IMG/VR virus record: IMGVR_UViG_3300005099_000065
Location: 1-64,000 of that record
Length of the DNA: 64,000 bases
Strand: one strand, 5' to 3'
Source of the DNA: a virus
The position numbers and the translations under genes were made by a program. Numbering within the stretch: position 1 is the stretch's first letter; each line of letters starts with the position of its first letter. The notes beneath the pieces are model-generated. The model worked only from the letters and a program-made list of their open reading frames with translations. It was not told the DNA's origin and searched no databases. This document shows positions 1 to 64,000 of this stretch, one piece after another.

Positions 1-5
1 GAATC

Positions 6-1283
6 TTGAAGCCTGGGGGAAAGTTGGTGTTTGAAGTACCCTCCACCAAAGGGGAAGGGGCTTACATTCCCGACCATCGCAATTTTTGGAACAAAACTGT
101 GGTGATGTTTTACACCCAACCACATCTGGCTCAAGGACGTCCATTGTTTGAATTGGAGGAGCTGGAAGAGCAAGTGAAAGGAGATTATTGCTATTTGAAA
201 GGAGTCATGAAGGCAGTGAAAGGATCTACTTCAGGAACTAGAAAATGCATAGATTCCCCACAAAGTCGCAAGCTTTACGAGCCAATTCAAAAGGGGATGC
301 AATTACCCAAACCACAGATGAAGGTTTACACAGAATTTTTTAACGTGGATGAATTGTGGGACAATTGGGCAAAGAAGCGCATTGAGGCTGGTCACAAGAT
401 AGCAGTGGAGAACAAGCTGAATGGTTTTCGTTGTTTTATACAGAAAAAAGGGAATCGGATTTCTTGCTTTTTTGAAGACAGCCAAAAGGAAAGAGATTTT
501 CCTGATTTGATCGAGCCTTTGAAAAAGATTCCTGATGATTTTGCTTTGGACACTAATGTAGGCATAAATGAAAAAGGAAAACCATTGCCCAGAATCATGC
601 TCATGAAACTGATAGGAGAAAATCCTAAGTTGGAAGAGGGTGAGGTGTTGGTTGCTACCATTTTTGATTTGCCTTATTGGAAGGAGGATTTAACCTCTCA
701 ACCTTTGAGCATCAGAAGGAAAAGGTTGGAAGAGTTTTACAATCGTTATTTGAAAGGCAATCCTCATTTTGAATTGTCTCAGCAAATGATAGTGGATTCT
801 AAACCCGAGTTGGAAAGGGCTTTCAAGAAGTTAGGCTTTTTACCTATGAGTGAGGGAATTGTGGCTAAGAATTTGGACAGTGGTTATCAATTCGGTCCCA
901 TGGCTGAGTGGGCTAAGATAAAACACATGGTGGAATTTAAGGCTATGGTTTACAAAGTGCAGCGCAATGCAAATGGTACATATTCATTTTGGTGTGGATT
1001 GTTGAAAGGAGACAGTCCTTATGTGAATACTATTGAATTTCAAGGTCAAGAATTGGTTGATATGGGCAAAACTTACAATGCTAAGTTTAAGGCAGAGCCA
1101 GGAGACATTATCACTGTGGAAGTGGAGGAGCTGATTCCAAAAGACACTCCCAAAGGTCCTGTTTTGGATTGGTTAGGGGCGTTACCTGTAGACATCGATA
1201 AGGAGAGAACCAAACCTTACTTTGCCAACCAATGTGTGGATTTGGCTAAGAGAGGTCATATATGGCAAGGGAAGGAAACCTAG
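6..1283 (+). CDS. ATP-dependent DNA ligase with an N-terminal remnant of a class I SAM methyltransferase domain; 5'-truncated by the window edge
   Basis: Ligase motifs I (KLNGFR), IIIa (IFDLPY), IV (EGIVAK) and V (WAKIK), plus an OB-like C-terminus. The first ~70 aa (ILKPGGKLVFEVP...PDHRNFWN) resemble the end of a methyltransferase domain. The frame is open to the window start. Confidence 0.85.
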   Translation: MKPGGKLVFEVPSTKGEGAYIPDHRNFWNKTVVMFYTQPHLAQGRPLFELEELEEQVKGDYCYLKGVMKAVKGSTSGTRKCIDSPQSRKLYEPIQKGMQLPKPQMKVYTEFFNVDELWDNWAKKRIEAGHKIAVENKLNGFRCFIQKKGNRISCFFEDSQKERDFPDLIEPLKKIPDDFALDTNVGINEKGKPLPRIMLMKLIGENPKLEEGEVLVATIFDLPYWKEDLTSQPLSIRRKRLEEFYNRYLKGNPHFELSQQMIVDSKPELERAFKKLGFLPMSEGIVAKNLDSGYQFGPMAEWAKIKHMVEFKAMVYKVQRNANGTYSFWCGLLKGDSPYVNTIEFQGQELVDMGKTYNAKFKAEPGDIITVEVEELIPKDTPKGPVLDWLGALPVDIDKERTKPYFANQCVDLAKRGHIWQGKET

Positions 1284-2068
1284 ATTATGCTTTCGGGGAT
1301 TCGGGCAGGTTTGTAGTACAAACACACGAAAGGTTTTTATTGGAATACCAAGTCAAGTACACTCATGACTTGGGATGGAAGCGGGTGTTTTTGTCTCCTT
1401 TCCAATTGAACATTTTGAGAACAATAGCTGATTTCAATTGGGATAGAATCAATGATCCTAAGATTCATGAAGACAAATCATTTATTCAAAGATTGAACAA
1501 GTTTGTGGAGGGCTTGGACATAGAGGATCTGAATGTGCAGCAACTCAAGGTTTTGGCTTTGGTCAATCCTGTGAGCATTCATACTGATATCAGATTTCAT
1601 CGTCTGCAACCAAAGCGAGATGATTATTTTGAAGGAGGAGAAATCTTCAAGCCAGGCAACCAGTTTCATGACAATCCATTGTTGGTGTTTGAGGAGGAGC
1701 AGCCTTTTCTTTTTGATTTCAAAAAAGGCAGAGAAAAGGAATTGGAGGCTGAGGAATCTAGAGAATTGGTTGAGGTGGTGAAGGGACCTTTGGATTGGAT
1801 GAAAATAGGCAAGGACAAGCCTTACATAGCCAGACCAGGCACTCCTGGAGCTGATGAAAAGCGTTGGGGCAGATTGACTATGAGAGATGAAGGCAAATGG
1901 TGGGCAGGAACTCAAGACCGTCACCACAAGGAGTTTTGGTTGGAGGGCAAATGGTTGAGAGGTTGTTATCAGTTCAATTATGTGCCCACAGGTCCTGGAG
2001 TGAGGCAATGGATGATGATAAAAGTGAAAAATCGAACCAAAGAACAAGTGTTGAGCAAACGAAAATGA
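1262..2068 (+). CDS. LigD-type 3'-phosphoesterase (PE) domain protein with an internal insertion
   Basis: FVVQTH...HTDIRF matches the LigD PE FVxQxH...HYDFRL metal-binding motif, split by ~85 aa. Later segments RDEGKW, EFWLEGKWLRGCYQF and WMMIK follow the PE pattern. Confidence 0.7.
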   Translation: MAREGNLDYAFGDSGRFVVQTHERFLLEYQVKYTHDLGWKRVFLSPFQLNILRTIADFNWDRINDPKIHEDKSFIQRLNKFVEGLDIEDLNVQQLKVLALVNPVSIHTDIRFHRLQPKRDDYFEGGEIFKPGNQFHDNPLLVFEEEQPFLFDFKKGREKELEAEESRELVEVVKGPLDWMKIGKDKPYIARPGTPGADEKRWGRLTMRDEGKWWAGTQDRHHKEFWLEGKWLRGCYQFNYVPTGPGVRQWMMIKVKNRTKEQVLSKRK

Positions 2069-2277
2069 AGTCCAAAATCAATTCTCCCCGTCTGAGTTTC
2101 ACTCATCATCTCTTGGGTCATCCCTGCTTGGTTTTGCCCAATGTAGGCACTTTTTGTTTGGCTGTTTATCATGAAATTCGTTGTGAAAGGTGTCATAAGT
2201 GTTTGGCTAAGCCTAGTGTCAGAGGAGTAGCAGGAGAAATCAAGTGTCCACGTTGCGGTCACATCAATAAATTCTAA
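2065..2277 (+). CDS. Mu Com-like zinc-ribbon protein
   Basis: EIRCERCHKCLAK...GEIKCPRCGHINKF; ATGA overlap with the upstream stop. Confidence 0.7.
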   Translation: MKSKINSPRLSFTHHLLGHPCLVLPNVGTFCLAVYHEIRCERCHKCLAKPSVRGVAGEIKCPRCGHINKF

Positions 2278-2281
2278 TCTG

Positions 2282-2321
2282 TTCATTTCATTTCATTTCA
2301 TTTCATTTCATTTCATTTCAT
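2282..2321. repeat. (TTCAT)8 microsatellite
   Basis: Eight perfect 5-bp units read directly. Confidence 0.95.
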
Positions 2322-2322
2322 G

Positions 2323-2350
2323 ATTGACCATCATTTTGTGTTTGGTCAAT
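2323..2350. promoter_or_regulatory. 8-bp inverted repeat ATTGACCA-N12-TGGTCAAT (terminator or operator) upstream of the capsid operon
   Basis: Inverted repeat followed by a T-rich run; TATAAT at 2384-2389. Confidence 0.4.
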
Positions 2351-2444
2351 TTGTGTTTTGATTTTGTATGTCTTCCATTCATTTATAATATTTAGTGTAG
2401 AGAGGTTCATGAAACCCAAATTCAAATGGAAGGAGGTGCGAAGT

Positions 2445-3245
2445 ATGGCTCATAATTTGAAAGATATGCCAGTTTGCAAAAAGGCAGGAACTGATGAATG
2501 TCCTATTGTGATCGAGTTGGGAGAAGAGGCAAAAGTGGAGTATGGCAAATATCCCGAGGTCATCAAAAAGAGGAAAGGTGAAGAACGTCAAAAGTTGAGA
2601 GAGCTGGCTAAAAAGTGTGAGCAGATGCTGAGCGGTCATGCGTGTCCATATTTGTTTGCTGAAAAGGGATATCAATACCCAGAGGATGAGGAGGAGAAAA
2701 AGAGGAAAAAGAAAGCTGCTGAGAAAGAAGGATATCAATACCCAGAAGACAAAAAGAAAAAAGCTGAGGAGGCGATTGATATGAAGAGATTAGAGGAAAT
2801 GGAAGAAAGAGTCAAAAAACTAGAAGAGCTCAACAAAGCATTAGCCGAAGCCAACAAACAACTTCAGGAGAAAATCAAGGAATCTGAACGCAAATTGTTT
2901 GAAGAACAAGTAAACAAAAAGTGCCAGGAGTATTTGGACAAAGGTTATTGGCCAGCAATGGTGGACAAAGTGAAAGAGATATTGCTCAACTCTCGTGATA
3001 TGGTTATCAAGCTCGAGGACAATGGTGAAGGTAAACCTATGATGGATGTGATTGATGAGTTACTTCAAACCATTCCTGAAAGCGTGTTGCTCAGCTATGA
3101 CGAAAGGACCCATTCTGAAACCACGAAGCCTGGCGAACCAGCTGGAATGACTTTGGAAGAGGTCGAGGAATGGGCAAAGAAAAATGGATTGAGTTTCGAA
3201 GAGGCTTGTGCCAGATTAGCCAAAGAAGGCAAAATTCAAGTTTAG
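2445..3245 (+). CDS. Putative capsid scaffolding protein
   Basis: Highly charged coiled-coil protein directly upstream of decoration and capsid genes; GGAGG RBS before ATG 2445; internal repeat GYQYPED x2. Confidence 0.65.
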   Translation: MAHNLKDMPVCKKAGTDECPIVIELGEEAKVEYGKYPEVIKKRKGEERQKLRELAKKCEQMLSGHACPYLFAEKGYQYPEDEEEKKRKKKAAEKEGYQYPEDKKKKAEEAIDMKRLEEMEERVKKLEELNKALAEANKQLQEKIKESERKLFEEQVNKKCQEYLDKGYWPAMVDKVKEILLNSRDMVIKLEDNGEGKPMMDVIDELLQTIPESVLLSYDERTHSETTKPGEPAGMTLEEVEEWAKKNGLSFEEACARLAKEGKIQV

Positions 3246-3261
3246 GAAGGAGGTGATATGA

Positions 3262-3861
3262 ATGAGCGGATTTGGGTATGGAGAAAATCCTGAGATTTTG
3301 AGAAGTCTAAAATGGATTGACGCTACAAACAAAGCCTTCAAACACCACGTGGTCAGGATGGCTATTGGGACAGCTGATGCTTGTGAATATCCCCACAATG
3401 CAAATGATTTGATTTTCGGAGTGCTTCAGGATGAAGGTACATTGAACAATTGGGTCGTGGTGGCTTGTGGAGGGGTGGCAAAAGTCATTTGCTCCAAGGC
3501 AGGAACAGTCAACAAAGGAGATCCCGTCATCTATGACCACGCAAACAGTGGCGGAACAGTGGGTAAGGTAAGAAGTGCATTTGTTTCTGGTGAGCATGTG
3601 TCTGGTACAGCTGGCTATGCAAGCTTATCTCACAAAGCTGTTCCAGGCTCAGTCAAAAAGGCTTCGGGTACAGGCACTCCAATTTATCTGACAGCTGAAG
3701 GCACATCTGTTTATTTCAGTGGCGCTTATGATTGCACTTTGGCTTACCAGATTGATCAGCCTGTGATTGGTTATGCTTTAGAGGATGCTACCACACCAAA
3801 TCAGGAATTTCGGGTATTAATTGCAAGAGAAAGACATATCAAAAATTCTAGTGTAGTGTAA
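3262..3861 (+). CDS. Capsid decoration/cement-like protein
   Basis: Lies between scaffold and MCP; GVLQ...VVVACGGVAKV...KGDPV...IGYALEDA pattern; 8 Gly-Thr dipeptides. Confidence 0.65.
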   Translation: MSGFGYGENPEILRSLKWIDATNKAFKHHVVRMAIGTADACEYPHNANDLIFGVLQDEGTLNNWVVVACGGVAKVICSKAGTVNKGDPVIYDHANSGGTVGKVRSAFVSGEHVSGTAGYASLSHKAVPGSVKKASGTGTPIYLTAEGTSVYFSGAYDCTLAYQIDQPVIGYALEDATTPNQEFRVLIARERHIKNSSVV

Positions 3862-3877
3862 AGGAGGTGAGAAAGTA

Positions 3878-4789
3878 ATGGCAATCACTGTACAGACAGG
3901 CAATATTCATACCAATGTATATTTGTCCAAAATCGCAATTCAGTATGGGCAAGACCAATTCTATTGGGACAGGTTGTTGCCACCTTTCCTCGTGCAAAGA
4001 GAGAGTGACAAGATAAAGGTTTACAAAAAGGACGGTTACTTCAAAGGTGCTCCAATTCGTGCTGATGGTGCTCCAGCTGAAGAAGCAAGCCTCAGCTATA
4101 GCTATGATACCTATACATGCAAAGAGAGGGCACTGAAGGATATCGTCACAGACCGTGCTGTAGCTAATGCAGACAATGTGTTTAATCTCAAAGCTGATGT
4201 TACAAAGTTTCTCACTTCTCGAATCAAGCTTGGGATGGAAATTGACGTAAAGGATGTAGTCACATCCAAAATCACCAATTCATCCACTCCTAGTACCAAA
4301 TGGGACGATGCTGCTAATGCAGATCCTCAGGGCGATATTAGAACAGCTAAAATGACTATTGCCAAAGCAATTGGTCGCATGCCCAATGTCATTTATATGA
4401 CTCCTGAAGTCGAAACTGCATTAGCGAAAACCAACCAAGTCAAAGAACTCATCAAGTATACTAGCCGAGAATTGTTAACCAAAGGTGGTTTACCTGCTCA
4501 ACTTTGGGATTTACAAGTGATTGTATGTCCAGCTGTTTACAACAAAGCAAAGGAAGGCTTGAGTGTGGATATGGACTTTGTTTGGGGCGACACAGTGGTA
4601 GTGGCTTATGTCAATCCTGCTGACACCGTAACACTAGGGCGTACGTTCATCCATTCCAAGAGAAACTTTTTGGTACAGACTTGGAGGGACGAAGAAAGAG
4701 AGGGTGAGTGGATTCGCTGCTTGTGTAATTATGACCCCAAGATTCTTTGTCCTGATGCAGGTTATCTTTTAACTAACGTGTTGAGCTAA
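3878..4789 (+). CDS. Major capsid protein (HK97 fold, phage capsid E-like)
   Basis: HTNVYLSKIAIQY...DRLLP..VQRESD N-terminus, PNVIYM motif, 303 aa, strong RBS, position in the head module. Confidence 0.85.
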   Translation: MAITVQTGNIHTNVYLSKIAIQYGQDQFYWDRLLPPFLVQRESDKIKVYKKDGYFKGAPIRADGAPAEEASLSYSYDTYTCKERALKDIVTDRAVANADNVFNLKADVTKFLTSRIKLGMEIDVKDVVTSKITNSSTPSTKWDDAANADPQGDIRTAKMTIAKAIGRMPNVIYMTPEVETALAKTNQVKELIKYTSRELLTKGGLPAQLWDLQVIVCPAVYNKAKEGLSVDMDFVWGDTVVVAYVNPADTVTLGRTFIHSKRNFLVQTWRDEEREGEWIRCLCNYDPKILCPDAGYLLTNVLS

Positions 4790-4826
4790 TACATTTGGTT
4801 GAGCTCCAAGAGAGCCTTTTTGGAGG

Positions 4827-5054
4827 TTGTGTATGTATGTGGAAGTGCTAAAATATTCAGTCACGTACCCTACAGGTCCCCAGCGTCCAGGGGACATTAT
4901 TGAATTAACGAGGAAGGAAGCCCGATATTACATGGAGTTGGGATGGGTGCGTCCCATTCATCGCAAGGATTTGAAGTTTAAAAAATCCAGACATATTTTA
5001 GAGGACAGAAATTTGGTCAAAGATTTAAGTGTGGCTAGAATGAGGAGAAGGTGA
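4827..5054 (+). CDS. Small basic hypothetical protein after MCP
   Basis: ORF with RBS, coupled to the next gene. Confidence 0.55.
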   Translation: MCMYVEVLKYSVTYPTGPQRPGDIIELTRKEARYYMELGWVRPIHRKDLKFKKSRHILEDRNLVKDLSVARMRRR

Positions 5055-5368
5055 TGGATAGCATAGGTTGGAGATTATACCATACAACTTTAATAAACAA
5101 TGGTACTAAAGTGATGGACGGCACTTGGGTGAGGGTGTCGGGTTTGCAAGAGATGGCGATCCACACCCAAATTGAGGGCACTTGTGTAGCCCAGATTAGA
5201 GGCAGCTGCGAAAGAAATTATCCTAACAATGATGGAGCTCAGATAGGCTCAAACATAACTTCAAGTGACATATATGAGTTGTATGCGCCTATTATGTGGG
5301 TAAAGGGCAAAGTGATAGCTGGTGGCGGGACTGTGAACATGTATTTGATGGGAAGAGCCCAATTATGA
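5051..5368 (+). CDS. Small beta-rich putative virion protein
   Basis: 105 aa, 4 Gly-Thr motifs, overlapping starts and stops with neighbours. Confidence 0.6.
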   Translation: MMDSIGWRLYHTTLINNGTKVMDGTWVRVSGLQEMAIHTQIEGTCVAQIRGSCERNYPNNDGAQIGSNITSSDIYELYAPIMWVKGKVIAGGGTVNMYLMGRAQL

Positions 5369-7494
5369 GTTTGAACAAATTTTTGTTTGGAGGAGGAATT
5401 AGTGGACCTCTAAAATCGATTGCTAACATACGTTTTGTTCAACCAGGGCAAACAATTCAAGATGTTTTAAATAGTATAGTAGATGCATCACAAACCAATC
5501 CTTATTTTGTAATTGTGCCTCCAACAAGAGAACGTCCTGCATACATTCCTAAAGACCATGTTTATATCTATAATACAAATCCTTGTGACTTTTATGTAGA
5601 TGCCACAAATGGGGACGATAACAATGATGGAACAATAGATGCACCTTTTAAAACAGTTGCAAAAATTAATAGTTTGGGGTTGTTACCAGGAGATAGGGTT
5701 TTGTTTAAGTGTAATGAGGAATGGATGGAGGAATTGACTATTTCGTATAGAGGGACAAAAGAACAACCAATAGTTTTCACTAGTTATGGAGCTGGATATT
5801 TGCCTACTATTACGGGGCTAACAACTACTGATTCAAGTCAATGGGAAAGTTACGATGGGAAATATAGATATCCGTACTCAAGTCCTGCTCCTAACGTGTT
5901 GGTAGAAGATGGTGTTTATATGTTTCAACGCAGCCCTAATTATGACGACCCGATAAACAGAGTGACAAATGCTGGTGATTGGGCAAGAACAGATGGATAT
6001 ATTTACTTTATTCCTACTTCAGACACTCCATCAAATCATGTAATTAGGATTGGACGACTGAATAGACCTGTTTATTTTAATCAAGCTAAATATATTATTT
6101 GGGATGGAATTAATGTGGAAGGTTGTAATCATATTGGGACTTATATTACAGAAATGGCTTGTTTTCTAGTCCAAGATTGTGAACATATCAAAATCAAAAA
6201 TTCACATGTTGCCTATTCTCAATGGTGTGGTTTATCAGTTTTAGGTTCAAAGCATATCAAAATTTTTAATATTAGTGCGAATTTTGTTGATTACAGAGGC
6301 ATAAGCATAGGTGCAGATTGTGAGGATGTTGAAGTAAAAGGCTGTTTTGAAGTAAATATAGGCTATAACGCACATGAAATGTGGGATGAACCTTATATCA
6401 AAGCTGATATGGAAGGAATTGCTGTATCTGCTTGGAGTTGTGATGATAGTAAATATTCTAAAAATCCGACAAAAGTTTATATAAGAGACAATTTTATTGA
6501 AAATTGTGGACATACCCATGCCTATGATTCAGGTAGAGGAAAAGGAATTGTAATTAATGAGGCAAAATTTGACAATGATGTAGAAATTATTATTGAGAAA
6601 AATTTAGTGCGTAAATGTTTTAGTGCAGGTATAAAGGTTGAAAGCACAGGTGGGAATGTAAAAGTGGTAGATAATATAACAGTTGAAAATGGTTGGGGTA
6701 ATAGTGTAGATGTGACAGATAGTTGGAAAAAAATGGGTGGAATAATCGTTCAAGCTAAAGATGGACAAACATTAAATGTCATTATTGCAAACAATTTAAG
6801 TGCTTATAATGAATGTCATAATACTAATGGATATTCTGGTAATTTGGTTATAAGTGCCAATAATGCTACTGTAAATGCTGTTGTCAAAAATAATATTTTG
6901 TCGATTTTTAAAACAGTTAGTAACACACAGTGTAGTTTTAATATAGTTAATCCAAATGGTGGAACAGTAAATCTGACTAGCGATTATAATTGCTTTTGGG
7001 AAGCGTCAGATACAACCGTATGTATCAATTATTTGGGCACAACTTATGATAGAGCGCATGTGAAAGGTTCAAGTAGTGGTTATTGGTCATATGATACAGG
7101 TAATGATAACAACTCGATTGTTTCTGACCCTTGCTTAGTCAAATTAGGAAACGGAAAATTTGCTTTAAGACACGACTCTCCTTGTATTGAAGCAGGAGTT
7201 TATATTGCAAGAATTACTAAGAAACTTAATCCCAATATAGCACCTTCATATTTGGAAATAATTAAGGAAAGGAGAGGCACAGCAACTATTACTTCAGGCA
7301 ATACTTATGTTGATGTAATGCATAATCTGAATGAAACACCAAATATTGAAGACATTGTCATAACACCAACAAACAATCTGGGTTCAGCTACAAAATTCTG
7401 GATTAGTGACGTAACTAACACTACTTTTAGAATAAATATAGATACAGACCCTGGAGCAAGTGGGGCTAGTTTTGTTTGGCAAATAAGGAGGTAA
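5365..7494 (+). CDS. Right-handed beta-helix (pectin-lyase-like) spike/appendage protein, possible depolymerase
   Basis: FYVDATNGDDNNDGTIDAPFKT motif, LLPGDRVLFK, Asn/Ile-rich parallel beta-helix repeats, C-terminal GTATITSGNTYVDVMHNL domain; ATGA overlap at 5365. Confidence 0.75.
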   Translation: MSLNKFLFGGGISGPLKSIANIRFVQPGQTIQDVLNSIVDASQTNPYFVIVPPTRERPAYIPKDHVYIYNTNPCDFYVDATNGDDNNDGTIDAPFKTVAKINSLGLLPGDRVLFKCNEEWMEELTISYRGTKEQPIVFTSYGAGYLPTITGLTTTDSSQWESYDGKYRYPYSSPAPNVLVEDGVYMFQRSPNYDDPINRVTNAGDWARTDGYIYFIPTSDTPSNHVIRIGRLNRPVYFNQAKYIIWDGINVEGCNHIGTYITEMACFLVQDCEHIKIKNSHVAYSQWCGLSVLGSKHIKIFNISANFVDYRGISIGADCEDVEVKGCFEVNIGYNAHEMWDEPYIKADMEGIAVSAWSCDDSKYSKNPTKVYIRDNFIENCGHTHAYDSGRGKGIVINEAKFDNDVEIIIEKNLVRKCFSAGIKVESTGGNVKVVDNITVENGWGNSVDVTDSWKKMGGIIVQAKDGQTLNVIIANNLSAYNECHNTNGYSGNLVISANNATVNAVVKNNILSIFKTVSNTQCSFNIVNPNGGTVNLTSDYNCFWEASDTTVCINYLGTTYDRAHVKGSSSGYWSYDTGNDNNSIVSDPCLVKLGNGKFALRHDSPCIEAGVYIARITKKLNPNIAPSYLEIIKERRGTATITSGNTYVDVMHNLNETPNIEDIVITPTNNLGSATKFWISDVTNTTFRINIDTDPGASGASFVWQIRR

Positions 7495-7496
7495 GA

Positions 7497-8066
7497 ATGA
7501 AAAAATTTTTGTTAATAATTATGCTACTTTTAATACCACTCATTGCTAAAGCTGAAATCCAATCCTTCAAATTCTGGATAGAAAACGACAATCTCAAAGG
7601 AAAAATCGCTACCACAGACAATTTTTTAGCCTATAACATTGGTTTTGACTCTGACAACAATCCTGAAACAGGATGTAGCGCTTGTGGCTATCCAGGGATT
7701 GATTATGAAATTTCTTTTGCTTATCAGGGAGGAAAATCCGACCCTGTGGTCTTATTCTGTGATTATTCAAACTGTTCTTGTAGTTCTTCAGACCCACTGA
7801 ATGAAAAGATAGAATGGAGTTTTGAACAGGATGGAAAAGTATTTAATTTTAGTATTCCATTAGAAACGATTTATAAAAACACATTTAAAATAAATATTTT
7901 TATTTCTTATCTACAAAAAATCATTGTTCCGGGGAATATGTTGGCAGATGACCATGTAATTGATTGCTTAAATTTAGACATAAGATGTGATTTTGATAAA
8001 GATTATGATGTTGATGGTTTGGATTTAACAATTTTCAGTAGTAATTTTGGTAAAAATTTTAGGTGA
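7497..8066 (+). CDS. Secreted protein with signal peptide and C-terminal dockerin/EF-hand-like motif
   Basis: MKKFLLIIMLLLIPLIAKA signal peptide; CDFDKDYDVDGLDLTIFSSNFG at the C-terminus; GGAGG RBS. Confidence 0.65.
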   Translation: MKKFLLIIMLLLIPLIAKAEIQSFKFWIENDNLKGKIATTDNFLAYNIGFDSDNNPETGCSACGYPGIDYEISFAYQGGKSDPVVLFCDYSNCSCSSSDPLNEKIEWSFEQDGKVFNFSIPLETIYKNTFKINIFISYLQKIIVPGNMLADDHVIDCLNLDIRCDFDKDYDVDGLDLTIFSSNFGKNFR

Positions 8067-8278
8067 GGCTTTTCCTTGTTAAAAAAGATAACTGGAGACT
8101 ATATATGGAGTATATTTCCGTGAGAATGTATGGACTTAAAGAAGAGAAAGTTTTAGAGCTTATTACTGAAGGAAGTAAAAAAGATTGTGAAAATACTATA
8201 CTTCTGTTGAAAAAGCACTTCTGCGTGGAGGTGGTAAGAGATGGCAGAACAAATGTTAGTAGGAAAATACATAGTTAA
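8063..8278 (+). CDS. Hypothetical protein
   Basis: ORF coupled to its neighbours. Confidence 0.45.
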   Translation: MRLFLVKKDNWRLYMEYISVRMYGLKEEKVLELITEGSKKDCENTILLLKKHFCVEVVRDGRTNVSRKIHS

Positions 8279-8705
8279 TTATGTTATTACTCAAGAAGGA
8301 CAAATGTATAGAGTAGATGCAGAAGTAGAAATTAGTCGTCAGATTTATAATGGAAATTGGTACTTTCCAGAAAGCCCTGATAATGACACTTTGTTCAATT
8401 ATTTCAAACAATGGATAGCTGGAATTGAAAAAGAATTGGAATACGAAGCAAATCCATTAAACCAAGACTTTTCTGCCGAGCTAGGAGATGAATTGAAAAG
8501 CATCATCATTGAAGCTGTAAAGTATGTAAGAAATTATCCAGATGTGGATGTGCAGGGTTTCAAAGAGTGGTATGACAAAAGATTTCCCATTTCTGTTTTC
8601 CATCCAGAGGCGCTAATGAATTGGTTGTTGAGAAGGTTGAATAAAAAAAGCTTTGATGAAGTAAAGGAGCATTTCATTAAAGCTAAATTTGTAGAACTTG
8701 ATTAG
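8241..8705 (+). CDS. Hypothetical protein
   Basis: GGAGG RBS, 154-aa ORF. Confidence 0.7.
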   Translation: MAEQMLVGKYIVNYVITQEGQMYRVDAEVEISRQIYNGNWYFPESPDNDTLFNYFKQWIAGIEKELEYEANPLNQDFSAELGDELKSIIIEAVKYVRNYPDVDVQGFKEWYDKRFPISVFHPEALMNWLLRRLNKKSFDEVKEHFIKAKFVELD

Positions 8706-8719
8706 ATAAGGAGGGAAAT

Positions 8720-8992
8720 ATGTTTGCTGATAAAGAACAAAATAAGCTACTTCTGAAGTATTTAAAAGAACTCTTTAAACCTGAAAGAATAAAGAATATT
8801 GATGTTGACTTTGTTGAAGGCGCCGATGATTTATTGCACATAAAGTTTGAATTTGATAATGGCGTTATTTTTGAGATAGAACAAGAAGAATATTGTGGCG
8901 AGACTGAACTTTGGATTCCAAAAAAGGAATTAATTGAGCGAGGGATTATAAGTGAAGAAGAATACGGAAAGGAGGGAATGCTTTATTTGTAA
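8720..8992 (+). CDS. Hypothetical acidic protein
   Basis: GGAGG RBS, 90-aa ORF. Confidence 0.65.
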   Translation: MFADKEQNKLLLKYLKELFKPERIKNIDVDFVEGADDLLHIKFEFDNGVIFEIEQEEYCGETELWIPKKELIERGIISEEEYGKEGMLYL

Positions 8993-8995
8993 AAG

Positions 8996-10543
8996 ATGCC
9001 GGTGCACAAATACATAGACCCAACTTGAACATATGACGGAGATGGGAGTTCCCCATCGTGTGCATCTTCTGATGGTGGAGCAGGGGCTTATAATTCTATT
9101 GCTTCTTTTCTTACAAATGCCAGTGATGGATGGTATGGTTGGGTAAGAAGAAATAATAACGATATCTCTATTAGTAGCCAACTCGCTCCATCGAACAACT
9201 GTGTCATAGGAAATCCTGCTAGACTTATAGGTTGGCCATACTATGAACAAGTTTCAGGCACAGTAGATGGGGCTATCAGTGGAAAGGAGAAGTTTGGATT
9301 TTATGATGCGGAACTTACAGCTACGGATACAGGACATTATTGCAGCGCAGAAATAGAATTTACAGGTGGAGCTAATTCAGGGTTAAAAAGAAAAGTTATA
9401 TTCTATCAGTATGACAGTGAAAATAGCAGAGGAGAGGTTTATGTATTTCCTGACCTGCCAAATAACATACAGGCAGGAGATACCTATACAATTACTTTAA
9501 AAACAGAACTTTACGATGAAAGACCACAAGCTGGAATTGATGCTGGTTGGGATGATGATAATTATATAAGACCCGTGTTGGATGGTGGTGGCGGAAGTTT
9601 TAATTTATTTTACTGGCAAAGATTCGGATGGCATTGTTATAATTTTGTTTTGAAGAATGTAGCTTCTGGCTACCGTTTGTTTTATAGAACACCAACTTTA
9701 GGCAAAAATCTGATTTTTTGCGACACTGCTGAGGATTGTATCTATGGAGAGCAAAAATTTATGGACAGACTTGAAGATTGCTATGCTTATGGCTTTGGCA
9801 GGTATTTCTTGAATTCTTGTGATTTAGGCTGTCTGGAAAACGTCCACGTGCAAGGAACAGAAGGAGCTGATAGATATGCATTACGATTTTCACATCCAAA
9901 AGTACTAAAGGCTTGCAGTTTTGGTAAAGTGATTCCTTTAACGACACTTTTTTATGCCATGTTAAGCCCTAAAATACAATGTGAGCAGATAGATTATGAT
10001 TTAACTGAAAGTATTGTTAATTGGAGTACAAATGCTTATCCAAGCCAGTACCACTATATCTCTTTTAGCGGATATAATGGAAACAAGGATAAATTCCGCC
10101 AGTATTATTACAATGGAGAAATCTACAACGTAGATGAAGATGCCGCAATTGACCCTCCTAGTGGGGCTACGACATATATTAAGATTGTACCTAATAGTCG
10201 GTGCAATTCACTATATCCTCTTGTTCACAAAGAAGAGCGTTATCAATCGGGGACATCCAAAACATATACTTGGAAGGTTTTAATATGGGGATATTCCAGT
10301 TTCGACGTAACAGACGTTGAAGTAGAGGCTTGGTATTTAGAAGAATCAACGGGTATTAAACGTAAATATAGCACAGCAAACCTTTCTACTGCTACTATCT
10401 CTGACGAAACAAATCAAGTTTGGAATGATTTGTCTATCACTATTTCTCCAGGGCAAGCAGGAATGGTGTATTTTCAGATTAAGCTTAAAAAATATGAATT
10501 AGGAGCATTTATTGCATTAGACCCAAAACCTAGTGTGAGTTAG
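8996..10543 (+). CDS. Putative virion appendage protein of 515 codons with one in-frame UGA at codon 11 (candidate selenocysteine); the ORF track shows only 9575-10543
   Basis: Manual translation gives ATG 8996 MPVHKYIDPT-TGA(9026-9028)-TYDGDGSSPSCASSDGGAGAYNS..., then 182 open codons with no ATG/GTG/TTG until GTG 9575, in the same frame. Contains an IEFTGGANSGLKRKV...LPNNIQAGDTYTI segment typical of phage virion proteins. Confidence 0.7.
9029..9060 (+). promoter_or_regulatory. Bacterial SECIS-like hairpin
   Basis: Stem GATGGG (9041-9046) / CCCATC (9052-9057) with loop AGTTC; the stem starts 12 nt and the loop 18 nt after the UGA, with G at loop position 2. Confidence 0.45.
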
Positions 10544-10551
10544 GAGATAAC

Positions 10552-11745
10552 ATGGCTTATATTGATTATACATTAGCATGGGGAAGGCTTATAAGGCAGG
10601 ATGAAGAGCCGTCTGATGGGTATAGTTTGGTTTGGGGAGAGGTGAAGACTTATTATATTGTTACTGCTGGCCAAGTCTATGATGAAATTTGCGGCGATGT
10701 TTTCAATGCTGAATTGACTTCTGGATCCCAGATTGAGATAAAAGCCGGGGTGCAGGAGGTAATGAAACCGAGTGATTTAGGCAGTGGTCCTTTGACTTCT
10801 CATCATCGAGCAATAAGCGATTTTTTATTGAGAGACCAAAGTAAGCTACTTTTGCTTTTAGACCTAGCTAGCAAAGGTTTTCTTAAACACGAAATTGAAG
10901 GTCAATGTTTCCTCACTTTGAGCCAGGAAAATTCCGAGTTTGTTAAAGTTAGCTCATCCAATATGGTCATGTTGTCTATCGACAACATTTTGAAAAGTGC
11001 ACTAAAAGTCTTAAGTTTTTCCCAAACATTGAATTACATAGATGGGTCTATCGCAAACACGTTGAAGATGTTGGACAATATAGGAGCTTACTCAGTCTTG
11101 CTTGAAGAAATATTGAATAAGTTTGGGATGTTAGAGTCCAAAAACATTGCTCTTGAATTTGTGAAACAAGCCAGATCGATCTTAAATAATATATCTTTTT
11201 CCAACTATTTGAGTTACATAGATGTGGATATTTCTTCAATAGTGGTTTTGGCAGAAAGGAAACTGAGCTATTTAGAGCAGGTTTTGCAATCTTATAGTTT
11301 GTTGAAGTTAGACGAAACAGCTTCAGTGAATTTCAATATTTTGCAAAGTATTATGGAAATGATTTCCTTTTTTACCTTTGTCAAATTTTTTAATCTTTTG
11401 GATGCCTTTTTTGCTGAAAAATTTGGTGCTAAGTCTGAAAGCCAATTGCATCCAATAATAAGACCAAAGACGATGGGTCTTTTGGTGGAGGAAGAAAAAA
11501 TCAGCGGAAGGTTTGAAATATCATCGCAATTGGGTCAAGCCATTTCATTTTTGGAGAAAAATGGGATTAATTTGGTTTTGGCTCTAGAAATAATAGCTCG
11601 CTCTTATTACTTAAGCATCTTATCCTATGCTGTTACAGAACTAGGAGTGGAGGAATTTGATTTCACAATCAAAGTGAGAGACAGAATCTGTGAAGTGAAA
11701 GTGTCTAAAAATGAATTGACAGTGAAAGTGTCTAGAGAGCAATGA
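10552..11745 (+). CDS. Putative virion structural/fibre-associated protein
   Basis: 397-aa ORF with RBS inside the appendage module. Confidence 0.5.
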   Translation: MAYIDYTLAWGRLIRQDEEPSDGYSLVWGEVKTYYIVTAGQVYDEICGDVFNAELTSGSQIEIKAGVQEVMKPSDLGSGPLTSHHRAISDFLLRDQSKLLLLLDLASKGFLKHEIEGQCFLTLSQENSEFVKVSSSNMVMLSIDNILKSALKVLSFSQTLNYIDGSIANTLKMLDNIGAYSVLLEEILNKFGMLESKNIALEFVKQARSILNNISFSNYLSYIDVDISSIVVLAERKLSYLEQVLQSYSLLKLDETASVNFNILQSIMEMISFFTFVKFFNLLDAFFAEKFGAKSESQLHPIIRPKTMGLLVEEEKISGRFEISSQLGQAISFLEKNGINLVLALEIIARSYYLSILSYAVTELGVEEFDFTIKVRDRICEVKVSKNELTVKVSREQ

Positions 11746-11781
11746 TTTATAATATTACTAAGAGATTTGAAGGAGGAAAAA

Positions 11782-12306
11782 ATGAACAAAAAAGCTTTTG
11801 GCGTAGGAGGCGCTTTCACTGTTTGCATATATAGAAAAAAGGGCGAAAATTTGGATTTAGTTGCTGAATCTGAATTTCATAATCTTTATCCAAGTGAAGG
11901 GCTGGATTATATATTATCTTCAATTTTCAAAGGTCATACACCGAGCGATCCTCTTTATGTAGGTTTGTTGGGAGGTACTGTAACTCCTTCTCCCAGCATG
12001 GATTGGAAAATGGCAAACCAGGGATCTTTGTGGGATGAATTCACATCCTATTCAGAGGGTACTAGACAAGAGTTTGTTGATGGACCTATCGATTCAGCTC
12101 ACCAAATATCTAACACAGATAACAAAGCCCAATTCACCATAACTGGTGCTGGAACAATATATGGAGCATTTTTGTGTACAGATCCTACGTTGGATGGCAC
12201 TATGGGTACTCTCGTTTGCATTGGTACTTTTGTGGGGACGGCTAGAGTAGTACAACCAGACGACATAGTTAGAGTGACTTACACTGTTGCAGGAACTAAT
12301 GCTTAA
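11782..12306 (+). CDS. Virion structural protein (fibre/collar-associated family)
   Basis: HNL..SEGLDYIL...YVGL...ISNTDNKAQFTI...IYGAFL...DIVRVTYTV pattern; 8 Gly-Thr in 175 aa; GGAGG RBS. Confidence 0.6.
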   Translation: MNKKAFGVGGAFTVCIYRKKGENLDLVAESEFHNLYPSEGLDYILSSIFKGHTPSDPLYVGLLGGTVTPSPSMDWKMANQGSLWDEFTSYSEGTRQEFVDGPIDSAHQISNTDNKAQFTITGAGTIYGAFLCTDPTLDGTMGTLVCIGTFVGTARVVQPDDIVRVTYTVAGTNA

Positions 12307-12308
12307 AG

Positions 12309-12608
12309 ATGGGAAAGACTTATTTGGGTATAAAACAACCATATGAAACTTATAGAATCAAAATAGATCTTACTGAGTTTTTGGGACAGGAATCTTTGGG
12401 AGGATATAAAGTTTCAATACATGATTTGAAAGGAACTGAAATACATTCGATGCTGGAGGATGCTACTTATTCCTCAGGAACATTGGTGTTGACGATTGGA
12501 GGTGGAAAAGACGGTCGCTCTTACAAAATCACTGTTAAAGGTTACACAAGCTCTTCTCCTGCTAGAAAATTTGAAGAGGATATATTTTTAACAGTAAAAG
12601 ACTATTGA
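12309..12608 (+). CDS. Fibre-tail adaptor-like protein
   Basis: KQPYE...IDLTEFL...IGGGKDGRSYKITV...RKFEEDIFLTV pattern. Confidence 0.55.
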   Translation: MGKTYLGIKQPYETYRIKIDLTEFLGQESLGGYKVSIHDLKGTEIHSMLEDATYSSGTLVLTIGGGKDGRSYKITVKGYTSSSPARKFEEDIFLTVKDY

Positions 12609-12609
12609 G

Positions 12610-13059
12610 ATGTATGGTGGGACTAGCGAAGTAGAAAGAATTTTGGGAGCTTATAGAGGAAAGCTGACAATAGGAATTTCAGATGAAGACACATTGGGTA
12701 CTAATGACATACAAAAAACTATGGAACAAGTGGATAAATATATAAATGCTCGACTTTCTCCGTATTTCGATGATTTGCCAATCGAACCCACTCCTGATGC
12801 TTTAGAATTTTGTTCAAACTATTTGACAGCTTATCTTGTTTATACGCAATTGCTAAGTGCTGATACGCAAGAACCACCAGACAATGTGAATGCTTGGAAA
12901 GAGATGGCTTTGCAAGCATTGGATTCCTACATTCAGTCTCGATTATCCACAAGAGCATATCCCACTTACACCAAGCAAGACCGTTTGTATGTGTTGAAAG
13001 GAGTTAAGGGAGTGGGCGAAGGCTTGATTGAAGACGAGGATGAAACTATTGTGAGGTGA
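12610..13059 (+). CDS. Head-tail adaptor (Mu gp36/gp15-like)
   Basis: DKYINARLSPYFDDLPIEPTPDALEFCSNYLTAY pattern. Confidence 0.65.
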   Translation: MYGGTSEVERILGAYRGKLTIGISDEDTLGTNDIQKTMEQVDKYINARLSPYFDDLPIEPTPDALEFCSNYLTAYLVYTQLLSADTQEPPDNVNAWKEMALQALDSYIQSRLSTRAYPTYTKQDRLYVLKGVKGVGEGLIEDEDETIVR

Positions 13060-13064
13060 TTGAT

Positions 13065-13550
13065 ATGGCTTTGCCTGCAGTTTTAATACCAGCAGCTGTT
13101 TCAGTTGCAAAAGCAGCAATAGGTTTTTTCAAAAAGAAAAATCGTTCAGACAAAGCGTCCAAATTGCAATCAGCTATCGAGGCTATCAATGAGTTGATGA
13201 ATGATGCCGAGACAGATCCAGAGCTGAAAAAGTTGTTGCTTGAAAAGGAAATTGAGTTTGAAAGACTTTACACAGAAAGAGTGAAAGCCAGTCTAGAAGT
13301 AATCAAAGCAGAAGCCACATCTGAAGACCCATATGTGAGAAGAGCTAGACCTACATGGCTTTATGCTTCAATTCTGATTTTTGTAATGTTGTTTTGCGTG
13401 TTTCCTATTTTGAGAATCGAAGTCACAAAGTACGTACCAATGGATATATTGGATGTGTTTTTGAAAGCCGTGACGGCAGGATTTTTAGGTTATGGGGCTT
13501 TTCGCACCATCGATAAGAAACATTTTTCATTTCCTCATTGGGGAAGGTGA
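13065..13550 (+). CDS. Holin (3TM, GTA-holin-like)
   Basis: EATSEDPYVRRARPTWLY motif followed by two hydrophobic segments and LGYGAFRTIDK. Confidence 0.75.
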   Translation: MALPAVLIPAAVSVAKAAIGFFKKKNRSDKASKLQSAIEAINELMNDAETDPELKKLLLEKEIEFERLYTERVKASLEVIKAEATSEDPYVRRARPTWLYASILIFVMLFCVFPILRIEVTKYVPMDILDVFLKAVTAGFLGYGAFRTIDKKHFSFPHWGR

Positions 13551-13813
13551 TGCAAATGAATGATGTTTTGCTTTGGGCTTTAGGCACATTGGTGGGAGCT
13601 TGCGGGGCTATGATTGGTTATTTGTGGAAAGTGAAAGTGAACGAAAAGTTTTGCAATTTGAGACACAAAGAGTTGAATATGAGATTGGATATGATAGTCA
13701 CTGAGATTCGTAATGATATCAGAGATTTGAAGGAGCAACAAAACCATATCGTGGATTTGATAATGGATTTGAAAGGAGTGTTGAGTTGTGGAAGGGCTGA
13801 TAAAAGAAAATGA
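13550..13813 (+). CDS. Small membrane-anchored coiled-coil protein (lysis-associated?)
   Basis: N-terminal transmembrane segment plus coiled coil, next to the holin. Confidence 0.5.
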   Translation: MQMNDVLLWALGTLVGACGAMIGYLWKVKVNEKFCNLRHKELNMRLDMIVTEIRNDIRDLKEQQNHIVDLIMDLKGVLSCGRADKRK

Positions 13814-14117
13814 AAATTGGAGAGTGAGAAAGAGAGGAAATGATTTTGCTGTGACCAGTCGAAAAGGTCGTTTCACTTTTTATCTGCATGGATCCATCGA
13901 GAAGGTGATTTTCGTCCGAGGGTTGAAGGCAGCTTATCAACATTCTCAGCTCACAGGACGTGAGTTTTATTTCTTTTCGTTAAATGCTTTTTTTGGAATG
14001 TGGTTGAGTGTAGAGGATATCAAATTTTTACTGGACGCATTTCCATTGTCTGAATCCGAAAAACAGCTGGCAATCGAAGAGGAAACTTTGTCCCAAGGCA
14101 CTGCCTCTTTGCATTGA
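13788..14117 (+). CDS. Hypothetical protein
   Basis: 109-aa ORF overlapping the upstream gene. Confidence 0.55.
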   Translation: MEGLIKENENWRVRKRGNDFAVTSRKGRFTFYLHGSIEKVIFVRGLKAAYQHSQLTGREFYFFSLNAFFGMWLSVEDIKFLLDAFPLSESEKQLAIEEETLSQGTASLH

Positions 14118-14118
14118 T

Positions 14119-14158
14119 GTCAAAAAATTTTTGACTTCTTTTTTAAATCAGGTATAAT
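14119..14158 (+). promoter_or_regulatory. Sigma70-type promoter of the glycosylation island, overlapped by an inverted repeat
   Basis: TTGACT (14131-14136)-16 bp-TATAAT (14153-14158); GTCAAAAA-A-TTTTTGAC at 14119-14135. Confidence 0.6.
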
Positions 14159-14166
14159 AAGACAAG

Positions 14167-15231
14167 GTGAAAAAGGCTGGTGTAATTTCAGTTTGGTTCG
14201 AAAGAGGAGCTGGTTACATAGCCTATCAAATTGCTTCTTGCCTTCAGGAATGGGGATGGGGTGTTCGAATTTTGGCTCGACCCACCAATGTGAAAGGTCT
14301 GTCCAAAAGAACCTGGGAAAGAGAGTCATTTGAATTTCCAGTAGTGGTTTCTCCCTCCTATGAAATACCCCAAAGCCTTTTATCATTTTTCATTCGAGAT
14401 CTAGATGTAATTTTTTTCATTGAAGAACATTTCACTTTGAAACATACCATCCCATGTTTGGAATCATTCAGAGGTAAGGTGTTCAATTATGTGGTGTGGG
14501 AAAGCGTGAATCCCCAAGACAGAGAGTTGTATGAAAGATTCGACGCATTAATTTGTCCCACTTATGCTTGTTATAAAAGATTGAAAAATTACGAATTGAA
14601 AAATGTGTTTTATATGAGGTGGGGAATAGATGTTGATTATTGGCGACCAGGTCCTTTGTATGAAGGCAAAAGGAAAACGAGGTTTTTCTTTTGTGAAGGT
14701 TGGGGAGGAATGTATGGAAGAAAAAATTTTGGGGCAGTGATGGAAGCCTTTTCTTATACCATACCAACCAAGAAATGCGAATTGTACATTCACTCTCAAT
14801 ATCCCAAACCACCAGGCGAGGCACTGGAAGGATTGGGGTGGAAAAGAAGCTTCGGAAATGAAAGCCGAGACAAAATTCTCCGAGCTTACCATTTCAATGA
14901 TGTCACTTTGGTGCCAAGCAAATGGGAAGGTTTGGGTCTGAATCTTTTGGAATCTTTGTCTTGTGGAAGACCTGTCATCACAGTAGCTGCACCTCCAATG
15001 AATGAAATAGTGACTCCAGATTGTGGTTTGCTTTGTAATTGCATTTTGACCAAGCAGCAAGGGGTATTTGTGGATGTGGCTTTGGTTGATGTGAAAGATT
15101 TGGCGACATCCATGTTATTTTATGCAGACAATCCTATGATGTTGGTTCGTCATCAACAATTGGCTAGACAAAGAGCTTTGCAGTTGTACAATTGGGAGGA
15201 GAACAAATGGAAACTGAAAGAGTTGTTGTAG
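14167..15231 (+). CDS. Glycosyltransferase, GT4 (GT-B)
   Basis: VPSKWEGLGLNLLESLSCGRPVIT..APPMNE signature; RKNFGAV. Confidence 0.9.
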   Translation: MKKAGVISVWFERGAGYIAYQIASCLQEWGWGVRILARPTNVKGLSKRTWERESFEFPVVVSPSYEIPQSLLSFFIRDLDVIFFIEEHFTLKHTIPCLESFRGKVFNYVVWESVNPQDRELYERFDALICPTYACYKRLKNYELKNVFYMRWGIDVDYWRPGPLYEGKRKTRFFFCEGWGGMYGRKNFGAVMEAFSYTIPTKKCELYIHSQYPKPPGEALEGLGWKRSFGNESRDKILRAYHFNDVTLVPSKWEGLGLNLLESLSCGRPVITVAAPPMNEIVTPDCGLLCNCILTKQQGVFVDVALVDVKDLATSMLFYADNPMMLVRHQQLARQRALQLYNWEENKWKLKELL

Positions 15232-15821
15232 GTATCGTGAAACAAAGATTGGAATTGTTATCTCATGGAGACTTGGGAGGAGCTGTTTATTTTTTGTATG
15301 AAGAAGCAAAAAAATTCAAGGACAAAGATTGGGCGTTGGAACTAGGTGTGGGTCCTGGACGCTCAACCGAGGCAATTTTGTGGGGAATCAAAGAATCAAA
15401 TTCCAACGCAAGATTGTTCAGCGTGGATTATAAACCTTGTTCTGATGCTCGGGAGAGAATCAAACAATTGGGACTGAATTGTTATCATGTGTTCATTCGT
15501 GAGGATGACCGAAATGCGTTGAAAATCATAAGAGGAATACAAATGTTTTTGGGGAAAGGTTTCAGCCCTGCAGCTCGTTTTGTGTTCATTGACTCATCTC
15601 ACGAGTATGAGCATACAGTGACGGAACTCTTCAGTTATTCTTGGCTTACCAACCAGGTTTTCCTTCATGGTACAGAAAGGGTTGAGGTCAAAGCAGCTAT
15701 CGATTTGTTTTTGAGATGTTCCAAGATGAATGAATGGAAATACAAAGAAAGAGGTTGGCGACACGGTTTTGCTATTTTAACCCGTGTCAAACCATTGGGT
15801 GAGGGGGTGATGATAAAATGA
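15207..15821 (+). CDS. Class I SAM-dependent methyltransferase (Methyltransf_24-like, glycan O-methylation)
   Basis: LELGVGPGRST, LFSVD, VFIDSSHEYEHT; GGAGGA RBS before ATG 15207. Confidence 0.8.
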   Translation: METERVVVGIVKQRLELLSHGDLGGAVYFLYEEAKKFKDKDWALELGVGPGRSTEAILWGIKESNSNARLFSVDYKPCSDARERIKQLGLNCYHVFIREDDRNALKIIRGIQMFLGKGFSPAARFVFIDSSHEYEHTVTELFSYSWLTNQVFLHGTERVEVKAAIDLFLRCSKMNEWKYKERGWRHGFAILTRVKPLGEGVMIK

Positions 15822-16057
15822 AAGAAGATGCTGAAGTGATAGCCAAGTTGGTGGAACATTTTCTGAGGCTTTGGTCAACCAATCCAGACAATCTTCATCC
15901 CCAATATGCTTCCACAGGTAAAGCCGAATTGAATTTTTATTTGGGTAAGTGGAGATTGGAGATAAAAGCCGAAGTGGGAGAAATTCGCTTCACAGTTACA
16001 CCATTGGGAGGTGTAACGCCATGGTGGAACATGGGTTTAAACCAGGCGACAGGATAA
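15818..16057 (+). CDS. Hypothetical protein
   Basis: ORF coupled to the upstream stop. Confidence 0.5.
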   Translation: MKEDAEVIAKLVEHFLRLWSTNPDNLHPQYASTGKAELNFYLGKWRLEIKAEVGEIRFTVTPLGGVTPWWNMGLNQATG

Positions 16058-16212
16058 AAATCAAGTCAAATGAAACCACGAGAATGATGTGTTTGGATGG
16101 GAAAGAGGGAGTGGTTGTGCAAATAGAGAAGAACCAAATTTTGGTAGATGTGACAGAGGCTGGACTTTTTTGGTTTTGGCCAGATGAAATAGAAAAGATG
16201 GAAGATGATTAG
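16021..16212 (+). CDS. Small KOW/SH3-like protein
   Basis: FKPGDRIKIK...GKEGVVVQIE; GGAGG RBS. Confidence 0.55.
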   Translation: MVEHGFKPGDRIKIKSNETTRMMCLDGKEGVVVQIEKNQILVDVTEAGLFWFWPDEIEKMEDD

Positions 16213-16219
16213 GAGGTGA

Positions 16220-17356
16220 ATGATGAAATTAGTGTTTTCAGTCATTATCACCAGCGCAGCAAAATCAGAAACCAGACAAATATGGTTGTTCGAAGCTTTA
16301 ACATCTGTTTTGTCCCAGTCTTACCCTTATTGGGAGTGCATAGTTGTGGATGATACAGGTGAGCAGTTGCTAAAACCGATAGTAGAGAAAGCTCGAAATC
16401 TCGCTACCAATCCCATTTTGTATGTGCCCAATCTTTGCAATTTGGGTTTGCAAAAGTCGTTCAACATTGGTCTGTTTTATGCTGCGGGAGATTGGATTGT
16501 GAGATTGGACGATGACGATCAATTCTATCCTTGCACTTTGAATGAATTGGCTTTATTTATCCAAAAATGTCCAGACAACGTGGTTTTTGTTCACAGTGAT
16601 ATTGCTTTCATGCATGGAGGTGTGTACAGCTATCCAGAATGGGACGGCACTTTGGAAGGTACTGAGAGAATTGGCCACGTGCAGGCTATCAAGAGGCAGG
16701 CTTTGCTTCAAATAGGAGGGTGGAGAACAGACATTGATTATGCAGCAGATACAGACTGTGTGATTAGGCTTCTGGAGATGGGCTGGGAAATTCGACACAT
16801 TCCGAAGGTGTTGTACCTCAATCGTCATCATGAAGATCAGTACACTGTGTGGTATGCCAAACATAAAGATCCCATAAAGGCTAAGCGGAGAGTTTTTCAG
16901 GATGCTTTGAAACGCAATTATGAGTTTTGGAGATATCGTCAGTCAACTTTTCAACCTATGACATGTGCTAAAGTGGCTGATGTGCTGGAGGCTGTGAAAA
17001 AGTATTTGAAAGGTAACGGAATTGAGTTAGGAATGCAAGTCATTGGGCTTAGCTCAGACATTTTTGCGAGCGTGAAAGACGAGATGGTATTTGAGGATGA
17101 GAGATTGGATTACGTTTTAATTTTTGTTTCTGACTTATCTCAGTTGATTAAGAAAAAGATATTGCTTTGCTCTCGCAAGGTGAAAAGGGGAGGACATTTG
17201 ATTTTGGTTATCAGTCGCAAACGAGATCCCGAATGGCGTCAAGGCTTTTTGATTTGGATAACCAATAAATTTAGAACCAAAGATTTTGACTTGATTCAAT
17301 TAGACACAGCCAAAGAAGGAGAGTGGTCAGAATGGGTACTAAAAAAACGGTGTTAA
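16220..17356 (+). CDS. Glycosyltransferase GT2 fused to a degenerate methyltransferase-like domain
   Basis: FSVIIT...WECIVVDD...WIVRLDDDD...DTDCVIRL; C-terminal GNGIELG...KVKRGGHLILV. Confidence 0.85.
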   Translation: MMKLVFSVIITSAAKSETRQIWLFEALTSVLSQSYPYWECIVVDDTGEQLLKPIVEKARNLATNPILYVPNLCNLGLQKSFNIGLFYAAGDWIVRLDDDDQFYPCTLNELALFIQKCPDNVVFVHSDIAFMHGGVYSYPEWDGTLEGTERIGHVQAIKRQALLQIGGWRTDIDYAADTDCVIRLLEMGWEIRHIPKVLYLNRHHEDQYTVWYAKHKDPIKAKRRVFQDALKRNYEFWRYRQSTFQPMTCAKVADVLEAVKKYLKGNGIELGMQVIGLSSDIFASVKDEMVFEDERLDYVLIFVSDLSQLIKKKILLCSRKVKRGGHLILVISRKRDPEWRQGFLIWITNKFRTKDFDLIQLDTAKEGEWSEWVLKKRC

Positions 17357-18198
17357 TTTTGGGGGCAAATTTCGACAACGTCGCAGGAATGGAATCAGGT
17401 GTGGCCAAAGCTTTTCGCCAGTTGAATTGGAATGTGATTGCTTTGTCGTATCGCAAAATGTTTCCTAGCAATTTGTTTATGAAAGTGGATGAAGCTTATG
17501 CAAAAGGAATAGATTTGGTGTTGGTTATCAAAGGTGAAAGAGTAGATCCTTTGCAAACCTTTCCTCGTGCTTCTGTACCCAAAGCATTTTGGTTTCAAGA
17601 CGATGTACGCTGGAGTAAAACCAACTGGGCTTTGTTTCAGACTTTGTTTCCTTATTATGATTATGTTTTTTATTTTGATCAATCGGGAATTGAATGGATG
17701 CAAGACAAAATAAGAGGGAAGGTCTATTTTTTGCCATTGGGTTATGACCCTGAAGTTTATCGACCTCGATCGAAGAAGAGAGATGTATGCTTTTTATGTT
17801 CTGTTGTAGGTCCAAGGTTGGAAGTAGCTTATATATTAAAGCATCGCTACAATGCTTTGGTTGGTTGGGTTGGAGACGATTACCCTAAGCTGTTAGCTGA
17901 GACTAGAATTGCAGTGAATTGGGGATTGACCTTCCAATCTACCCAACAGCGAGTTTTCGAAGCAGCTGGATGTGGGTGTGTGGTAGTGACCAGTTGGGTG
18001 GATGAGAAATATCGTGTGTTAAAAACACCTATATATGTGAAGGATTTGGAACACTTGACCAAAGAAATCGATGAGCTCTTAGTCGATGAAGAAGAGTTGA
18101 AGAAAAAAGCTCAGCAAATCAAAACAGAATCACAAAACCATACTTGGAAGCACAGAGTTTTGTCTCTTTTAAACCAAATCCAAGGAGGAGACAAATGA
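17332..18198 (+). CDS. CgeB-like glycosyltransferase (GT-B)
   Basis: FLPLGYDPEVYRP, TRIAVNW...QRVFEAAGCG, NHTWKHRV. Confidence 0.8.
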   Translation: MGTKKTVLILGANFDNVAGMESGVAKAFRQLNWNVIALSYRKMFPSNLFMKVDEAYAKGIDLVLVIKGERVDPLQTFPRASVPKAFWFQDDVRWSKTNWALFQTLFPYYDYVFYFDQSGIEWMQDKIRGKVYFLPLGYDPEVYRPRSKKRDVCFLCSVVGPRLEVAYILKHRYNALVGWVGDDYPKLLAETRIAVNWGLTFQSTQQRVFEAAGCGCVVVTSWVDEKYRVLKTPIYVKDLEHLTKEIDELLVDEEELKKKAQQIKTESQNHTWKHRVLSLLNQIQGGDK

Positions 18199-19100
18199 AA
18201 TGTCTGGTTGTGGGTGGAGCAGGATTCATTGGTAGTCATTTGGTTGAACATCTGTTGAGCCAAGGTTATGAAGTAGAAGTGTTGGACAATTTAATAGCGG
18301 GCAATCCCGACAATGTTTCCATTCCCGTTGCCACTTCAGTAGAGGACTTGCAAAGTGAATTTTGGGACGTGATTTTTTGGTTGGCTGACCGAGTAGGAGT
18401 GAAAACAATTGTGCAAACCAAAACATTCAATTTGATCAGCTCTTTGTTTCTTTTGAAAACTTTTATCGGTTGCTCGCACAGAATTGTTTTGGCTTCTAGT
18501 AGTGAAGTTTATGGACAATATTGGTCGAAATATCAATTTTCATATCACAAAAGGTTTACCTATGCTTGGATAAAGTTGTTGGAAGAGTTTTTGGTGTCCG
18601 AAAGCTGGACATCATATGTTATAGCAAGATTGTTCAACGTTTATGGACCCAGGCAAAGAATTCATGCAGGAGTGGTTCCATACTTTTGCTATCGGGCTTA
18701 CCATCATTTGCCCTTGACGCTGCACGAGGAATCTGGTTATTGCGCTGTTCGTTCATTTTTGTACGTGAAAAATTTAGCGGAGCTTTTGACCACGTTGGCC
18801 ATTTCCAATTGGACAGGAATAATGGACATAGGCAATCCCTTTGCCGTCATAAGCATCAGGTCATTGGCTATGAAGATTCGTGAGCTTTTTGATTCCAAAT
18901 CTGCAATTTTGACTGTGGACAATCCTTATGCAGGTCCTAGAGTGCGTTATTCGTCTTGTATGGAAATGAGAAGGTTTTTTGGTGAAGATTATTTGAGGCA
19001 AAAACTGGTTCCACTAGAGGAAGGATTGAAGGAAACTGCCAATTGGTACAGGAAAGTTTTTGACCAAAATGATTCTCAGTTACAACAGTTGATGAAATGA
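18195..19100 (+). CDS. NAD-dependent sugar epimerase/dehydratase
   Basis: LVVGGAGFIGSHL, ASSSEVYG, YAWIK (YxxxK), RLFNVYGPRQ. Confidence 0.9.
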   Translation: MKCLVVGGAGFIGSHLVEHLLSQGYEVEVLDNLIAGNPDNVSIPVATSVEDLQSEFWDVIFWLADRVGVKTIVQTKTFNLISSLFLLKTFIGCSHRIVLASSSEVYGQYWSKYQFSYHKRFTYAWIKLLEEFLVSESWTSYVIARLFNVYGPRQRIHAGVVPYFCYRAYHHLPLTLHEESGYCAVRSFLYVKNLAELLTTLAISNWTGIMDIGNPFAVISIRSLAMKIRELFDSKSAILTVDNPYAGPRVRYSSCMEMRRFFGEDYLRQKLVPLEEGLKETANWYRKVFDQNDSQLQQLMK

Positions 19101-19990
19101 ATGTATTAGCTAATTGGAAGGGTGGAAAATTGTTGTACCAAATTTACGGAGGAATCGGAGATTTGTTGTGGCGTACTGCTCTCTTTCGTCAAATCAAAAA
19201 GTCATTTCCCGACACATATTTGTGTGTGAGCAGTCGGGGACCTCATTGGAAACTGATTTATGAAAATAATCCTCATGTGGATGAATTGCTCGATTTCGGC
19301 AGCTATGATTGTTCTGAGTTTGACCGAGTGATAGAAGATGAGTTGTGTCCTCATGTGAGATGTGGTTATGCTTTCAAAATGCATGCTGTGGAAGCATTGG
19401 GTGTATGGGCTGGTTTGGCAATTGAGGATTTGAGTTACGAATACAAAGTGAAAGATGAAGAGAGAAAATGGGCTAAGGAGTTTTTGTCTCAATTTGCTCG
19501 ACCAATCATAACAGTGGCTTTAAGGGCTTCGAGTAACGTGAGAAATTGGGACCCCATTCAACAGTTGAGATTGATTAAGATGCTGAGAGAAGTAGGCACT
19601 GTGATTCTTTTGCATTCTCATCCTGTCGATTTGGCAAGGTTGGATGGGGTGGTGAGCATGTGCGGAGGATACAATGTTCGACAAGTGGCTGCTGTTATCG
19701 AGCAATGTGACCTTTTAATCACACCAGACACAGGGGCTTTGCACTTTGGTTGTCATTTTGGAATTCCTACAGTTGCTTATTTCGCAGGCACAGACCCCAA
19801 GTGCCGAATACGAAAGACAGACAAAAACGTTTCAGTGATGATGCAACCAATTTTGCCTGATTGTCATCCCTGCTGGTTTCACGGGGCGAATTGCCCTCGT
19901 TTTGGCACTTTGGTTCCCAAATGCATATCATTGTTGAAAGCAGAACAAGTGTTTGAATTGGCTTTACAAAAATTGAAGGAAAGGAGGTGA
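19097..19990 (+). CDS. Glycosyltransferase GT9 (heptosyltransferase-like)
   Basis: GGIGDLLW, ENNPHVDE, CDLLITPDTGALH...GIPTVAYF. Confidence 0.9.
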   Translation: MNVLANWKGGKLLYQIYGGIGDLLWRTALFRQIKKSFPDTYLCVSSRGPHWKLIYENNPHVDELLDFGSYDCSEFDRVIEDELCPHVRCGYAFKMHAVEALGVWAGLAIEDLSYEYKVKDEERKWAKEFLSQFARPIITVALRASSNVRNWDPIQQLRLIKMLREVGTVILLHSHPVDLARLDGVVSMCGGYNVRQVAAVIEQCDLLITPDTGALHFGCHFGIPTVAYFAGTDPKCRIRKTDKNVSVMMQPILPDCHPCWFHGANCPRFGTLVPKCISLLKAEQVFELALQKLKERR

Positions 19991-20355
19991 GGCAATTGTT
20001 AGGCACTCAAGCAAGAAAAAGAGGCTATCAAATAAACAGAGTTCAGTTGAAATTGAAAAGACATCGAACATTAACACCAGACATCGTGGCGTATGTTATG
20101 GGGACTCGCTGCGTGTTGGGGTGGGATTGTGAATCTTGTCCCAAATATTCTCATTGCAAAAAGCGAGTCCAAAGGGATCTCTTTTATCAAAAGAAAATTG
20201 AAGACGAAGTGTTAGACTATTTGGACAGAGCCAGAAAAAGCAGAGGTCCCGATTTATGTGATTTGGGAGTGGTAAGTGATATAGTACAGGAGGAATATTT
20301 ATATGAGTGGGAAGAGGATTTCGAAGGTATCAATTATCATTCCAGTTTACAATAA
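19987..20355 (+). CDS. Hypothetical protein with Cys cluster
   Basis: CVLGWDCESCPKYSHC; coupled ORF. Confidence 0.5.
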   Translation: MRQLLGTQARKRGYQINRVQLKLKRHRTLTPDIVAYVMGTRCVLGWDCESCPKYSHCKKRVQRDLFYQKKIEDEVLDYLDRARKSRGPDLCDLGVVSDIVQEEYLYEWEEDFEGINYHSSLQ

Positions 20356-22354
20356 TTTGCAATTGTTGAAGAAGTGCATAAGCTCGCTTCGTCAACACCA
20401 TGCTGGAGCTGAATATGAATTGGTGATTGTGGACGATGGGAGTACAGAGCCTGGGACGAAAGAGTATTTGAGCAATTTTGAAAATGTGATACAGCAAAGC
20501 AATCAGGGATTTATAAAGGCATGCAACCACGGAGCCAAAGTAGCAATTGGCGAATATCTTTTGTTTATGAATTCAGATATCGAGGTTTTGCACGATGGTT
20601 GGCTGGGAAGGTTGGTGATGGTATTTGAAGAGAAAGAGGATGTGGGGATAGTAGGATGCAAATTGATTTTCCCTGACGACACTGTACAACATTGTGGTAT
20701 GGAATTTTCCTCACGCCATATGAATTTCATTCACCGTCATTATCGAGCCCACAAAGCAGATCCTCAAGTAAACCAAAGCGGATACGTACCAGCTGTTACA
20801 GGAGCTTTGTTTATGGTGAGAAGGAAAGTGTGGGATGAGTTGAATGGATTTGATGAACAGTATGTATTCGGATATTTTGAAGACACGGATTTTTGTATGA
20901 GAGCTTTGGAGAAAGGATGGAAAACTTATTATTGTGCTTCGGTGGAAATGATTCACCACCAGTCAGCTACCACGGGAGGATGTCCATCTGAAGTCTGGTT
21001 TCACAACCATGAAATTTTTAAACAGAGATGGATCCGAACTGGCAAACTATGTCGTTATCCTAAAATAGCAGCTTGCTACATTGTATTCAATGAAGCCGAA
21101 TTCATCAGCGAAAGCTTAGCCAGCATTTATCCTTGGGTTCACAAAATCATCATTGTAGAAGGCTGTACTGAATACACAAAGCAATTTGCTCGACCAGATG
21201 GAAGCAGTAGTGATGGGACAGTTGAAAAAATAAAAAACTTCAATGATCCTCAGAAAAAAATTGTACTCATTCAAGGAAAGTGGAAAGACAAAACACAAAT
21301 GAGAAACGAATATTGCAAACATTTGAAAGGATTTGATTATGCTTTGGTTGTGGATGGAGATGAGGTATGGAGTTATCGGGAAATGGCAAAAGTAGAGGAA
21401 TTGATGTTCAAAGAACCGCATGTCAGAGCATTCAGTTTTGGAATGTATGAGTTTTGGAAAGACTTTACCAGAGTGAACAAAGGAGTGTGGGAACAGTTTT
21501 TGGGTCGTCGTACTTTGATAAAATTGGACAAGGGGCTCAAGTACAAAGATCATTTGACTCCTGTCACAGAGGATGGTCAAGTGATTCCAGCCACTTTGCA
21601 TCCCGAAATTCATTTTCACCACTACAATTATTGCCAAAGTGATGAAAAAATTAAGCAAAAATTTGAATATTATCTCAAGAAAGGCACTCCTGGTTTCAAG
21701 CTGAATGGAAATTGGTATGAAGAAGTGTGGAAGGCTTGGGATAAAGACCGAGTGAAAGTGGAAAGCACCACAGGCAATCATCCATTTGGGGGTGGGTACA
21801 CAGTGGAATATCTGGGAGATCATCCCGAAGCTGTACGCAACCATCCCAAATACCAACATTTCCTTTTCATTCGCAAGCGTTCCATTTTGTTTACATGCGA
21901 TTTGAATTTCCAATTGCCGTTTTTTCATCGGCTCACCCCTTATGATGTGAATCCATTAGATCCTTTTGCTCACGATGTCAAGGTGTTCGTGTTGTATGAT
22001 TTTTTGTCTCATTATTCCAAAAATGAAATTCAATCCATTTTGAACAATTTGTGTGCTTTGTTGGACAACCAAGGAGAAATACGCATCATTGAACCCGATG
22101 CCGAAAAGATAACCCGTGCCTTCTGTTCTCGCCATATCTCTATTTCAGATCTCAACAATTTGCTTTTGGGTAATCCCAATCATCAATTTGGACAAAGGAA
22201 AACTTTGTTGAATGTGAGTTTGTTGAAGATTATGCTTTTGGCTGGTGGATTTAGTTTTATCCAAAGCCTTGACAGACCAGATTTTTTCTTGGAAATCAGG
22301 GCATTCAAATCCCCAATTTATAATATTTTTAGACATTTGAAAGGAGGGATTTGA
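20303..22354 (+). CDS. Double GT2 glycosyltransferase with a C-terminal methyltransferase-like remnant
   Basis: First GT2: VSIIIPVYN, VDDGS, FMNSD, AVTGAL, YFEDTDFC. Second GT2: CYIVFNEAEFI, VVDGDEVW. Confidence 0.9.
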   Translation: MSGKRISKVSIIIPVYNNLQLLKKCISSLRQHHAGAEYELVIVDDGSTEPGTKEYLSNFENVIQQSNQGFIKACNHGAKVAIGEYLLFMNSDIEVLHDGWLGRLVMVFEEKEDVGIVGCKLIFPDDTVQHCGMEFSSRHMNFIHRHYRAHKADPQVNQSGYVPAVTGALFMVRRKVWDELNGFDEQYVFGYFEDTDFCMRALEKGWKTYYCASVEMIHHQSATTGGCPSEVWFHNHEIFKQRWIRTGKLCRYPKIAACYIVFNEAEFISESLASIYPWVHKIIIVEGCTEYTKQFARPDGSSSDGTVEKIKNFNDPQKKIVLIQGKWKDKTQMRNEYCKHLKGFDYALVVDGDEVWSYREMAKVEELMFKEPHVRAFSFGMYEFWKDFTRVNKGVWEQFLGRRTLIKLDKGLKYKDHLTPVTEDGQVIPATLHPEIHFHHYNYCQSDEKIKQKFEYYLKKGTPGFKLNGNWYEEVWKAWDKDRVKVESTTGNHPFGGGYTVEYLGDHPEAVRNHPKYQHFLFIRKRSILFTCDLNFQLPFFHRLTPYDVNPLDPFAHDVKVFVLYDFLSHYSKNEIQSILNNLCALLDNQGEIRIIEPDAEKITRAFCSRHISISDLNNLLLGNPNHQFGQRKTLLNVSLLKIMLLAGGFSFIQSLDRPDFFLEIRAFKSPIYNIFRHLKGGI

Positions 22355-22355
22355 G

Positions 22356-23420
22356 ATGCCTTTAGGTTTCAAAGGTTATTTGATGATTGCTGAAGAAGGA
22401 ACCACAGTTGCTGGTGGAAATGTGTGGGGTAAGGAAAGCGTGGATTGGTTGAGTGCTTTGTATTTTGAAAGCGAGTCACTAGCACCAGCACCAGACATAT
22501 TCTTTTCCACTGAATTGGGTGGCAGAAACGCTGAAGGAGACAGAGCATTTCGTCGTTCTCGCAAACGTGGAGACAAATGCGAAGGAGCTATCACCATCAC
22601 AGCATATCCAGAAGGTGGTGGAGATATGAGCGGATTAGCCTTATTGCTCAAACATGCCACAGCTGGTGTGACTAGTGGAACACTAATTGGAACAGCACAA
22701 GGACTGTCAGATGATTATTATCTCCACACATTCATTCCCAAAGACGAAATCGACAATCTTTGGAATGGTTCCACATATCGAGTTTACGGATTGACTGTTC
22801 ACATTGGTCGTGAAGATGATAGTGGGTCTTTGAGAAACTATCCCCATCTGGGGTGCAGAATCAGAAACATCACTTTCAGTTGTGCTGCTGGCGAGGAACT
22901 GAAATGCTCTGTGGAATTTGTAGGCAGAAAGCTAGGAGACACGGGCACAGCCAAAACACCCAGTTATTCAGGATTGTCCCCTTGGACATTTGATGAGGCA
23001 AGTGTGACAGTGGATGGTAATACTAGACAAATTGATTCCTTTGAAATCACAATCACCAATCCGATGGTGGAAGCTCACACATTGGGCACTAATGTCTTAG
23101 GAAGAGTCAGATTCAGTGGAGCCAGAACTGTAACAGGAAACATCACAGCACCATTTGAGGGATGGGTGAAAGACTTGTTCGACAAATGGCGCAACAACCA
23201 AAGCGCATCTCTCAATATTAAATTCACCAAAGGTACATATTGGACAATTGAGTTTGATTTGCCTAAAGTGATTTTCACTGGTGCTCCACCCAGCATTGGA
23301 GGTCCCGAAGAACTGGTAGTCACTATGCCATTCCAAGCGCTGTGGGACGAAAGCTCAGGATATGATATTCGAATCAAACTCAGCAACAGAGATGAAAAGG
23401 TAGGTTATGACATTAGCTAA
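22356..23420 (+). CDS. Major tail tube protein
   Basis: FSCAAGEELKCSVEFVG, RTVTGNIT, IEFDLPKVIFTG..PSIGGPEELVVTMPFQA; directly upstream of the chaperones and tape measure. Confidence 0.8.
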   Translation: MPLGFKGYLMIAEEGTTVAGGNVWGKESVDWLSALYFESESLAPAPDIFFSTELGGRNAEGDRAFRRSRKRGDKCEGAITITAYPEGGGDMSGLALLLKHATAGVTSGTLIGTAQGLSDDYYLHTFIPKDEIDNLWNGSTYRVYGLTVHIGREDDSGSLRNYPHLGCRIRNITFSCAAGEELKCSVEFVGRKLGDTGTAKTPSYSGLSPWTFDEASVTVDGNTRQIDSFEITITNPMVEAHTLGTNVLGRVRFSGARTVTGNITAPFEGWVKDLFDKWRNNQSASLNIKFTKGTYWTIEFDLPKVIFTGAPPSIGGPEELVVTMPFQALWDESSGYDIRIKLSNRDEKVGYDIS

Positions 23421-23440
23421 TAATTTCAAGGAGGCACACG

Positions 23441-23881
23441 ATGCCCATTAAAAGCATGCCCAAAAATGAAATCATTTATGTCCCAGAGTACTCTGGGAAC
23501 AGAGACGATCCCCAACCTTTGTGGGTGAAAATCAGACCATTGACCAGAAGAGAAAGCGATCAATACAGAAAACAAATAAGGTACTGGCGCAGAAAGGGAT
23601 TCAGAGATCAATGGGAATCAAATTTGCCAGAAATTGAAAAAAGACAATTCTTAGATCATGTGTTAGAAGTACACAATTTTGTCGATTATGAAACAGGAGA
23701 GGAAATCACGGACATCGAGCGTTTTTACAACGAAGCGCCCGATGAATTGATTACTGAAATTTTTAATGCAATGCTAGATGCTAGCACATTCAGTGAGGAG
23801 GAACTAAAAAACTTCAGGCAGCTTGCCGTTGGGTCTTCAGCGGCAAGCAGTGGGAATGCCCATGCGACAAAAAGAGAATGA
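23441..23881 (+). CDS. Tail assembly chaperone (G)
   Basis: Lies between tube and tape measure; carries the slippery site. Confidence 0.75.
   Translation: MPIKSMPKNEIIYVPEYSGNRDDPQPLWVKIRPLTRRESDQYRKQIRYWRRKGFRDQWESNLPEIEKRQFLDHVLEVHNFVDYETGEEITDIERFYNEAPDELITEIFNAMLDASTFSEEELKNFRQLAVGSSAASSGNAHATKRE
23806..23812 (+). other. Programmed -1 frameshift site A-AAA-AAC
   Basis: The heptamer is in X-XXY-YYZ phase, and the -1 frame is open without stops (LQAACRWVFSGKQWECPCDKKR) into ORF 23878-24231. Confidence 0.75.
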
Positions 23882-24231
23882 GAAACTGTGCTATTGATGA
23901 AGAGATTGTGTTGGAAAAACATGAAGAATTTTACGTGGTTTACAGCCCTCAAGTCAAGGGAAACTTCCAACTCACTTTAGGAGATATCAAATTCAAAGTT
24001 TGTCCTCTCAGTTGGATTAGCTCTGACAGCTGGTATTATTTGGAATTGTTTCATTTGTGCAAAACTTTGCATTGTCTGCCTGAAGAAGGAGGAGTGCTAG
24101 ATCAAGACAACAAAACAATGGAAGCATTTCAAATCATAGCAACAGAAATTCAACGTTATTCCGAACGGATGAAATCGCAAGAACTGCAAATGTTGCCACA
24201 ACTGGAGCAAATGAGATGGAGAAAGAGTTAA
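23878..24231 (+). CDS. Tail assembly chaperone T portion (G-T fusion via frameshift)
   Basis: In the -1 frame relative to G; LPEEGGVLDQ motif. Confidence 0.7.
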   Translation: MRNCAIDEEIVLEKHEEFYVVYSPQVKGNFQLTLGDIKFKVCPLSWISSDSWYYLELFHLCKTLHCLPEEGGVLDQDNKTMEAFQIIATEIQRYSERMKSQELQMLPQLEQMRWRKS

Positions 24232-26576
24232 CACTAAAAATCAGAGCCAAAAATTTAGCAACCAGAACATTTGAGGAAGTAAAATCAGGGCTGAACAAGC
24301 TGGATAAAAGTTTGTCCAGCCTTGCAAAAACTGTTTTTTCAGTAAAAGGAGCTTTGGGTGGATTGATAGCTGTTTTGGGAGCTAGAGAATTAGGACAGAC
24401 TTTGGTTAAAGCGGGAACTGATTTAGAAACATTCAGAACACAGTTGCAAGCTCTCTACCAAGGCAATGTGGAATTAGCTGAACAGGCTTTGCAAGCTGTT
24501 ATTCAATTTGCTGAAAAAACCCCATTCTATACCAAAGACGTTGTAAACGCATTCATTATGTTAGAGGCGGCTGGAATCAAGGTTTCAAGCAAACTCTTGA
24601 AAACATTAGGAGACACTGCTTATTTGTTCAACCGAGACATTTCTGAAGTAGCTAATGCCTTGATTGGTATGGAAACAGAGGTGTGGAGGAGGCTGGGTGT
24701 GGTTATTGACAGAACCGGTAAGAAAGCAGTTATCAGTAGTGGAAATATAAGGATGGAAGTAGAAAATACTATCGCATCCATCAGAGCAGGGGTGGTGGAA
24801 TTGTTGGAAAAGAGATTTTCAGGGGCAATGGAGAAAGCCGAGGGCACATATGTTGGAGTTATGAGGATACTGGGGTCCATCTGGGATATCTTTTGGATGA
24901 AAGTGACTGAAAGCGGAGTTTGGGATTACATCAAAGCAGTGTTTCAAACCTTGCTAGATTACATCAACCGTTTTCGTGAACAAGGTAAACTCGATGTATG
25001 GGCGAAAAGCGTATCAAATGCTCTCATAGTGGCTTTCAAGACCGGAGTAGAGAGCATTGGTGTGTTTATACGGGCGATGGATGTGTTGAGAAGTGCTTGG
25101 AATGCAGTTAAAGGAGTTATAGCTTTAGCCTTGTCCACAGTTGCCGCAGGTTTGTCTAAAGTGTTAGGAGGATTGTCCAAAGTGGTGGATATTTTCAGGA
25201 GAGACTGGGCTCAATCTCTTAAAAAGGCTTCCGAGGATTTACAAACTGTGCGGACAACTTTGGTAGAGACAGCTGTTCAATCACTAGATGCATCCAAAAA
25301 ATACTACAATGACATCTTGAAACACGAAAGAACTTTTGATGAATTTCAAAGAAATGTTGAATCAGCTTTTCAAAGAAACATAGAAATGACCCAAAGGCTT
25401 CAGGAGGTGGAAACACAAAGAGCCAATGCATTGTCAGAAAGCAACTTGAAACTATTGGAGCAGCAAGATTTGCAATACAAGAAAGAACAAGAACTGGCTG
25501 AAGAGAGAGAAAAATTTGAAGAAGAGAGATTGAAATATTTTGAAAAAATAAAAGAGGAAATGATGAGTAAGAGCGAGCTTTATGCCAAGAAGATGGAAGA
25601 GGAGATTGAAAAGTACGCACGCACTGAAGAGGAGAAAATGTTGATTCGCAAATACTATGAGGAGAAAATTGCAGAAGCTAGAGCCCAAGAGATCGAGCAA
25701 GAGAAACAAGCAATGGCTGAAAGACTGGGTGTGTGGATTGCTGGCAATAAAGAGCTGATAGATGCTACCACAGCTGATTTGGAATACTTGACCCAAAAGG
25801 CAAAGGAATTTTCCAAAATCTATGGTGAAGAATTAGCCAAGCCTATGGTGGCTCTCTTGGCTGGCATTGATATGGCAATCAATGAAATACCAAAGAAAAA
25901 CGAAATCATAATGAAGATGGGCAAGGATTTGGTCGAAAACTTGCATGAAGGCTTTAAGGGAATGTTCAAAGGCTTAGTCACAGAGGGAATCGGAGGATTC
26001 AAAGATGCTTGGAAACAAATGCTCAATTCTATCAAAAACACATTCATAGACACTTTTGCTGAGTTGGCAGCCAGTAGAGCCTTGCATGCGCTGAAGTGGG
26101 CGCTCATAAAACTGTTTGAGGACGTTTTGAAGTCAAGAGCCTTGATAGCCTTAGTGAAATTGCTTGAAAATGTGTTTGGTTTCGATTTAAGCCCTCATTT
26201 TGATTTCTTGAAGATGTCTGCCAGTGCTTTCAGACCCACATCGTTGCCGATCCACCGTTCACTTGCTTCGCTGAGTGCTTCTTTGTTTGCTCCTGCGTTA
26301 CCAATGTCAATTGCTGGCATTAGTCCAATTGAAACCAGACCAATGTTTCAAGAAGCCACACCACCATCCCAGCCAATCATAACTACCACATTGCCTGCTG
26401 CTACTTATGAAGCACAACCTAGAAAACCAACCACAGTGAACCTGAATGTGAAAATATCCACATGGGATTCGGCAACTATGGCCAAAGTCGTGAAAGAAAA
26501 AGTTATCCCGAATCTCATTGAAGACATTAGAAACTATGGAGCATTGAGAACAGAAATAACCAAAGTAACAGCATGA
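24216..26576 (+). CDS. Tape measure protein 1
   Basis: Tape-measure N-terminal pattern (ETFRTQLQAL...FAEKTPF...AFIML), long helical/coiled-coil body, follows G-T. Confidence 0.85.
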   Translation: MEKELTLKIRAKNLATRTFEEVKSGLNKLDKSLSSLAKTVFSVKGALGGLIAVLGARELGQTLVKAGTDLETFRTQLQALYQGNVELAEQALQAVIQFAEKTPFYTKDVVNAFIMLEAAGIKVSSKLLKTLGDTAYLFNRDISEVANALIGMETEVWRRLGVVIDRTGKKAVISSGNIRMEVENTIASIRAGVVELLEKRFSGAMEKAEGTYVGVMRILGSIWDIFWMKVTESGVWDYIKAVFQTLLDYINRFREQGKLDVWAKSVSNALIVAFKTGVESIGVFIRAMDVLRSAWNAVKGVIALALSTVAAGLSKVLGGLSKVVDIFRRDWAQSLKKASEDLQTVRTTLVETAVQSLDASKKYYNDILKHERTFDEFQRNVESAFQRNIEMTQRLQEVETQRANALSESNLKLLEQQDLQYKKEQELAEEREKFEEERLKYFEKIKEEMMSKSELYAKKMEEEIEKYARTEEEKMLIRKYYEEKIAEARAQEIEQEKQAMAERLGVWIAGNKELIDATTADLEYLTQKAKEFSKIYGEELAKPMVALLAGIDMAINEIPKKNEIIMKMGKDLVENLHEGFKGMFKGLVTEGIGGFKDAWKQMLNSIKNTFIDTFAELAASRALHALKWALIKLFEDVLKSRALIALVKLLENVFGFDLSPHFDFLKMSASAFRPTSLPIHRSLASLSASLFAPALPMSIAGISPIETRPMFQEATPPSQPIITTTLPAATYEAQPRKPTTVNLNVKISTWDSATMAKVVKEKVIPNLIEDIRNYGALRTEITKVTA

Positions 26577-26577
26577 G

Positions 26578-29500
26578 ATGGCTGAATTACTTCTTACAGT
26601 ACGAGCAAAAAATTTGGCTAGTCCTGAGCTCCAACGCATCGCATCTGTTGCTTCCAAACCAATAGTGCCTCCCTGGTTAAAAGCAGTTGGTCTGTTTTAT
26701 CTAGGACATGAATTTAGGCGATTAGCTTCCTCGTACTCAAGCGTGCATTCTCAGTTGGACGTCTTTTTGGTTCAAATCGCCACTGTGAAAAAGGTTTCGC
26801 TAGAAGAGGCATCTCAAATTCTGTTCCAATTGAGAGACTTCGCCAGAACACTGCCATTCAAGACCTCTGACGTGATTCAGGCTTGGACATTGTTGAACAG
26901 TGCTGGATTTCCTGTGGGTATAGAATCCTTAAGACACATTGCTGACACAGCTTTTGTATTCAATCGTACTATGACAGATGTGGCTCAGGCTATGATAAGC
27001 CAAGAAACTGAAGTGTTAAGACGATTAGGTGTCATCATACAAAGAGGACAAAAATCTATCCGAGTTTCCTCCAAAAATCTCAACACTGAAATTGAAAAAT
27101 CTCGATATGCTTTGTTCCGAGCCATCCAACAAAGCCAAAAAGCTTATGAAGGAGCATCGTCCCAAGCTTATCACAATGTGCAAGGTCTGGTAGCCATATT
27201 CAGCAGTGAATGGTGGGAGTTTTTGGCCAATGTGAGGATGAAAGGATTTGGCGATTATTTGATGGCAACTTTGACCTCTTTATTGCATTGGGTTGAGAGC
27301 AAAAGACGAGAAGGCACTTTGGAAAGATGGGCTCAAAGGATATCCCAAACCTTGGTCTCCCTCACTGCTTTGGCAATGAAAGGATTTCGGATGCTTTTGG
27401 AATCTGTTATTGTGGTTGGAGAAGCCTTGAGAGACTTTTTGAAACTCATTATTGATTTCAAACAAGCTTTCTCATTGAAACCAACTGAAGTACGAGCATC
27501 AGTCCCTTCATTAACCACTCCCGATTTGACTTTGGAAGCCGAGCAAGCTGTTGCCCAGATGGTAGAGGCTTTGAAAGAGCTTTGTTATTCAAACACAGAC
27601 TTTCTGCAGCAAGTGGAAAGAAGATACAGAGAAAATCGCAAACTCACTTTGCAACTCATCCAACTCCGAGCCCAGACAACTCAAATGGCTTCCCAATCCA
27701 ACTTGGGCACATTAGTTGAACAAGCCGAACAAATCAAAAGGAAACAAGAACAGCTGAAACAAGCAGAAAAATTAGCCAAAAAGCAAGAGAGCTATTTCTC
27801 CAAGCTCTTGGACAAAATGAAAGACACTGCTGTGGGGCTGGAAAAGAGCTATGAGTTGGAGATAGAGACATATGCTCGCACAAATGAAGAACAAGAGCTC
27901 ATACGTGCCAAATTCCACAAGTTGTGGATAGAAGCAATAGAAAAGCGCACTCAACAGATAGAACAATTCTTGAAGGATCTACCTGGTGACGAAAGACAAA
28001 TTCAAGAACAAAAGCTTCAACTTGTGATGATTCACATAAAGGAATTGAATCAACTTGTTGGCTCATATCATGAAAAATTTCTCCAATCTCCTTCAATAGC
28101 TGTAGAGGCTTACCAATCTCATTCTGTGGTAGTGATTAAGAGAGCGAAACAATTGTTGAAGGTTGTGGAAGATTTGCCCTATGTTGAAACAGGTGAACCT
28201 TATGCAAAGCTAAGCGAGATTTGGGAAAAATTGTTCATGGCGAAAGTGATAATAATTGAAGGCAAAAAGTACGAGGGTTTTTTCATAGTTTTGAACAAAC
28301 TTCCATCTGATTTAAAAACCTCATTGTCCCCCATGGTCGAACAATTAAAGTCGACTTTTTCAGTCAAGGCTTTGCAAGAATGGTGGAATGAAGTTTGGAC
28401 AAGTCGAGCCACCCAAATGTTTTTTGGTCTTTTTGACAGACTTTTTCACGCCAAACCAGCACCACCTTCATTTTGGAACACCTTCAAGAGAACGCTTTTG
28501 AAAGCTTTAGAAGAAGCGGCTAAGAAACTGGTAGCAAAGCTGCTAGTTTCCCTTTTCAGAATCACCATTGGAGAATTAGGTTGGTTTATGTTTTCATTGC
28601 AAGGTGAAAGGATTGTAATGGCACTGCTTGGATTGTTTGGAATAGACTTGAGTCCTGCTGCTCAACAAATCGCCAAAGCAGGATGGTTCACAGGTTTCGT
28701 GATTCATCCTATTTATGGAGGTTTGGTAGGTGCGTTCATTGGAGCTTTGTTAGGTAAATTGTTTGATGTGTTTGGATTGTTTAGAGCGTCCAAAACTATT
28801 TACAGATTTGTGGGTCCTATTTACAGCATATACATCTCGCCCAGAATCTGGATGGGAGGAGGAGGAAAGGGATTTGAAACAGCTGTCACAGTCGATCATC
28901 TGGTTATTCCTAGTTTGGGAGCTCAATTTGGTTGGAAAATGGCAGTGGCTCAAAGGATATCCCGAGTGCAAATGTATGTCCAACAATTCATATCATCCAA
29001 ATTGGGAAGCAACATCCCTTATGCACAAAGTGCTGCATCGATTGCTTACTACAGAGCCATAGTTAATTCAAATGAATGTGCTCCTGAAGGATATCCTGAA
29101 GCTGTATTCATATCAATCCGAAATCCTCAAGAGGCTTTAATCAAAATGGAAAGATTTTTGTGGCGTTTTGCTGTCTATTACATACAAGAACTGGTTTTTG
29201 CTCAATCTGTGTTCAAAGCTCTTCCTCCACAACAAGCTCGTTCTACATATTTGCAATATTTGCATTATGCCGTAGCCCAAGCCAGGAGATCCTTGCCAAT
29301 CGTCTCTTCAAGTGGATGGGCTAGATGGCAAGAAAGAGTATATTCCAAATCACTAGGCGAAGCGTCAAAGCTCGTGATGTCAGCCAAGCGAGAACGCTAT
29401 TACACCAAAGAGACGTACATGACCCAGATAATGACACCAATCAAATATGCTCCATATCCCTACACAGTGATAAGAAGAGTGCCTACTGGTTACAAAACAG

Positions 29501-29985
29501 TGACATATGAGAGAAAAGTACCCGTGGTCCACCTCAGAGAAATTGGCGAAAGGATTATTCCATTTGAAACACCATGGGGAATAGAGGAAAGACGAATCAA
29601 AATTTATGAACAATATATCACATATGAAACCAAGACAGAAGTAAAGAAAATCCCAATTGGTTATGAAACACGTAAAGTAATCAAATACTTACAACGACCC
29701 ATAGCATGGAAGGTGAAATATGTGAGACAAACGAGATGGACTCCACTCATATCACCCGAAGAAATGGAGCTTTTACATCCTCAATATCTGCCAGCAGCTT
29801 TGCACAGATTCCATCCTGGTGATTTCCTAGAAGTGTCCTATGGTTCAAAAGCAGAGCTGGTTGAAAAGATTTTACCCGAACAAACATTTGATGTGAATAT
29901 TGAAATAACAGACATAGATGGAACGTATGTAGATGAAAGCCTGAGACCCATTGTGAGACAAATCATGTCCAGCTTGGGAGGTTAA
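26578..29985 (+). CDS. Tape measure protein 2 (diverged paralogue)
   Basis: N-terminal ~250 aa align by eye with TMP1 (RAKNLA; FNR...VAxAxIxxETEVxRRLGVxI); hydrophobic central part. Confidence 0.7.
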   Translation: MAELLLTVRAKNLASPELQRIASVASKPIVPPWLKAVGLFYLGHEFRRLASSYSSVHSQLDVFLVQIATVKKVSLEEASQILFQLRDFARTLPFKTSDVIQAWTLLNSAGFPVGIESLRHIADTAFVFNRTMTDVAQAMISQETEVLRRLGVIIQRGQKSIRVSSKNLNTEIEKSRYALFRAIQQSQKAYEGASSQAYHNVQGLVAIFSSEWWEFLANVRMKGFGDYLMATLTSLLHWVESKRREGTLERWAQRISQTLVSLTALAMKGFRMLLESVIVVGEALRDFLKLIIDFKQAFSLKPTEVRASVPSLTTPDLTLEAEQAVAQMVEALKELCYSNTDFLQQVERRYRENRKLTLQLIQLRAQTTQMASQSNLGTLVEQAEQIKRKQEQLKQAEKLAKKQESYFSKLLDKMKDTAVGLEKSYELEIETYARTNEEQELIRAKFHKLWIEAIEKRTQQIEQFLKDLPGDERQIQEQKLQLVMIHIKELNQLVGSYHEKFLQSPSIAVEAYQSHSVVVIKRAKQLLKVVEDLPYVETGEPYAKLSEIWEKLFMAKVIIIEGKKYEGFFIVLNKLPSDLKTSLSPMVEQLKSTFSVKALQEWWNEVWTSRATQMFFGLFDRLFHAKPAPPSFWNTFKRTLLKALEEAAKKLVAKLLVSLFRITIGELGWFMFSLQGERIVMALLGLFGIDLSPAAQQIAKAGWFTGFVIHPIYGGLVGAFIGALLGKLFDVFGLFRASKTIYRFVGPIYSIYISPRIWMGGGGKGFETAVTVDHLVIPSLGAQFGWKMAVAQRISRVQMYVQQFISSKLGSNIPYAQSAASIAYYRAIVNSNECAPEGYPEAVFISIRNPQEALIKMERFLWRFAVYYIQELVFAQSVFKALPPQQARSTYLQYLHYAVAQARRSLPIVSSSGWARWQERVYSKSLGEASKLVMSAKRERYYTKETYMTQIMTPIKYAPYPYTVIRRVPTGYKTVTYERKVPVVHLREIGERIIPFETPWGIEERRIKIYEQYITYETKTEVKKIPIGYETRKVIKYLQRPIAWKVKYVRQTRWTPLISPEEMELLHPQYLPAALHRFHPGDFLEVSYGSKAELVEKILPEQTFDVNIEITDIDGTYVDESLRPIVRQIMSSLGG

Positions 29986-29987
29986 AT

Positions 29988-30557
29988 ATGGCAACCATAA
30001 ATTTTTTGGTGGAATGGGAAACAGCATGGGAACCACCTCAAGGACCCAAGCTATTGTCCAGAGTGTTAACCAACTTGGACAAGAGGATCTTCACTTCGGG
30101 TTTTTTGGACAGATTTTGGAACAAAGTGGCAAGGAACATTGGCAGAGCAGTGGCTGAGAAATTTGAAACCAAACCAGGTTGGCCTCCATTGAAACCTCGT
30201 TACAGAAAATGGAAAGAGTCAGCTGTGGCTCATGGATGGAAAGTGAAAGTGGGAGTTTTCGGCAAAAAGGTGGCAAAATTCACAGAAATGGGCAAACTGA
30301 CAGGAATCATGTATGAATCGGCTACTCGCAAAAGACGTTGGGCGAACATTTTTGAAATCCGAGACGAACCTCACTTTCGCAAAGCCCATTTCAAATATGC
30401 CATCGACTTAACCAAACTTCCTTATGCTCGCAAATTTGACACCATTCGACCCTTCTTTTACCTCACGGCTGAAGAAGCAAACAAAGTGATGAAAAATCTG
30501 CATTTGATTTGCTGGAGAGAAATGAGAAAAGTGATAAAACAACAAATGGGGGTATGA
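29988..30557 (+). CDS. Virion morphogenesis / tail completion protein (Mu gpG / P2 S-like)
   Basis: WPPLKPRYRKWK...KLTG...YARKF..IRPFF. Confidence 0.65.
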   Translation: MATINFLVEWETAWEPPQGPKLLSRVLTNLDKRIFTSGFLDRFWNKVARNIGRAVAEKFETKPGWPPLKPRYRKWKESAVAHGWKVKVGVFGKKVAKFTEMGKLTGIMYESATRKRRWANIFEIRDEPHFRKAHFKYAIDLTKLPYARKFDTIRPFFYLTAEEANKVMKNLHLICWREMRKVIKQQMGV

Positions 30558-30558
30558 G

Positions 30559-30996
30559 ATGGCAAAAGACACCATCAATTACGTGGAACAAGGAATCGAG
30601 CAAATCAAAACAGTTTTGGAAAGCGAAAAATCATTCATTCAATACAAAGCTTTGCTTTCGTCTGATTCTCCTCACCTGACCAAATACCCTACCATCACCA
30701 TAGAATTTGACAGTGGAGAAGAGGAATGGATATCATTGCCTCGCAAAAAAAGATTACATCTGACTTATGTGGTGACTGTCTATTATGAAGAGTTTTCTGA
30801 AAGCACCAGAAGAGAAAAGGTGAGGCAGTTTTTAAACAATGTAGCAAATGTGTTAAGAGAGAATTATGATTTCAGTGGTTGGGCTTTGTACTCAGACATC
30901 CTGGATGTGACTCCTTACATCATTGCAAGAGGAGAAAAGTTGATAGCAGGAGGAGCGATTCGAATCACATTGCACAAGGATATAAGCATCAGTTAG
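30559..30996 (+). CDS. Tail terminator-like protein
   Basis: YPTITI...TYVVTVY...VANVLREN pattern, size and position. Confidence 0.55.
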   Translation: MAKDTINYVEQGIEQIKTVLESEKSFIQYKALLSSDSPHLTKYPTITIEFDSGEEEWISLPRKKRLHLTYVVTVYYEEFSESTRREKVRQFLNNVANVLRENYDFSGWALYSDILDVTPYIIARGEKLIAGGAIRITLHKDISIS

Positions 30997-31089
30997 CAAC
31001 GAGATGTGTTCAATTTTTGTGTTTAAAAACATTACGCATGTTCTTACATGTACCACTTGGTTTGATGTGTGGGATTTGCTCAAATCTGC

Positions 31090-32601
31090 TTAAAAATGAC
31101 GCCAATATTGAGACGAGCCTGGCTGAGGGTTAGACACGATTGGGGTGTCTACTACTTTTTGGATTTGAACTCGTCGGATTTCTCCCCCTGAATGAGGTAT
31201 TTCATCTTCATTTAGCGGACGTCTCAATCTTTGTTCCACCTCATAATCTGGCTGTTCTTGCCACATCAAAATTATCATTCCCAAAGCACTCAAACAGTCC
31301 AAACTTTTGCCCTTAGCCGTGCGGGAAATGCGAACGCCCATTTGAGTGGTTTCCATAGTGGCATTGCGCAATTCCCAAATCAGTCTTTCATGATATGGGA
31401 AAGATATCAAACCATTTATAAACAAAGATTTCAAAGCAGGAGCTAATCGATAAGGATTGGGCTGGAGAACTTTGGCTTCAATCCCTCGCTGTTGTAGCCT
31501 TTGGTTCAAAAACACACTTTGCCAAGGGTCACTGATCACTGTCAAATCAGGATACCATTCATCTGCCTGTATCACATAATTTTCTATTTCACTGATTTGC
31601 ACTGGGTCCTCTGTGCTTCCCTTCCAAATTTGAATGTCCTCTAAGGCTATGAAGTCATCTTTGGTTTTGGCTACAATGGCCACAGCCAAATCATGAGTCA
31701 AACCCACATCCAAACCCAACCAATAACGGCACAATGGATCTGGTTTTTTAAATCCCCATTGCATATCAGGGTTGACTGCTGATTCTATTAGCTCTGGAGA
31801 CAAAAACTTAGCACCCTGTGTTTTCACCCATTTGTTCAAAATAAGACGTGCAAAAGTAGCATCATCCATATTGTCCCGACAATTACGCAACCAGTTGTCT
31901 GTTATCCAGGGAGGTTTTAACATTGGATTGGTGTAAAGATCCTCTGGTTCCCAATAATACCAGTTGGAAGGACAATTTTTGCGACATTTTTCCCTGATTT
32001 CCCAACAAATCCCTCTCTGGTCTTCACCAGCATTGGTGATGAGAATTCCCTTGGCGTGAGGTTTGATAGCCGAAGCAAACATGGCGTCAAACAGCTTGCG
32101 GTCTGGCTGATTCCAAAATTCATCAAACACGTACAAATCTGGATTGTATTGGTGGGTGAGCTCATATTTGGAACTCAAAACCTTCAATTGAATCCCTCGA
32201 GCAGGAAAGTCTATTTTGCCCACCTTGGCTTCTAAAACACCATGAAAATTCGGGTTGTATTCTATCAGCCTTCTGGCTTTGTTCCAAAGATATGCCGCCT
32301 GCTCTTCAGAACCACCCAAGAAATATCCCTCCCAAGCAGGATATTTCAGCCCATCTAAAAACAATCGAGTAACAGCCTCATATGCAACCAAAGTTGATTT
32401 ACCACTCTTTTTAGGCAACTGAATGTAATAAAGGGAATAACGAGGATCATCCAGCGGCTTTAAAATTTTGCGATATTGCCAGTCAGTAACACAATCTTTC
32501 AACAACTGTCCATTGTCCAAGACCCATTGCTCAAGACGAAACTTCATGTAATTTCTCTTGTATTCTTTGAGTAATTCGGCTGTGATACGAGGTGGACGCA
32601 T
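31090..32601 (-). CDS. terL: Terminase large subunit
   Basis: Walker A PKKSGKST, Walker B YVFDEFW, coupling motif ITNAG, nuclease GLDVGLTHD and DPWQ, LDCLSA. Confidence 0.9.
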   Translation of the reverse strand: MRPPRITAELLKEYKRNYMKFRLEQWVLDNGQLLKDCVTDWQYRKILKPLDDPRYSLYYIQLPKKSGKSTLVAYEAVTRLFLDGLKYPAWEGYFLGGSEEQAAYLWNKARRLIEYNPNFHGVLEAKVGKIDFPARGIQLKVLSSKYELTHQYNPDLYVFDEFWNQPDRKLFDAMFASAIKPHAKGILITNAGEDQRGICWEIREKCRKNCPSNWYYWEPEDLYTNPMLKPPWITDNWLRNCRDNMDDATFARLILNKWVKTQGAKFLSPELIESAVNPDMQWGFKKPDPLCRYWLGLDVGLTHDLAVAIVAKTKDDFIALEDIQIWKGSTEDPVQISEIENYVIQADEWYPDLTVISDPWQSVFLNQRLQQRGIEAKVLQPNPYRLAPALKSLFINGLISFPYHERLIWELRNATMETTQMGVRISRTAKGKSLDCLSALGMIILMWQEQPDYEVEQRLRRPLNEDEIPHSGGEIRRVQIQKVVDTPIVSNPQPGSSQYWRHF

Positions 32602-32619
32602 TTATAATTATTATAAATG
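32599..32619. promoter_or_regulatory. Symmetric divergent promoter joining two start codons (CAT-TTATAAT-T-ATTATAA-ATG)
   Basis: 21-bp inverted repeat; each strand has TATAAT 8 nt before its ATG and no room for an RBS. Confidence 0.6.
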
Positions 32620-34812
32620 GCTATTCAATGGTTACCTGATAACAAGCTGGAAGGAGTTACCAGGCTCACTGATTTAGATGATGAGGTGGTGCTCAATTCT
32701 GTCCCAAACCATGGAACAGAATATCTAAATGATTACAATACAGCCACACTTTGGAGCGCCAAAAGCAAATCAGATGTTGAAATCGTTGCTGATTTGGGTT
32801 CTAGTGTAGCCATCGACACCTGCATAGTGCTGGGCACTTTGAAAAGTGCTGATTCTTTAACAATTGGATATTCGAGCGATGGAACTTATTTCACTGAAGA
32901 ACAAATCTCTAAACCTGTTTATGGAACTGGATTTGGAACACTAGTTGAAACTCAAAGTTATCAGTTTTGGAGATTGAGCATAAACACATCCAATTTGCCA
33001 GCTATAAGAAGGGGCAGAACCAAAGCTAGTTTTGGTAGACCTAGCGAGAATAGATTTGGATTGAATCCCAATGACGACCTTTGGTGGTCTATCGGAAATA
33101 AAATTTGTGATTGGGTACATGAAAGGTTACATCACTTACAAGGAGCAATACGATTCTTATTTGTACCTAAATGGTCAGGCACTAGCTTGGGAACCAAAAC
33201 TTTGTTGTCTATTTGCACTGACTACCATTATTCTTATTTATCCATTTGTAAACTAGGGAATGAAATAGAAGCTCGGATTTATGGAGCAGGAGCAAATTAT
33301 TATTCGACTAAAATTTCAGGTACTTCAATTGTACCTTATGGCACTTATCACTTAGTCTTCACTTGGTGCCAAAGACATGAAGTCATCCCTTCTTATTATA
33401 TGGCTTTGTACTTGAATGGACAATTGGGGACTTACAATGAAGGATCTAAAGCCATTGCCAGGATAGGGCATCTAGATATAGATCTATATTTTAGGCTAGG
33501 TCGAGGAGCTAGAACAGGAGATGGCACTTTTGCTTATGATGGAGATGTAGCTATTGAAAGCTTAGCTGTTGAAGATGAGTGGTGGGGAAGCTCTAAGGTT
33601 GAAAAGGATTATCTTGAAGGAACTCGCACTCTAGTCAGACCTCAACTCAGATTCTTAGCTCCATTCATTGCTCCTGACAGCGAACTGCCAGGGCACTTAG
33701 AAAAAGATCCCGATTATGGGTATGGTTGGGTGGAAAGTGATGCTTTCTATTGGCGACTTTCACAAGAAGAAACTGATTTCATTGCTCGAGTTAATAATAA
33801 AGTTGAAACTTCATGGGAATATGATCAAGAACCAGAACAAATCGGAACTGCTACAAAAGATTTCACCACTAATACAATCAAAAATTATTACGCAATCATT
33901 GGAAGCTTACTAGTACCAACTAGCCAAGGCACTTTAGATGCTGGCTTATCATTTGTCAAGCCAATAAATCCAGGTTACCATTTTGGTCACGTTTGGGTCC
34001 ATACTTCTGACAATCCTTATACAATGAAATACACCTTCAACATTTTTGAAACTGACGGAAGCGTTAGTTTATTTGGAACTGATTTGTTGAAAGGCACTTG
34101 GAATCGTATTGAATATCAGATTTTTGTGGACAGCCAACAAAATTTAAAATGGCGTTTTGGATTATGGGGGACTGTCAATTATTCAGGTACTGGAACATAT
34201 GCAATTATTACCAGTGAGATAACTTTGTACAAAGCCGTCACAGATACAGGCACAGGACATTGGTACAGCAGCGCTGGAACATTTGTGGATATACTTACTT
34301 TAGGCACGGTCAAAAAATGGTATTTTTATAAAGCTGGTACTTGTGGAGTTTGGTATGGAGCACCAAGCGGAACCAAACCAGTCACTCACTGGTGTATGGA
34401 GGTTGGTACTGTGGGACCTACTGTGTTTAATTGGAAAACCAAAAGCGAAAAACATCAAATTTATGAATGGTTTCTAGGTAAGAAAACTGAATTAAGCGAA
34501 AATCCTGAAGCCAATTACAGGTTGATAGATCGTTTTGACGTGGAAAAACAAAAGACCAAAGGTGGAAAATCATTTACATATTTCAGATATTCATATCGCT
34601 CTTGGCAGTTCACTTATTCCACAATCAGCGAGGCAGATAAAGAAACGCTAAGACAAATAGTGAAAAAAGCTAAAGGTCCTTACAAACCGATTTACATGAT
34701 TTTGTTTCCTGACAATCCAGAGCCAATCAGAGTGACATTGGAATCAGAACATGAATGGCAAGACATGATTGGTGGATGGAATTACACTTTAATCTTATCT
34801 GAAGAAAAATGA
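32617..34812 (+). CDS. Tail-tip / distal tail protein with a LamG-like insertion
   Basis: Beta-rich, YHLVFTW...LYLNG LamG-like segment, Dit-like C-terminus; 25 Gly-Thr dipeptides. Confidence 0.65.
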   Translation: MAIQWLPDNKLEGVTRLTDLDDEVVLNSVPNHGTEYLNDYNTATLWSAKSKSDVEIVADLGSSVAIDTCIVLGTLKSADSLTIGYSSDGTYFTEEQISKPVYGTGFGTLVETQSYQFWRLSINTSNLPAIRRGRTKASFGRPSENRFGLNPNDDLWWSIGNKICDWVHERLHHLQGAIRFLFVPKWSGTSLGTKTLLSICTDYHYSYLSICKLGNEIEARIYGAGANYYSTKISGTSIVPYGTYHLVFTWCQRHEVIPSYYMALYLNGQLGTYNEGSKAIARIGHLDIDLYFRLGRGARTGDGTFAYDGDVAIESLAVEDEWWGSSKVEKDYLEGTRTLVRPQLRFLAPFIAPDSELPGHLEKDPDYGYGWVESDAFYWRLSQEETDFIARVNNKVETSWEYDQEPEQIGTATKDFTTNTIKNYYAIIGSLLVPTSQGTLDAGLSFVKPINPGYHFGHVWVHTSDNPYTMKYTFNIFETDGSVSLFGTDLLKGTWNRIEYQIFVDSQQNLKWRFGLWGTVNYSGTGTYAIITSEITLYKAVTDTGTGHWYSSAGTFVDILTLGTVKKWYFYKAGTCGVWYGAPSGTKPVTHWCMEVGTVGPTVFNWKTKSEKHQIYEWFLGKKTELSENPEANYRLIDRFDVEKQKTKGGKSFTYFRYSYRSWQFTYSTISEADKETLRQIVKKAKGPYKPIYMILFPDNPEPIRVTLESEHEWQDMIGGWNYTLILSEEK

Positions 34813-37238
34813 GTGTAGTAGATGAAAGATTGGAAAAAGTAGGCAAAGGCTTAGAGGAAACCAGAGACTTAAGATTGTGTCTCAAATTGAGTATAGGAAC
34901 AATTGTTCGTTACTTCATAGATGGAGAAAAACCCCTAGATTTAAAAGGCACTTATTGCGAACCCAGAATTGTGAATTATTCGCCTTTGACAGAAAATTAC
35001 AACCCTGAGTCTTTGGAATTTCAGATCAGTGACATGAGCTTCAGTCTAGCCAATGGAGATCGTTACTTTTCTCGACACCCATTCAATCACCAATGGTTGA
35101 TTGGAGCCGATGCAAATGTTTTGATTGGTTATGAAGATATTGAATTTTCAAGTTGGAAAAAAATATTGGAAGGCAAAGTCAAGAAAGTGTTCTGGCAAAA
35201 CTCAATATTTCACATAGATATCAGTGACTCACTGAAAAAACTAGATCGACCTGTGCCAGATATAACAGTAGGGACAAATGAATTTCCACAATTAGATCCT
35301 GAATATGAAGGTCGTCCTATTCAATATTTTTGGGGAGATTGGACTAGAGGCACAACTTCATGGCTTTGGTGCTATGATATACCTGCAGGCAATCGGTCAG
35401 GCACTTATTGGACAAGTGGCGGAAATATGGTGTTAGTACATAATGAGGGTACACTATTAATAAGTCCTGACGGATTGAATTGGGAAATAGGAACTGTTGC
35501 TCAGGGAACAAGATTCAGATGTTTGAAGCAATTCGGGACTTTGATTTTTGTAGGAGATGAATATGGAAATATATATAAATTTTCAGATGTCAGAATGAGA
35601 ACATGGACAAAAACTTTTACAGGCACATTTATGACTCAAAACATTGTGTATTCAATGGAAAAAAAGACATTGCTTGGAACGGATTATTTATGGGTTTCTT
35701 TTGGAAATGTTTTAACTAAAACACCAAATGGTTATGACTTTGAAAAAGTATGGAAATTTGATTATCATGTTACAACACTGAAAACAGATGAAGATGAAAA
35801 ATATCTGTATGCAACTCCTTACTACTCCATACAATGTTCTGAAAATGGAACAAGTGGATGGATTGCAGTTGTAGATAATATAACCGATCAATTCTTTTGT
35901 TCAGCTATATTTGGTACAACTGTGTGTTTTGGAGCAAGTAATGCAAAGGTGTACAAAGTCTTTGGAACCAGATTTGCAGTAGAAAAACTAGAGGATTCAT
36001 ACAATCAGGTATGGAGCATGACAAAAAGCTACAAATACCTTTATGCTTGGGTTGCACGTGGCGGTTGGATCAAGCTGTTTCGCAGCGATGGCCAAAAGTG
36101 GGAAAAAATTTACCAAGCCAAACACAGTACACCCGTCTGGCCGTACATAGAATTTTTCAAAAACAAATTGGTTTCTCGTCATTTGGTATGTTACAGAGAA
36201 CCAACCACACCAGGGGGAAACTTTGAAGCCATACCAATTTCAAATAACAGACGAAAATGGCTCATATCTAGACAATACGTAGATAAGCTAGATGTATGGT
36301 TAGGCAAAGTGCAACTCGATTCTACTATGTATTTGTTACGAAGAGGTACTGTCTATAACTTCGGAACCAGAAATTGCTCCTACATTGAATTGTCCGACAA
36401 AATTCCAGATGATGAGATAGGAACTCATGTGGTTACATTTTGTCCTCAGGTTACCAAATATGGAGAAAACGTTTCAGATGTATTGAAAAACATCCTTACA
36501 TGGAATGAATTGGGAGGATTTGCCGAAATTGGAACCACATTTGATGTGGCTAAAAACAACTTTCCAAATGCAAAACTAAACATTTATATGGTTGAACAGA
36601 GAAGGCTAGGACAAATTTTACACGATATAGCCAAACAGACATATGGCATCGTGTATTTTGAAGGAGGAATCCCCCAATTCAGAATATTCAAAGATATAGA
36701 TCAAGAAACAGTTTCAAAGCAAATAGATCAAAATGACATTTTGGAATTTCAGCTTGAAAGAACAATAGATCAAATCACAAATGAAGTTACAATTTATCAC
36801 TCGTACAACGAAGCTCAAAAAATATATCGCTCTATATTGAAAGTGTTGGGCACTGCTGCATATTTAGAATATGGAATCAAACAACCAATCACTATACATG
36901 GCAAATATTTAGTAGGAACGGGTTTTGCATATGATGTAGCTGTTAGATATTTGAATGATTTGCAAGTGGGGTATTATTGTTTGAGGATGAAATTGCCCTT
37001 GAAATACATAGTGTTGCATCTGGGGGATGTGATACAAGTCACATATGATGAGGGACCTAGCCAAGAAGGAGGATTCACAAACAAGAGATTCAGAATGTAT
37101 TCTATTAAAAAGGATTTTGCAGACAATTCAATTGAAATTGAAGCAATTTCTCCAATTGAAATGTATGCTCTGAAAGAAGACTACAAAACCGTACTCAGTA
37201 CAGAAGAACATTTGTTTATAGCAGGAACAACTTACTAG
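34809..37238 (+). CDS. Baseplate hub / tail-associated protein with a beta-propeller-like insertion
   Basis: Hub-like N- and C-termini (ITNEVTI.H.YN; LHLGDVIQVT); 21 Gly-Thr dipeptides. Confidence 0.65.
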   Translation: MSVVDERLEKVGKGLEETRDLRLCLKLSIGTIVRYFIDGEKPLDLKGTYCEPRIVNYSPLTENYNPESLEFQISDMSFSLANGDRYFSRHPFNHQWLIGADANVLIGYEDIEFSSWKKILEGKVKKVFWQNSIFHIDISDSLKKLDRPVPDITVGTNEFPQLDPEYEGRPIQYFWGDWTRGTTSWLWCYDIPAGNRSGTYWTSGGNMVLVHNEGTLLISPDGLNWEIGTVAQGTRFRCLKQFGTLIFVGDEYGNIYKFSDVRMRTWTKTFTGTFMTQNIVYSMEKKTLLGTDYLWVSFGNVLTKTPNGYDFEKVWKFDYHVTTLKTDEDEKYLYATPYYSIQCSENGTSGWIAVVDNITDQFFCSAIFGTTVCFGASNAKVYKVFGTRFAVEKLEDSYNQVWSMTKSYKYLYAWVARGGWIKLFRSDGQKWEKIYQAKHSTPVWPYIEFFKNKLVSRHLVCYREPTTPGGNFEAIPISNNRRKWLISRQYVDKLDVWLGKVQLDSTMYLLRRGTVYNFGTRNCSYIELSDKIPDDEIGTHVVTFCPQVTKYGENVSDVLKNILTWNELGGFAEIGTTFDVAKNNFPNAKLNIYMVEQRRLGQILHDIAKQTYGIVYFEGGIPQFRIFKDIDQETVSKQIDQNDILEFQLERTIDQITNEVTIYHSYNEAQKIYRSILKVLGTAAYLEYGIKQPITIHGKYLVGTGFAYDVAVRYLNDLQVGYYCLRMKLPLKYIVLHLGDVIQVTYDEGPSQEGGFTNKRFRMYSIKKDFADNSIEIEAISPIEMYALKEDYKTVLSTEEHLFIAGTTY

Positions 37239-37248
37239 GAGGCTTAAA

Positions 37249-38325
37249 ATGGCTCGTTTCAAATTTGCTGGAGTTTATTTAGCTAGAAAAGGTGACAAGC
37301 TAGTTGCTGTACCATATGCAGATATAAGCATATATTTAGCTGGAACTGATACTCCAGCTGTTGTATACACATCGGAAACGGGTTCTTACTACATTAGCTC
37401 AGCACCTCAATTGAACACGAATGAAAATGGAGAATTTGAATTTTATGTAGATGACACAGATTATGACTACACACAAAAATTCAAAATTGTGTGTTCAAAA
37501 CCAGGCTATGAAACCAAAACCTGGGATTATGTTTCCATATTTCCATATGCTGGATTCGATGCTCATTCAATTAGAAACGTGAATGTGGTAGATAACTTAA
37601 GTGATGTGATTTCAACCCATGATTTATTGAAATATCAAGGCACTCAGCTTGCTCCTGAAAACATTGACGAAATCTTGATGTCCTATTATAATGCCTCACT
37701 TCATAGTTTATTGTGGTGTGCAGGGGATCAATTTACCCCTGAAAATATAAATGAAATTTTGAAATCTTATTTCAATCCCTCTGACAGCAATGACATATTA
37801 ATATATGATGGCTCGAACTTCACATGTGAGCCTATAAATGCATTAGAAAAGATAACTGAAGTTAATATCAGTTCTACCTGTGATTATGTAGAATTTACAA
37901 ATCTAGATGGGAATTCAGCTTGGTTTTACTGGTTGTTAGTTGTCATCAAAAATCCATCAACAACAAGCTCTCATCTCAACCTCTATGTAAATGGAGACAC
38001 AACTGAATCTAATTACCATTATGCTTATCTTTCTAGCAGTTCAGGAGGAGTAAGTGGGGGTGTAGAAAATCGACCTTCTATATTATATTTTGACTCAGGT
38101 ATAAGAGCACTTTTAAGTATAGTAATTTCTAAAGATGTTGATGGTTACTTTAGGTATATGAGTAGAGGAGTTAGAAAGACAGGTTCTAACATAGTGATAG
38201 ACATTCGTTATGGATGTAGAAATTCAACAATTAGCAATATTACATCTTTAAGAATACAAGGACTTGCCTCAGGAATGATAGGAACGGGTTCAAAGTTTAT
38301 GCTTTTCAAAGCAAGGAGGACATAG
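37249..38325 (+). CDS. Tail fibre / receptor-binding protein
   Basis: N-terminal ISIYLAGT...TNENGEFEFYVD attachment domain, three LLxYxGxxFxPExI-like repeats, C-terminal binding-type domain. Confidence 0.7.
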   Translation: MARFKFAGVYLARKGDKLVAVPYADISIYLAGTDTPAVVYTSETGSYYISSAPQLNTNENGEFEFYVDDTDYDYTQKFKIVCSKPGYETKTWDYVSIFPYAGFDAHSIRNVNVVDNLSDVISTHDLLKYQGTQLAPENIDEILMSYYNASLHSLLWCAGDQFTPENINEILKSYFNPSDSNDILIYDGSNFTCEPINALEKITEVNISSTCDYVEFTNLDGNSAWFYWLLVVIKNPSTTSSHLNLYVNGDTTESNYHYAYLSSSSGGVSGGVENRPSILYFDSGIRALLSIVISKDVDGYFRYMSRGVRKTGSNIVIDIRYGCRNSTISNITSLRIQGLASGMIGTGSKFMLFKARRT

Positions 38326-38327
38326 TT

Positions 38328-38564
38328 ATGAAATTGAAAGGAATACAAGCAGATGTGAGGGATGGGCAAATAAGGGAAGTGTACGAGGAAATCTCAGATG
38401 AAGAATACCAAAAAAGACAACAATTCATAGACAAGTTGGCAAAGCAAGAACAAATAAAAAATTTGATTTCTCAAAAAATGAATGAGCTATTAAAACAAAT
38501 GGCTATAGAAGAATTGATAAAAGAAGGCAAAATCAAACCAGAAGATCTAGAAGAAATCCAATGA
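38328..38564 (+). CDS. Small fibre-associated protein (chaperone-like)
   Basis: Position after the fibre gene; charged helix. Confidence 0.5.
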   Translation: MKLKGIQADVRDGQIREVYEEISDEEYQKRQQFIDKLAKQEQIKNLISQKMNELLKQMAIEELIKEGKIKPEDLEEIQ

Positions 38565-39055
38565 CTCCACAACAAAAGAAACTGACTGACAAATTGTTGA
38601 AAGTCAGATTGTCTCCACATTTCATGATGAGGGAATTCAGAACCAGCACATTGTATCCAGAGTTGGCTGAAAGAATTCCTCTAGATGAAACAGATGTGTT
38701 GAAATTTCGCTTGATTTGCTACACCATTTTGGAACCAGTGTGGGAAATGCTGAACGAAAAATATCGCCCTAAACCAGTGAAAATCCGAATACTGAGCGGC
38801 AAAAGAAGCTACCGATTAAATACTTTGCTAGGAGGAAGGAAAAGAAGCTTGCATTTGCAGTCGATGGCTGTGGACTTTGTACCTCTGATAGATTACTTGG
38901 TGTCGGATGAAGTGTTGGAGCAAACGTTTCAGTTCATAAAGCTGAGATTACCTTATGCATTTGGGGAATTGTATTGGCAATACAGAAGACAATTCATCCA
39001 TGTAAGCCTACCATTGCCTGGCAAGTGGAGGGAAGCATGGGTAGTGAAAGAGTAA
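38561..39055 (+). CDS. Endolysin, peptidase M15 family
   Basis: LSPHFMMREF, ILSGKRS, SLHLQSMAVDF, FIHVS zinc-peptidase motifs. Confidence 0.85.
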   Translation: MTPQQKKLTDKLLKVRLSPHFMMREFRTSTLYPELAERIPLDETDVLKFRLICYTILEPVWEMLNEKYRPKPVKIRILSGKRSYRLNTLLGGRKRSLHLQSMAVDFVPLIDYLVSDEVLEQTFQFIKLRLPYAFGELYWQYRRQFIHVSLPLPGKWREAWVVKE

Positions 39056-39450
39056 GGCAAGTGCTGAATCTGGATGTGGATGAAGAAACTGAAAGGAAAA
39101 TATTGGCTTATGGATTAACCCTAATTGCGTGGCTGGAAACAGATCCTGCTGATTTGCCTGAAATTGATTCTCCAGCTGGTGCCAGAATGAAAGATCTGGG
39201 CAAAGAATGGAACAAGTTGAGAAAAGAGCTAAAAATTCGAGCTTACAAGCCTTGCAGAGATAGCGATGCCCGAAGAGCCCAGCTGGTGCAAATGTACTTG
39301 CAGCTACGTTATGAGATAGATGTAAAGCAACCTCCACTAACACCTGCCACTCGGATTGCCGTGTGGAAAATGAAACTGGATTTGATGAATAAAATAGAGC
39401 AGTTGAAGCAAAGCAAAGAGGAAAGCCTGAGTGAGTTGATTAAGAAATAA
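39037..39450 (+). CDS. Hypothetical helical protein (terminase small subunit candidate)
   Basis: Helical charged protein, last gene of the late operon; the TerS call rests on size and character only. Confidence 0.4.
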   Translation: MGSERVRQVLNLDVDEETERKILAYGLTLIAWLETDPADLPEIDSPAGARMKDLGKEWNKLRKELKIRAYKPCRDSDARRAQLVQMYLQLRYEIDVKQPPLTPATRIAVWKMKLDLMNKIEQLKQSKEESLSELIKK

Positions 39451-39545
39451 CAAAAACCAAAAACCAAAAACCAAAAATCAAAAATCAAAAATCGAAAACC
39501 AAATTCGAATCAAAATCAAAATCAAAATCAAATCAAAATCGAACC
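39451..39545. repeat. Degenerate (CAAAAAC/T)n then (CAAAAT)n microsatellite
   Basis: Read directly; starts immediately after the stop codon. Confidence 0.9.
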
Positions 39546-39904
39546 AAAGCAATTCGGATTTTTGAAGCTGAGAGAGGAGAAAGTGAATTGAAGGTGGAAA
39601 GTCGATTGCGGGATGAAATGTGTGTTAATTTTGCTGGGTTGCATGTTATTGGCAAGGGCTAAATCGTGGTGTTGGTGTTGGTGGGGTTGGAAATTTTGGA
39701 TTTTAGAGCTCTATTAGCATTTGCACTGCACCACCATCACCAACCCCACTCACACACCAGCAGCACATCTTCATCAACTTCATCCATTATACCTGTCCAT
39801 AATCACAAGCTCATATGTTCCTGTCCGTGTGCCTATATGTTCATATTTATGTCCATAATTGCATATTTGTATGCTCATGTTTATATGTCTATATGTTCAT
39901 GTTG

Positions 39905-39958
39905 TGGCGTAATACGGTTGTTTGGCGTAATACGGTTGTTTGGCGTAATACGGTTGTT
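39905..39958. repeat. Three perfect 18-bp direct repeats TGGCGTAATACGGTTGTT
   Basis: Read directly. Confidence 0.95.
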
Positions 39959-40048
39959 TGATGTGATATGTGATTATTTTTAATGGTGTGTGTGGTGGGG
40001 ATGAATGTCTTTGGGACATATAAAAAAATAAAAAAAATTCAAGATTTA

Positions 40049-40125
40049 CACACCACCACCACCACCAATACCAACAACACATCTACCACCATCAACACCA
40101 ACAACACCACCACTCCACCAACAAT
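40049..40125. repeat. Low-complexity (CAC/CAA)n tract
   Basis: Read directly. Confidence 0.8.
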
Positions 40126-40187
40126 AGCTTCATCCACATCAACAGCAAACTCAATTTGATTCGGTCTGGATCTGGTTTGATTCAACC

Positions 40188-40400
40188 TCAGCTTTCTCGA
40201 ACACCCTTCCTCAACTCAAACCTTTCGCAATTCTCTTTAGGCTCAAATTCTTCGTCCTCATCAGCCAGAACAATACCATCGCAAAGATACAACAATCCTA
40301 TCCCCGTATATCTGGCTTTGAAATGTTTGCAATGGAAACAACTTCTTTCCTTTTGTTGACTTGATTTGATTCTCCCTTTTGATTTCATTTCCTCATCCAT
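40188..40400 (-). CDS. Small Cys-containing hypothetical protein
   Basis: SCFHCKHF...C...NCERFE pattern. Confidence 0.6.
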   Translation of the reverse strand: MDEEMKSKGRIKSSQQKERSCFHCKHFKARYTGIGLLYLCDGIVLADEDEEFEPKENCERFELRKGVRES

Positions 40401-40609
40401 TGCTTATCCGAATCACTCCAAATCTTTTTGTATCTTTTCCACATAACATAAGCAAGCCAAAATTGCTCTCCACTGCTGAAATACGGAGTTTCTAACATTG
40501 TGCCGTAAGCTTGTTTCATTTCTTCCAAAACATTTTTCATAGCCGTTGCAGTCCAAAAAAGCTGTTGGGTCTCAGCATTTGTTGCAATTGGTCTTGGCGA
40601 GGAAGCCAA
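40385..40609 (-). CDS. Hypothetical protein (true start may be downstream)
   Basis: Fills the gap between two minus-strand genes. Confidence 0.4.
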   Translation of the reverse strand: MASSPRPIATNAETQQLFWTATAMKNVLEEMKQAYGTMLETPYFSSGEQFWLAYVMWKRYKKIWSDSDKQWMRK

Positions 40610-40773
40610 ATGGTTTCACTCGCCAATTCCTCTGGCCAATTTATCTCCCAATGATATTTTATTTTGTGATGAAATTCCCGTATTGCGAACAGATCATCAT
40701 ATTTGTATTTGCATTTCTTTTGGATTTCCCTGGCTTTCTTGCACATCAAAATATATTTTCCACTCAGATCCAT
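40537..40773 (-). CDS. Conserved phage hypothetical protein
   Basis: MDLSGKYILMCKKAREIQ...WLPRQDQLQ pattern; GGAG RBS. Confidence 0.65.
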   Translation of the reverse strand: MDLSGKYILMCKKAREIQKKCKYKYDDLFAIREFHHKIKYHWEINWPEELASETIWLPRQDQLQQMLRPNSFFGLQRL

Positions 40774-40800
40774 TTTCTCCTTTGAATTCAGTTTTCATAA

Positions 40801-40829
40801 CATCACCATCACCATCACCATCACCATCA
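40801..40829. repeat. (CATCAC)n microsatellite, intergenic
   Basis: Four perfect units plus a partial fifth. Confidence 0.9.
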
Positions 40830-40849
40830 ATGCAACCATTCTTTGCATT

Positions 40850-41674
40850 TCATTCTTCTTGCGATTCGATTTCTTGAATGGCTTTTTTATACCACTCATT
40901 GCTCAAGTCTTTCCAAAACAATGTTTGCTTTTCTTTCATTTCCAAATACTCAACCAATTGTTGAGCAGTTATCCAATCCTTCAATCGAGCTGGATAACCT
41001 TGGGAATTAAGCTCCTTTTCTATTTGAGCCAAAGTCAAAATGTTCCTTTTACCCTCTTCGTCTTTCCAGCAATGTTCAAATTCCCTCAACCTTCCCAATA
41101 TGCAAGGAAAACAACCCACACGAGCGAAACCCCGAGAATAAAGGGGATTGGGTTGAATGCTCCGAGAGCGCAACAATTGGAACACTTGAGGTACCGAATA
41201 GCGCAATAGAGGAAAATGACATGTGATCCGAGACAATTTGTTTCTCATTCCTTTTCTCAAAGATGCCCATTTTAGCCAATCCCGACAATTCATGTAAGCT
41301 GAGGTGTATTTGATACGACGTGAACGGCTTTCGCTTTTTCTGATTCCAATCCAAAGCTCTGTTATGTCATAACCAGAAAAAGCCAAAAATTCAGCCACTG
41401 GTCTGGTTTTCAAATAACCAGTGCAGAATCTGATTTTGGAATTGGGAAATCTTTTCCACTTTCGTATCAAATCAATCAAAGTGTAGGATGGAGACAATCT
41501 GATTATGCGCACACCCAAAACCCTTTCCAAATAATCCAAATATTCATATGTGAGCGAATGTTCCCAACCAGTGTCTGTGAAGATCCCTACCACATTTTCA
41601 TTTCCATACCTTTCCACAGCCAGCAATAATGTAGCTGTGCTATCCTTACCCCCACTCACCAACACTCCAATCAT
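40850..41674 (-). CDS. PAPS-reductase-family (DndC/CysH-like) PP-loop protein
   Basis: VSGGKDSTA, FTDTGWEH, RFCTGYLK, IGIRKSESRSR, RVGCFPC. Confidence 0.85.
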   Translation of the reverse strand: MIGVLVSGGKDSTATLLLAVERYGNENVVGIFTDTGWEHSLTYEYLDYLERVLGVRIIRLSPSYTLIDLIRKWKRFPNSKIRFCTGYLKTRPVAEFLAFSGYDITELWIGIRKSESRSRRIKYTSAYMNCRDWLKWASLRKGMRNKLSRITCHFPLLRYSVPQVFQLLRSRSIQPNPLYSRGFARVGCFPCILGRLREFEHCWKDEEGKRNILTLAQIEKELNSQGYPARLKDWITAQQLVEYLEMKEKQTLFWKDLSNEWYKKAIQEIESQEE

Positions 41675-41786
41675 GAACGCCCTACCTAATGTTCACTCCC
41701 TTTGTGTCAAGAAGCGCTTTTCTAACACCCCAGTTTTGGCTCTATCTCTTCATCTCGACCATCTCCTCCTTGTCTATAAATCATCT

Positions 41787-42122
41787 TTATTTTTTCCAAC
41801 CAGCAATAGCTGAATTTCTAAATTGTTTAGCAGCTTCCACCACTTCAGGATGAGGATGTTCAAAACTCACTCCTATGTATTCATCTGACGTCCATTTGAC
41901 CACACCCTTCAACACGTGAACGCTATTCAATATCAAATGAACCTCTATGGAATCTCCTTTTTTGAAATTGTGTCCATCTTTTTCTACCAAACACCCTCGC
42001 TCACTGATGTTCAGCATCCGAGCTGGCTCAGCAGGCAAGGTGGTCTCAAGCAAACCAAAACTTTTTTTGATATAAGCTAAATTCCAAGTAAGGAGACGAG
42101 GGCTTTTCCTCTTTTCCTCCAT
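41787..42122 (-). CDS. Stand-alone PilZ-domain protein
   Basis: KRKSPR (RxxxR) and NISERG (D/NxSxxG) c-di-GMP-binding motifs, GVVKW, IGVSF. Confidence 0.8.
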   Translation of the reverse strand: MEEKRKSPRLLTWNLAYIKKSFGLLETTLPAEPARMLNISERGCLVEKDGHNFKKGDSIEVHLILNSVHVLKGVVKWTSDEYIGVSFEHPHPEVVEAAKQFRNSAIAGWKK

Positions 42123-42398
42123 TTACTTTCCACCTCCTTGCAAATCTTCTCTTTTCAAATTTTTCAAACTCAAATCTATCAATTCATCCAAATCCTTCCA
42201 ACACTGAGCAAGATAAGAGCGAACAGATTGTGCATTCAATCCCTTTGCATAAACATAGACATTGTCTGCTTCTTCATCTATACCAAAATGAACCAAAGAC
42301 ATTCGGTTCCCCTCCAACACAAACTCAGCATAAAATTTTATGTCTCCCAAAAGAGAATCTTTCACCCATTTGGCTATGGTTATTTCCAACTTCATCAT
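42123..42398 (-). CDS. Hypothetical protein
   Basis: Coupled ORF in the leftward block. Confidence 0.6.
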   Translation of the reverse strand: MMKLEITIAKWVKDSLLGDIKFYAEFVLEGNRMSLVHFGIDEEADNVYVYAKGLNAQSVRSYLAQCWKDLDELIDLSLKNLKREDLQGGGK

Positions 42399-42601
42399 CT
42401 GCTCCTCCTATACAATTCCACTTCTGTCAACAACAACCAAATTTCCCGGCTTTCCACTTTTACCTTTACCATGTCTGGTTTCACATCAATCACTTCGCCA
42501 ACCTTGTTAGCCAGCTTCAATATGTTGGTGGTGGGGGTGAAAAGCACGAAAACTTTGTCACCCACTTTGTAATTGTAAGTCATCTCAGCCCTCCTTGACA
42601 T
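42395..42601 (-). CDS. Small KOW/SH3-like protein
   Basis: YKVGDKVFV...GEVIDVKPDMVKVKV. Confidence 0.55.
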   Translation of the reverse strand: MSRRAEMTYNYKVGDKVFVLFTPTTNILKLANKVGEVIDVKPDMVKVKVESREIWLLLTEVELYRRSR

Positions 42602-42815
42602 ATGTTACTAATCGCACGTCTAAGCTCGGTGTTTTTTCTTTGATCAATTTATATGAGTGATAGCCAATTGTCACACCATGAGCTAAAAAATCGCAAAAAT
42701 GCAGCAAATGGATAAACAACAATTTGTGGATTGATTTATCATCAGGAAGCTCGAGCTTTTCATAATACTCCTTTGCTAATTTGATTTTGTCGCTGAACAA
42801 AATCATTTCATCCAC
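42585..42815 (-). CDS. Hypothetical protein
   Basis: Coupled ORF. Confidence 0.55.
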   Translation of the reverse strand: MDEMILFSDKIKLAKEYYEKLELPDDKSIHKLLFIHLLHFCDFLAHGVTIGYHSYKLIKEKTPSLDVRLVTYVKEG

Positions 42816-43188
42816 TTTTTATCACCTCCTGAATGTTGATCCAACACAAAGCCAAAGCATTTTCCAGCTTCACGGATTTTCCATAATCATCTATTAGCCC
42901 TGTAAAATCTTCATATCCAGCTATCCACAAAAGCCTGCCTTGATCCCAATACACAACTAATCGACCTAGCTTTTCGTGATATTTAGGCAGTTGCCGAATC
43001 ATTTCAGATGCATTAGGTGCTGCATACCTTTTGTTGTGTTCTATCACCAAATCTATCACTCTCTGATAATACCACAACTGATTTCCCACCCAGTGCCATA
43101 GGATGCAATCTTGAGGAAAACCGTGTTCCTTCAATCGTTGGGCTACGAGAAGAGAAACCACTTGATCTTTGGCAGACAAATCTCTCAT
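42808..43188 (-). CDS. Conserved phage hypothetical protein
   Basis: AQRLKEHGFPQ...YAAPNASEM...LP pattern; GGAG RBS. Confidence 0.65.
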   Translation of the reverse strand: MRDLSAKDQVVSLLVAQRLKEHGFPQDCILWHWVGNQLWYYQRVIDLVIEHNKRYAAPNASEMIRQLPKYHEKLGRLVVYWDQGRLLWIAGYEDFTGLIDDYGKSVKLENALALCWINIQEVIKSG

Positions 43189-43221
43189 CTTTCGCTCCTT
43201 AAATCTTTAATTGTTTTAATG

Positions 43222-43380
43222 TTACGACCCAATTTCTCTCTCCAGTTGTTTGATTAGTTTTTCAATCTCTTCTTTTGTCCTCATGACAAGGAATACCAAA
43301 TACAAATTGTTTTGCTGATAACAGGTCTTTTTCAAAGTGTCTAAGCTTTTCAAAATCCCTCTCAGTTCGACCAAAATCAT
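43222..43380 (-). CDS. 52-aa hypothetical protein (below the ORF-track cutoff)
   Basis: Manual translation MILVELRGILKSL...EREIGS; fills the gap. Confidence 0.5.
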   Translation of the reverse strand: MILVELRGILKSLDTLKKTCYQQNNLYLVFLVMRTKEEIEKLIKQLEREIGS

Positions 43381-43381
43381 T

Positions 43382-44791
43382 TCATAAGATTTTTGCATCC
43401 TTTTTCTCCTTCAATTGCAAAATTTTCTTTTCAATTTCTTTTTCATTTCCCACTATCACATTCCAACCCAAAGCACGATAGATTTGAAATCTTTGTTGGC
43501 TGTGAGAAGCCAAATAATCATTCCCGTAATCCATACAGTCTATCAACAGTGGATTTGTGTCTTTGGGACGCAAAAGTCTACCAGCCCTTTGCACCACCGA
43601 AATTCGACTTCGACCTCCACCAGCTACCACCAGTACATCCAGCTGAGGAATGTCGATTCCTTCTTTCCACACGGTGGTGGCTATGACTATGGCGGATTGG
43701 TGGTTCAAAGCCTGGCGTAACAGGTGTTGAATTCGGCGAGGAGTTTTGCCTTGTACCAGCCTGGCTCCAGGAACAAGCGAAGCCAAAATTTTACCCTGCT
43801 CCACAGTGTCTACAGATATCAAAATCTTTCGACCTCTCAACAGTTCTACCAAATGAGCTAGCGTTTTATTTCTTTGTTCATTTTCAATTATTCCTTCCCT
43901 GCGTACCCAATACCAACTACCATAGACGGGACAGCGGGTTTTCACCATCAAAACAATGGGCTGAGACAAGTAAGATTGTTGTGTCAATTGTTGCACTTTT
44001 GCTTCATATATAATGGGACCTATGACACCGCAAGCTTTCATGTACTCTTCTGTCGTCCATAATGTGTGAGGAGTGGCTGTGAGACCGATGCGAAATGGGA
44101 TTTCGCTTTTGATTAAAATCCTCCGATAAGTATCAGAATGAGAGTGGTGGGCTTCATCCACCATTATCCCATCGAAATGTTCCCTCAAATTTTTGATTTC
44201 ATTTTCATCCCATCTGGACAAAGTTTGCACAGTGGCAATGGTGACTGTGGCTGGATAATAATCCACCTGTCCTCCACCCCAAATACGAGTGGAAAAGAAT
44301 CGGGAGAAAAACAAATATTGTTGGTGAAGCAATTCTCTGGTATGCACTATGAAAAGACATCTGAAATCCCGAATGCTGGCTATGATTCCAGCTGCTATGA
44401 TAGTTTTGCCTCCACCTGTGGGGATGTGGATGATTCCTCTTTGGTGTTCGAGAGAGTAATGAACTGCTTCATTTTGATATGAACGCAACTGAATACCATC
44501 CAAATTGATTTTTTGCAACTTGTAAGATAATTTCATCTTTCTGATTTTCAAATAAGGATATCTCTTTTCTATCTCTCCCAACAACCCACTCAAGAACCAA
44601 CCTCTTTCACTTATCATACTCACTTTGATTATCTTTTTCCTCCACACTCTCTTTTTCCCCCACCACGCTGGTTCCCATTGCACTTTTTTGTATATGAGTT
44701 CTTTTCTCAACCTTTCAAATTCTGGATGGTTGGGCGAAATCCAAGCCCAGCTAGGAGATCTTTGCACTATGTCAAAGGCTATTTTACGCAT
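43382..44791 (-). CDS. SF2 DEAD/DEAH-like helicase (UvsW-like)
   Basis: PTGGGKT, MVDEAHH, GLTATP, EGIDIP, QRAGRLLR. Confidence 0.9.
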   Translation of the reverse strand: MRKIAFDIVQRSPSWAWISPNHPEFERLRKELIYKKVQWEPAWWGKKRVWRKKIIKVSMISERGWFLSGLLGEIEKRYPYLKIRKMKLSYKLQKINLDGIQLRSYQNEAVHYSLEHQRGIIHIPTGGGKTIIAAGIIASIRDFRCLFIVHTRELLHQQYLFFSRFFSTRIWGGGQVDYYPATVTIATVQTLSRWDENEIKNLREHFDGIMVDEAHHSHSDTYRRILIKSEIPFRIGLTATPHTLWTTEEYMKACGVIGPIIYEAKVQQLTQQSYLSQPIVLMVKTRCPVYGSWYWVRREGIIENEQRNKTLAHLVELLRGRKILISVDTVEQGKILASLVPGARLVQGKTPRRIQHLLRQALNHQSAIVIATTVWKEGIDIPQLDVLVVAGGGRSRISVVQRAGRLLRPKDTNPLLIDCMDYGNDYLASHSQQRFQIYRALGWNVIVGNEKEIEKKILQLKEKKDAKIL

Positions 44792-45818
44792 TGTTTGCCA
44801 TTTGATTTTTGAGCTTGTTCAAATACCATTTCACCGTCACTCTCAATCCCTCTACCAAACTCAATTTCGGTCCCCAGCCAGTTGTTGTTCTGATTTTGAG
44901 ACAACACAATCTGTATTCCCAATCATGACCTGGACGATCTGACACGAATCTTATCAATCTTTCTCTTTCAGCATTTCCCTCAAACTCATCCACCAAATGA
45001 CAAATCAACTTCACCAATTCCAAATTTTGCACACTGAGAGTAAAGGCAGCATTTCCTATGTTATACGTGCCCAAAATACTTTTGCCTTTTTTCCTATACA
45101 ATTTCAACAATCGATGAAGGGCAGCGCAATAGTCGCCGATGTACAACCATGAACGCCTTTGTTCTCCTTTGCCATACACTGGTATGGGGCGTTGCAAATA
45201 AGCATTGAGAATGGTTTTGGGAATCAACTTGGAAAAATCTTGTCGAGGACCGTAAACGTTGGTTGAGTTGAAAATCAACACAGGCAAATCATATGTTCGC
45301 TGATATGCATTTATTAAACACATGGCACCTGCTTTACTAGCACTGTAAGGAGACGAAGGTCGATAAGGGGAATCCTCTTCAGCCCACACCTTGTCTCCAA
45401 ACACCTCGTCAGTACCTGCATAAAAGAACAACTTGCCTTCTCGAGATTTCCAAAATTCACGACAGGCTTCAAGCAAAGTGAGAGTGCCTTCCATATTGAT
45501 TCTGACGCAACGAAACGGATCTTTCAAACTCCTGTCCACGTGAGATTCAGCAGCAAAATGAAACACCATTTCAATAGGATAGAGAGTAAAGATGGTCTTC
45601 ACTTGCTCCCAATCCTCCACTCTTCCCTGAATATGATAATAACGAGTGGGAAATTCTTGGGTCAGTTCTTCATTGTTTCCATAACAAATATCCAACTCCA
45701 TGCTGTCCAAATTCACCACGTTCACATTGCGATATTGCATCAAAAGATTCCAAATCCAATTGCTACCAATAAACCCTGCCCCACCCGTTACCAGAACATA
45801 TTTTTCATTCATTTGCAT
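44784..45818 (-). CDS. rmlB: dTDP-glucose 4,6-dehydratase
   Basis: VTGGAGFIGSN, HFAAESHVDRS, TDEVFG, PSSPYSASK, DRPGHD. Confidence 0.9.
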   Translation of the reverse strand: MQMNEKYVLVTGGAGFIGSNWIWNLLMQYRNVNVVNLDSMELDICYGNNEELTQEFPTRYYHIQGRVEDWEQVKTIFTLYPIEMVFHFAAESHVDRSLKDPFRCVRINMEGTLTLLEACREFWKSREGKLFFYAGTDEVFGDKVWAEEDSPYRPSSPYSASKAGAMCLINAYQRTYDLPVLIFNSTNVYGPRQDFSKLIPKTILNAYLQRPIPVYGKGEQRRSWLYIGDYCAALHRLLKLYRKKGKSILGTYNIGNAAFTLSVQNLELVKLICHLVDEFEGNAERERLIRFVSDRPGHDWEYRLCCLKIRTTTGWGPKLSLVEGLRVTVKWYLNKLKNQMANNA

Positions 45819-45832
45819 TCCTCCTTGTTTTT

Positions 45833-45867
45833 ATTATAACTTGTTTTGATTGAAAAGTGAAAATTTT
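45833..45867 (-). promoter_or_regulatory. Leftward promoter AAAATTTTCACT-17-TATAAT
   Basis: Minus-strand TTCACT (45861-45856) and TATAAT (45838-45833); the same 15-mer occurs at 48812. Confidence 0.65.
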
Positions 45868-45904
45868 TTAGTTGAAATCCAAAAACAGGTTATAATAATA
45901 CAAA

Positions 45905-47149
45905 ATGAAGATATATTTCAAAAATTCCAACGGGATTCTTTATCAAGGTCATGTGTTAGATGTTTTGAAGCAACTGCCTGACGAGTGTGTGGATTGCGTG
46001 ATAACTTCGCCCCCATATTGGTGTTTGAGACGATATCCTAATGCAGACACGATATGGGATGGAAAATCTGATTGCAAACACGAGTGGGAAGGAGAGTTTT
46101 GCAAAAAATGCGGGGCTTGGAAAGGACAGCTAGGGCTTGAACCAACTTTAGGTTTGTATCTTATCCATCTAGTTCAAATAATGAAAGAGCTGAAGAGAGT
46201 CTTGAAAAAAACAGGAGTCATATTTTGGAATCATGGAGATAACTATTCCAACAGTACTGTTCGCTGCGGTGCACCAGAGAAATGTATGTGCCTTCAAAAT
46301 TTTCGTTTCATCACCCATTGCATTGATGAATTGGGATTGATTTTAAGGAACATCATCATTTGGTGCAAACCAAATGCCATGCCCTGTAGTGTCACGGACA
46401 GACTTGCCCTCATGTACGAGCCCATATTCGTGTTGGTTAAAGACCGAGCATATTGGTTTGATTTAGACGCAGTGAGAGTACCTTATGCACCGAGTGGGAT
46501 ACAAAGGAGAAAATATCCTTTGTCAAAGTTTGGCGGAGATCCTCAAAATCCCACAGGCAGATTTGGCAAAGGAGTCAAAAAAGGAAGTGAAGCAGTGCTT
46601 TTGCCTGAAATACCAAATCCATTGGGTAAAAATCCTGGCGATGTCTGGATAATTGCAACACAACCATTTCCAGAAGCCCACTTCGCTACATTTCCTCCTC
46701 AATTAATAGAACCATTGGTAGAATTGGGTTGTCCTCGTTGGATATGCAAAAAATGCAAACAACCTCGCTCCAGAATAGTGAAAACATACTATGAACCAGG
46801 CAAACGTTATTCAAATGAAAAGACTTTGACCGAAGAGGCTAAAAAGCAAGGTCAAAATCCAGGTCCTCAAGGAATGAAATATGGCAGAGCAAATGCCATA
46901 CGCTACACCGTTGGTTGGACAAAGTGCGGATGCGATGCTGGATGGGAATCAGGTGTGGTATTAGATCCTTTCATGGGCAGTGGTACTGTGGCTGTGGTTG
47001 CTACTCGGCTTTTGCGTCGCTGGATTGGAATAGAAATCAGTGAAGAATATTGTCAGATGACCGTGAATAGATTAAAACAACAAGTAAGTCCTTTGTTGAC
47101 GTTTTTGGCTGGATGGTCAACCTCTCACGATGAACCTGCAATCATTTGA
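45905..47149 (+). CDS. N4-C/N6-A DNA methyltransferase (beta class) with a Zn-finger-like insertion
   Basis: ITSPPY, HFATFP, DPFMGSGT; insert CPRWICKKC...CGC. Confidence 0.9.
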   Translation: MKIYFKNSNGILYQGHVLDVLKQLPDECVDCVITSPPYWCLRRYPNADTIWDGKSDCKHEWEGEFCKKCGAWKGQLGLEPTLGLYLIHLVQIMKELKRVLKKTGVIFWNHGDNYSNSTVRCGAPEKCMCLQNFRFITHCIDELGLILRNIIIWCKPNAMPCSVTDRLALMYEPIFVLVKDRAYWFDLDAVRVPYAPSGIQRRKYPLSKFGGDPQNPTGRFGKGVKKGSEAVLLPEIPNPLGKNPGDVWIIATQPFPEAHFATFPPQLIEPLVELGCPRWICKKCKQPRSRIVKTYYEPGKRYSNEKTLTEEAKKQGQNPGPQGMKYGRANAIRYTVGWTKCGCDAGWESGVVLDPFMGSGTVAVVATRLLRRWIGIEISEEYCQMTVNRLKQQVSPLLTFLAGWSTSHDEPAII

Positions 47150-48032
47150 TGTCATTCAGTACTTGGAAGATAGAGGAATTGAATATCGATTGAGAGGCAA
47201 GAATGTTTCTCGTGGTTGGGTAGAAATCAATTGCCTCTGGTGTGATGACCCTTCGTTTCACTTAGGGATTTCTCCTCAAAGATTTTTGAATTGTTGGAGA
47301 TGCGGACCCAAAGGTTCAATCATCAATTTGATTTGCAAAATAGACAAGTGTAGCAAACCAGCGGCCAAAGAAATTTTAAAGCAATATTCGCACTTAACAG
47401 ACGAAACTTTAAACATCATTTTAAATAAGCAACCTCAACCACGGGCAAAATCATCACTTTCATTACCTGGTCGCCCAGGGTTGCATGATCAATATCGTGA
47501 CTATTTGATAAAGAGAAAATTCAATCCTGATTTTTTGGAAGTGTATTATCAGTTGAGAAGCGGACCCATAGCAGGTTGTTATCATCACAGAATCATCATC
47601 CCAATCATTCAAAATCGACAACCAGTTTCATTTTTGGCTCGCTCCATATCAGATTCATTACAGCCTAAATATCTGGCTTCTCCTAGTGAGCAGTCATTGA
47701 AACCCATAAAACATTGTCTGTACGGGATCGATGAGATAAAAGACGAAGCTGTGATTGTGGAAGGAGTAACTGATGTGTGGAGATGGGGACCTGGTGCTGT
47801 GGCAGTGTTTGGCAAAACAATGACATGGGAACAAGTTCAGCTTTTGAAATCCCGAGCTCATCGAGTGATCGTGTTGTTGGATGCTGATGCTCATAAGGAA
47901 GCTGAAAAGCTTGTTCATGATTTGGAACCATTTTTTGATGAAGTGAGATTGATGAATTTGGTTCGTGGTGATGTGGCTGATTTGAATGATGATGAATTGA
48001 TGAAATTGAAAAAGAAAGTCTACTTGTTTTGA
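47130..48032 (+). CDS. DNA primase (zinc finger + TOPRIM)
   Basis: CLWCDD...NCWRCG zinc domain; IVEGVTDV; LLDAD. Confidence 0.85.
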   Translation: MNLQSFDVIQYLEDRGIEYRLRGKNVSRGWVEINCLWCDDPSFHLGISPQRFLNCWRCGPKGSIINLICKIDKCSKPAAKEILKQYSHLTDETLNIILNKQPQPRAKSSLSLPGRPGLHDQYRDYLIKRKFNPDFLEVYYQLRSGPIAGCYHHRIIIPIIQNRQPVSFLARSISDSLQPKYLASPSEQSLKPIKHCLYGIDEIKDEAVIVEGVTDVWRWGPGAVAVFGKTMTWEQVQLLKSRAHRVIVLLDADAHKEAEKLVHDLEPFFDEVRLMNLVRGDVADLNDDELMKLKKKVYLF

Positions 48033-48057
48033 TGGTGCAAAAAAGGTCTGCCTGTCA

Positions 48058-48117
48058 GCGTCGGACGGTTAGCTCGGCGTCGGACGGTTAACCTTGAAAT
48101 CAAATCAGCGTCGGACG
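48058..48117. repeat. Three direct repeats of GCGTCGGACG (two extended by GTTA)
   Basis: At 48058, 48077 and 48108. Confidence 0.9.
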
Positions 48118-48123
48118 TCATGA

Positions 48124-48141
48124 GCGTAATACGTATTACGC
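48124..48141. repeat. Perfect 18-bp palindrome GCGTAATACGTATTACGC
   Basis: Read directly. Confidence 0.95.
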
Positions 48142-48242
48142 CAAGTATACGCTTGACTAATTTTTTACTTGTGGGTCCTAATATAATATACTAGGGCAAC
48201 TGAGATTTTTTTCTTGACTGAAAATAAACTGAGTTTCGGGTT

Positions 48243-48540
48243 GATGGTGGTTAACCACCATCTGGTCTTTTCGTAAATGTCGGCTATAACGACAATTCGG
48301 TGTTTCATAGAATCAATTTGGTAAATAAATTTATTTATTTTTTAATTGAAAAATAAAAATCTTTTATAGAAATTCGTAAGAATTTCTCGTTTTTGGATTT
48401 ATGGTTCTCAAACCTCCCTATTAATCAAGCAAAATTGGGTCACTTGATGGTGTTTAAACACCATCAAGAATTCAGCAATTTGCGAACCCTTCCTATAACC
48501 GAGCAAAAGTTGAACTACCTGATGGTGCTTAAACACCATG
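48243..48540. promoter_or_regulatory. Three palindromic operator-like sites GATGGTG-nTTAAn-CACCAT
   Basis: 48243-48262 (perfect 20 bp), 48443-48468 (perfect 26 bp), 48521-48540 (imperfect), in AT-rich intergenic DNA. Confidence 0.75.
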
Positions 48541-48811
48541 TGGTTTTGATCAAAATGTTTGAAATCAAAACCCCATTATCTCCAGCCAGGTGTTAAACGT
48601 CAGCCCAGTTTCGAGGTTCACCACCACACACCAGTTTTGAGGATTCACCTGCTGCTGGTTGTGATGTGGAATGAAAATGGTTTGAGGAGCAAAAAGGCAC
48701 CACCAATTTTGTGTTTCGAATTCTTTTTGCATGTAATCCTATGTGTAACAAATTTGGACACTTAATTTGCTCAAAATTTTTGCTATCCATTGGGCTGAAG
48801 CCAACGTTACG

Positions 48812-48846
48812 AAAATTTTCACTTTTGTTTCGTTGTCGGCTATAAT
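48812..48846 (+). promoter_or_regulatory. Promoter AAAATTTTCACT-17-TATAAT upstream of the initiator-like gene
   Basis: TTCACT 48818-48823, TATAAT 48841-48846. Confidence 0.65.
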
Positions 48847-48866
48847 AGTTACAAGAGTGAGACAGG

Positions 48867-49913
48867 ATGGCAGCGAAAAGAAAGGAATTGAATTTTGGTA
48901 TTTATTACTGGATGCAGAATTTGCAAAATTATGTCAAAACTAATTACGCCGAGGTTTTGCTTTTGTTTGCTTATTTATGGGACAGAATACATTTTCACAA
49001 ACAACGGTTTTTTAACCATTCGACCATGGCCGCAGCTATCGGGGGAGTGAATGCAGATCGAGTTTATCATTATCTCAAGAAACTGGCAGATTTGGGTTTG
49101 GTGAAAAAGAGACAATGTTTGGTGGATGGGGTTAGGAAGTTGGAAATAGAATTTGATTATGATGCGTTGAGAAAGCTTTTGCACTGCCGAAGTGAGCAGA
49201 GAAAAGAAATTGATTTGTCTCCGTGTTTAGAGAAGGTGTTGAACGTGTGGAATGAATGCGGTAATTTGCCCAAACATCGCAAGAACAATACCAAAGTTTT
49301 GAAGAGGGCTGAGAAATCACTGGCTTTGTTGTTGTCCAAGGGTTATACGTTGAACCAAATTTTTCTTTCCATTCGCAATTATGATTATTTGCTAGGTTTG
49401 AAGCTTAGCGATTTCAATTCCTCATTGCCAGGATATCGGGTGGGATTGGATGAGTTTTTAGGAGGTTTCAGTTCTGTCACTAAAAATAGGATGAAAAAGG
49501 CTAATGTGGAATTGAATCTCAACAGTTGGTTTGAGGAATGTTTGCATTCCAGGGAGATGTTGGCAATAAAATGGGCTAAAAGTTTTGCTCAATTTAGTGA
49601 GCAGGAGAAGCAAATCATCATTGAGTGGAAGGATTGGTGGAAGGATAGAGTGAAAGCTAAGGGATCTGACGCAGATTGGTTGTTTTTGGCTCGTGATTGG
49701 TTTGTGATTGTGAAAAAGCGACATCCTTTGCTTAGAGAGGAACCTTACGAATTGCATCCAACTACTCGTTGGACTTGGCGTTTTGATGTGATAGTTCGTA
49801 ATGATTCTTATTTGAATTCGATTGCATCAGATCCTCGAAAATTGCGTTTTCATCTGAATAAGATTATGGACAAGGTGTATGAAATAGAAGGATATAAGGA
49901 TTGGTTAGAATAG
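48867..49913 (+). CDS. Replication initiator-like protein with N-terminal winged HTH
   Basis: HSTMAAAIGGVNADRVYHYLKKLADLGLV HTH pattern; lies between the candidate origin and DnaB. Confidence 0.55.
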   Translation: MAAKRKELNFGIYYWMQNLQNYVKTNYAEVLLLFAYLWDRIHFHKQRFFNHSTMAAAIGGVNADRVYHYLKKLADLGLVKKRQCLVDGVRKLEIEFDYDALRKLLHCRSEQRKEIDLSPCLEKVLNVWNECGNLPKHRKNNTKVLKRAEKSLALLLSKGYTLNQIFLSIRNYDYLLGLKLSDFNSSLPGYRVGLDEFLGGFSSVTKNRMKKANVELNLNSWFEECLHSREMLAIKWAKSFAQFSEQEKQIIIEWKDWWKDRVKAKGSDADWLFLARDWFVIVKKRHPLLREEPYELHPTTRWTWRFDVIVRNDSYLNSIASDPRKLRFHLNKIMDKVYEIEGYKDWLE

Positions 49914-49919
49914 GATGAT

Positions 49920-49953
49920 AAAATTTTCAATGTTTGTCAAAAACCAGTATAAT
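49920..49953 (+). promoter_or_regulatory. Promoter AAAATTTTCAAT-16-TATAAT upstream of the helicase
   Basis: Third copy of the promoter motif; GGAGG RBS follows. Confidence 0.55.
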
Positions 49954-49972
49954 ATTTACAGGAGGAAAAAAG

Positions 49973-51463
49973 ATGGTGAAGGATTTGGAAGAAGAAAAGT
50001 TCGTGTTTCATTGTTGTTTACAGGGAAACAGATATTTTTTGTCTAATGTGTTGAAGTTTTTGAAACCTTATCATTTTCAGAGCCAATATCGTCGCAAAGT
50101 GTACCAAAGTTTGGAATCTTTTTTTAATCAATTCGAGAGACCTCCAGCTTTGTGGGAATTGAAAGATTATTGTTTGAGAACGATTAGGGATGAACAAATG
50201 AGGGAAGGGGTGGAGAACATTTTGAAGGATATTCCCGAAATCCAAATAAATGAAGATAATATGGACTATATGGTAGATAAGGTTTTGAAGTTTGTTAAGA
50301 AAAGTGTTTTGGTGGATTTGGTGGATGAAGTGATATCGAATTTGAGTAAGGGGAATGTTGAACAGGCAGAGGCATTGGTGAAATCTTTCAAAGGCGTTTC
50401 TGTCGATGATTCGGCTCATTTTTTTGGTTTTCAAGACATGATTGTGGATGCTTATTTGCAACAAGAAGAGGATTTCACGCTTGAATTTAGCGGATTGTTG
50501 GGGGAATTGATAGGTCCTTTGCGTCCAGGTTGGTTGGTTGGAGTATTGGCGCCGAGTAAAAGGGGTAAGACTTGGTTTTTGATTCATACGGCTTTGGATG
50601 CTATGTTTTCGAGGCTGAAAGTGTATTTTGTTTCATTGGAAATGCCTCGTGTACAGTTGAGTCGAAGGTTCATTCGAGCACTTAGCAAGAGGGAGGACGA
50701 TGAAGAGTGGAAGCTAGTAGCTGATTGTGTGTTGAACCAGGAAGGAACATGTAGCAGACCAGAAAGAAAAAATCGAATACCATTGAAGATTAATGGAGAT
50801 TTTCCTCAGAGATATGAAGACACACCAGAAGGTTATCAGCCTTGCACTGCTTGTCGAGATAAAAAAGACTCTCATTTTCGTTTGAGTGGGTGGAGGGTGA
50901 AGAATTCTCAAAGAAATGTGAAGCCGAAAGCGGATGAGAATTATTACACTCAGTTTGAATGGACTAATAAATTATATGGCCATTTTCTATACGCCAGTAG
51001 TTACCCTGCTTATTCTGTTAGAATTCAAGACATATTGATGGATTTGAATGTTTTGGAATCTAGTAAAAATTTCATACCTAAGGTTGTGGTGATCGATTAT
51101 GCTGATTTGTTGGCATCTTTGCATTCTTATGATGAATATCGTCATCAGTTGGACGAAATTTGGAAAGGTTTGAAAGGATTGGCTATGGAAAAAAATTGTA
51201 TAGTCATGACGGCTTCTCAAGCTACTCGTGCGTCTATGAGTAAACATCTTTTGGATACGACTGATGTGGCTGAGGATATTCGCAAGTTGGCTCATTGTGA
51301 TTTGATGATAGGTTTGAACCAAACTGATCGAGAAAGGAAAACTTCGATTTTGAGAATCAATGTGATTGCGAAAAGGGAGGGATTTTTCGATCCTAAAAGA
51401 CAATTGAAATGTTTGGCTGATTTTGAACATGGAAGGCTAAGGATTGATGAAAGTTGGAAATAA
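49973..51463 (+). CDS. dnaB: Replicative DnaB-like helicase
   Basis: APSKRGKT, FVSLEM, VVIDYADLL, TASQ; Cys-containing insertion. Confidence 0.85.
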   Translation: MVKDLEEEKFVFHCCLQGNRYFLSNVLKFLKPYHFQSQYRRKVYQSLESFFNQFERPPALWELKDYCLRTIRDEQMREGVENILKDIPEIQINEDNMDYMVDKVLKFVKKSVLVDLVDEVISNLSKGNVEQAEALVKSFKGVSVDDSAHFFGFQDMIVDAYLQQEEDFTLEFSGLLGELIGPLRPGWLVGVLAPSKRGKTWFLIHTALDAMFSRLKVYFVSLEMPRVQLSRRFIRALSKREDDEEWKLVADCVLNQEGTCSRPERKNRIPLKINGDFPQRYEDTPEGYQPCTACRDKKDSHFRLSGWRVKNSQRNVKPKADENYYTQFEWTNKLYGHFLYASSYPAYSVRIQDILMDLNVLESSKNFIPKVVVIDYADLLASLHSYDEYRHQLDEIWKGLKGLAMEKNCIVMTASQATRASMSKHLLDTTDVAEDIRKLAHCDLMIGLNQTDRERKTSILRINVIAKREGFFDPKRQLKCLADFEHGRLRIDESWK

Positions 51464-51481
51464 TATTTAGGAGGTGTAGCT

Positions 51482-52129
51482 ATGTTAATACCCAAAACAA
51501 AACAAGAGAAAAAACAGTTCATTTTGGCGATGCAAAAACTCAATGAGTTTTTGACAGCCAAAGGGGAAGGGGAGATTCCTAAAGCAGACATAGAGACTAA
51601 CGTGTATGATTTTGTGGATGCTATTGAGACAATGGATGAAAAATGGTTGGATGAGCTTCCCGATGAAGTGATAAATATGTACAACCATTTGGTGTCTGAC
51701 GAGTTGGCTGAAAGTGAACAGGAGAAAGTTGAAGAGAAAGAGGTTGAACAGCCAGAGCAAATTGAAGAAGCAAAGGAGGAGGAAGCGCAAGAGGCTGAAG
51801 CTGAAACTGAAACTGAGGCTGAAGCTGAAACTGAAACTGAGGCTGAAGCCGAGGAGACGAAGTTCGAAGGAAAGCCAGAACCACTTCCTAAAGATGCAAT
51901 AATTAAGAAGAAACCAACTCCACCTAAGAAACGTTCAAAATTCGAAACAATGGTGAGGGCTTTGCAAGCCAAATCACCTTGCACTATGGATGAATGGTTG
52001 GAAGAGGCTGAACGTATGTGGGGTAGGACAACCACGGATATGAAGTGGTACTTAAATGGTGTGGCTATTGTTTTGAAGTGTGTGGGTGTGTTAGAGGAAA
52101 AGGACGGTAAGCTTGTTTTGAAAAGATGA
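51482..52129 (+). CDS. Acidic protein with an EAEAETET repeat linker and a basic/HTH-like C-terminus
   Basis: Translation; 24-bp tandem repeat at 51791-51849. Confidence 0.7.
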   Translation: MLIPKTKQEKKQFILAMQKLNEFLTAKGEGEIPKADIETNVYDFVDAIETMDEKWLDELPDEVINMYNHLVSDELAESEQEKVEEKEVEQPEQIEEAKEEEAQEAEAETETEAEAETETEAEAEETKFEGKPEPLPKDAIIKKKPTPPKKRSKFETMVRALQAKSPCTMDEWLEEAERMWGRTTTDMKWYLNGVAIVLKCVGVLEEKDGKLVLKR

Positions 52130-53175
52130 AGGAGTTTAAAAATCCCATAAGCGTTAGAGGAGACTATTTGTATTGTCCTTTGCCTTTGGATTTGGACACA
52201 TATTGGAATTGTACCACCGATTGCGTGCATTGTTATCTCAGAAGGCTGAATTACGTGTGGGGCAAGGAGCAAAGAGCGTTAGACCCCATTAAGCTGGAAG
52301 CAAAATTGAAGACAGCTAGCCAATCCAAAGCCAGAAATGATTTGGCTGTAATGTTGAGACTAAAGAAAACTATCAGATGGGGAAACAAATCAGATCCTTT
52401 TCAAATTTGTGAATACAGATATGGCATTTCTGTTCAAGTGTTTCGGATTTTGAAGAGGTTGGACTGGAGTTTTGCTCTTTATACCAAGAATGTGGAATTG
52501 ATGCAAAAGATGTTAGGAGACGAGCTTTGGGATGAATGGTGTTTGAAAAATGTGAGTATGTTAATCAGTGTGATGGTGGGTCAGGAATATGATTGGGTGA
52601 AATTGGAAAATGAGAGATGTTCGTCTTTTGCAAACAGATTGCATTTTTTAGCCAGATGGTTGGATAAAGGAGGGATGGGGGCTTTGATTTGCGAGCCCTT
52701 CATTCCTGGATATCATTCCATATCACAATGGGAATCATTGTTGAAGCGAGCTAAGACATTAGGCATCAACAGAGTGAACATTTATAATTTTCATTTCAAT
52801 GCATTTGTGGCCAGGCGTTTGCACAAGCGAGGAATCGATATCAGAAGGATTTGGTATTACAACCAGGATCAACAATGGAGACCCATTTTGAAAGTGCTGT
52901 TGCGAAAGGCTAAGGATATGGGTATGATTGTGGGCTGTCCTGACTTCGTGAACAGTGGTGATTTTGTAGATGAATGTAATACGTGTTGCGGAGTGGATGT
53001 GCCTAATCCTTGTCGTTTTAACACCCATCATTGGAAACCAATGTGGTTGTTGGGTTATGAAGCAGATGATATAATCGAGCGGACATATGAGGGTTATGGG
53101 GATGTGAAAAAGGCTAGGCGGATTTTGCAAGGACGAAGTAAAGAATTTTACACTATGAAGGATATTGTGAAATGA
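52126..53175 (+). CDS. Radical SAM enzyme 1 (spore-photoproduct-lyase-like)
   Basis: PLDLDTYWNCTTDCVHCY (CxxxCxxC), WGNKSDPFQ, EPFIPG. Confidence 0.85.
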   Translation: MKEFKNPISVRGDYLYCPLPLDLDTYWNCTTDCVHCYLRRLNYVWGKEQRALDPIKLEAKLKTASQSKARNDLAVMLRLKKTIRWGNKSDPFQICEYRYGISVQVFRILKRLDWSFALYTKNVELMQKMLGDELWDEWCLKNVSMLISVMVGQEYDWVKLENERCSSFANRLHFLARWLDKGGMGALICEPFIPGYHSISQWESLLKRAKTLGINRVNIYNFHFNAFVARRLHKRGIDIRRIWYYNQDQQWRPILKVLLRKAKDMGMIVGCPDFVNSGDFVDECNTCCGVDVPNPCRFNTHHWKPMWLLGYEADDIIERTYEGYGDVKKARRILQGRSKEFYTMKDIVK

Positions 53176-53939
53176 AACTGTATTATTATTTTCATTTTGG
53201 GGATTGTGTTTTGAAAGTGCCTCATAATGTCTCTCGGTTTTCTCAAACCAGGGTGCGGAAAAACACACCTCATTCTCAATTCATCTTTGATCATCGAGAG
53301 GATTTGATTTGTGAATTGAATTGTGTGAAGGATTTGGCTCAAAGCTTTTCTTTCACATCTTATTTGGAGATGATGGCTGGTTTGGGTTTCAGTGCCAAAC
53401 TGGTAAGCAGTATTCAAGATTTGAATGAAATTTGGTTGAATGACAAGGATGAGTTTTGTACTACCAGCTTGGCTATCAATTTTGCAAATGAAGTGGGAAA
53501 GGAAATCATGATTACCCAGAGTGATGTTTTGGATTTGAAAGTGGTTGGTCGTTGGGATGTGATTTTTATCGATTTCAACACTTTTTCTATGAAGAGATGG
53601 AATGAGTGGTTGAGATTGTGGGGTAATGTGAAAGGAAAGTTTCGTAATTTATGGTTAACGGACACTGCTTGTTATGTGTGGACAAAATTTGGAGCTCAAA
53701 CATTTGAGAAATGTTTTGGTTTCAAATCTTTGGAACAATATTGCCAGTCTTTTTCAAATTTGATAAAATCTACTTTAGGAGCATCGCTAAGAAGAGCAAG
53801 AATAGGAGCAAATGGCAAATGTGCCATTTTGGATTTCGAATATGGTTATGAGGGTGATTGGGATTTGAGAAAAGTGGACAAAAGTTTGAGTTTGAAAATA
53901 GAAGTGAAGTGGGGTTTGAGGAATGATTGTGAGAAATGA
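53172..53939 (+). CDS. SAM-methyltransferase-fold protein lacking the DPPY motif
   Basis: YLEMMAGLG (motif I-like), WLNDKD, SDVL, DVIFIDFNTF. Confidence 0.5.
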   Translation: MKLYYYFHFGDCVLKVPHNVSRFSQTRVRKNTPHSQFIFDHREDLICELNCVKDLAQSFSFTSYLEMMAGLGFSAKLVSSIQDLNEIWLNDKDEFCTTSLAINFANEVGKEIMITQSDVLDLKVVGRWDVIFIDFNTFSMKRWNEWLRLWGNVKGKFRNLWLTDTACYVWTKFGAQTFEKCFGFKSLEQYCQSFSNLIKSTLGASLRRARIGANGKCAILDFEYGYEGDWDLRKVDKSLSLKIEVKWGLRNDCEK

Positions 53940-54720
53940 TACGCCGATTGAAAAAGTGACTTCGTCTATTTTTGTGAAACGTGAAGACTTGGCTACATTG
54001 TCTCCAGGTCCTCCTTTCAGTAAGACACGGGGTTTGTTTCAGCATTTGTTTTTGCTTTTTCGTTTAGGAATCAGATGTGTGGGTTATGTGGAAACAGCTA
54101 TTTCAATGGCAGGATGGGCTGTGGCTTGGTTAGGAAAAAAGATGAATATGAAAGTCATCATTTTCGATCCTCAGTACAAAGATGATTCTAAATTTCCTTT
54201 GCCTTTGCATCGCCAAAAGTGGAAACAGTTTGGGGCACAGCTGGTGAAGGTGAGAGCAGGTAAAGCCAGTGTGAATTGGTACATTGCCAGACGCTGGATG
54301 AAGGAGAATGTTCATCAGCCATGGAAATTGTTGCCTTTGGGATTACCTTTGAATGAGACTGTGTTGGAAACCTTTGCGCAAGCGAGAAAGTGTATCAGAG
54401 ATTTCCCTACCATAGTGGTTCCAGTTGGTAGTGGTACTATTGCTTGCGGGATAGCCAGAGCTTTGTATCGGAACCAAAAACTGATTGGCATTATGAGTCG
54501 CACTGGAGATGTGCGCAGAAAATTTAAGTTTGTGGTTAAGTGGTGTGAATATCCAACTCATGTGGACATAGTGGACCCAGGATATCCTTACACCAAAAAG
54601 GTGGACATCAAAACTCCATTTCCTTGCAATCCTTATTATGATACCAAAGCTTGGCAGTGGGTGTTGGAACATGAAGATGAGTTGGAGAAGCCTATTTTGT
54701 TTTGGAACATAGGGGCATGA
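53923..54720 (+). CDS. PLP-dependent enzyme (fold type II)
   Basis: FVKREDL...SKTRG (Schiff-base Lys), IVVPVGSGTIACGI, YYDTKAW, LFWNIG. Confidence 0.85.
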   Translation: MIVRNDTPIEKVTSSIFVKREDLATLSPGPPFSKTRGLFQHLFLLFRLGIRCVGYVETAISMAGWAVAWLGKKMNMKVIIFDPQYKDDSKFPLPLHRQKWKQFGAQLVKVRAGKASVNWYIARRWMKENVHQPWKLLPLGLPLNETVLETFAQARKCIRDFPTIVVPVGSGTIACGIARALYRNQKLIGIMSRTGDVRRKFKFVVKWCEYPTHVDIVDPGYPYTKKVDIKTPFPCNPYYDTKAWQWVLEHEDELEKPILFWNIGA

Positions 54721-54721
54721 A

Positions 54722-56119
54722 ATGGAATATGAAGATTTGAAGCGCAAGTTGCAAAGGATTGTGCCTCGCCATGGGGTTTTTGCTTTGCCTAAAATGCCAA
54801 GGTTGAGTCACAAGGGGAGGAAAAAGAATTATCGTCAATATCATTTGGTAGAGAACAAATTGATAGAGCCTAGACGAAATTTGCATGAGGAGGAAATCAA
54901 ATCATTTGCTGAAGTGAGTCTCAGAGCACAAGCATGCCCTATGCCTTTGAATTTGGACACATATGATGGTTTGATTTGTCCTTTTGGATGTCGTTATTGC
55001 TATGCAAATTGGTTTCGCTTGAGTTTGTACACTTCGTTTTTCGACAATCCTGACCAAATAGGGATTCGAAGTTGCAACCCCGATTTCTTCAAGCGTCAGT
55101 TAGATAGATATATGAGTTACAGGGGTAAGGTTGAGAAGGCTGGTAATGAAGTGGCTCGGGCTTTCGCTTTGGAGATTCCTGTGAGGTTTGGAATCAGATT
55201 TGAAGACTTTTTGCCTTGTGAAGAAAAGAGGAAGGTGTCTTATGAGCTTTTGAGGTACCTGAAAGAGGTGAGTTATCCCGTGATGATAAACACCAAATCA
55301 ACTTTGGTGGGAAGGGATGAGTATGTGAAGGTGTTGTCTGAAAATAAAGCTAAGGCAGCTGTTCATATGACTTTGATTACAGCTGATGAAAGGTTGCGTA
55401 AGAAATTGGAACCAGGTGCTCCATCGTTTAAACGCAGAATAGAGGCTTGTGCTTCTTTGGCTTCGGCTGGTGTTCGAGTGGTGGCCAGAATAGAACCATT
55501 TATGCCTTTTTTGAATGATACGATGTTGGACGAGTATGCTCAGGCTTTGAAGGAAGCGGGAGTGTCTAACATCACATTCGACACGTACAGTTATAGTGCT
55601 AGAGGATTTGTGGTGAGAGGGGCTTTTCAGATGGTGGGTTTGGATTTTGACAGGATGTTTTATGCTGTGTCCGATTCTCAACCATTGGGTTCATTGGCTT
55701 TGGCTTTGTTTATGAATGAATTCAGAAAGAGAGGTTTCAGTTGTTCCACGTTTGATTTTGGAAATGTCCCATACAACGATCAAGACATTTGTTGTGAAGT
55801 GGGAGATTGGTTCGAAGGTGGATGGAATTATGGATGTGGAGTGATGGCTATTCGTTATATCAAATCCCAGTCACCCAAACCCGTCAGATGGTCTCAATTT
55901 GAAAACTGGGTGGAAGGCAAAGGAGGCTTTTTGTCTCCTGCTTTGAAAAAAGAAGTACATCAAATTTGGAATGGGGAGGGGGATGGCCAATTTTATCTGA
56001 GCTGGGCTGACGGTTTGAAGTGTTGTGGTTGGGATGAGGATGGTAGGGTTTGGCGCTGGGATCCAGATGAAAATTATCGTCAAAAGATGTTTCAAGTATT
56101 GTTGGAGGGATTGAAATGA
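54722..56119 (+). CDS. Radical SAM enzyme 2 (paralogue of enzyme 1)
   Basis: PMPLNLDTYDGLICPFGCRYCY, INTKS, RIEPFMP, CCEVG. Confidence 0.85.
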   Translation: MEYEDLKRKLQRIVPRHGVFALPKMPRLSHKGRKKNYRQYHLVENKLIEPRRNLHEEEIKSFAEVSLRAQACPMPLNLDTYDGLICPFGCRYCYANWFRLSLYTSFFDNPDQIGIRSCNPDFFKRQLDRYMSYRGKVEKAGNEVARAFALEIPVRFGIRFEDFLPCEEKRKVSYELLRYLKEVSYPVMINTKSTLVGRDEYVKVLSENKAKAAVHMTLITADERLRKKLEPGAPSFKRRIEACASLASAGVRVVARIEPFMPFLNDTMLDEYAQALKEAGVSNITFDTYSYSARGFVVRGAFQMVGLDFDRMFYAVSDSQPLGSLALALFMNEFRKRGFSCSTFDFGNVPYNDQDICCEVGDWFEGGWNYGCGVMAIRYIKSQSPKPVRWSQFENWVEGKGGFLSPALKKEVHQIWNGEGDGQFYLSWADGLKCCGWDEDGRVWRWDPDENYRQKMFQVLLEGLK

Positions 56120-56952
56120 TTTCATCTTCTCAATTGGAAAAAATATTTGCTCACGCAGCAGCTTTGCATTCAGAGGGAAAAATGAAAAATTGGATTTACG
56201 GGGAAGGCACTAAGATTTACATTTTGAACACAGATTGTTCTTTGTTGGTGAGGTTTAAAGTGCCTTGGGAGCTGGGTCATTTTTGCTTTTCAGCTCACGA
56301 ATATGAAGGTCAAGAATTTCATCTTTCTCCAACTGGCATGATATTCAAGTCACAAGATCAAGATTACGAGAGAACAAAATTTAGCCCCGTCAATCCACCG
56401 TATTCTTTTGAATGGATAAAGCGCACGTGGAGTGTTTTGGATCAAAAGACAAAGGAGTGCAAACCAGTTGGAAAAATAGTTTTGGAAGACAAGGTTTTGA
56501 GATGGTTGGAAAAGGATCTTCCCCATACAGAATTTGTGTTGAAGGAGAAGGGATGGTCTTTGGTTCAACGCAACATATATACGGGAGAAATCATTCAGAT
56601 TACCAAAAAACCTCGCCCTTTGACTTTGTTGGATAAGGATGAGGTGATGGGTGAAAGGAGTATAGGTTTGAGGACAAATGACTTTTTTGCTCTTTTCACA
56701 TTTGTGTCCAAGCTCAGCTTTTATTTTTATGATTTACCTTTTGCACAAGCTATGAATTTGAGCTTTTTTGATATGAGAGTGTTTTTGGGAGGATGTTTTT
56801 ATGATTCATTAGGAGATTTGGAGGTGATTTATGGGAGGGAAATCCAGAAAGTCAGGCATGGTGAGCCGTCAGCTGATAGAAAAAATATTGAGAGAAGGAA
56901 AGAGCTCATCCAAAAAATCAAGGCAAGGCGGCGGCTCATCAACAAAGGTTAA
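56116..56952 (+). CDS. Hypothetical protein in the modification cluster
   Basis: Coupled ORF; no motif recognised with confidence. Confidence 0.65.
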   Translation: MISSSQLEKIFAHAAALHSEGKMKNWIYGEGTKIYILNTDCSLLVRFKVPWELGHFCFSAHEYEGQEFHLSPTGMIFKSQDQDYERTKFSPVNPPYSFEWIKRTWSVLDQKTKECKPVGKIVLEDKVLRWLEKDLPHTEFVLKEKGWSLVQRNIYTGEIIQITKKPRPLTLLDKDEVMGERSIGLRTNDFFALFTFVSKLSFYFYDLPFAQAMNLSFFDMRVFLGGCFYDSLGDLEVIYGREIQKVRHGEPSADRKNIERRKELIQKIKARRRLINKG

Positions 56953-56973
56953 GTTGCCTTTGGGAGTCAAGAG

Positions 56974-57759
56974 ATGAGTTATTTGGAATGCTTGGAACGG
57001 TGGAGAATTGAGCCCAATTTTTGGATGAGCGATGAGTATTTTGAGAAGGCTGGATTTAGAGAAGAAAGGAAAGGGAATGTTTGGTATGTGAGAGATGATG
57101 AAGGAAAATTGATGTTTCCTCCTGTGCATGAAAGTGTGGGTTTGATTGCTGGTTGCGAGGATATTTGGGCTGATGTGGATGGTTTTCAAGGAGAAGGTCA
57201 AAAGGAATTTTTGGACTGGGAGTACATTTATGACCCTAGAGACTTTTTGCGTTTGGAAGGGGGCAAGTGGAGGACATTTCGTAAAAACGTGCGCAGATAT
57301 GCTCGCATTCATTCGGCTAATTTGTTATATGAAAATTGGAATTCGGCTTCATCCAAATTGACTGATTTGTCTGAACAGGTGGAAGACATTGTGGTGCAAT
57401 GGCTTCAAAAAGACGAATCACGTTACATATGGGATGCTGAGGTTATGTTGGTTTATGTTCGGGAAGGTCAAAATCGTGAAGTTTTGTGGGATGTGAAGAG
57501 TAAAAAGGTTTTGGGGATAAACATTTGGGATGAAAACTATTGGTATGTGAATTTTCGTTATTGTTTTTGTCGTGATGAGAAGTATTTGAGTGAGTATTTG
57601 AGATGGTGTTTTTATTTGGCTCGATGTTTTAGTGGTAATCCAAAGCTGGTGAATGACGGAGGGACATTGGGTTCTCAAGGTTTGGAGCGTTTTAAGGACA
57701 AATTGAATCCAATCAAGAAAAGGAGGGTATATTCATGGAGGGTAAGCGAGTCAAAATAA
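56974..57759 (+). CDS. DUF2156 / MprF C-terminal-like GNAT-fold aminoacyl-tRNA-dependent transferase (soluble)
   Basis: EYIYDPRDFLRLEGGKWRTFRKNVRRY and LVNDGGTLGSQGLERFKDKLNP match the family patterns DY.Y...L..L.G.K...KRNH...F and IN...DLG..GLR..K..Y.P. Confidence 0.65.
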   Translation: MSYLECLERWRIEPNFWMSDEYFEKAGFREERKGNVWYVRDDEGKLMFPPVHESVGLIAGCEDIWADVDGFQGEGQKEFLDWEYIYDPRDFLRLEGGKWRTFRKNVRRYARIHSANLLYENWNSASSKLTDLSEQVEDIVVQWLQKDESRYIWDAEVMLVYVREGQNREVLWDVKSKKVLGINIWDENYWYVNFRYCFCRDEKYLSEYLRWCFYLARCFSGNPKLVNDGGTLGSQGLERFKDKLNPIKKRRVYSWRVSESK

Positions 57760-58838
57760 CGAGACGTCCTAAACCTTACCCAGCTTTGAAGGCTGGTCAG
57801 ATGGCTTCGCTTTTGAAGCCAGTGATGGCTAGTTTGAGAGAGGGAGAAGGAGAAGGAGTGTTGTTTCAGAACAATTGGATGGTGGGTGTGGGAGAGTATT
57901 TGATGGTTTGGTCGCCATTGCCCACTGGAGTGGCTGGTTGTGTGAATGGTAAATTGTTATTCGAGTTTGTGCATCGTTTGCCTCCCGAAGAGGCTTTGCA
58001 ATGTCGTGTTGAGGATGTGCATTTGATTTTGGAGAGCAAGGATAAGCCCAGAAAGTTGAAAATGAATTTGATTAGTGAAGTTTGGGAACCATGGGCAACA
58101 CCACCAAAGTTGGAAGAGTTTTTACCCCTGGAAGAAAGCTTCTTCAAGGATTTGGAATTGGCGCTGGGTGGATTGGAAGTGAAATCCTTGATAGGTCCTT
58201 TGGCTGGTGTATGGATTGGAGAAAATAAAGTTTTGGCCACTGACGAATGTAGGGCAAATATGTTGCAACGTCAGGGAGGGATTTATGCAATAAAACCTGG
58301 TCTGCTTTTTTCGGCTAGAGCTTTGGATTGTTTGTTAGATTTGAAATTGGCTTGTAACGGATGGTTATTGGATAAGGACAGAAGGTGGGTTTGGTTTTCT
58401 ACATTGGAAGGGATTTTGTGCGCTGTGAGGTTGATGCAAAGCGAAGAATATCCCACACAGGCTTTGGTCGAGTTGTTTTCTCGCTCTCGCCATTATGTTT
58501 CTTTCCCTGTGTCGGAGTTTGGCGAAGCTGTGGATTTGGCTCATGTGGTTGCTAAACATTCAGGAACCAAGAATCTCATTGTTTCTCTGATTTGGAAGGG
58601 AAACACTTTGACAATTGTGGGGAGAGGCGAATTCGGTTCATTTGAACAATCGATGAATTGGAAAAAGGATTCTAGCTTACCTGATGAAGGTGGTTTTGAT
58701 GTGAATCCTGTGTTGTTGAAAAACATGATAGAAGGTTCAGTAGAAGCAAAATTTGGTTTGACTGAAACTTTGGTGTTTGTTGAGGGCGAGGATTTTCAAT
58801 ATTTAGCACCTTTGATTTGGAAAAGCAATGAAGCTTAA
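57735..58838 (+). CDS. dnaN: DNA polymerase III beta-type sliding clamp
   Basis: 367 aa; LATDECR and VNPVLL..MI segments; position next to Pol and clamp loader. Confidence 0.6.
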   Translation: MEGKRVKITRRPKPYPALKAGQMASLLKPVMASLREGEGEGVLFQNNWMVGVGEYLMVWSPLPTGVAGCVNGKLLFEFVHRLPPEEALQCRVEDVHLILESKDKPRKLKMNLISEVWEPWATPPKLEEFLPLEESFFKDLELALGGLEVKSLIGPLAGVWIGENKVLATDECRANMLQRQGGIYAIKPGLLFSARALDCLLDLKLACNGWLLDKDRRWVWFSTLEGILCAVRLMQSEEYPTQALVELFSRSRHYVSFPVSEFGEAVDLAHVVAKHSGTKNLIVSLIWKGNTLTIVGRGEFGSFEQSMNWKKDSSLPDEGGFDVNPVLLKNMIEGSVEAKFGLTETLVFVEGEDFQYLAPLIWKSNEA

Positions 58839-61350
58839 ATTGTTCGAGGGCGAACCAGATTGCATGAAGTGTGGATTGTATCGAGGGATTAAGTCTCCAC
58901 GTATGTCTTACACTGGTAAGGGTGAGAAAGGAGTGTTGATAGTGGCGGAAGCGCCAGGTAAGACAGAAGATGAGCAAGGGGTGCAGTTGGTGGGGCGAGC
59001 TGGTCAATATTTTCGTTCTGTTTTGAAAAGTTATGGTTGGGATTTGGACAGGGATTGCTGGAAAATCAATGCTGTGAACTGTTATTGTTCTCACAAACCA
59101 ACCAGAACGCAAATTTCGTGTTGTCGACCAATGGTTGAAAGAGCTATTAAGGAATGTCGTCCACGTTACATTTGGTTGTTGGGGGAATGTGCCATAGCTA
59201 GCTTTTTTTCATGTTATTTCGGTGATTGTTCTCCCACTTTGTGGAGAAAGTTTTGCATTCCTGACAGACGTTACAAATGTTGGGTAATTCCTTTGTTTCA
59301 TCCCAGCTTTGTGATTCGGAATGAGAAGGATAAAGGGTTGAGTATGACGTTTGAGAGAGATGTGGGTTGGGCTATTCGTCAAAGTGAAAAGGAGCGAACA
59401 TGGATTGATTTCTCTCCCGAATCTCAAATAAACATATTGTTGAGTGAGGCTGATGTGATATTGAAGTTGAAGGATTTGAAACAAAGTGATTTGATAGCCT
59501 TCGATTACGAAACCACAGGACTGAAACCATTTGCACAAGGTCATCGGATTATTAGTGTGGCAGTGAGTAATGGAAAAGAAACTTTTGTTTTTCCTTTTCA
59601 GCATCGGGCTTCTCCATGGCTGAATGACGAATCGATAAAGCATGAATGGACGAACATTTTGCTCGAGTCCAAAATCAAAAAAATAGCTCACAATGTTTCA
59701 TTCGAGGATTTATGGAGTCGTGTGATATTGAATTTAGATGAGGTGAAGGGATGGTTTTGGGACACGAAGTTGGTGGCTCATCTTTTGGACAATCGCAAGG
59801 ATTTGACTCATTTGAAGTTTTTGGCTTTCGTTAATTGGGGTTTGGTTTGGACAGAGAAAGTGAAACCTTATTTGGGTGGCGCTTCATCTAACGAATTCAA
59901 TAAGTTGGAAAAAGTGAATTTGAAGGATTTGTGTCTTTACAATGGGATTGATGCTTTGATGACTTGGAAAATTTTTGAAAAGCAATTTGACGAGCTGAAG
60001 CATCGTCCCAAGTTGAAATCGGCTTTTGATTTGTTTTTCAAGGGTCAGTTGGTCTTGTCCAAGTGTACTAGCAGAGGGTTGAAGGTGGATTTGCAATATT
60101 ATGAGAAGCAATGCAAGAGAGCTCAACGCAACATAGACAGATTGGTTCACGAGCTTCTTCACGACGAGAGCGCTAAGAGGTTTGAGCAAAAGTACAAGAA
60201 ACAAATAGATTTGAGATCAGCTTTGGATTTGAGAAGGTTGTTTTTTTACGTGAAAAAATATCAACCTTTCAAAGTCACATCCAAGACCAATCCCAGCGTT
60301 GATCAAGAGTCACTGGAATATTTTCAAGAGGAATACCAAGACACTTTTGCCGAAAAGCTTTTGGTTTTGAGAAAATGGGAGAAAATCAATTCCACATATT
60401 TGTCGGGGATTATGAAAGAAGCAGTGAATGGCAAAGTACATCCCTTCTTTTCATTGGCCACATCTCGTTCATATCGTTCATCTTCTCATTCTCCCAATTT
60501 TCAAAACATTCCTGTGAGAGATGAGTTAGCTAAAAAAATTGTCAGAAGGGGAATCATAGCCCACAAAGGTTGGCAATTGATGGAGGTGGATTACAGCGGA
60601 ATTGAGGTGAGAATTGGAGCTTGTTACCACAAAGACAAAAATATGATCGAATACATTTGTAATCCAGATTCAGATATGCATAGAGATTGCGCAGCAGACA
60701 TTTGGTTGTTGGACAAAAATGATGTGACAAAGGAGCTTAGGTTTTATGCAAAAAACCAATGGGTGTTTCCTCAGTTTTATGGTGATTGGTATGGGAGATG
60801 CGCTGAGAAATTGTGGAGAGTTTGTCGACATTTGAAATTGAAAAATGGAATGAAAGTGGAGGATTGGATAAAGACCAAAGGCATAACTTGTTTTGATGAT
60901 TTTGTTCAGCATTGCAAACAAATGGAAGACAAGTTTTGGAACCAGCGCTTTCGGGGATATCAACAATGGAAGGAGGAGATGTGGGAATTTTATTTGAGAA
61001 AAGGTTATGTGGAGACATTTTTCGGTTTTCGTTTCACGGGCTATATGGATTTTAAGAGAGTGAACAATTATCCAATTCAAGCCACTGCTTTTCATTGTTT
61101 GTTGTGGAGTTTGATTCAGATAGAGAGTGAGTTGAAATCCAATGGAATGAGAACCAAAATTTTAGGTGAAATTCATGACAGCATTATATTTGAGGTTTGG
61201 CCACCAGAGAGAGAACAAGTGATACAATTGGTGAGGGAGGTGATGACCCAAAGGATTAGGAAACAACACGATTGGATTATTGTGCCTTTGGACATAGATA
61301 TAGAAATTGCACCAGTTGGAGGAAGTTGGGATGAAAAACAATCAATTTAA
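58828..61350 (+). CDS. polA: Family A DNA polymerase with N-terminal family-4 uracil-DNA-glycosylase domain and 3'-5' exonuclease
   Basis: UDG: CMKCGL, VAEAPG..ED, FHPS. Exonuclease: DYETTG, AHNVSFE, YNGID. Polymerase: PNFQNIP, DYSGIEVRI, AKNQWVFPQFYG, NYPIQATA, IHDS. Confidence 0.92.
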   Translation: MKLKLFEGEPDCMKCGLYRGIKSPRMSYTGKGEKGVLIVAEAPGKTEDEQGVQLVGRAGQYFRSVLKSYGWDLDRDCWKINAVNCYCSHKPTRTQISCCRPMVERAIKECRPRYIWLLGECAIASFFSCYFGDCSPTLWRKFCIPDRRYKCWVIPLFHPSFVIRNEKDKGLSMTFERDVGWAIRQSEKERTWIDFSPESQINILLSEADVILKLKDLKQSDLIAFDYETTGLKPFAQGHRIISVAVSNGKETFVFPFQHRASPWLNDESIKHEWTNILLESKIKKIAHNVSFEDLWSRVILNLDEVKGWFWDTKLVAHLLDNRKDLTHLKFLAFVNWGLVWTEKVKPYLGGASSNEFNKLEKVNLKDLCLYNGIDALMTWKIFEKQFDELKHRPKLKSAFDLFFKGQLVLSKCTSRGLKVDLQYYEKQCKRAQRNIDRLVHELLHDESAKRFEQKYKKQIDLRSALDLRRLFFYVKKYQPFKVTSKTNPSVDQESLEYFQEEYQDTFAEKLLVLRKWEKINSTYLSGIMKEAVNGKVHPFFSLATSRSYRSSSHSPNFQNIPVRDELAKKIVRRGIIAHKGWQLMEVDYSGIEVRIGACYHKDKNMIEYICNPDSDMHRDCAADIWLLDKNDVTKELRFYAKNQWVFPQFYGDWYGRCAEKLWRVCRHLKLKNGMKVEDWIKTKGITCFDDFVQHCKQMEDKFWNQRFRGYQQWKEEMWEFYLRKGYVETFFGFRFTGYMDFKRVNNYPIQATAFHCLLWSLIQIESELKSNGMRTKILGEIHDSIIFEVWPPEREQVIQLVREVMTQRIRKQHDWIIVPLDIDIEIAPVGGSWDEKQSI

Positions 61351-62293
61351 CGAGGAAGTTTTGTATTTGAAGTACAGACCCAAGGATTTCGATGAGTTTG
61401 TGGGAAATGAATCCACTGTAGAGTCTTTGAGGTCTGTGTTGGAAAGAGGAAATCCTCCTCATGCTTTTTTGTTTTACGGTCCCACAGGTTGCGGGAAAAC
61501 CACTCTGGCTAGGATTGTGAAAAAATATTTGGATTGTGGTGATCGAGATTTTCATGAGTACAACGTGGCAAATGTAAGAGGTATTGACACTATTAGGGAG
61601 ATTTTGAACCAAATGTGGTATGCGCCTGTCGGTGGTCGTTCTAAGATATATTTGTTAGATGAATGCCATGCTTTGACCCGTGATGCTCAAAATGCTTTAT
61701 TGAAGGCATTGGAAGACACTCCAAGCCATGTGTATTTTATTTTGTGCACGACAGAACCACAAAGACTTCTTCAGACCATTCGCAATCGTTGTACTCCATT
61801 TGAGGTTTCAAGGTTAGCTCGTCCTAAGATGTTGAGGCTTTTGAAAAGAGTGTCAGAAGCTGAGGGTTTGAATTTGGATAGCCGATTTTTGGGTCAAATA
61901 GCCACAATGAGTGAGGGATCTCCTCGAGCTGCTTTGGTGTTGTTGGATGGAGTGAAAGATTTACAAGATGAAAATGATATCGAGAAGTTTTTGCAATCTC
62001 AAGTTCCAGATGAGATGAAGTTTCAAGACCTCGTTCGTGTGTTGTTGGATTATCGTTTGTCTTCCCCAGCTAGATGGAAGGAAGTGAGTCGTTTTCTCTC
62101 TACCACTCGTGAGGATCCTGAGAAACTGAGAAGAGCTTTGATGCATTATCTGGCTAAGGTGTTGTTGAACCAACCCAATGTTCAATTGGCTAGATTGTTG
62201 GAATGTTTGATGAATGGGGATGTGAGGGATGCTGGATGGCCAGGATTGGTGTATTGTTTGTTTGTGGGAAATTTTTTTGCTCCACAAAAATAG
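61331..62293 (+). CDS. dnaX: Clamp loader AAA+ subunit (DnaX-like)
   Basis: LKYRPKDFDEFVGN, GPTGCGKTT, LLDECH, NALLKALED, TIRNRC. Confidence 0.9.
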   Translation: MKNNQFNEEVLYLKYRPKDFDEFVGNESTVESLRSVLERGNPPHAFLFYGPTGCGKTTLARIVKKYLDCGDRDFHEYNVANVRGIDTIREILNQMWYAPVGGRSKIYLLDECHALTRDAQNALLKALEDTPSHVYFILCTTEPQRLLQTIRNRCTPFEVSRLARPKMLRLLKRVSEAEGLNLDSRFLGQIATMSEGSPRAALVLLDGVKDLQDENDIEKFLQSQVPDEMKFQDLVRVLLDYRLSSPARWKEVSRFLSTTREDPEKLRRALMHYLAKVLLNQPNVQLARLLECLMNGDVRDAGWPGLVYCLFVGNFFAPQK

Positions 62294-62318
62294 CGCTATA
62301 ATATAACAGGAGGGTAAA

Positions 62319-62825
62319 ATGGATTTGAAGAAAAAAGCTGAGGAGCATTTGAGGGTAGATCCTTTTAGCTTGGTGGAGGATTGGGAACAACAGCCACATT
62401 TGTTCATGTTTTGGAGTGAAAAGTGGGTGGATGCTGTGTTGGAGAGAGAAAACATTAAGCAACGGCTGGAGGTGTTGAGGGCTAGATTGGATTTGGACAT
62501 ACGCCAAAACCCCGAGTCGTACGGAATTTCCAAAATCACAGAAAGTGTGGTTGATTCTGTAATTAAGCGACATCCCAAGTATCAACAACTGTTGGCTGAA
62601 TACAATCGTTCATGTTCAGAAGTGAATTTTTTGAGCTCAGTTAGAGAAGCATTGAATCATAAGCGTAAGGCTTTGGAAAGCCTGACTCAACTTTGGGTCA
62701 CGGGTTATTATCATCATCCTAGCGCATCCAGAGCCTCAAAAGAAGAAGACGCTATACGCAAAAAGCATTTGGAAGAATTGAATTCAACTATGAAGAGAAT
62801 TTTGAAAAAGGAAGGATTGAAATGA
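62319..62825 (+). CDS. UvsY-like recombination mediator
   Basis: QPHLF..WS....DA.LER...K..L...RARLDLDIR.NPE.YG..KITE pattern. Confidence 0.6.
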   Translation: MDLKKKAEEHLRVDPFSLVEDWEQQPHLFMFWSEKWVDAVLERENIKQRLEVLRARLDLDIRQNPESYGISKITESVVDSVIKRHPKYQQLLAEYNRSCSEVNFLSSVREALNHKRKALESLTQLWVTGYYHHPSASRASKEEDAIRKKHLEELNSTMKRILKKEGLK

Positions 62826-62956
62826 AGCTGTGGGAATTTGTGCTTTGGGGTGCTGTGATATTGTTTTTCGGTTATTTGGCTTGCAGATTGTGGAGCTTTG
62901 CTGTGTTTCGCAGCTATTTTCAAGTAAGGAGGGAAAGAGATGAGAGGAAAGATTGA
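62822..62956 (+). CDS. 44-aa membrane peptide (below the ORF-track cutoff)
   Basis: Manual translation MKLWEFVLWGAVILFFGYLACRLWSF...; ATGA overlap. Confidence 0.5.
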   Translation: MKLWEFVLWGAVILFFGYLACRLWSFAVFRSYFQVRRERDERKD

Positions 62957-63977
62957 CATTAGGAAAATTGATTTGGAGAAAATGAAAGCAGATTTGCTGA
63001 AAAGAACAAAGCTCAGCTATGAAACTAGAGATTTGGGTTCAACCTTCAAAAGTTATTTCAAAAGTGGATTAGATATACCATTTTGGGATTGCAAAGAGGG
63101 GGAACATTTGATTGATATTATCCCTTACATGGCAGGTCCTAACAACCCTCACAGTGAGCCAGGGACCTTTACTTATTTGTTGGATATTTGGGTACACTAC
63201 AATGTGGGAGTGAATGAGGATCAGTACATTTGTTTGGCTAAAACTTACGGCAAGCCCTGTCCTGTGTGCGAGTATTTGAGCAGGATGAGGAGATCTCCTG
63301 AATTTGATTCTGAAGAGTTTTCCAGTTTGAAAGCTAGAAGAAGAGTTATCTACAATATTGTTTGTTATGACGACCCTAGAGAACAATCCAAGGGCGTTCA
63401 GGTTTGGGAGGTGGCTCATTATTTCATGGAGCGTCATTTGTCTGAATTGAGCAAAACTCCTAAGGGAGAACACATTCCATTTTCAAATGTTGGTCTGGAG
63501 GGCAAATCAATTTATTTTCGCAAAAAGGGTAGAGGCGCTGGAAACGTGGAATTTGTGGGTCATCGGTTTGTGGACAGAGAAGAGCCAGTGGAATTGGAAT
63601 TGTTGGAGCAGGTTTATTGTTTGGACGAATTGATTTACATCCCCACATATGAGGAGGTTGAAGAAGCTTTGTATGGGTCGAGGAAAAAGGTTGAAAGAGA
63701 TAAAGAGAAGTTTGAGGAAACAGAAAGGAAGCATTATGAGTATGAAGCAGAATCCGAGGTCGAACCAGAGCCAGAAGAATTGGAACCAGAAGAGCCAGAG
63801 CCAGAGCCAAAACCAAGGCCGAGGTTGGCGTCGAGGAGATCCAAGAGAATAGAATGTCCAGCTGGAGGTAAGTTTGGAATTGATTTTGAGGAGTTTGATG
63901 AGTGTGAATCTTGTGATTTTTATGCAGAGTGTGAAGAAGAGTGGAGGCAAAGGAGGAGGGCAAGAAGGCAAAAATGA
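62940..63977 (+). CDS. gp32-like single-stranded DNA-binding protein with acidic/Pro-Glu linker and C-terminal Cys domain
   Basis: YICLAKTYGKPCPVCEY, RRVIYNI, GKSIYF.KKG; C-terminal CPAGGKFG...CESC...C. Confidence 0.75.
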   Translation: MRGKIDIRKIDLEKMKADLLKRTKLSYETRDLGSTFKSYFKSGLDIPFWDCKEGEHLIDIIPYMAGPNNPHSEPGTFTYLLDIWVHYNVGVNEDQYICLAKTYGKPCPVCEYLSRMRRSPEFDSEEFSSLKARRRVIYNIVCYDDPREQSKGVQVWEVAHYFMERHLSELSKTPKGEHIPFSNVGLEGKSIYFRKKGRGAGNVEFVGHRFVDREEPVELELLEQVYCLDELIYIPTYEEVEEALYGSRKKVERDKEKFEETERKHYEYEAESEVEPEPEELEPEEPEPEPKPRPRLASRRSKRIECPAGGKFGIDFEEFDECESCDFYAECEEEWRQRRRARRQK

Positions 63978-64000
63978 AAGCACCTTTGTTGAACAAGAAA

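Follow-up and report, generated by a model that had tools for sequence, protein, structure and literature searches.

The window, by which we mean the whole stretch of 64,000 nucleotides analysed here, belongs to the 79.7-kb genome of an uncultured phage (~80 kb) whose major capsid protein (MCP) has 26% identity at most to that of any cultured phage. Its particle genes and the glycan-synthesis island lying among them are listed in Table 1. The tail tube protein gave a PDB match to 8xan, a major tail structural protein (E = 2.8e-12). The 731-aa tail-tip protein combines N- and C-terminal portions of a family of about 255 aa, whose genes immediately follow the tape-measure protein (TMP) gene (the Dit position), with inserted lectin-like domains; the leads to these domains are distant matches bearing F5/8 type C and Laminin_G_3 domains. 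For the 809-aa protein the sole functional lead is a weak language-model resemblance to Phage-tail_3 clusters (0.86), and profile searches including Pfam returned no family match for the 105-aa protein. AlphaFold2 models reached a pLDDT of 31 for the decoration protein (2-sequence alignment) and of 29 for the 731-aa protein (3-sequence alignment), values too low for the models to be used.

Table 1. Features of the window, with observed and composition-corrected expected numbers of G-T dipeptides where counted.
Feature	Position	Strand	Observation
Capsid decoration (cement-like) protein, 199 aa	3262..3861	+	G-T 8 vs 1.4 expected; Pfam Phage_cement_2 match just under cut-off
Major capsid protein (MCP), internal contrast	3878..4789	+	G-T 0 vs 1.2 expected; PHROG major head protein, E = 1e-60
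105-aa protein downstream of MCP gene	5051..5368	+	G-T 4 vs 1.0 expected; weakest of the set
179-aa structural-module protein, phrog_8123	11767..12306	+	G-T 8 vs 2.1 expected
Glycan-synthesis island	14167..22354	+	Pfam and NCBIfam matches
GT4/GT1 (island)	14167-15231	+	Pfam above cut-off
Methyltransferase (island)	15192-15821	+	Pfam/NCBIfam
GT2 (island)	16220-17356	+	Pfam above cut-off
Glyco_trans_1_2 (island)	17323-18198	+	Pfam above cut-off
NDP-sugar epimerase/dehydratase (island)	18144-19100	+	Best NCBIfam match, weak: ADP-heptose 6-epimerase
GT9 heptosyltransferase-like (island)	19097-19990	+	Pfam Glyco_transf_9, 45 bits vs cut-off 22
122-aa protein, no assigned family (island)	19987-20355	+	
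Double GT2 (island)	20303-22354	+	Pfam above cut-off
Tail tube protein, 354 aa	22356..23420	+	G-T 6 vs 3.6 expected, not significant; Pfam Phage_tube_2
Two tape-measure proteins (TMPs), internal contrast	24216..29985	+	G-T 2 vs 2.5 and 3 vs 2.9 expected; PHROG tape-measure matches
Tail-tip protein, 731 aa	32617..34812	+	G-T 25 vs 6.0 expected
Tail-tip or hub-like protein, 809 aa	34809..37238	+	G-T 21 vs 4.6 expected
NDP-sugar 4,6-dehydratase (RfbB-like), outside island	44784..45818	-	Possible sugar-precursor enzyme; Pfam GDP_Man_Dehyd 210 bits; NCBIfam dTDP-glucose 4,6-dehydratase 297 bits, below model cut-off

A preliminary description of this DNA had pointed to a glycosyltransferase island, which the Pfam matches and the gene order in relatives bear out: the stretch from the GT2 to the double GT2 gene is syntenic in L008, L010 and L045, immediately upstream of the tube gene, and in the relatives the island comes right after the replication and recombination genes. 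An HMW1C-like (GT41) gene is absent among the Pfam and NCBIfam matches of the island proteins. The GT9-like protein matched the PDB structures 3tov and 1psw (heptosyltransferase II) over residues 186-234 only, and its C236, C259, C266 and C276, together with H262, are invariant in four sequences of 44-62% identity. As a TibC-like enzyme it was considered and set aside, since neither the TibC entry 4RAP nor 4RB4 came up when the whole PDB was searched with a profile (E <= 10).

The same description had noted many G-T dipeptides in predicted exposed virion proteins. We recovered its counts for all the particle proteins of Table 1, as well as the 0 of the 840-aa polymerase and the 6 of the beta-helix protein at 5296-7494 (not enriched, 4.1 being expected); only for the protein at 9575-10543 did we count 2 G-T, in the ORF as listed, instead of 3. 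The suggestion that the AT-rich block to which these last two genes were assigned (5365-10543) was recently imported fits its low GC and its absence from relatives. With expectations corrected for each protein's own composition, G-T is overrepresented four- to fivefold in several outer particle proteins: five of them taken together (the decoration, 105-aa, 179-aa, 731-aa and 809-aa proteins) contain 66 G-T for 15.1 expected (z = 13, rank 1 of 400 dipeptides), and the remaining genome has 63 for 58.5 expected. In the same proteins T-G was at expectation and G-S showed no enrichment, its counts being 1, 2, 1, 5 and 0; D-T and D-S were outside the ten most overrepresented dipeptides and G-T was the sole outlying one. 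When each protein was shuffled 5000 times, the observed number of G-T was never reached for the 731-aa, 809-aa and decoration proteins, and p was 0.0002 for the 179-aa protein, 0.007 for the 105-aa protein and 0.14, not significant, for the window's tube protein alone. No excess was seen in the MCP (whose orthologue in a relative has no G-T either), the TMPs, the portal-side proteins or any of the enzymes, those of the island included. The excess is thus restricted to certain virion proteins, and these belong to unrelated families: cement-like, tube, Dit-like/lectin-like and hub-like.

Since the five proteins were picked after the counts were known, and since the 105-aa and tube proteins are weak when taken alone, we considered that the excess might come from chance, from the composition of Gly- and Thr-rich proteins or from the post hoc choice of proteins. 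This is hardly credible: the enrichment survives the correction made protein by protein, with T-G at expectation, and in an unbiased scan of the whole genome (79.7 kb, ~35,200 protein-by-dipeptide tests) the first two outliers were G-T in the 731-aa and 809-aa proteins (p = 5e-9 and 2e-8) and the fourth was G-T in the decoration protein. The pattern also recurs in orthologues and distant relatives, none of which had entered into its definition. The signal acts at the level of the protein, as the preliminary description had proposed from the varied codons, because it is found in frame only (the five genes contain 66 GGNAC in frame 0, compare with about 5 in the other frames) and is encoded by 12 codon pairs. 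A cause at the DNA level was rejected, there being no tandem or dispersed repeats and no off-frame excess of GGNAC.

In orthologues the G-T sites were largely retained. They are invariant at 22 of 25 positions in the 731-aa protein, at 53% identity, and at 19 of 21 in the 809-aa protein (four orthologues, 56-82% identity), and the orthologue of the decoration protein at L013:16536-17135 (67% identity) keeps seven of the eight. In a 55%-identical relative the codons differ at 19 of the 22 and 16 of the 19 conserved sites. The G and the T of G-T are each invariant at a frequency of 0.88-0.90, compare with 0.33-0.76 for the flanking residues and 0.33-0.47 for the other Thr residues, which diverge at the background rate; as judged from these alignments, both G and T are under strong purifying selection. 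Around the dipeptide no flanking consensus was found, except that the residue following Thr tends slightly to be hydrophobic in the window set, one of the two examined (0.60 vs 0.41). Searches with the tail-tip genes (blastn and tblastn) against 50,697 phage records found no relatives, an IMG/VR scan with the 731-aa alignment gave no matches, and a scan with a 7-sequence Dit-like alignment returned only contigs already in the comparison set.

Looking across phages, tube, Dit-like and tail-tip proteins are G-T-rich in every related lineage with a glycosyltransferase island adjoining the tube gene, excess and island being found together in the window's clade and in the clade of L020, L025, L049 and L059. 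L023 is also G-T-rich and has only a partial GT2 homologue, at the contig end; on the contig of the G-T-rich Dit-like protein P0012, whose context was taken from gene calls, the tube gene is preceded by GT2 and NeuB genes, and the short contigs of P0013 and P0018 were left out of the island scoring. Tube proteins of relatives have 8-13 G-T for 3-5 expected. Summed over non-identical proteins, the values were 72 vs 23.6 for seven tube proteins of island-bearing relatives, 28 vs 6.7 for Dit-like proteins, 19 vs 26.6 for island enzymes and 20 vs 26.1 for TMPs. Despite the island, a 1039-aa protein of L020 showed no excess (18 vs 22.3).

Homologues in phages lacking such an island were, with one exception, not G-T-rich. 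The island-less L017, which spans the head-to-Dit module, has no G-T-enriched protein. Members of the 179-aa family in AP1, KPP25, ctwe8250 and Dartukuta carry 1-2 G-T for about 2 expected, these four cultured homologues having other residues at the window's G-T sites and a non-Gly residue before the conserved Thr; searches of the four phages with the GT2, GT9 and GT1 Pfam families gave no match that exceeded the cut-off. Observed/expected ratios were 0.9-1.5 for the tubes of JenP2, pB23 and Vibrio 1.207.B, and GT2 and GT1 searches of these tube-control phages were likewise negative at cut-off. For RDJL Phi 1 and Vibrio 1.033.O, in which no Pfam match exceeded the cut-off (GT2 only for the former, GT9 and GT1 only for the latter), the genome-wide ratio was about 1, large tail proteins included. 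Three G-T columns of the Dit-like alignment are occupied by GS/GA, GA/TT and TQ/PD in P0020 and P0021, the latter coming from L017. The exception is the tube homologue of the haloarchaeal virus HHTV-1, with 11 G-T for 4.0 expected, two of them in columns shared with the window's clade; its genome yielded neither a GT1 nor a GT2 gene. Among the phages compared, the G-T excess is thus seen only together with a predicted glycosyltransferase block, the HHTV-1 tube excepted. All lineages with the island have their tube and Dit families in common and fall within one broad clade, so that this association is phylogenetically confounded and offers few independent contrasts.

Common descent of the positive lineages could account for the co-occurrence if G-T were a structural idiom of the lineage, a turn-to-strand junction where Gly ends a tight turn and the beta-branched Thr starts a strand, kept in the all-beta particle proteins of the clade for folding or assembly, with the neighbouring island unrelated to it. 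The enriched proteins do look beta-rich, the alpha-helical TMPs show no excess, G-T recurs every 9-12 residues at residues 545-597 of the 731-aa protein, like successive hairpin strands, and the hydrophobic bias after Thr and the HHTV-1 tube with its common columns agree with such a role. We nevertheless consider this explanation unlikely. Large beta-rich tail proteins elsewhere lack the excess (gp84 of RDJL, 12 vs 12.1; a Vibrio 914-aa protein, 10 vs 7.1), as do the L020 1039-aa and window beta-helix proteins of island phages, and homologues of the same fold carry other residues at the aligned sites, so that the folds do not need G-T. A strand-start position usually tolerates exchange of Thr for Ser, Val or Ile, but here Thr is about 0.9 invariant and is not swapped for any of them, G-S is not enriched, and the excess covers at least four unrelated protein families.

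Conservation says that both residues matter and not what is done to them. G-T could accordingly be read by another factor, through a Thr modification other than glycosylation (phosphorylation, methylation-linked chemistry or a cross-link) or as a mark for an assembly chaperone or a protease, with the island modifying DNA or host surface glycans. The methyltransferase within the island and the position of the island after the replication and recombination genes are compatible with this, and DNA-glycosylating phage glycosyltransferases are known (bioRxiv 10.1101/2023.12.21.572611). We regard it as quite improbable: inspection by eye revealed no kinase, ligase or protease gene travelling with the excess, and the sole gene set seen to be common to all G-T-rich lineages is the sugar-transferase block adjoining the tube gene.

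Since the excess accompanies only phages with such a block, G-T is probably an attachment signal for a phage-made sugar coat. Our best explanation, to which we give even weight for and against, is that G-T forms the core of a Thr O-glycosylation acceptor motif for cytoplasmic glycosyltransferases that the phage itself encodes. In this scheme an enzyme of the island would act late in infection and attach the initial sugar to the threonine of G-T dipeptides, probably at turn-to-strand junctions, the substrates being the decoration and tube proteins together with the Dit-like and tail-tip proteins; the remaining transferases and the methyltransferase would extend and then cap the glycan, and selection would as a consequence have built up a large number of G-T sites in these proteins and kept them there. 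Because the phage's other proteins hold 63 G-T, the dipeptide alone cannot give specificity, and structural context would also have to be read. The chain-initiating enzyme would in the first place be the GT9-like protein with its conserved Cys cluster, the GT4 protein being the second candidate. It is from the GT9 and epimerase pair only that heptose is hinted at as the sugar. A glycan coat may benefit the particle, and the 'glycan shield' of the preliminary description is a guess at its function. The acceptor interpretation offered there finds partial support: the G-T excess, its conservation and its co-occurrence with the island favour it, and the G-T-rich tube of the island-less HHTV-1 speaks against it. 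It withstood two of the four conditions named there for its refutation, since the enrichment persists once composition is corrected for and homologues from phages in which no glycosyltransferase gene was found are, HHTV-1 apart, not rich in G-T. Also counting against it are the lack of enrichment in the probably exposed beta-helix protein and in the L020 1039-aa protein, the weak enrichment of the window's own tube, and the fact that the island could act on another substrate, for example DNA or host envelope glycans. More tentatively, and with somewhat less than even likelihood, G-T may be a two-residue code read by a phage cytoplasmic protein O-glycosyltransferase, most likely the GT9-like protein with its Cys4 knuckle, so that the glycan coat would be 'written' into the decoration, tube and tail-tip sequences; it would then exemplify a broader family of short acceptor codes on phage particles, so far undescribed and specific to each lineage.

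Phage particle glycosylation has so far been documented in a few mycobacteriophages, and we found no general sequence rule for sugar placement in the literature. Full-text searches turned up neither a description of a G-T acceptor motif nor glycoproteomics on phages other than mycobacteriophages, which is no proof of absence. If the acceptor reading is correct, sequence alone would suffice to predict virion glycosylation in uncultured phages, including which proteins are substrates and how many sites each particle has; the system would provide a small portable enzyme-plus-tag pair for glyco-engineering of proteins in the bacterial cytoplasm and would be relevant to the protection or disguise of phage particles in the environment.

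Freeman and colleagues are said to have described, in 2023, the glycosylation of the virions of the mycobacteriophages Che8, Corndog and Myrna. According to papers citing that work (PMC12363180, PMC11256854), in which no dipeptide-type acceptor motif spread through proteins is mentioned, the capsid and tail-tube proteins of mycobacteriophages are glycosylated in the host cytoplasm by phage-encoded enzymes. The window phage resembles them as a tailed phage encoding its own glycosyltransferases, with matches above Pfam cut-offs and a block conserved in relatives. It differs in its host and in its phage lineage, which are unrelated, in its larger island (about six transferase domains, an epimerase and a methyltransferase) and in its candidate substrates, which are the decoration, tube and tail-tip proteins and not the MCP.

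A second likeness is with the bacterial BAHT enzymes TibC and AAH, which are cytoplasmic, have a fold related to that of LPS heptosyltransferases and hyper-glycosylate TibA and AIDA-I at many sites over a beta-rich surface protein (PMC4358343). The GT9-like gene of the window likewise encodes an LPS-heptosyltransferase-related catalytic domain and adjoins the epimerase with the weak ADP-heptose 6-epimerase match. TibC has a four-Cys iron finger (C339, C342, C358 and C370; PMC4358343), whose spacing differs from that of the four Cys residues of the GT9-like protein. The candidate substrates here are phage particle proteins, not a beta-helix autotransporter. BAHTs modify Ser, whereas the candidate acceptor here is Thr, G-S being at no excess.

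Finally, N-X-S/T is read by cytoplasmic HMW1C-type N-glycosyltransferases (PMC3012730). What G-T would have in common with such short-sequon systems, those of the HMW1C type and of Bacteroidota, is that a motif of two or three residues marks the acceptors and that the substrate proteins carry many copies of it. The O-glycosylation motif of Bacteroidota is D-(S/T)-(A/I/L/V/M/T). Here, in contrast, it is Gly that precedes Thr, no requirement after Thr was found, and nothing points to an Asp before the acceptor Ser/Thr in the window proteins, where D-T and D-S are outside the ten most overrepresented dipeptides. In Bacteroidota it is exported proteins that are modified, outside the cytoplasm; phage particles, in contrast, are assembled within it.

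The virus record is 79.7 kb long (40% GC), the window being its first 64 kb, and is that of a siphophage remote from every cultured phage, whose major capsid protein (MCP) shares no more than 27% identity with that of any of 50,697 phage records and whose tail-tip genes have no match among them. TerL is placed among the tail genes, in an orientation reversed relative to that in 55%-identical relatives (L001:8272-9867 and L005:6131-7693, contigs of related phages). Ahead of TerL, relatives of this type have some 3.4 kb of small genes, two of which have homologues in this genome, at 69-70 kb. The place that matches the first ORF of the window is occupied, in the head operon of the relatives, by a 1177-aa protein (L013:11070-14603) that combines domains of a Mu-like prohead protease, a methyltransferase and an ATP-dependent DNA ligase.

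Structural module and associated genes in window order
Feature	Position	Remarks
First ORF	6-1283	open at 5' end
Scaffold or protease-like gene		start of structural module
Cement-like decoration protein	3262-3861	
MCP	3878-4789	
105-aa protein	5051-5368	after MCP
AT-rich block with beta-helix protein	5296-11745	
179-aa protein	11767-12306	phrog_8123; after AT-rich block
Small head-tail genes		between 179-aa gene and island
164-aa protein	13056-13550	amid head-tail joining genes; PHROG holin family match (phrog_3427, E = 2e-17)
Glycan island	14167-22354	8 kb
GT9-like protein	19097-19990	in island
Tail tube gene	22356-23420	PDB 8xan, E = 3e-12
Chaperones and two tape-measure genes		after tube gene
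Two small genes and inverted TerL	TerL, 31090-32601, minus strand	after tape-measure genes
731-aa tail-tip gene	32617-34812	end of structural module
809-aa tail-tip gene	34809-37238	end of structural module
358-aa tail-tip gene		end of structural module

The preliminary description had proposed the Gly-Thr dipeptide (G-T) as a candidate O-glycosylation sequon. Its counts were all reproduced, except that ORF 9575-10543 as listed gives 2 rather than 3, and the excess persisted after correction for the composition of each protein. Together, the decoration, 105-, 179-, 731- and 809-aa proteins contain 66 G-T for 15.1 expected (z = 13), the most extreme value of the 400 dipeptides, the second being Q-I (z = 4.6); among the five, the share of Thr that stand directly after Gly is 34%-62%. 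All remaining proteins of the genome sum to 63 G-T and 58 T-G, with 58.5 expected for each, and enrichment of G-S was looked for and not found. The tube protein of the window (6 for 3.6) is not significant alone. An unbiased scan of about 35,200 protein-by-dipeptide tests ranked G-T of the 731-aa (p = 5e-9) and 809-aa (p = 2e-8) proteins first and second and G-T of the decoration protein fourth. Third came C-H in an ORF resembling a multihaem cytochrome, a positive control that gives confidence in the scan's ability to pick out genuine motifs; this ORF (365 aa, six C-H, genome coordinates 70105-71202, past the window end) is unusual cargo for a phage. The sequence GGNAC occurs 66 times in frame 0 and about 5 times out of frame, 12 codon pairs are in use, and a search for DNA repeats as the source of the excess gave none. 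The signal is thus at the protein level and not at the DNA level.

Only a handful of relatives were found in 5.8 billion clustered proteins, the most distant orthologues of the 731- and 809-aa proteins being 53-56% identical. In these two proteins 22 of 25 and 19 of 21 G-T, respectively, are invariant, the fraction of dipeptides of any kind with both residues invariant being 0.31 and 0.28. The G and the T are each invariant at 0.88-0.90, whereas the flanks from -4 to +5 stay near background (0.33-0.76), which indicates strong purifying selection on G and T and on little else nearby. A flanking consensus was sought and none emerged, and Thr without a preceding Gly is invariant at 0.33-0.47. Different codons are used at 19 of 22 and 16 of 19 conserved sites. 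The decoration protein orthologue (67% identity) keeps 7 of 8 sites, and the tube orthologue keeps 6 of 6 and has two extra.

Walking gene by gene along the relatives' contigs, we counted G-T per protein and found the same distribution as in the window phage. The decoration (7 for 1.4 expected), 112-aa (4 for 1.5), tube (8 for 2.9), 725-aa (29 for 5.7) and 813-aa (23 for 5.6) proteins are rich in G-T; the MCP has 0 for 1.2, the tape-measure proteins (TMPs) 1 and 3 for 2.7 and 3.7, and the enzymes are close to expectation. The relatives' island is syntenic (GT2, Glyco_trans_1_2, epimerase, GT9, 123-aa, double GT2, then the tube gene), so the island belongs to the old core of the lineage; GT4 and the methyltransferase close the head module. 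The AT-rich block is missing from the relatives' head modules (L013, L014), which fits the earlier suggestion that its genes, with few G-T, were recently imported. The GC content of this block is 0.32-0.36, that of the surrounding DNA 0.41. Its products are a beta-helix protein of 732 aa and several unknown proteins, and it is probably a cassette for a fibre or depolymerase that was swapped in.

When a profile of the 731-aa family was searched exhaustively, it returned only proteins of about 255 aa, matching the N- and C-terminal parts of the family; other matches suggest F5/8 type C and concanavalin-like domains between these parts. On the contigs that could be read, the ~255-aa genes occupy the Dit position, immediately 3' of the tape-measure gene. 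The whole set contains 67 G-T for 23.4 expected (T-G 19), six members having 6-8 each for 1.2-2.1, and one, P0021, none. Upstream of its tube gene, the contig of P0012 carries genes for GT2 and NeuB; on that of P0015 (L020, GC 32%), NeuB, GT9, GT2 and GT2 directly precede the tube gene. On L020 the tube (11 for 3.0), Dit-like (7 for 1.6) and 619-aa (15 for 3.8) proteins are enriched; the TMP, the chaperones and every enzyme are not. The contig of P0021 (L017, GC 61%) has a complete MuF-to-Dit run without glycosyltransferase, and no protein of this contig is enriched, cement-family protein included. Three G-T columns common to most G-T-rich Dit-like members are occupied by GS/GA, GA/TT and TQ/PD in P0020 and P0021.

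Alignments of the tube and GT9 proteins served to scan IMG/VR and the JGI metagenomes, and G-T was summed over non-identical ORFs. In every tube homologue with a captured upstream flank, transferase genes lie immediately upstream. G-T is in excess in tube (72 for 23.6, O/E 3.1), Dit-like (28 for 6.7, 4.2) and 619-like (18 for 4.6, 3.9) proteins; island enzymes (19 for 26.6, 0.7), TMPs (20 for 26.1, 0.8) and everything else (49 for 42.7, 1.15) complete the survey. The L020-type clade (L033:1-9943 and the upstream regions of L047, L049 and L059) has about 10 kb more genes before its GT9, GT2 and tube genes, mostly unlabelled, two of them matching query proteins and NeuB appearing in the L020 gene calls. 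This island may build a different, nonulosonic-acid-containing glycan.

The preliminary proposal implied that homologues from phages lacking glycosyltransferases would not be rich in G-T, and this holds for the 179-aa family and for the tubes of JenP2, pB23 and Vibrio 1.207.B (O/E 0.9-1.5), with haloarchaeal virus HHTV-1 as the exception. The 179-aa homologues of Acidovorax AP1, Pseudomonas KPP25, ctwe8250 and Bacillus Dartukuta have 1-2 G-T for about 2 expected, with S-T, K-T, R-T, I-T or unrelated residues at the window's sites, meaning that Gly was added in the window lineage, often beside a pre-existing Thr. Genome-wide O/E is 1.03 in RDJL Phi 1 and 0.89 in Vibrio phage 1.033.O, and no structural protein of either is enriched, even among tail proteins of 900-1360 aa. 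Pfam searches gave nothing above cut-off for GT2, GT9 and GT1 in the four 179-aa-family phages (one sub-threshold GT2 match in AP1), for GT2 and GT1 in the tube-control phages, for GT2 only in RDJL Phi 1, and for GT9 and GT1 only in Vibrio 1.033.O. The HHTV-1 tube homologue (L042, KC292025.1 20986-22005) has 11 G-T for 4.0 expected, T-G 0 and two G-T columns in common with the clade, and a search of that genome for GT1 and GT2 genes gave none; either this tube is a substrate of host enzymes or the G-T of the tube family is partly intrinsic to the fold.

These data cannot be put down to the structural needs of a single fold, since the excess extends over at least four unrelated families of proteins, homologous folds elsewhere manage without G-T, and beta-rich tail proteins generally are not enriched. 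The trait common to the affected proteins is that all belong to the particle of a phage whose tube gene has a block of sugar transferases next to it. The main rival, that G-T is a clade-specific turn-to-strand idiom, would fit the 9-12-residue spacing of G-T within residues 545-597 of the 731-aa protein, as expected of hairpin strands, but sites presented on turns would fit this spacing too, and we regard the idiom as rather unlikely. The most economical reading of these sequences, to which we give about an even chance, is that G-T forms the core of a candidate acceptor motif for Thr O-glycosylation by the island enzymes. We go no further because we infer the glycosylation, all lineages with the excess are related to one another, HHTV-1 provides a counter-example, dipeptide specificity needs added structural context, and the island could have another substrate. 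Virion glycosylation is known from mycobacteriophages (PMC12363180, PMC11256854), and G-T as acceptor motif would extend it.

The best conserved island protein is GT9-like, with homologues both in the relative from the window's own clade (62% identity) and in the L020 clade (44-47%). It matches LPS heptosyltransferases in the nucleotide-sugar-binding part only, and the adjacent epimerase gene has ADP-heptose 6-epimerase as its best, weak match. Outside the matching part, the last 60 residues of the GT9-like protein hold invariant C236, C259, C266, C276 and His262 (also in L010:11782-12705, L020:1282-2184 and L025:6885-7787), a pattern that may form a metal-binding knuckle. The autotransporter protein heptosyltransferase TibC combines a heptosyltransferase fold with a four-Cys iron finger and hyper-glycosylates beta-rich proteins in the cytoplasm (PMC4358343). 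The GT9-like protein gives no sequence match to TibC and the candidate acceptor in the window phage is not Ser, so we take TibC as a working analogy and not as a sign of membership, the putative Cys knuckle being comparable in idea to the iron finger of TibC.

Follow-up and report, generated by a model that had tools for sequence, protein, structure and literature searches.

A phage gene with an in-frame UGA most likely encodes a selenoprotein

Does a UGA codon that follows only ten sense codons of a phage gene terminate translation, or is it read as selenocysteine (Sec) by the machinery of the bacterial host? This question is raised by the gene at 8996-10543 of the window, that is, of the whole 64,000-nucleotide stretch that was analysed. 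The virus record is 79,661 bp (79.7 kb) long and the window is its first 64 kb. The ends of the record overlap by about 103 nt, so that it is probably, by its sequence, a complete circular assembly of a tailed phage; it carries a major capsid gene (PHROG), terminase, Pol A and PilZ. The first-pass annotation had put the gene forward as a candidate for Sec insertion and had proposed to look for Cys at the aligned position in homologues, for a fit to the bacterial SECIS (bSECIS) model, for the selA, selB and selC genes in the host and for read support of the TGA itself. The features concerned are the following.

8996..10543, plus strand: the complete gene, which has 515 codons when UGA11 is read through, as defined by the ORF, the homologues and the structure model
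9026..9028, plus strand: in-frame TGA, codon 11, predicted selenocysteine; TGT or TGC (Cys) in the closest homologues
9059..9061, plus strand: TGT codon of Cys22, the putative bridging partner of residue 11 according to the homologue alignment

Re-reading of the ORF bore out the initial description. ATG 8996 begins 3 nt past the preceding stop (TAA 8990-8992), and the single TGA at codon 11 (9026-9028) is the sole in-frame stop between this ATG and the TAG at 10541-10543. It is followed by 182 open codons (codons 12-193), the next in-frame ATG, GTG or TTG being the GTG at 9575 (codon 194), and the Cys seen downstream of the UGA is Cys22 (TGT, 9059-9061). It had also been stated that TGA is a normal stop elsewhere and that recoding is not genome-wide. 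This holds, as TGA is the commonest stop among the long ORFs of the genome and closes 22 of 44. A search of the whole genome for TGA codons that precede a long open stretch devoid of starts gave 9026 as the sole credible readthrough site and no other credible in-frame UGA candidate. Genome-wide reassignment of UGA (tables 4/25) was rejected on these two grounds, and the recoding is thus site-specific. Gene callers cut every UGA allele to a fragment of 322-382 aa, so genes of this kind are systematically mis-annotated.

A trivial explanation for such a codon would be a sequencing or assembly error. The same TGA was found in eight other contigs (L003, L004, L006, L007, L075, L091, L092 and L097), which derive from six other assemblies (NCBI, JGI, ENA) and in which it is flanked by different synonymous changes; an error is effectively refuted and its probability is negligible. 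The database homologues of these contigs are N-terminally truncated and the same TGA is visible in their DNA. Counting that of the window there are six distinct UGA alleles, each with 501-512 open codons after the UGA, and their C-terminal parts are just 49-61% identical.

A more serious alternative is that a recent nonsense mutation sits on a 5' cassette spread by recombination, and that the gene is not needed or yields no more than the 322-aa C-terminal part that starts at GTG 9575. The change from TGY to TGA needs a single base, the UGA has one origin, the gene is mosaic and codons 1-34 differ by just 0-7 nt among alleles, all of which would agree with such a history. However, the segregating sites in codons 1-34 comprise 8 synonymous and 0 replacement changes (P=8e-6, about 1e-5), which the cassette gained on both sides of the UGA, two of them preceding it (codons 2 and 3). 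None of the six alleles has a second stop or a frameshift over about 500 codons. The first downstream start lies at codon 136, 160 or 194 depending on the allele, which means that there is no conserved restart, and in the structure model the beta-helix has its first strand at residues 3-7. The recurrence of the TGA and the substitution patterns rule out a sequencing error and speak strongly against a dead allele, and the nonsense mutation is very unlikely. The five alleles other than that of the window show 16 synonymous against 4 replacement changes in codons 1-86 (P=1e-7). Codons 81-193 retain 90-98% amino-acid identity among alleles at a pS of about 0.35-0.65; these codons require readthrough in the window, since no internal start reaches them. 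The N-terminal part is, judged from these substitution patterns, a genuine conserved coding region, and the UGA is a real, inherited codon with selection at the protein level on either side of it. The doubt raised at the outset about the genuineness of the TGA is largely removed by its recurrence in independent assemblies under purifying selection.

The history of the codon can be read from trees of the two ends of the gene. In the N-terminal tree the UGA is confined to one clade (support 96/94), which indicates a single origin. In the C-terminal tree L005, which is a Cys allele, clusters with the window and L003 (100/100). This conflict indicates that one and the same body has received Sec-type and Cys-type 5' cassettes by exchange. 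The UGA alleles coexist with close Cys alleles whose bodies are near-identical (L005/P0158); Sec is therefore dispensable for the protein family and its advantage is not absolute. The gain of Sec from Cys is apparently recent, as far as these trees suggest.

Apart from its own shortened gene call, 35 homologues of the read-through protein were found; 34 are 37-60% identical to it, and in most cases the match extends over the full length. As the first-pass annotation would have it for a Sec codon, residue 11 is Cys in the 11 closest full-length stop-free homologues (47-58% identity). Cys22 is present in all 11 of these and in none of the homologues that have Ala, Gln or Ser at 11, which carry Gln or a gap at 22. 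From this perfect co-occurrence of Cys11 and Cys22 we infer a Sec11-Cys22 bond, probably a structural Se-S bond. Four Cys-type homologues (P0005, P0008, P0009 and P0014) have a signal-peptide-like N-terminal extension, and at one further locus (L001:5932-7506) the 163-aa upstream partner also has one. The module thus seems to occur in exported and non-exported forms, the extensions pointing to export in those lineages. No homologue was found in seven Desulfofervidales genomes, so there is no sign of a gene captured from the host. Pfam, PHROGs and NCBIfam hold no family for the protein, and the DNA pattern around the UGA had no match in the viral contig database; the shorter homologues yielded nothing either.

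Insertion of Sec in bacteria depends on a hairpin close to the UGA, and the following element was considered.

9041..9057, plus strand: candidate bacterial SECIS core, 6-bp stem GAUGGG/CCCAUC, loop AGUUC with G2-U3

The geometry first described was found to be correct. The 6-bp stem (arms 9041-9046 and 9052-9057) starts 12 nt past the UGA and the loop AGUUC (9047-9051) starts 18 nt past it, with G at loop position 2. The published bSECIS consensus allows a loop of 3-9 nt, a stem of 4-16 bp, a distance of 16-37 nt from the UGA and an MFE of -7.5 or lower, with G in loop position 1-2 and then G/U (PMC13188914). In our own implementation, the fit for which the first-pass annotation had asked was obtained for 5 of 5 distinct UGA 5' ends (loop 5, stem 6-8, G2-U3, 18 nt, -11.5 to -14.5 kcal/mol) and for 0 of 19 non-UGA alleles. 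It should be noted that the 5/5 match represents one evolutionary event with a chance rate of 5-8%, because the UGA has a single origin; random TGA triplets of this genome pass the model in 4.6% (strict) to 8.4% of cases. The hairpin alone is no more stable than shuffled sequences (z -0.9 to -1.25). In view of this z near -1 and of the random pass rate, the case rests on comparative evidence and not on the hairpin itself.

The hairpin core is invariant in all UGA alleles, the stem being lengthened to 8 bp in L006 and L075. Codons 18-19 are AGT TCC in the UGA clade; the Cys alleles have ACA, ACG or ACT followed by AGC or AGT, or other codons. These changes, including a switch of Ser codon box, place G-U in the loop. 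None of the eight synonymous changes falls within codons 14-20. As the stem is invariant among UGA alleles no compensatory changes were seen, and covariation was not above that of shuffles. Two Cys alleles share the 6-bp stem with a different loop, the stem being kept there because the D-G-x-S-P-S codons favour it. Within 50 nt and at 37 C the hairpin is the dominant structure, with a pair probability of 0.87-1.0. In longer contexts downstream pairing beats the hairpin in L003/L004 and at 55 C, more than it does for host SECIS elements. The 3' arm of the SECIS (window 9049-9057) can instead pair with 9071-9081 in codons 26-28 (GAUGGUGGA), occluding the SECIS; this alternative pairing, dominant in the long contexts of L003/L004, could tune readthrough. 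In host selD, mvhD and fdhA a short hairpin with an NGGA/NGGC loop follows the UGA at 19-22 nt; the spacing of the phage hairpin is similar, whereas its loop is AGUUC (GU). No SECIS hit was obtained in Rfam, as is expected since bacterial SECIS elements are poorly modelled there.

The phage OmcS-like multiheme cytochrome has its best named matches in Ca. Desulfofervidus; it is 52-60% identical to Desulfofervidus-type proteins and a relative with 75% identity lies on a 3-kb contig (P0039). The gene, for a secreted multiheme cytochrome c, is located at G000:C1:70105-71202 (L034:8105-9202), beyond the window. Comparison of the phage DNA with seven Desulfofervidales genomes gave a cluster of short matches in one contig, G007:C44, where they fall in a type I-B CRISPR array with 114 repeats. 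The array holds at least 14 spacers against the phage, with 2-9 mismatches each and in nearly all cases a TTA/TTG PAM; in the shuffled-DNA control the best match had 31% mismatch. The best protospacer is given here, and others lie at 30256, 19418, 1938, 1627, 16528 and further positions.

22537..22573, minus strand: best protospacer of the G007 array, 2 mismatches in 37 nt, TTG PAM

The mismatches imply that the spacers were acquired from relatives of this phage. In NCBI the proteins of the array contig and the SelB of G007 carry the label Ca. Desulfofervidus auxilii. The imperfect spacers thus point to Ca. Desulfofervidus as the host of the phage. This organism is the sulfate-reducing bacterial partner in thermophilic anaerobic oxidation of methane and alkanes. 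A 31-nt match between 9135-9166 and G007:C8 lies outside the CRISPR arrays and was treated as chance. An archaeal host was rejected, as the phage encodes PilZ and Pol A, its OmcS-like cytochrome is closest to Desulfofervidus and a Desulfofervidus array targets it. Some contigs of the phage family have been assigned to archaeal MAGs (Hodarchaeales, Thorarchaeota, uncultured archaeon): L003 (GCA_054387795.1), P0158 (RLI51546.1) and L033. These bins probably contain mis-binned phage contigs. The PilZ-domain protein (window 41787-42122, minus strand; PF07238, E 2e-8) is stand-alone and a possible c-di-GMP sensor. The window at 7476-8214, a 196-aa secreted gene with a dockerin-like end and its downstream DNA, is 78% identical to G007:C5:28476-29191, and this region is adjoined by further matches to the phage methylase; the match suggests recent exchange with a host region or a prophage.

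The machinery expected of a host in the first-pass annotation is complete in the CRISPR-linked genome. G007 encodes selA, selB, a selD with an in-frame TGA and a tRNA-Sec (TCA; anticodon UCA), the product of selC. Among the Desulfofervidales genomes SelA was found in 7/7, selB in 6/6 tested and a Sec-containing selD in 5/5 tested.

The same genomes bring up another way of decoding the UGA. UGA11 might be read as Cys (or Trp), either by an opal suppressor of the SelC* tRNA-Cys(UCA)/SelB* type or by low-level near-cognate misreading that suffices for a low-copy particle protein. The ancestral residue at position 11 is Cys, and in Desulfococcus biacutus SelC*/SelB* can put Cys at the opal codon UGA, SelC*(UCA) having been shown to do so in E. 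coli (PMC5389517). SelC*-type tRNAs and a second selB exist also in the order of the host: long-arm tRNA-Cys genes of this type were found in four Desulfofervidales genomes (G001:C15:3794-5833, G005:C36 (L098), G006:C74 (L099) and G004:C1:2167631-2167723), in G001, G005 and G006 directly upstream of the second selB. However, unlike in the D. biacutus system, the anticodon is GCA and not UCA in all four that were examined (G001, G004, G005, G006), and these tRNAs are consequently no opal suppressors. The spacer-donor genome G007, which is incomplete, yielded no 3' motif of the G001/G005/G006 type and has one selB, and no tRNA gene was found in the phage genome. Readthrough at UGA-A would moreover not account for the SECIS-shaped changes of the loop, which are confined to the UGA clade. 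Reading as Cys or Trp is on balance unlikely. With a relaxed threshold ARAGORN also reported a 'tRNA-Stop (tta)' inside the 3' part of the second selB in G005 and G006, which is probably a known SelB-associated RNA structure or an artefact.

What kind of protein would carry this residue? An AlphaFold2 model built with 28 homologues and a Trp placeholder at position 11 (pLDDT 88.5, pTM 0.85) is a right-handed beta-helix of the pectate-lyase/tailspike type, with an inserted beta domain at about 80-170 and a C-terminal beta-sandwich at about 390-515. Its best structural matches, among right-handed beta-helix lyases/hydrolases and tailspikes, are BT_1002 (5MQP; Z 20.8), Pel9A (1RU4; Z 19.1) and the tailspike of cyanophage Pam1 (7EEA; Z 18.3), also with Foldseek, over about 240 aligned residues at an rmsd of 2.5-3.2 and 7-12% identity; weak CBM-like matches are probably to the C-terminal part. 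Residue 11 is in a loop between the first strand (3-7) and a capping helix (35-41), outside any recognisable catalytic motif. Within the late operon the gene falls between that for the capsid and that for a gp77-like fibre-tail adaptor, and it has these neighbours.

8241..8705, plus strand: 154-aa gene, upstream; conserved partner in related and in more distant phages
8720..8992, plus strand: 90-aa gene, read in the frame of ATG 8996 and stopping 3 nt short of it
10552..12608, plus strand: downstream conserved module of a 397-aa protein, a 174-aa protein (phrog_8123) and the gp77-like fibre-tail adaptor (PF23148)

The order of the 154-aa gene, the gene under study, a gene for about 397 aa, the 174-aa gene and the gp77-like gene is repeated in related contigs and also in a different phage that bears an integrase. 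Its position between the major capsid and adaptor genes, together with the tailspike-like fold, suggests a location on the virion. By model and gene position the protein is most likely a particle-borne spike or fibre that binds glycan. It might instead act at the host surface, by analogy with the 'nosD-like' viral beta-helix proteins of alkane-oxidizing enrichments, for which such a role has been proposed (PMC13452462). There is no canonical Shine-Dalgarno sequence at the usual spacing before ATG 8996, and it is thus likely, from the arrangement of the two genes, that translation is coupled to that of the 90-aa gene. In L003 (2045-2203) this upstream gene is shortened to 52 aa by an in-frame internal deletion and the UGA gene is intact.

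The data taken together agree with the reading first proposed, as the Cys position, the selected TGA, the bSECIS fit and a Sec-competent linked host all support it. It is very probable that host SelB inserts selenocysteine at UGA11, the identity of the residue being deduced from this combination, and the gene is most likely that of a phage selenoprotein. In the Ca. Desulfofervidus host the protein would be made as a 515-aa tailspike-like beta-helix. By the established scheme of bacterial Sec decoding, SelB-GTP-Sec-tRNA(UCA) would bind the hairpin at 9041-9057 and deliver Sec at UGA11 in competition with release factor 2, failure giving a 10-residue peptide and no protein. Because of this competition with termination, the yield would depend on the selenium supply. 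Sec11 would replace an ancestral Cys paired with Cys22, and the Sec11-Cys22 bond would close a short acidic/Gly loop where the beta-helix is capped at its N-terminal end. A Se-S bond forms more readily than a disulfide and better resists reduction. It may be speculated that such a bond would suit a particle protein folded in the cytoplasm in a hot, sulfidic and reducing setting; another speculative use is that the UGA merely sets a low stoichiometry. The complete scenario is a particle-associated beta-helix protein in which the phage evolved a Sec codon and a SECIS from a Cys codon, with a structural Se-S bond, selenium-dependent formation of complete particles, and Sec and Cys 5' cassettes recombining within one population that infects Ca. 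Desulfofervidus. To this scenario as a whole we give moderate confidence. The system is unusually testable: CRISPR links it to a host genus that possesses the complete machinery and is maintained in enrichment cultures. Viruses have already been purified from Ca. Desulfofervidus-containing enrichment cultures (PMC13452462). The Cys alleles on near-identical bodies provide a natural control for the worth of Sec outside catalysis.

Decoding of Sec as such is known; the open-access literature searched had no example of a phage that employs it for a non-redox beta-helix protein. In that literature no published phage-encoded selenoprotein was found, the matches being papers on eukaryotic viruses. 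A 2026 review of prokaryotic selenoproteins mentions neither phage nor virus; the prokaryotic selenoproteins so far catalogued are cellular and mostly redox or metal-binding, and no such beta-helix family stands among the rows examined of its 119-family catalogue (PMC13188914). Unlike these proteins, the present one is fibre- or spike-like and no redox enzyme or metal binder, and its motif is U-x10-C and not UxxC/CxxU. Like the bacterial SECIS/SelB genes (the prototype fdhF of E. coli and the selD, mvhD and fdhA of the host), it has its UGA at a Cys position, a hairpin with G at loop position 2 starting 18 nt after the UGA, and SelA, SelB, SelC and SelD in the organism; unlike them, it is phage-encoded and would borrow the host machinery. 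It shares its fold (Z 18-21) and the C-terminal beta-sandwich with the Pam1 tailspike, BT_1002 and Pel9A and is also placed among structural genes; in these and in the 'nosD-like' proteins no Sec is reported, and it differs from its structural matches by its low identity and by belonging to no database family. Selenoproteins of eukaryotic viruses are known from molluscum contagiosum (GPx1) and fowlpox (GPx4) (PMC8310308), and here too one viral gene depends on Sec decoding by the host. Those are, in contrast, captured host antioxidant enzymes with a eukaryotic SECIS, whereas the gene studied here appears to be phage-native, with a bacterial SECIS and a Sec that arose from Cys within a phage family. 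It would thus extend Sec recoding to a phage-native, probably structural protein.

Follow-up and report, generated by a model that had tools for sequence, protein, structure and literature searches.

We identified, in the genome of an uncultured phage, a block of seven plus-strand genes within the replication genes that probably performs post-replicative hypermodification of DNA bases, of the anti-restriction type, through an undescribed entry step that needs no kinase. The module joins an invariant core to exchangeable, putative finishing enzymes, two of which are homologous to enzymes proven to act on glycinyl-thymidine. Since these proven finishing enzymes are kept without the entry enzymes, the module should reveal a new attachment of an amino acid to DNA, possibly through a radical reaction directly at an ordinary base, which would also help to label DNA. 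The module is both widespread and modular, and several new bases are therefore predicted.

Gene block and invariant core

The window, a stretch of 64,000 nucleotides, belongs to a circular genome of 80 kb that is apparently complete (CheckV 100%) and whose terminal overlap of 103 nt carries 5 mismatches. In an ORF survey of the window, the block is bounded by DnaB (49934-51463) and an acidic gene on one side, and by a beta-clamp-like gene, a PolA polymerase bearing a UDG domain, and DnaX on the other, in agreement with the placement given in an earlier sequence-only reading of this DNA. That reading described six tightly packed genes, and their coordinates and strand hold; the ORFs follow one another with a 4-nt overlap, a 17-nt overlap, a 1-nt gap and then a 4-nt overlap, and the 21-nt gap 5' of ORF 56974-57759 is occupied by a seventh ORF (56831-56977), for a 48-aa peptide that had been missed. 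The features are given below, with counts that refer to a survey set of 52 distinct complete phage blocks, from loci seeded on block genes, at most 80 per scan, with rSAM2 as the seed of the locus search.

51482-52129, + strand: acidic backbone gene, a flank between DnaB and the module, outside the latter
52126-53175, + strand: rSAM1, SPL/PA0069-like radical SAM paralogue (NCBIfam rSAM_PA0069, E 1e-7)
53172-53939, + strand: class I SAM-methyltransferase-like protein (ESM Atlas features 0.93-0.97 to methyltransferase clusters)
53923-54720, + strand: PLP enzyme of PALP fold, M6 gp52 homologue (35% identity, 282 columns, E 4e-53)
54722-56119, + strand: rSAM2, SPL/PA0069-like radical SAM enzyme (Pfam Radical_SAM, E 3e-11; rSAM_PA0069, E 5e-21)
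56116-56952, + strand: PCNA-like second sliding clamp (predicted two-domain PCNA/gp45/9-1-1 fold, residues 1-230; core, 52/52)
56831-56977, + strand: basic peptide, 48 aa (GGAGGT RBS; core, 52/52)
56974-57759, + strand: soluble DUF2156 protein, MprF-C/FemX-like double GNAT (Pfam PF09924, E 8.5e-6; core, 52/52)
57735-58838, + strand: beta-clamp-like processivity factor, 367 aa, backbone flank (PHROG 947, E 0.002)

The acidic gene has a counterpart in 48 of the 52 blocks, and sisters without the block, such as L219 and L256, also have ORFs that resemble it, as judged by eye; the beta-clamp-like gene is kept in sister phages without the module.

All 52 blocks contain rSAM2, the PCNA-like clamp, the peptide and the DUF2156 gene in one and the same order, and so the arrangement is not due to chance. 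The fixed six-gene unit envisaged earlier is ruled out, as the PLP enzyme (30/52 blocks) and the methyltransferase (16/52) are accessory, and what the gene-neighbourhood search upholds is a four-gene invariant core. Exchanged repeatedly among blocks are the PLP enzyme, the methyltransferase, an aldo-keto reductase, DUF362 and a PaMx11 gp47-like FAD enzyme, with 15 changes for PLP, 6 for the reductase and 5 for DUF362 on the rSAM2 tree. The usual tailoring cassette is headed by rSAM1 (46/52 blocks), the remaining 6 having a divergent paralogue and DUF362 instead, and other cassettes in relatives combine the FAD enzyme with the aldo-keto reductase, the methyltransferase with the aldo-keto reductase, or a divergent rSAM with DUF362. 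The PaMx11 gp47 homologue (27%, E 4e-22) is found at the matching cassette position in 5 loci and never together with the PLP enzyme, an exclusion that, by analogy, mirrors the M6/PaMx11 swap (PMC8989533). Distinct rSAM2 clusters number at least 97, and no cultured phage was found to encode a close relative of rSAM1, of rSAM2, of the methyltransferase or of DUF2156. One 90%-identity cluster in the locus set is chain-linked, and the Fisher tests carry no phylogenetic correction.

Among 45 complete slots seeded on DnaB, counted without dereplication, the core is complete in 5 and entirely absent in 39, and 1 has DUF2156 alone; locus L253 has a DUF2156 gene with neither rSAMs nor peptide. The clamp fold co-segregates with the module enzymes, and its absence from 40 of these 45 non-dereplicated slots rules out the second clamp as an essential part of the replisome. 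In eleven sisters the slot is filled by FolE/QueD/QueE-like/QueC genes (7-deazaguanine), DNA methylase genes also alternate there, and some sister phages leave it empty. In others, an rSAM of the same subfamily adjoins TET-associated glycosyltransferases (TAGT); TET was not detected near these genes in a search of fragment contigs run without a positive control, and for the clamp-like ORFs close by neither a clamp nor kinship to ORF 56116-56952 was confirmed.

Palindromic 6-mers containing A/T stand at 0.72 in block phages and 0.67 in other sisters (p 0.31), so that avoidance is not relieved. The deazaguanine control gave the expected result, with 0.89 for GC-only 6-mers where the block phages have 0.46 (p 0.002). 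In palindrome usage the block phages resemble unmodified sisters, which fits a modification of T or of A but equally no modification at all.

Predicted functions and missing entry enzymes

Both radical SAM proteins recognised earlier have an intact CxxxCxxC motif, which is present in 45/46 rSAM1 and 51/52 rSAM2 sequences of the block alignments, together with an extra conserved set of cysteines (N-terminal CP plus C-x15-CC). By hhalign they match each other (98.2%) and M6 gp53 (rSAM1 96.6%, rSAM2 89.8%), but with an identity of only about 20-24% they are probably not gp53 orthologues; rSAM2 relatives are ~50% identical to one another. The PA0069/Rv2578c profile scores (75 and 31 bits) lie far under the curated cut-off of 360, and the SPL profile scores 14 bits for a cut-off of 27. 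We consider rSAM2 a candidate for the entry enzyme of the module.

ORF 56116-56952 had been counted among the enzymes, where it does not belong. Sequence searches and Atlas gave no match for it, and Foldseek of its AlphaFold model (pLDDT 81) retrieved PCNAs at E 1e-8; the structure match (VIA) has Z 14.6, rmsd 4.2 and 203 aligned, with 9-1-1 subunits tying as top match and the next unrelated fold at Z about 5. The predicted fold is that of a PCNA-like clamp and therefore not of an enzyme, which also rules out a hidden transferase in this ORF.

The peptide follows a plan of a GGKSRKxGxxSxxL head, an amphipathic-looking segment, a variable linker and a C-terminal hydrophobic LF-type motif, and stand-alone peptides form 303 clusters at 50% identity. 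Its GGKSRKxG head is invariant across all 149 top matches, and the tail motif, a pattern chosen post hoc, is present in 129/149 against 33 ± 5 in shuffled sequences. About 7/149 peptides have N-terminal extensions, which weakens the idea of a strict free-N-terminal-Gly carrier.

The DUF2156-like identity assigned earlier to ORF 56974-57759 is borne out by its fold. PF09924 scored 25.5 bits, slightly below the cut-off of 27.5, and the model (pLDDT 96) matches 2HQY with Z 21.7 (rmsd 2.8, 245 aligned), MprF with Z about 16 (16.2 to MprF-C) and FemX with Z 12-13; DUF2156 proteins rank first, and Mom is absent among the structural matches listed. In the inter-domain helix (97-116), R103, K104 and N105 are found in 128/128 DUF2156 sequences and R107/K108 in nearly all, and F240-K241 is conserved in relatives; a positively charged inter-domain helix is required for tRNA use by DUF2156 transferases (PMC8913301). 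The model points to an aminoacyl-tRNA transferase-like protein. Acceptors of this fold, among the structural matches and the cited literature, are lipids, sterols, peptides and small molecules, with no DNA. Phage tRNA-Gly is not a general pointer to the amino acid, given that no tRNA genes were found in this genome and that 60 loci hold just 6, of five kinds.

The PLP enzyme has the PALP fold and is homologous over its full length to M6 gp52, whose activity as an amino-acid:DNA decarboxylase is proven (PMC8989533), in line with its earlier assignment. Its K34 aligns with the gp52 Schiff-base lysine K36, the Lys motif is kept in 81/83 relatives, and all 66 matches in cultured phages are full length, the phages among the matches listed (40 of 66) being M6/YuA-type or similar. 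A gp52-type decarboxylase role is predicted from this homology. The methyltransferase fold is tentatively kept, as a class I methyltransferase-like protein, and is the weakest of the family calls: the alignment has motif-I-like and DF-type motifs, and the best E against PDB profiles is only 0.02. Most relatives of this protein have a C-terminal tail of the type G-[LF]-[LF].

The thymidine hypermodifications of the cited literature begin with 5-hmU, a kinase and an amino-acid or amine:DNA transferase. For the 5-hmU DNA kinase, the circular genome gave no match to profile PF18748, which was positive on M6 and PaMx11 as a control, and zero tblastn matches to M6 gp54/gp55 and PaMx11 gp49. For the amino-acid:DNA transferase (aGPT-Pplase2/ADDT), it gave no match to PF18724 or PF18723, and PF18724, positive on its controls, was also unmatched in 5 long relatives. 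In these searches the absence previously noted in the window extends to the whole genome, which speaks against a kinase or transferase elsewhere in it as an explanation. A thymidylate synthase-fold dUMP hydroxymethylase was found neither in this genome nor in two CheckV-complete relatives, with partial TS-like matches in two incomplete ones, and searches of this genome found no nucleotide kinase, dNTPase or deaminase.

A possible route and its alternatives

The general conception of the sequence-only reading, a DNA-hypermodification module without kinase or ADDT and with a DUF2156-fold transferase, is retained, whereas its six-gene set is not; both non-enzyme parts of the core were missed, and the direct loading onto a base or nucleotide that it proposed is one of the alternatives below. 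For DNA base modification with a kinase-free entry speak the gp52 and gp47 homologues, the kinship of both rSAMs to gp53, the co-segregating clamp, the deazaguanine and TAGT-associated genes of sisters, the undetected entry enzymes, the repeated cassette swaps and the precedent of Mom. Against the proposal stand the low identity to gp53, the non-DNA acceptors of the DUF2156 fold, the unrelieved palindrome avoidance, the lack of a tRNA gene pointing to glycine, the N-terminal extensions of some peptides and the DUF2156 gene of L253. The full route, with a radical on the thymine methyl and glycine from aminoacyl-tRNA, is the likeliest of those considered and has in our view somewhat less than an even chance. 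The PCNA-like clamp, together with the LF-type tails of the peptide and the methyltransferase, would tether the enzymes to freshly replicated duplex DNA. DUF2156 would draw on host aminoacyl-tRNA for an amino acid, which is probably glycine, and attach it to the GGKSRK head of the peptide, which would serve as a tethered carrier. The SPL-like rSAM2 would then take hydrogen from the thymine 5-methyl and join the glycyl unit there, a reaction with no need for oxygen that would stand in for three M6 activities, hmU synthase, kinase and transferase. The adduct would next be rearranged or released by rSAM1 to give an amino acid linked through C-alpha (cf. M6 gp53). The gp52 homologue would decarboxylate this to an aminoethyl-type base, which the methyltransferase may then methylate, and relatives would end the route differently, according to their swapped cassettes. 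The carrier-peptide version, in which DUF2156 charges the invariant head of the clamp-tethered peptide and an SPL-like rSAM functionalises the unactivated thymine methyl of duplex DNA with that amino acid, is rather unlikely; if true, it would provide an oxygen-independent, single-module substitute for the hmU/kinase/transferase and TET routes, and a combinatorial family of undescribed bases in hundreds of uncultured phages.

Still within DNA modification, DUF2156 may act last or directly on DNA, with the peptide as a clamp-enzyme adaptor, which we hold to be possible, if on balance doubtful. If the rSAMs build an aminoalkyl base out of free glycine, DUF2156 could cap the free amine of that base; alternatively, as Mom does, it could acylate an exocyclic amine, on A or on C, and the rSAMs would rearrange the amide. 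There is a precedent in Mom (PMC13219725), DUF2156 is constant with or without the decarboxylase, the peptide tail resembles a clamp-docking motif, and one DUF2156 gene lacks the peptide. However, the best fold match is DUF2156/MprF, and the invariance of GGKSRKxG over 149 clusters, glycines and lysines included, is no less to be expected of a substrate than of a docking site. A base amide, moreover, has no free carboxylate and therefore nothing for a gp52-type decarboxylase, and a carboxyl-linked one would give gp52 a carboxylate only if rearranged.

It is improbable that a protein is the target instead, be it the peptide or some other, in a RiPP-like or histone-tail-like modification that leaves the DNA unmodified; DUF2156 would then aminoacylate the basic peptide, and tailoring by the rSAMs, the PLP enzyme and the methyltransferase would give a nucleoid or regulatory factor. 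An invariant precursor-like peptide does adjoin the transferase, FemX-type folds acylate peptides, and composition shows no sign of restriction protection, but among the finishing enzymes are homologues of gp52 and of gp47, whose action on DNA is proven, the core has a clamp of its own, and in other phages deazaguanine or DNA methylase genes fill the slot. A nucleotide-pool, tRNA or small-molecule pathway, with the base premade or a tRNA or metabolite modified, seems very improbable: gp47-like, methyltransferase and rSAM chemistry parallels the wobble-uridine cmnm5/mnm5 pathways, and the polymerase has a UDG domain, yet the clamp implies a duplex-DNA substrate and the searches of the genome found no nucleotide kinase, dNTPase, deaminase, thymidylate synthase or tRNA genes. 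We would hardly expect an accessory of DNA repair or recombination, in which SPL-like enzymes repair lesions while held by a 9-1-1-like clamp and the other genes are unrelated passengers; it accords with the SPL/PA0069 family resemblance and the tie of 9-1-1 subunits for top structural match, but leaves the obligate DUF2156 and peptide, and the mutually exclusive tailoring cassettes, unexplained.

Comparison with known systems

Our literature search, with subscription journals largely outside it, found no published description of the module. The M6/Yuavirus 5-NedU pathway comprises gp51 AADT, gp52 PLP decarboxylase, gp53 rSAM isomerase and gp54 5-HMUDK, and M6 gp52 and PaMx11 gp47 act on glycinyl-thymidine in DNA (PMC8989533). 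The block resembles M6 in its full-length gp52 homologue with Schiff-base lysine, its SPL-like rSAMs, distant relatives of gp53, and the adjacency of PLP and rSAM genes. In contrast, it has two rSAMs and no detected kinase, AADT or hmU synthase, and it adds the PCNA-like clamp, the peptide and DUF2156. The PaMx11 5-AcNmdU pathway (gp46-gp49) shares with some block relatives a gp47 homologue in the tailoring slot, but gp47 is absent from this genome, and in the relatives the partners of the homologue are an aldo-keto reductase and rSAM1 instead of gp46, gp48 or gp49. With the spore photoproduct lyase and PA0069-Rv2578c families, the phage rSAMs share the partial-barrel rSAM fold with CxxxCxxC and weak profile matches, and they differ in being paired paralogues with an extra Cys set and sub-cut-off scores.

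The DUF2156 protein is akin to the DUF2156 transferases (MprF C-domain, ErdS/ErgS, Bacteroides 2HQY) and FemX/FemAB in its fold, basic inter-domain helix and C-terminal F-K motif, whereas it is soluble, phage-encoded and located in a replisome operon. A tRNA-dependent DNA modification is already known from the phage Mu Mom protein, with its Gly-tRNA-dependent 6-NcmdA (PMC13219725), and the two systems share the GNAT superfamily and, as predicted for the block, charged tRNA and a DNA-modification setting. Mom, however, is a single enzyme with a direct action on adenine, whereas the block combines a double-GNAT DUF2156 protein with an obligate rSAM, clamp and peptide.

Genome setting and anatomy of the block

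The phage contig totals 79,661 bp, of which the window covers bases 1-64000. Its ends share a 103-nt overlap (98 identical) and one reading frame spans the join, so that the genome closes to about 79.56 kb, and CheckV gives a completeness of 100%. The join-spanning frame (window 6-1283 plus contig end 77623-79661) exceeds 1000 aa; its start looks head-protease-like by eye, and it further includes a methyltransferase-like portion and an ATP-dependent ligase domain. The replication arm runs in the order DnaB, acidic gene, block, beta-clamp-like gene, UDG-PolA, DnaX, gp32-like SSB, RecA and SbcCD-like genes. PolA (window 58828-61350) has an N-terminal UDG-superfamily domain, and many relatives carry split UDG-exonuclease and polymerase genes. 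The block comprises:

52126-53175, plus strand, radical SAM enzyme (rSAM1)
53172-53939, plus strand, methyltransferase-like protein
53923-54720, plus strand, PLP enzyme
54722-56119, plus strand, radical SAM enzyme (rSAM2)
56116-56952, plus strand, PCNA-like clamp (predicted fold)
56831-56977, plus strand, peptide
56974-57759, plus strand, DUF2156-like protein

The six ORFs that the sequence-only reading placed at 52126-57759 are all present and tightly coupled, but its count of six genes has to be corrected, as a seventh ORF, 56831-56977, lies among them.

The two radical SAM proteins are paralogous (hhalign 98.2%) and fall in the SPL/PA0069 neighbourhood with scores under the named-family cut-offs. 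Both keep the CxxxCxxC motif, and they have in common an extra N-terminal Cys and a C-x15-CC set, which is possibly a second cluster site. M6 gp53 is a distant relative of both. The PLP enzyme aligns end to end with M6 gp52 (35%, E 4e-53), its K34 falling on the proposed Schiff-base K36 of gp52, which acts on DNA as a decarboxylase of C-alpha-glycinylthymidine but not of its N-alpha isomer (PMC8989533). The earlier assignment of 56974-57759 as DUF2156-like is borne out by a confident model (pLDDT 96) with the DUF2156 fold, matching 2HQY (Z 21.7), MprF/aaPGS (Z 16), and Sbb17 and FemX (Z 12-13). ErgS requires a basic inter-domain helix for tRNA use (PMC8913301), and an alignment of relatives shows the corresponding helix conserved in the block protein. 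The predicted fold of 56116-56952 is a two-domain PCNA/9-1-1/gp45 clamp, and no sequence family was matched; 53172-53939 is assigned as methyltransferase-like on weaker evidence.

The peptide gene overlaps the unconserved, low-confidence tail of the clamp gene, is preceded by the ribosome site GGAGGT, and encodes a 48-aa basic peptide found in the same position in the 15/15 loci first checked. It belongs to a family of stand-alone peptides with about 300 clusters. Among the best 149 short matches, GGKSRKxGxxSxxL is invariant, M or a GTG start immediately precedes GG in 142 (about seven have short extensions), and an LF-type tail motif occurs in 129, against 33 +/- 5 in shuffles, the pattern having been chosen post hoc. 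Similar C-terminal ends are found in 11 of 15 methyltransferases. These tails resemble clamp-docking motifs, of which QL[SD]LF is an example, and would be putative docking sites.

Elsewhere in the window, glycosyltransferases, an epimerase and a methyltransferase are clustered amid virion genes (14167-22354), and together with a dTDP-glucose dehydratase (44784-45818) they probably serve virion glycosylation. Amid the plus-strand tail genes, 31090-32601 encodes a terminase-large-subunit-like protein on the minus strand. A PilZ domain protein is encoded at 41787-42122, a PAPS-reductase-like protein at 40850-41674 and an N4/N6 DNA methyltransferase at 45905-47149. A protein with CxxCH haem-type motifs (G000 70105-71202, equal to L001:10105-11202) possibly points to a host that respires anaerobically.

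Core, cassettes and the same slot in sister phages

Loci of relatives (L-numbers) seeded with rSAM2 form at least 97 clusters at 90% identity, 52 of them with the whole DnaB-to-clamp interval. rSAM2 is followed by clamp, peptide and DUF2156 in all 52, and in 68/68 where downstream DNA suffices. A further rSAM lies upstream of rSAM2 in every whole interval: 46 have rSAM1 and 6 a divergent paralogue. The PLP enzyme is present in 30 of the 52 intervals, the methyltransferase in 16. Additional cassette genes encode an aldo-keto reductase, DUF362, a FAD enzyme, an amidoligase, a weak GNAT and a weak TAGT. Across all loci, the PLP gene occurs in 0/18 reductase, 0/10 DUF362 and 0/5 FAD-enzyme loci, DUF362 and rSAM1 never occur together, and the FAD enzyme is invariably accompanied by reductase and rSAM1. 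The FAD enzyme is homologous to PaMx11 gp47 (27%, E 4e-22), which cleaves N-alpha-glycinylthymidine and stands in for gp52/gp53 in PaMx11 (PMC8989533). Mapped on a quick rSAM2 tree, the cassettes are dispersed: PLP changes 15 times (11 or more of these forced), the reductase 6 times and DUF362 5 times, so that they represent repeated swaps around a fixed core. Some blocks have a third rSAM paralogue 3' of DUF2156 (L018:11033-12493, L012:9519-11033, L025, L026); L018 retains the block and has a DnaE-UDG polymerase in place of PolA. rSAM2 is split or interrupted by an inserted element, which may be an intron, intein or homing endonuclease, in L003, L011, L084, L094 and L095.

Among the DnaB-seeded loci listed, 45 have a complete slot between DnaB and the beta-clamp-like gene: five hold the whole core, 39 no core gene and one DUF2156 alone. 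Clamp and peptide thus move with the enzymes and not with the replisome. The exception, L253:11631-13029, has DUF2156 without rSAMs, PCNA-like clamp match or peptide, adjoining a 206-aa ORF.

In 11 sisters (L190, L197, L204, L224, L235, L239, L241, L243, L245, L250, L255) the slot carries FolE, QueD, QueE-like and QueC genes (Pfam matches: 11 FolE, 10 QueD, 6 QueC), which together supply precursors of the 7-deazaguanine bases in phage DNA (10.1101/2023.04.13.536721). QueC is frequent in these slots, QueF occurs once, and a DSGA-motif protein is DpdA-like by eye. Further genes in these slots are of the rSAM, SDR, nitrilase or glycosyltransferase-like kinds, and new deazaguanine derivatives are possible. 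In further sisters the slot contains DNA methylases, or thymidylate synthase and a possible kinase. L213, L217 and L218 carry an rSAM of the rSAM2 subfamily (L217: 98.5%, same Cys pattern), adjoined in L213 and L217 by TET-associated glycosyltransferases; TET was not seen in these three module fragments. A possible clamp-like ORF and a second rSAM (SPASM in L213) are also in the slot (L213:8523-13562, L217:7875-13389, L218). These fragmentary contigs hint that the subfamily may activate a pyrimidine methyl instead of an oxygenase doing so, and the module is a candidate oxygen-independent glycosylated-pyrimidine pathway.

Entry step and proposed route

Profile searches with ADDT (amino-acid:DNA transferase), HMUDK_hel and HMUDK (5-hmU DNA kinase) and thymidylate synthase models gave no match in this genome, nor did ADDT and HMUDK models in five long relatives, the M6 and PaMx11 controls being positive for these two models. 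By tblastn, M6 gp51, gp54, gp55 and gp58 have no match, whereas gp52 and gp53 do. Pfam scans of the genome's other genes revealed no nucleotide-pool enzymes.

We consider it quite probable that DNA is the target of the module. Palindrome avoidance in block phages resembles that in unmodified sisters, so composition lends no independent support for modification; in a deazaguanine-phage control, avoidance of GC-only 6-mers is lost. The strong whole-genome avoidance of CGCG, CCGG, GGCC and GATC (observed/expected 0.07, 0.16, 0.24 and 0.44) suggests host restriction pressure at sites unprotected by the module. The tRNA genes of this genome and of the relatives' loci do not indicate the amino acid. 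One block-bearing phage has tRNA-Gly(CCC) directly 3' of the beta-clamp gene (L080:14682-14757), and other loci have tRNAs for Leu, Ile, Gln or Arg, or none.

DUF2156 might act late or directly on DNA, which we regard as less likely than not and as slightly less probable than the carrier route below. A gp52-type enzyme requires a DNA-bound amino acid with amine and carboxylate free, and direct acylation of a base amine, as carried out by Mom using Gly-tRNA (PMC13219725), would not yield this without rearrangement. The simplest route employing all four obligate parts, which we infer at every step and put forward tentatively, is one with the peptide as carrier. DUF2156 would transfer glycine from tRNA to the head of the peptide, the clamp would keep the complex on DNA, and rSAM2 would generate a thymine-methyl radical, to be coupled to the glycyl unit. 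rSAM1 could then rearrange or release the adduct, and the PLP enzyme and methyltransferase would complete it to an aminoethyl-type base.

Relation to the M6 and PaMx11 pathways

The literature searched contained no description of this module. Its finishing end would work as in the M6 and PaMx11 pathways, but three features that define those pathways were not found in this genome, and the module is thus not a member of them. We conclude that the block is real and widespread, and most probably an undescribed variant of phage DNA hypermodification, differing from M6 and PaMx11 in its entry step.
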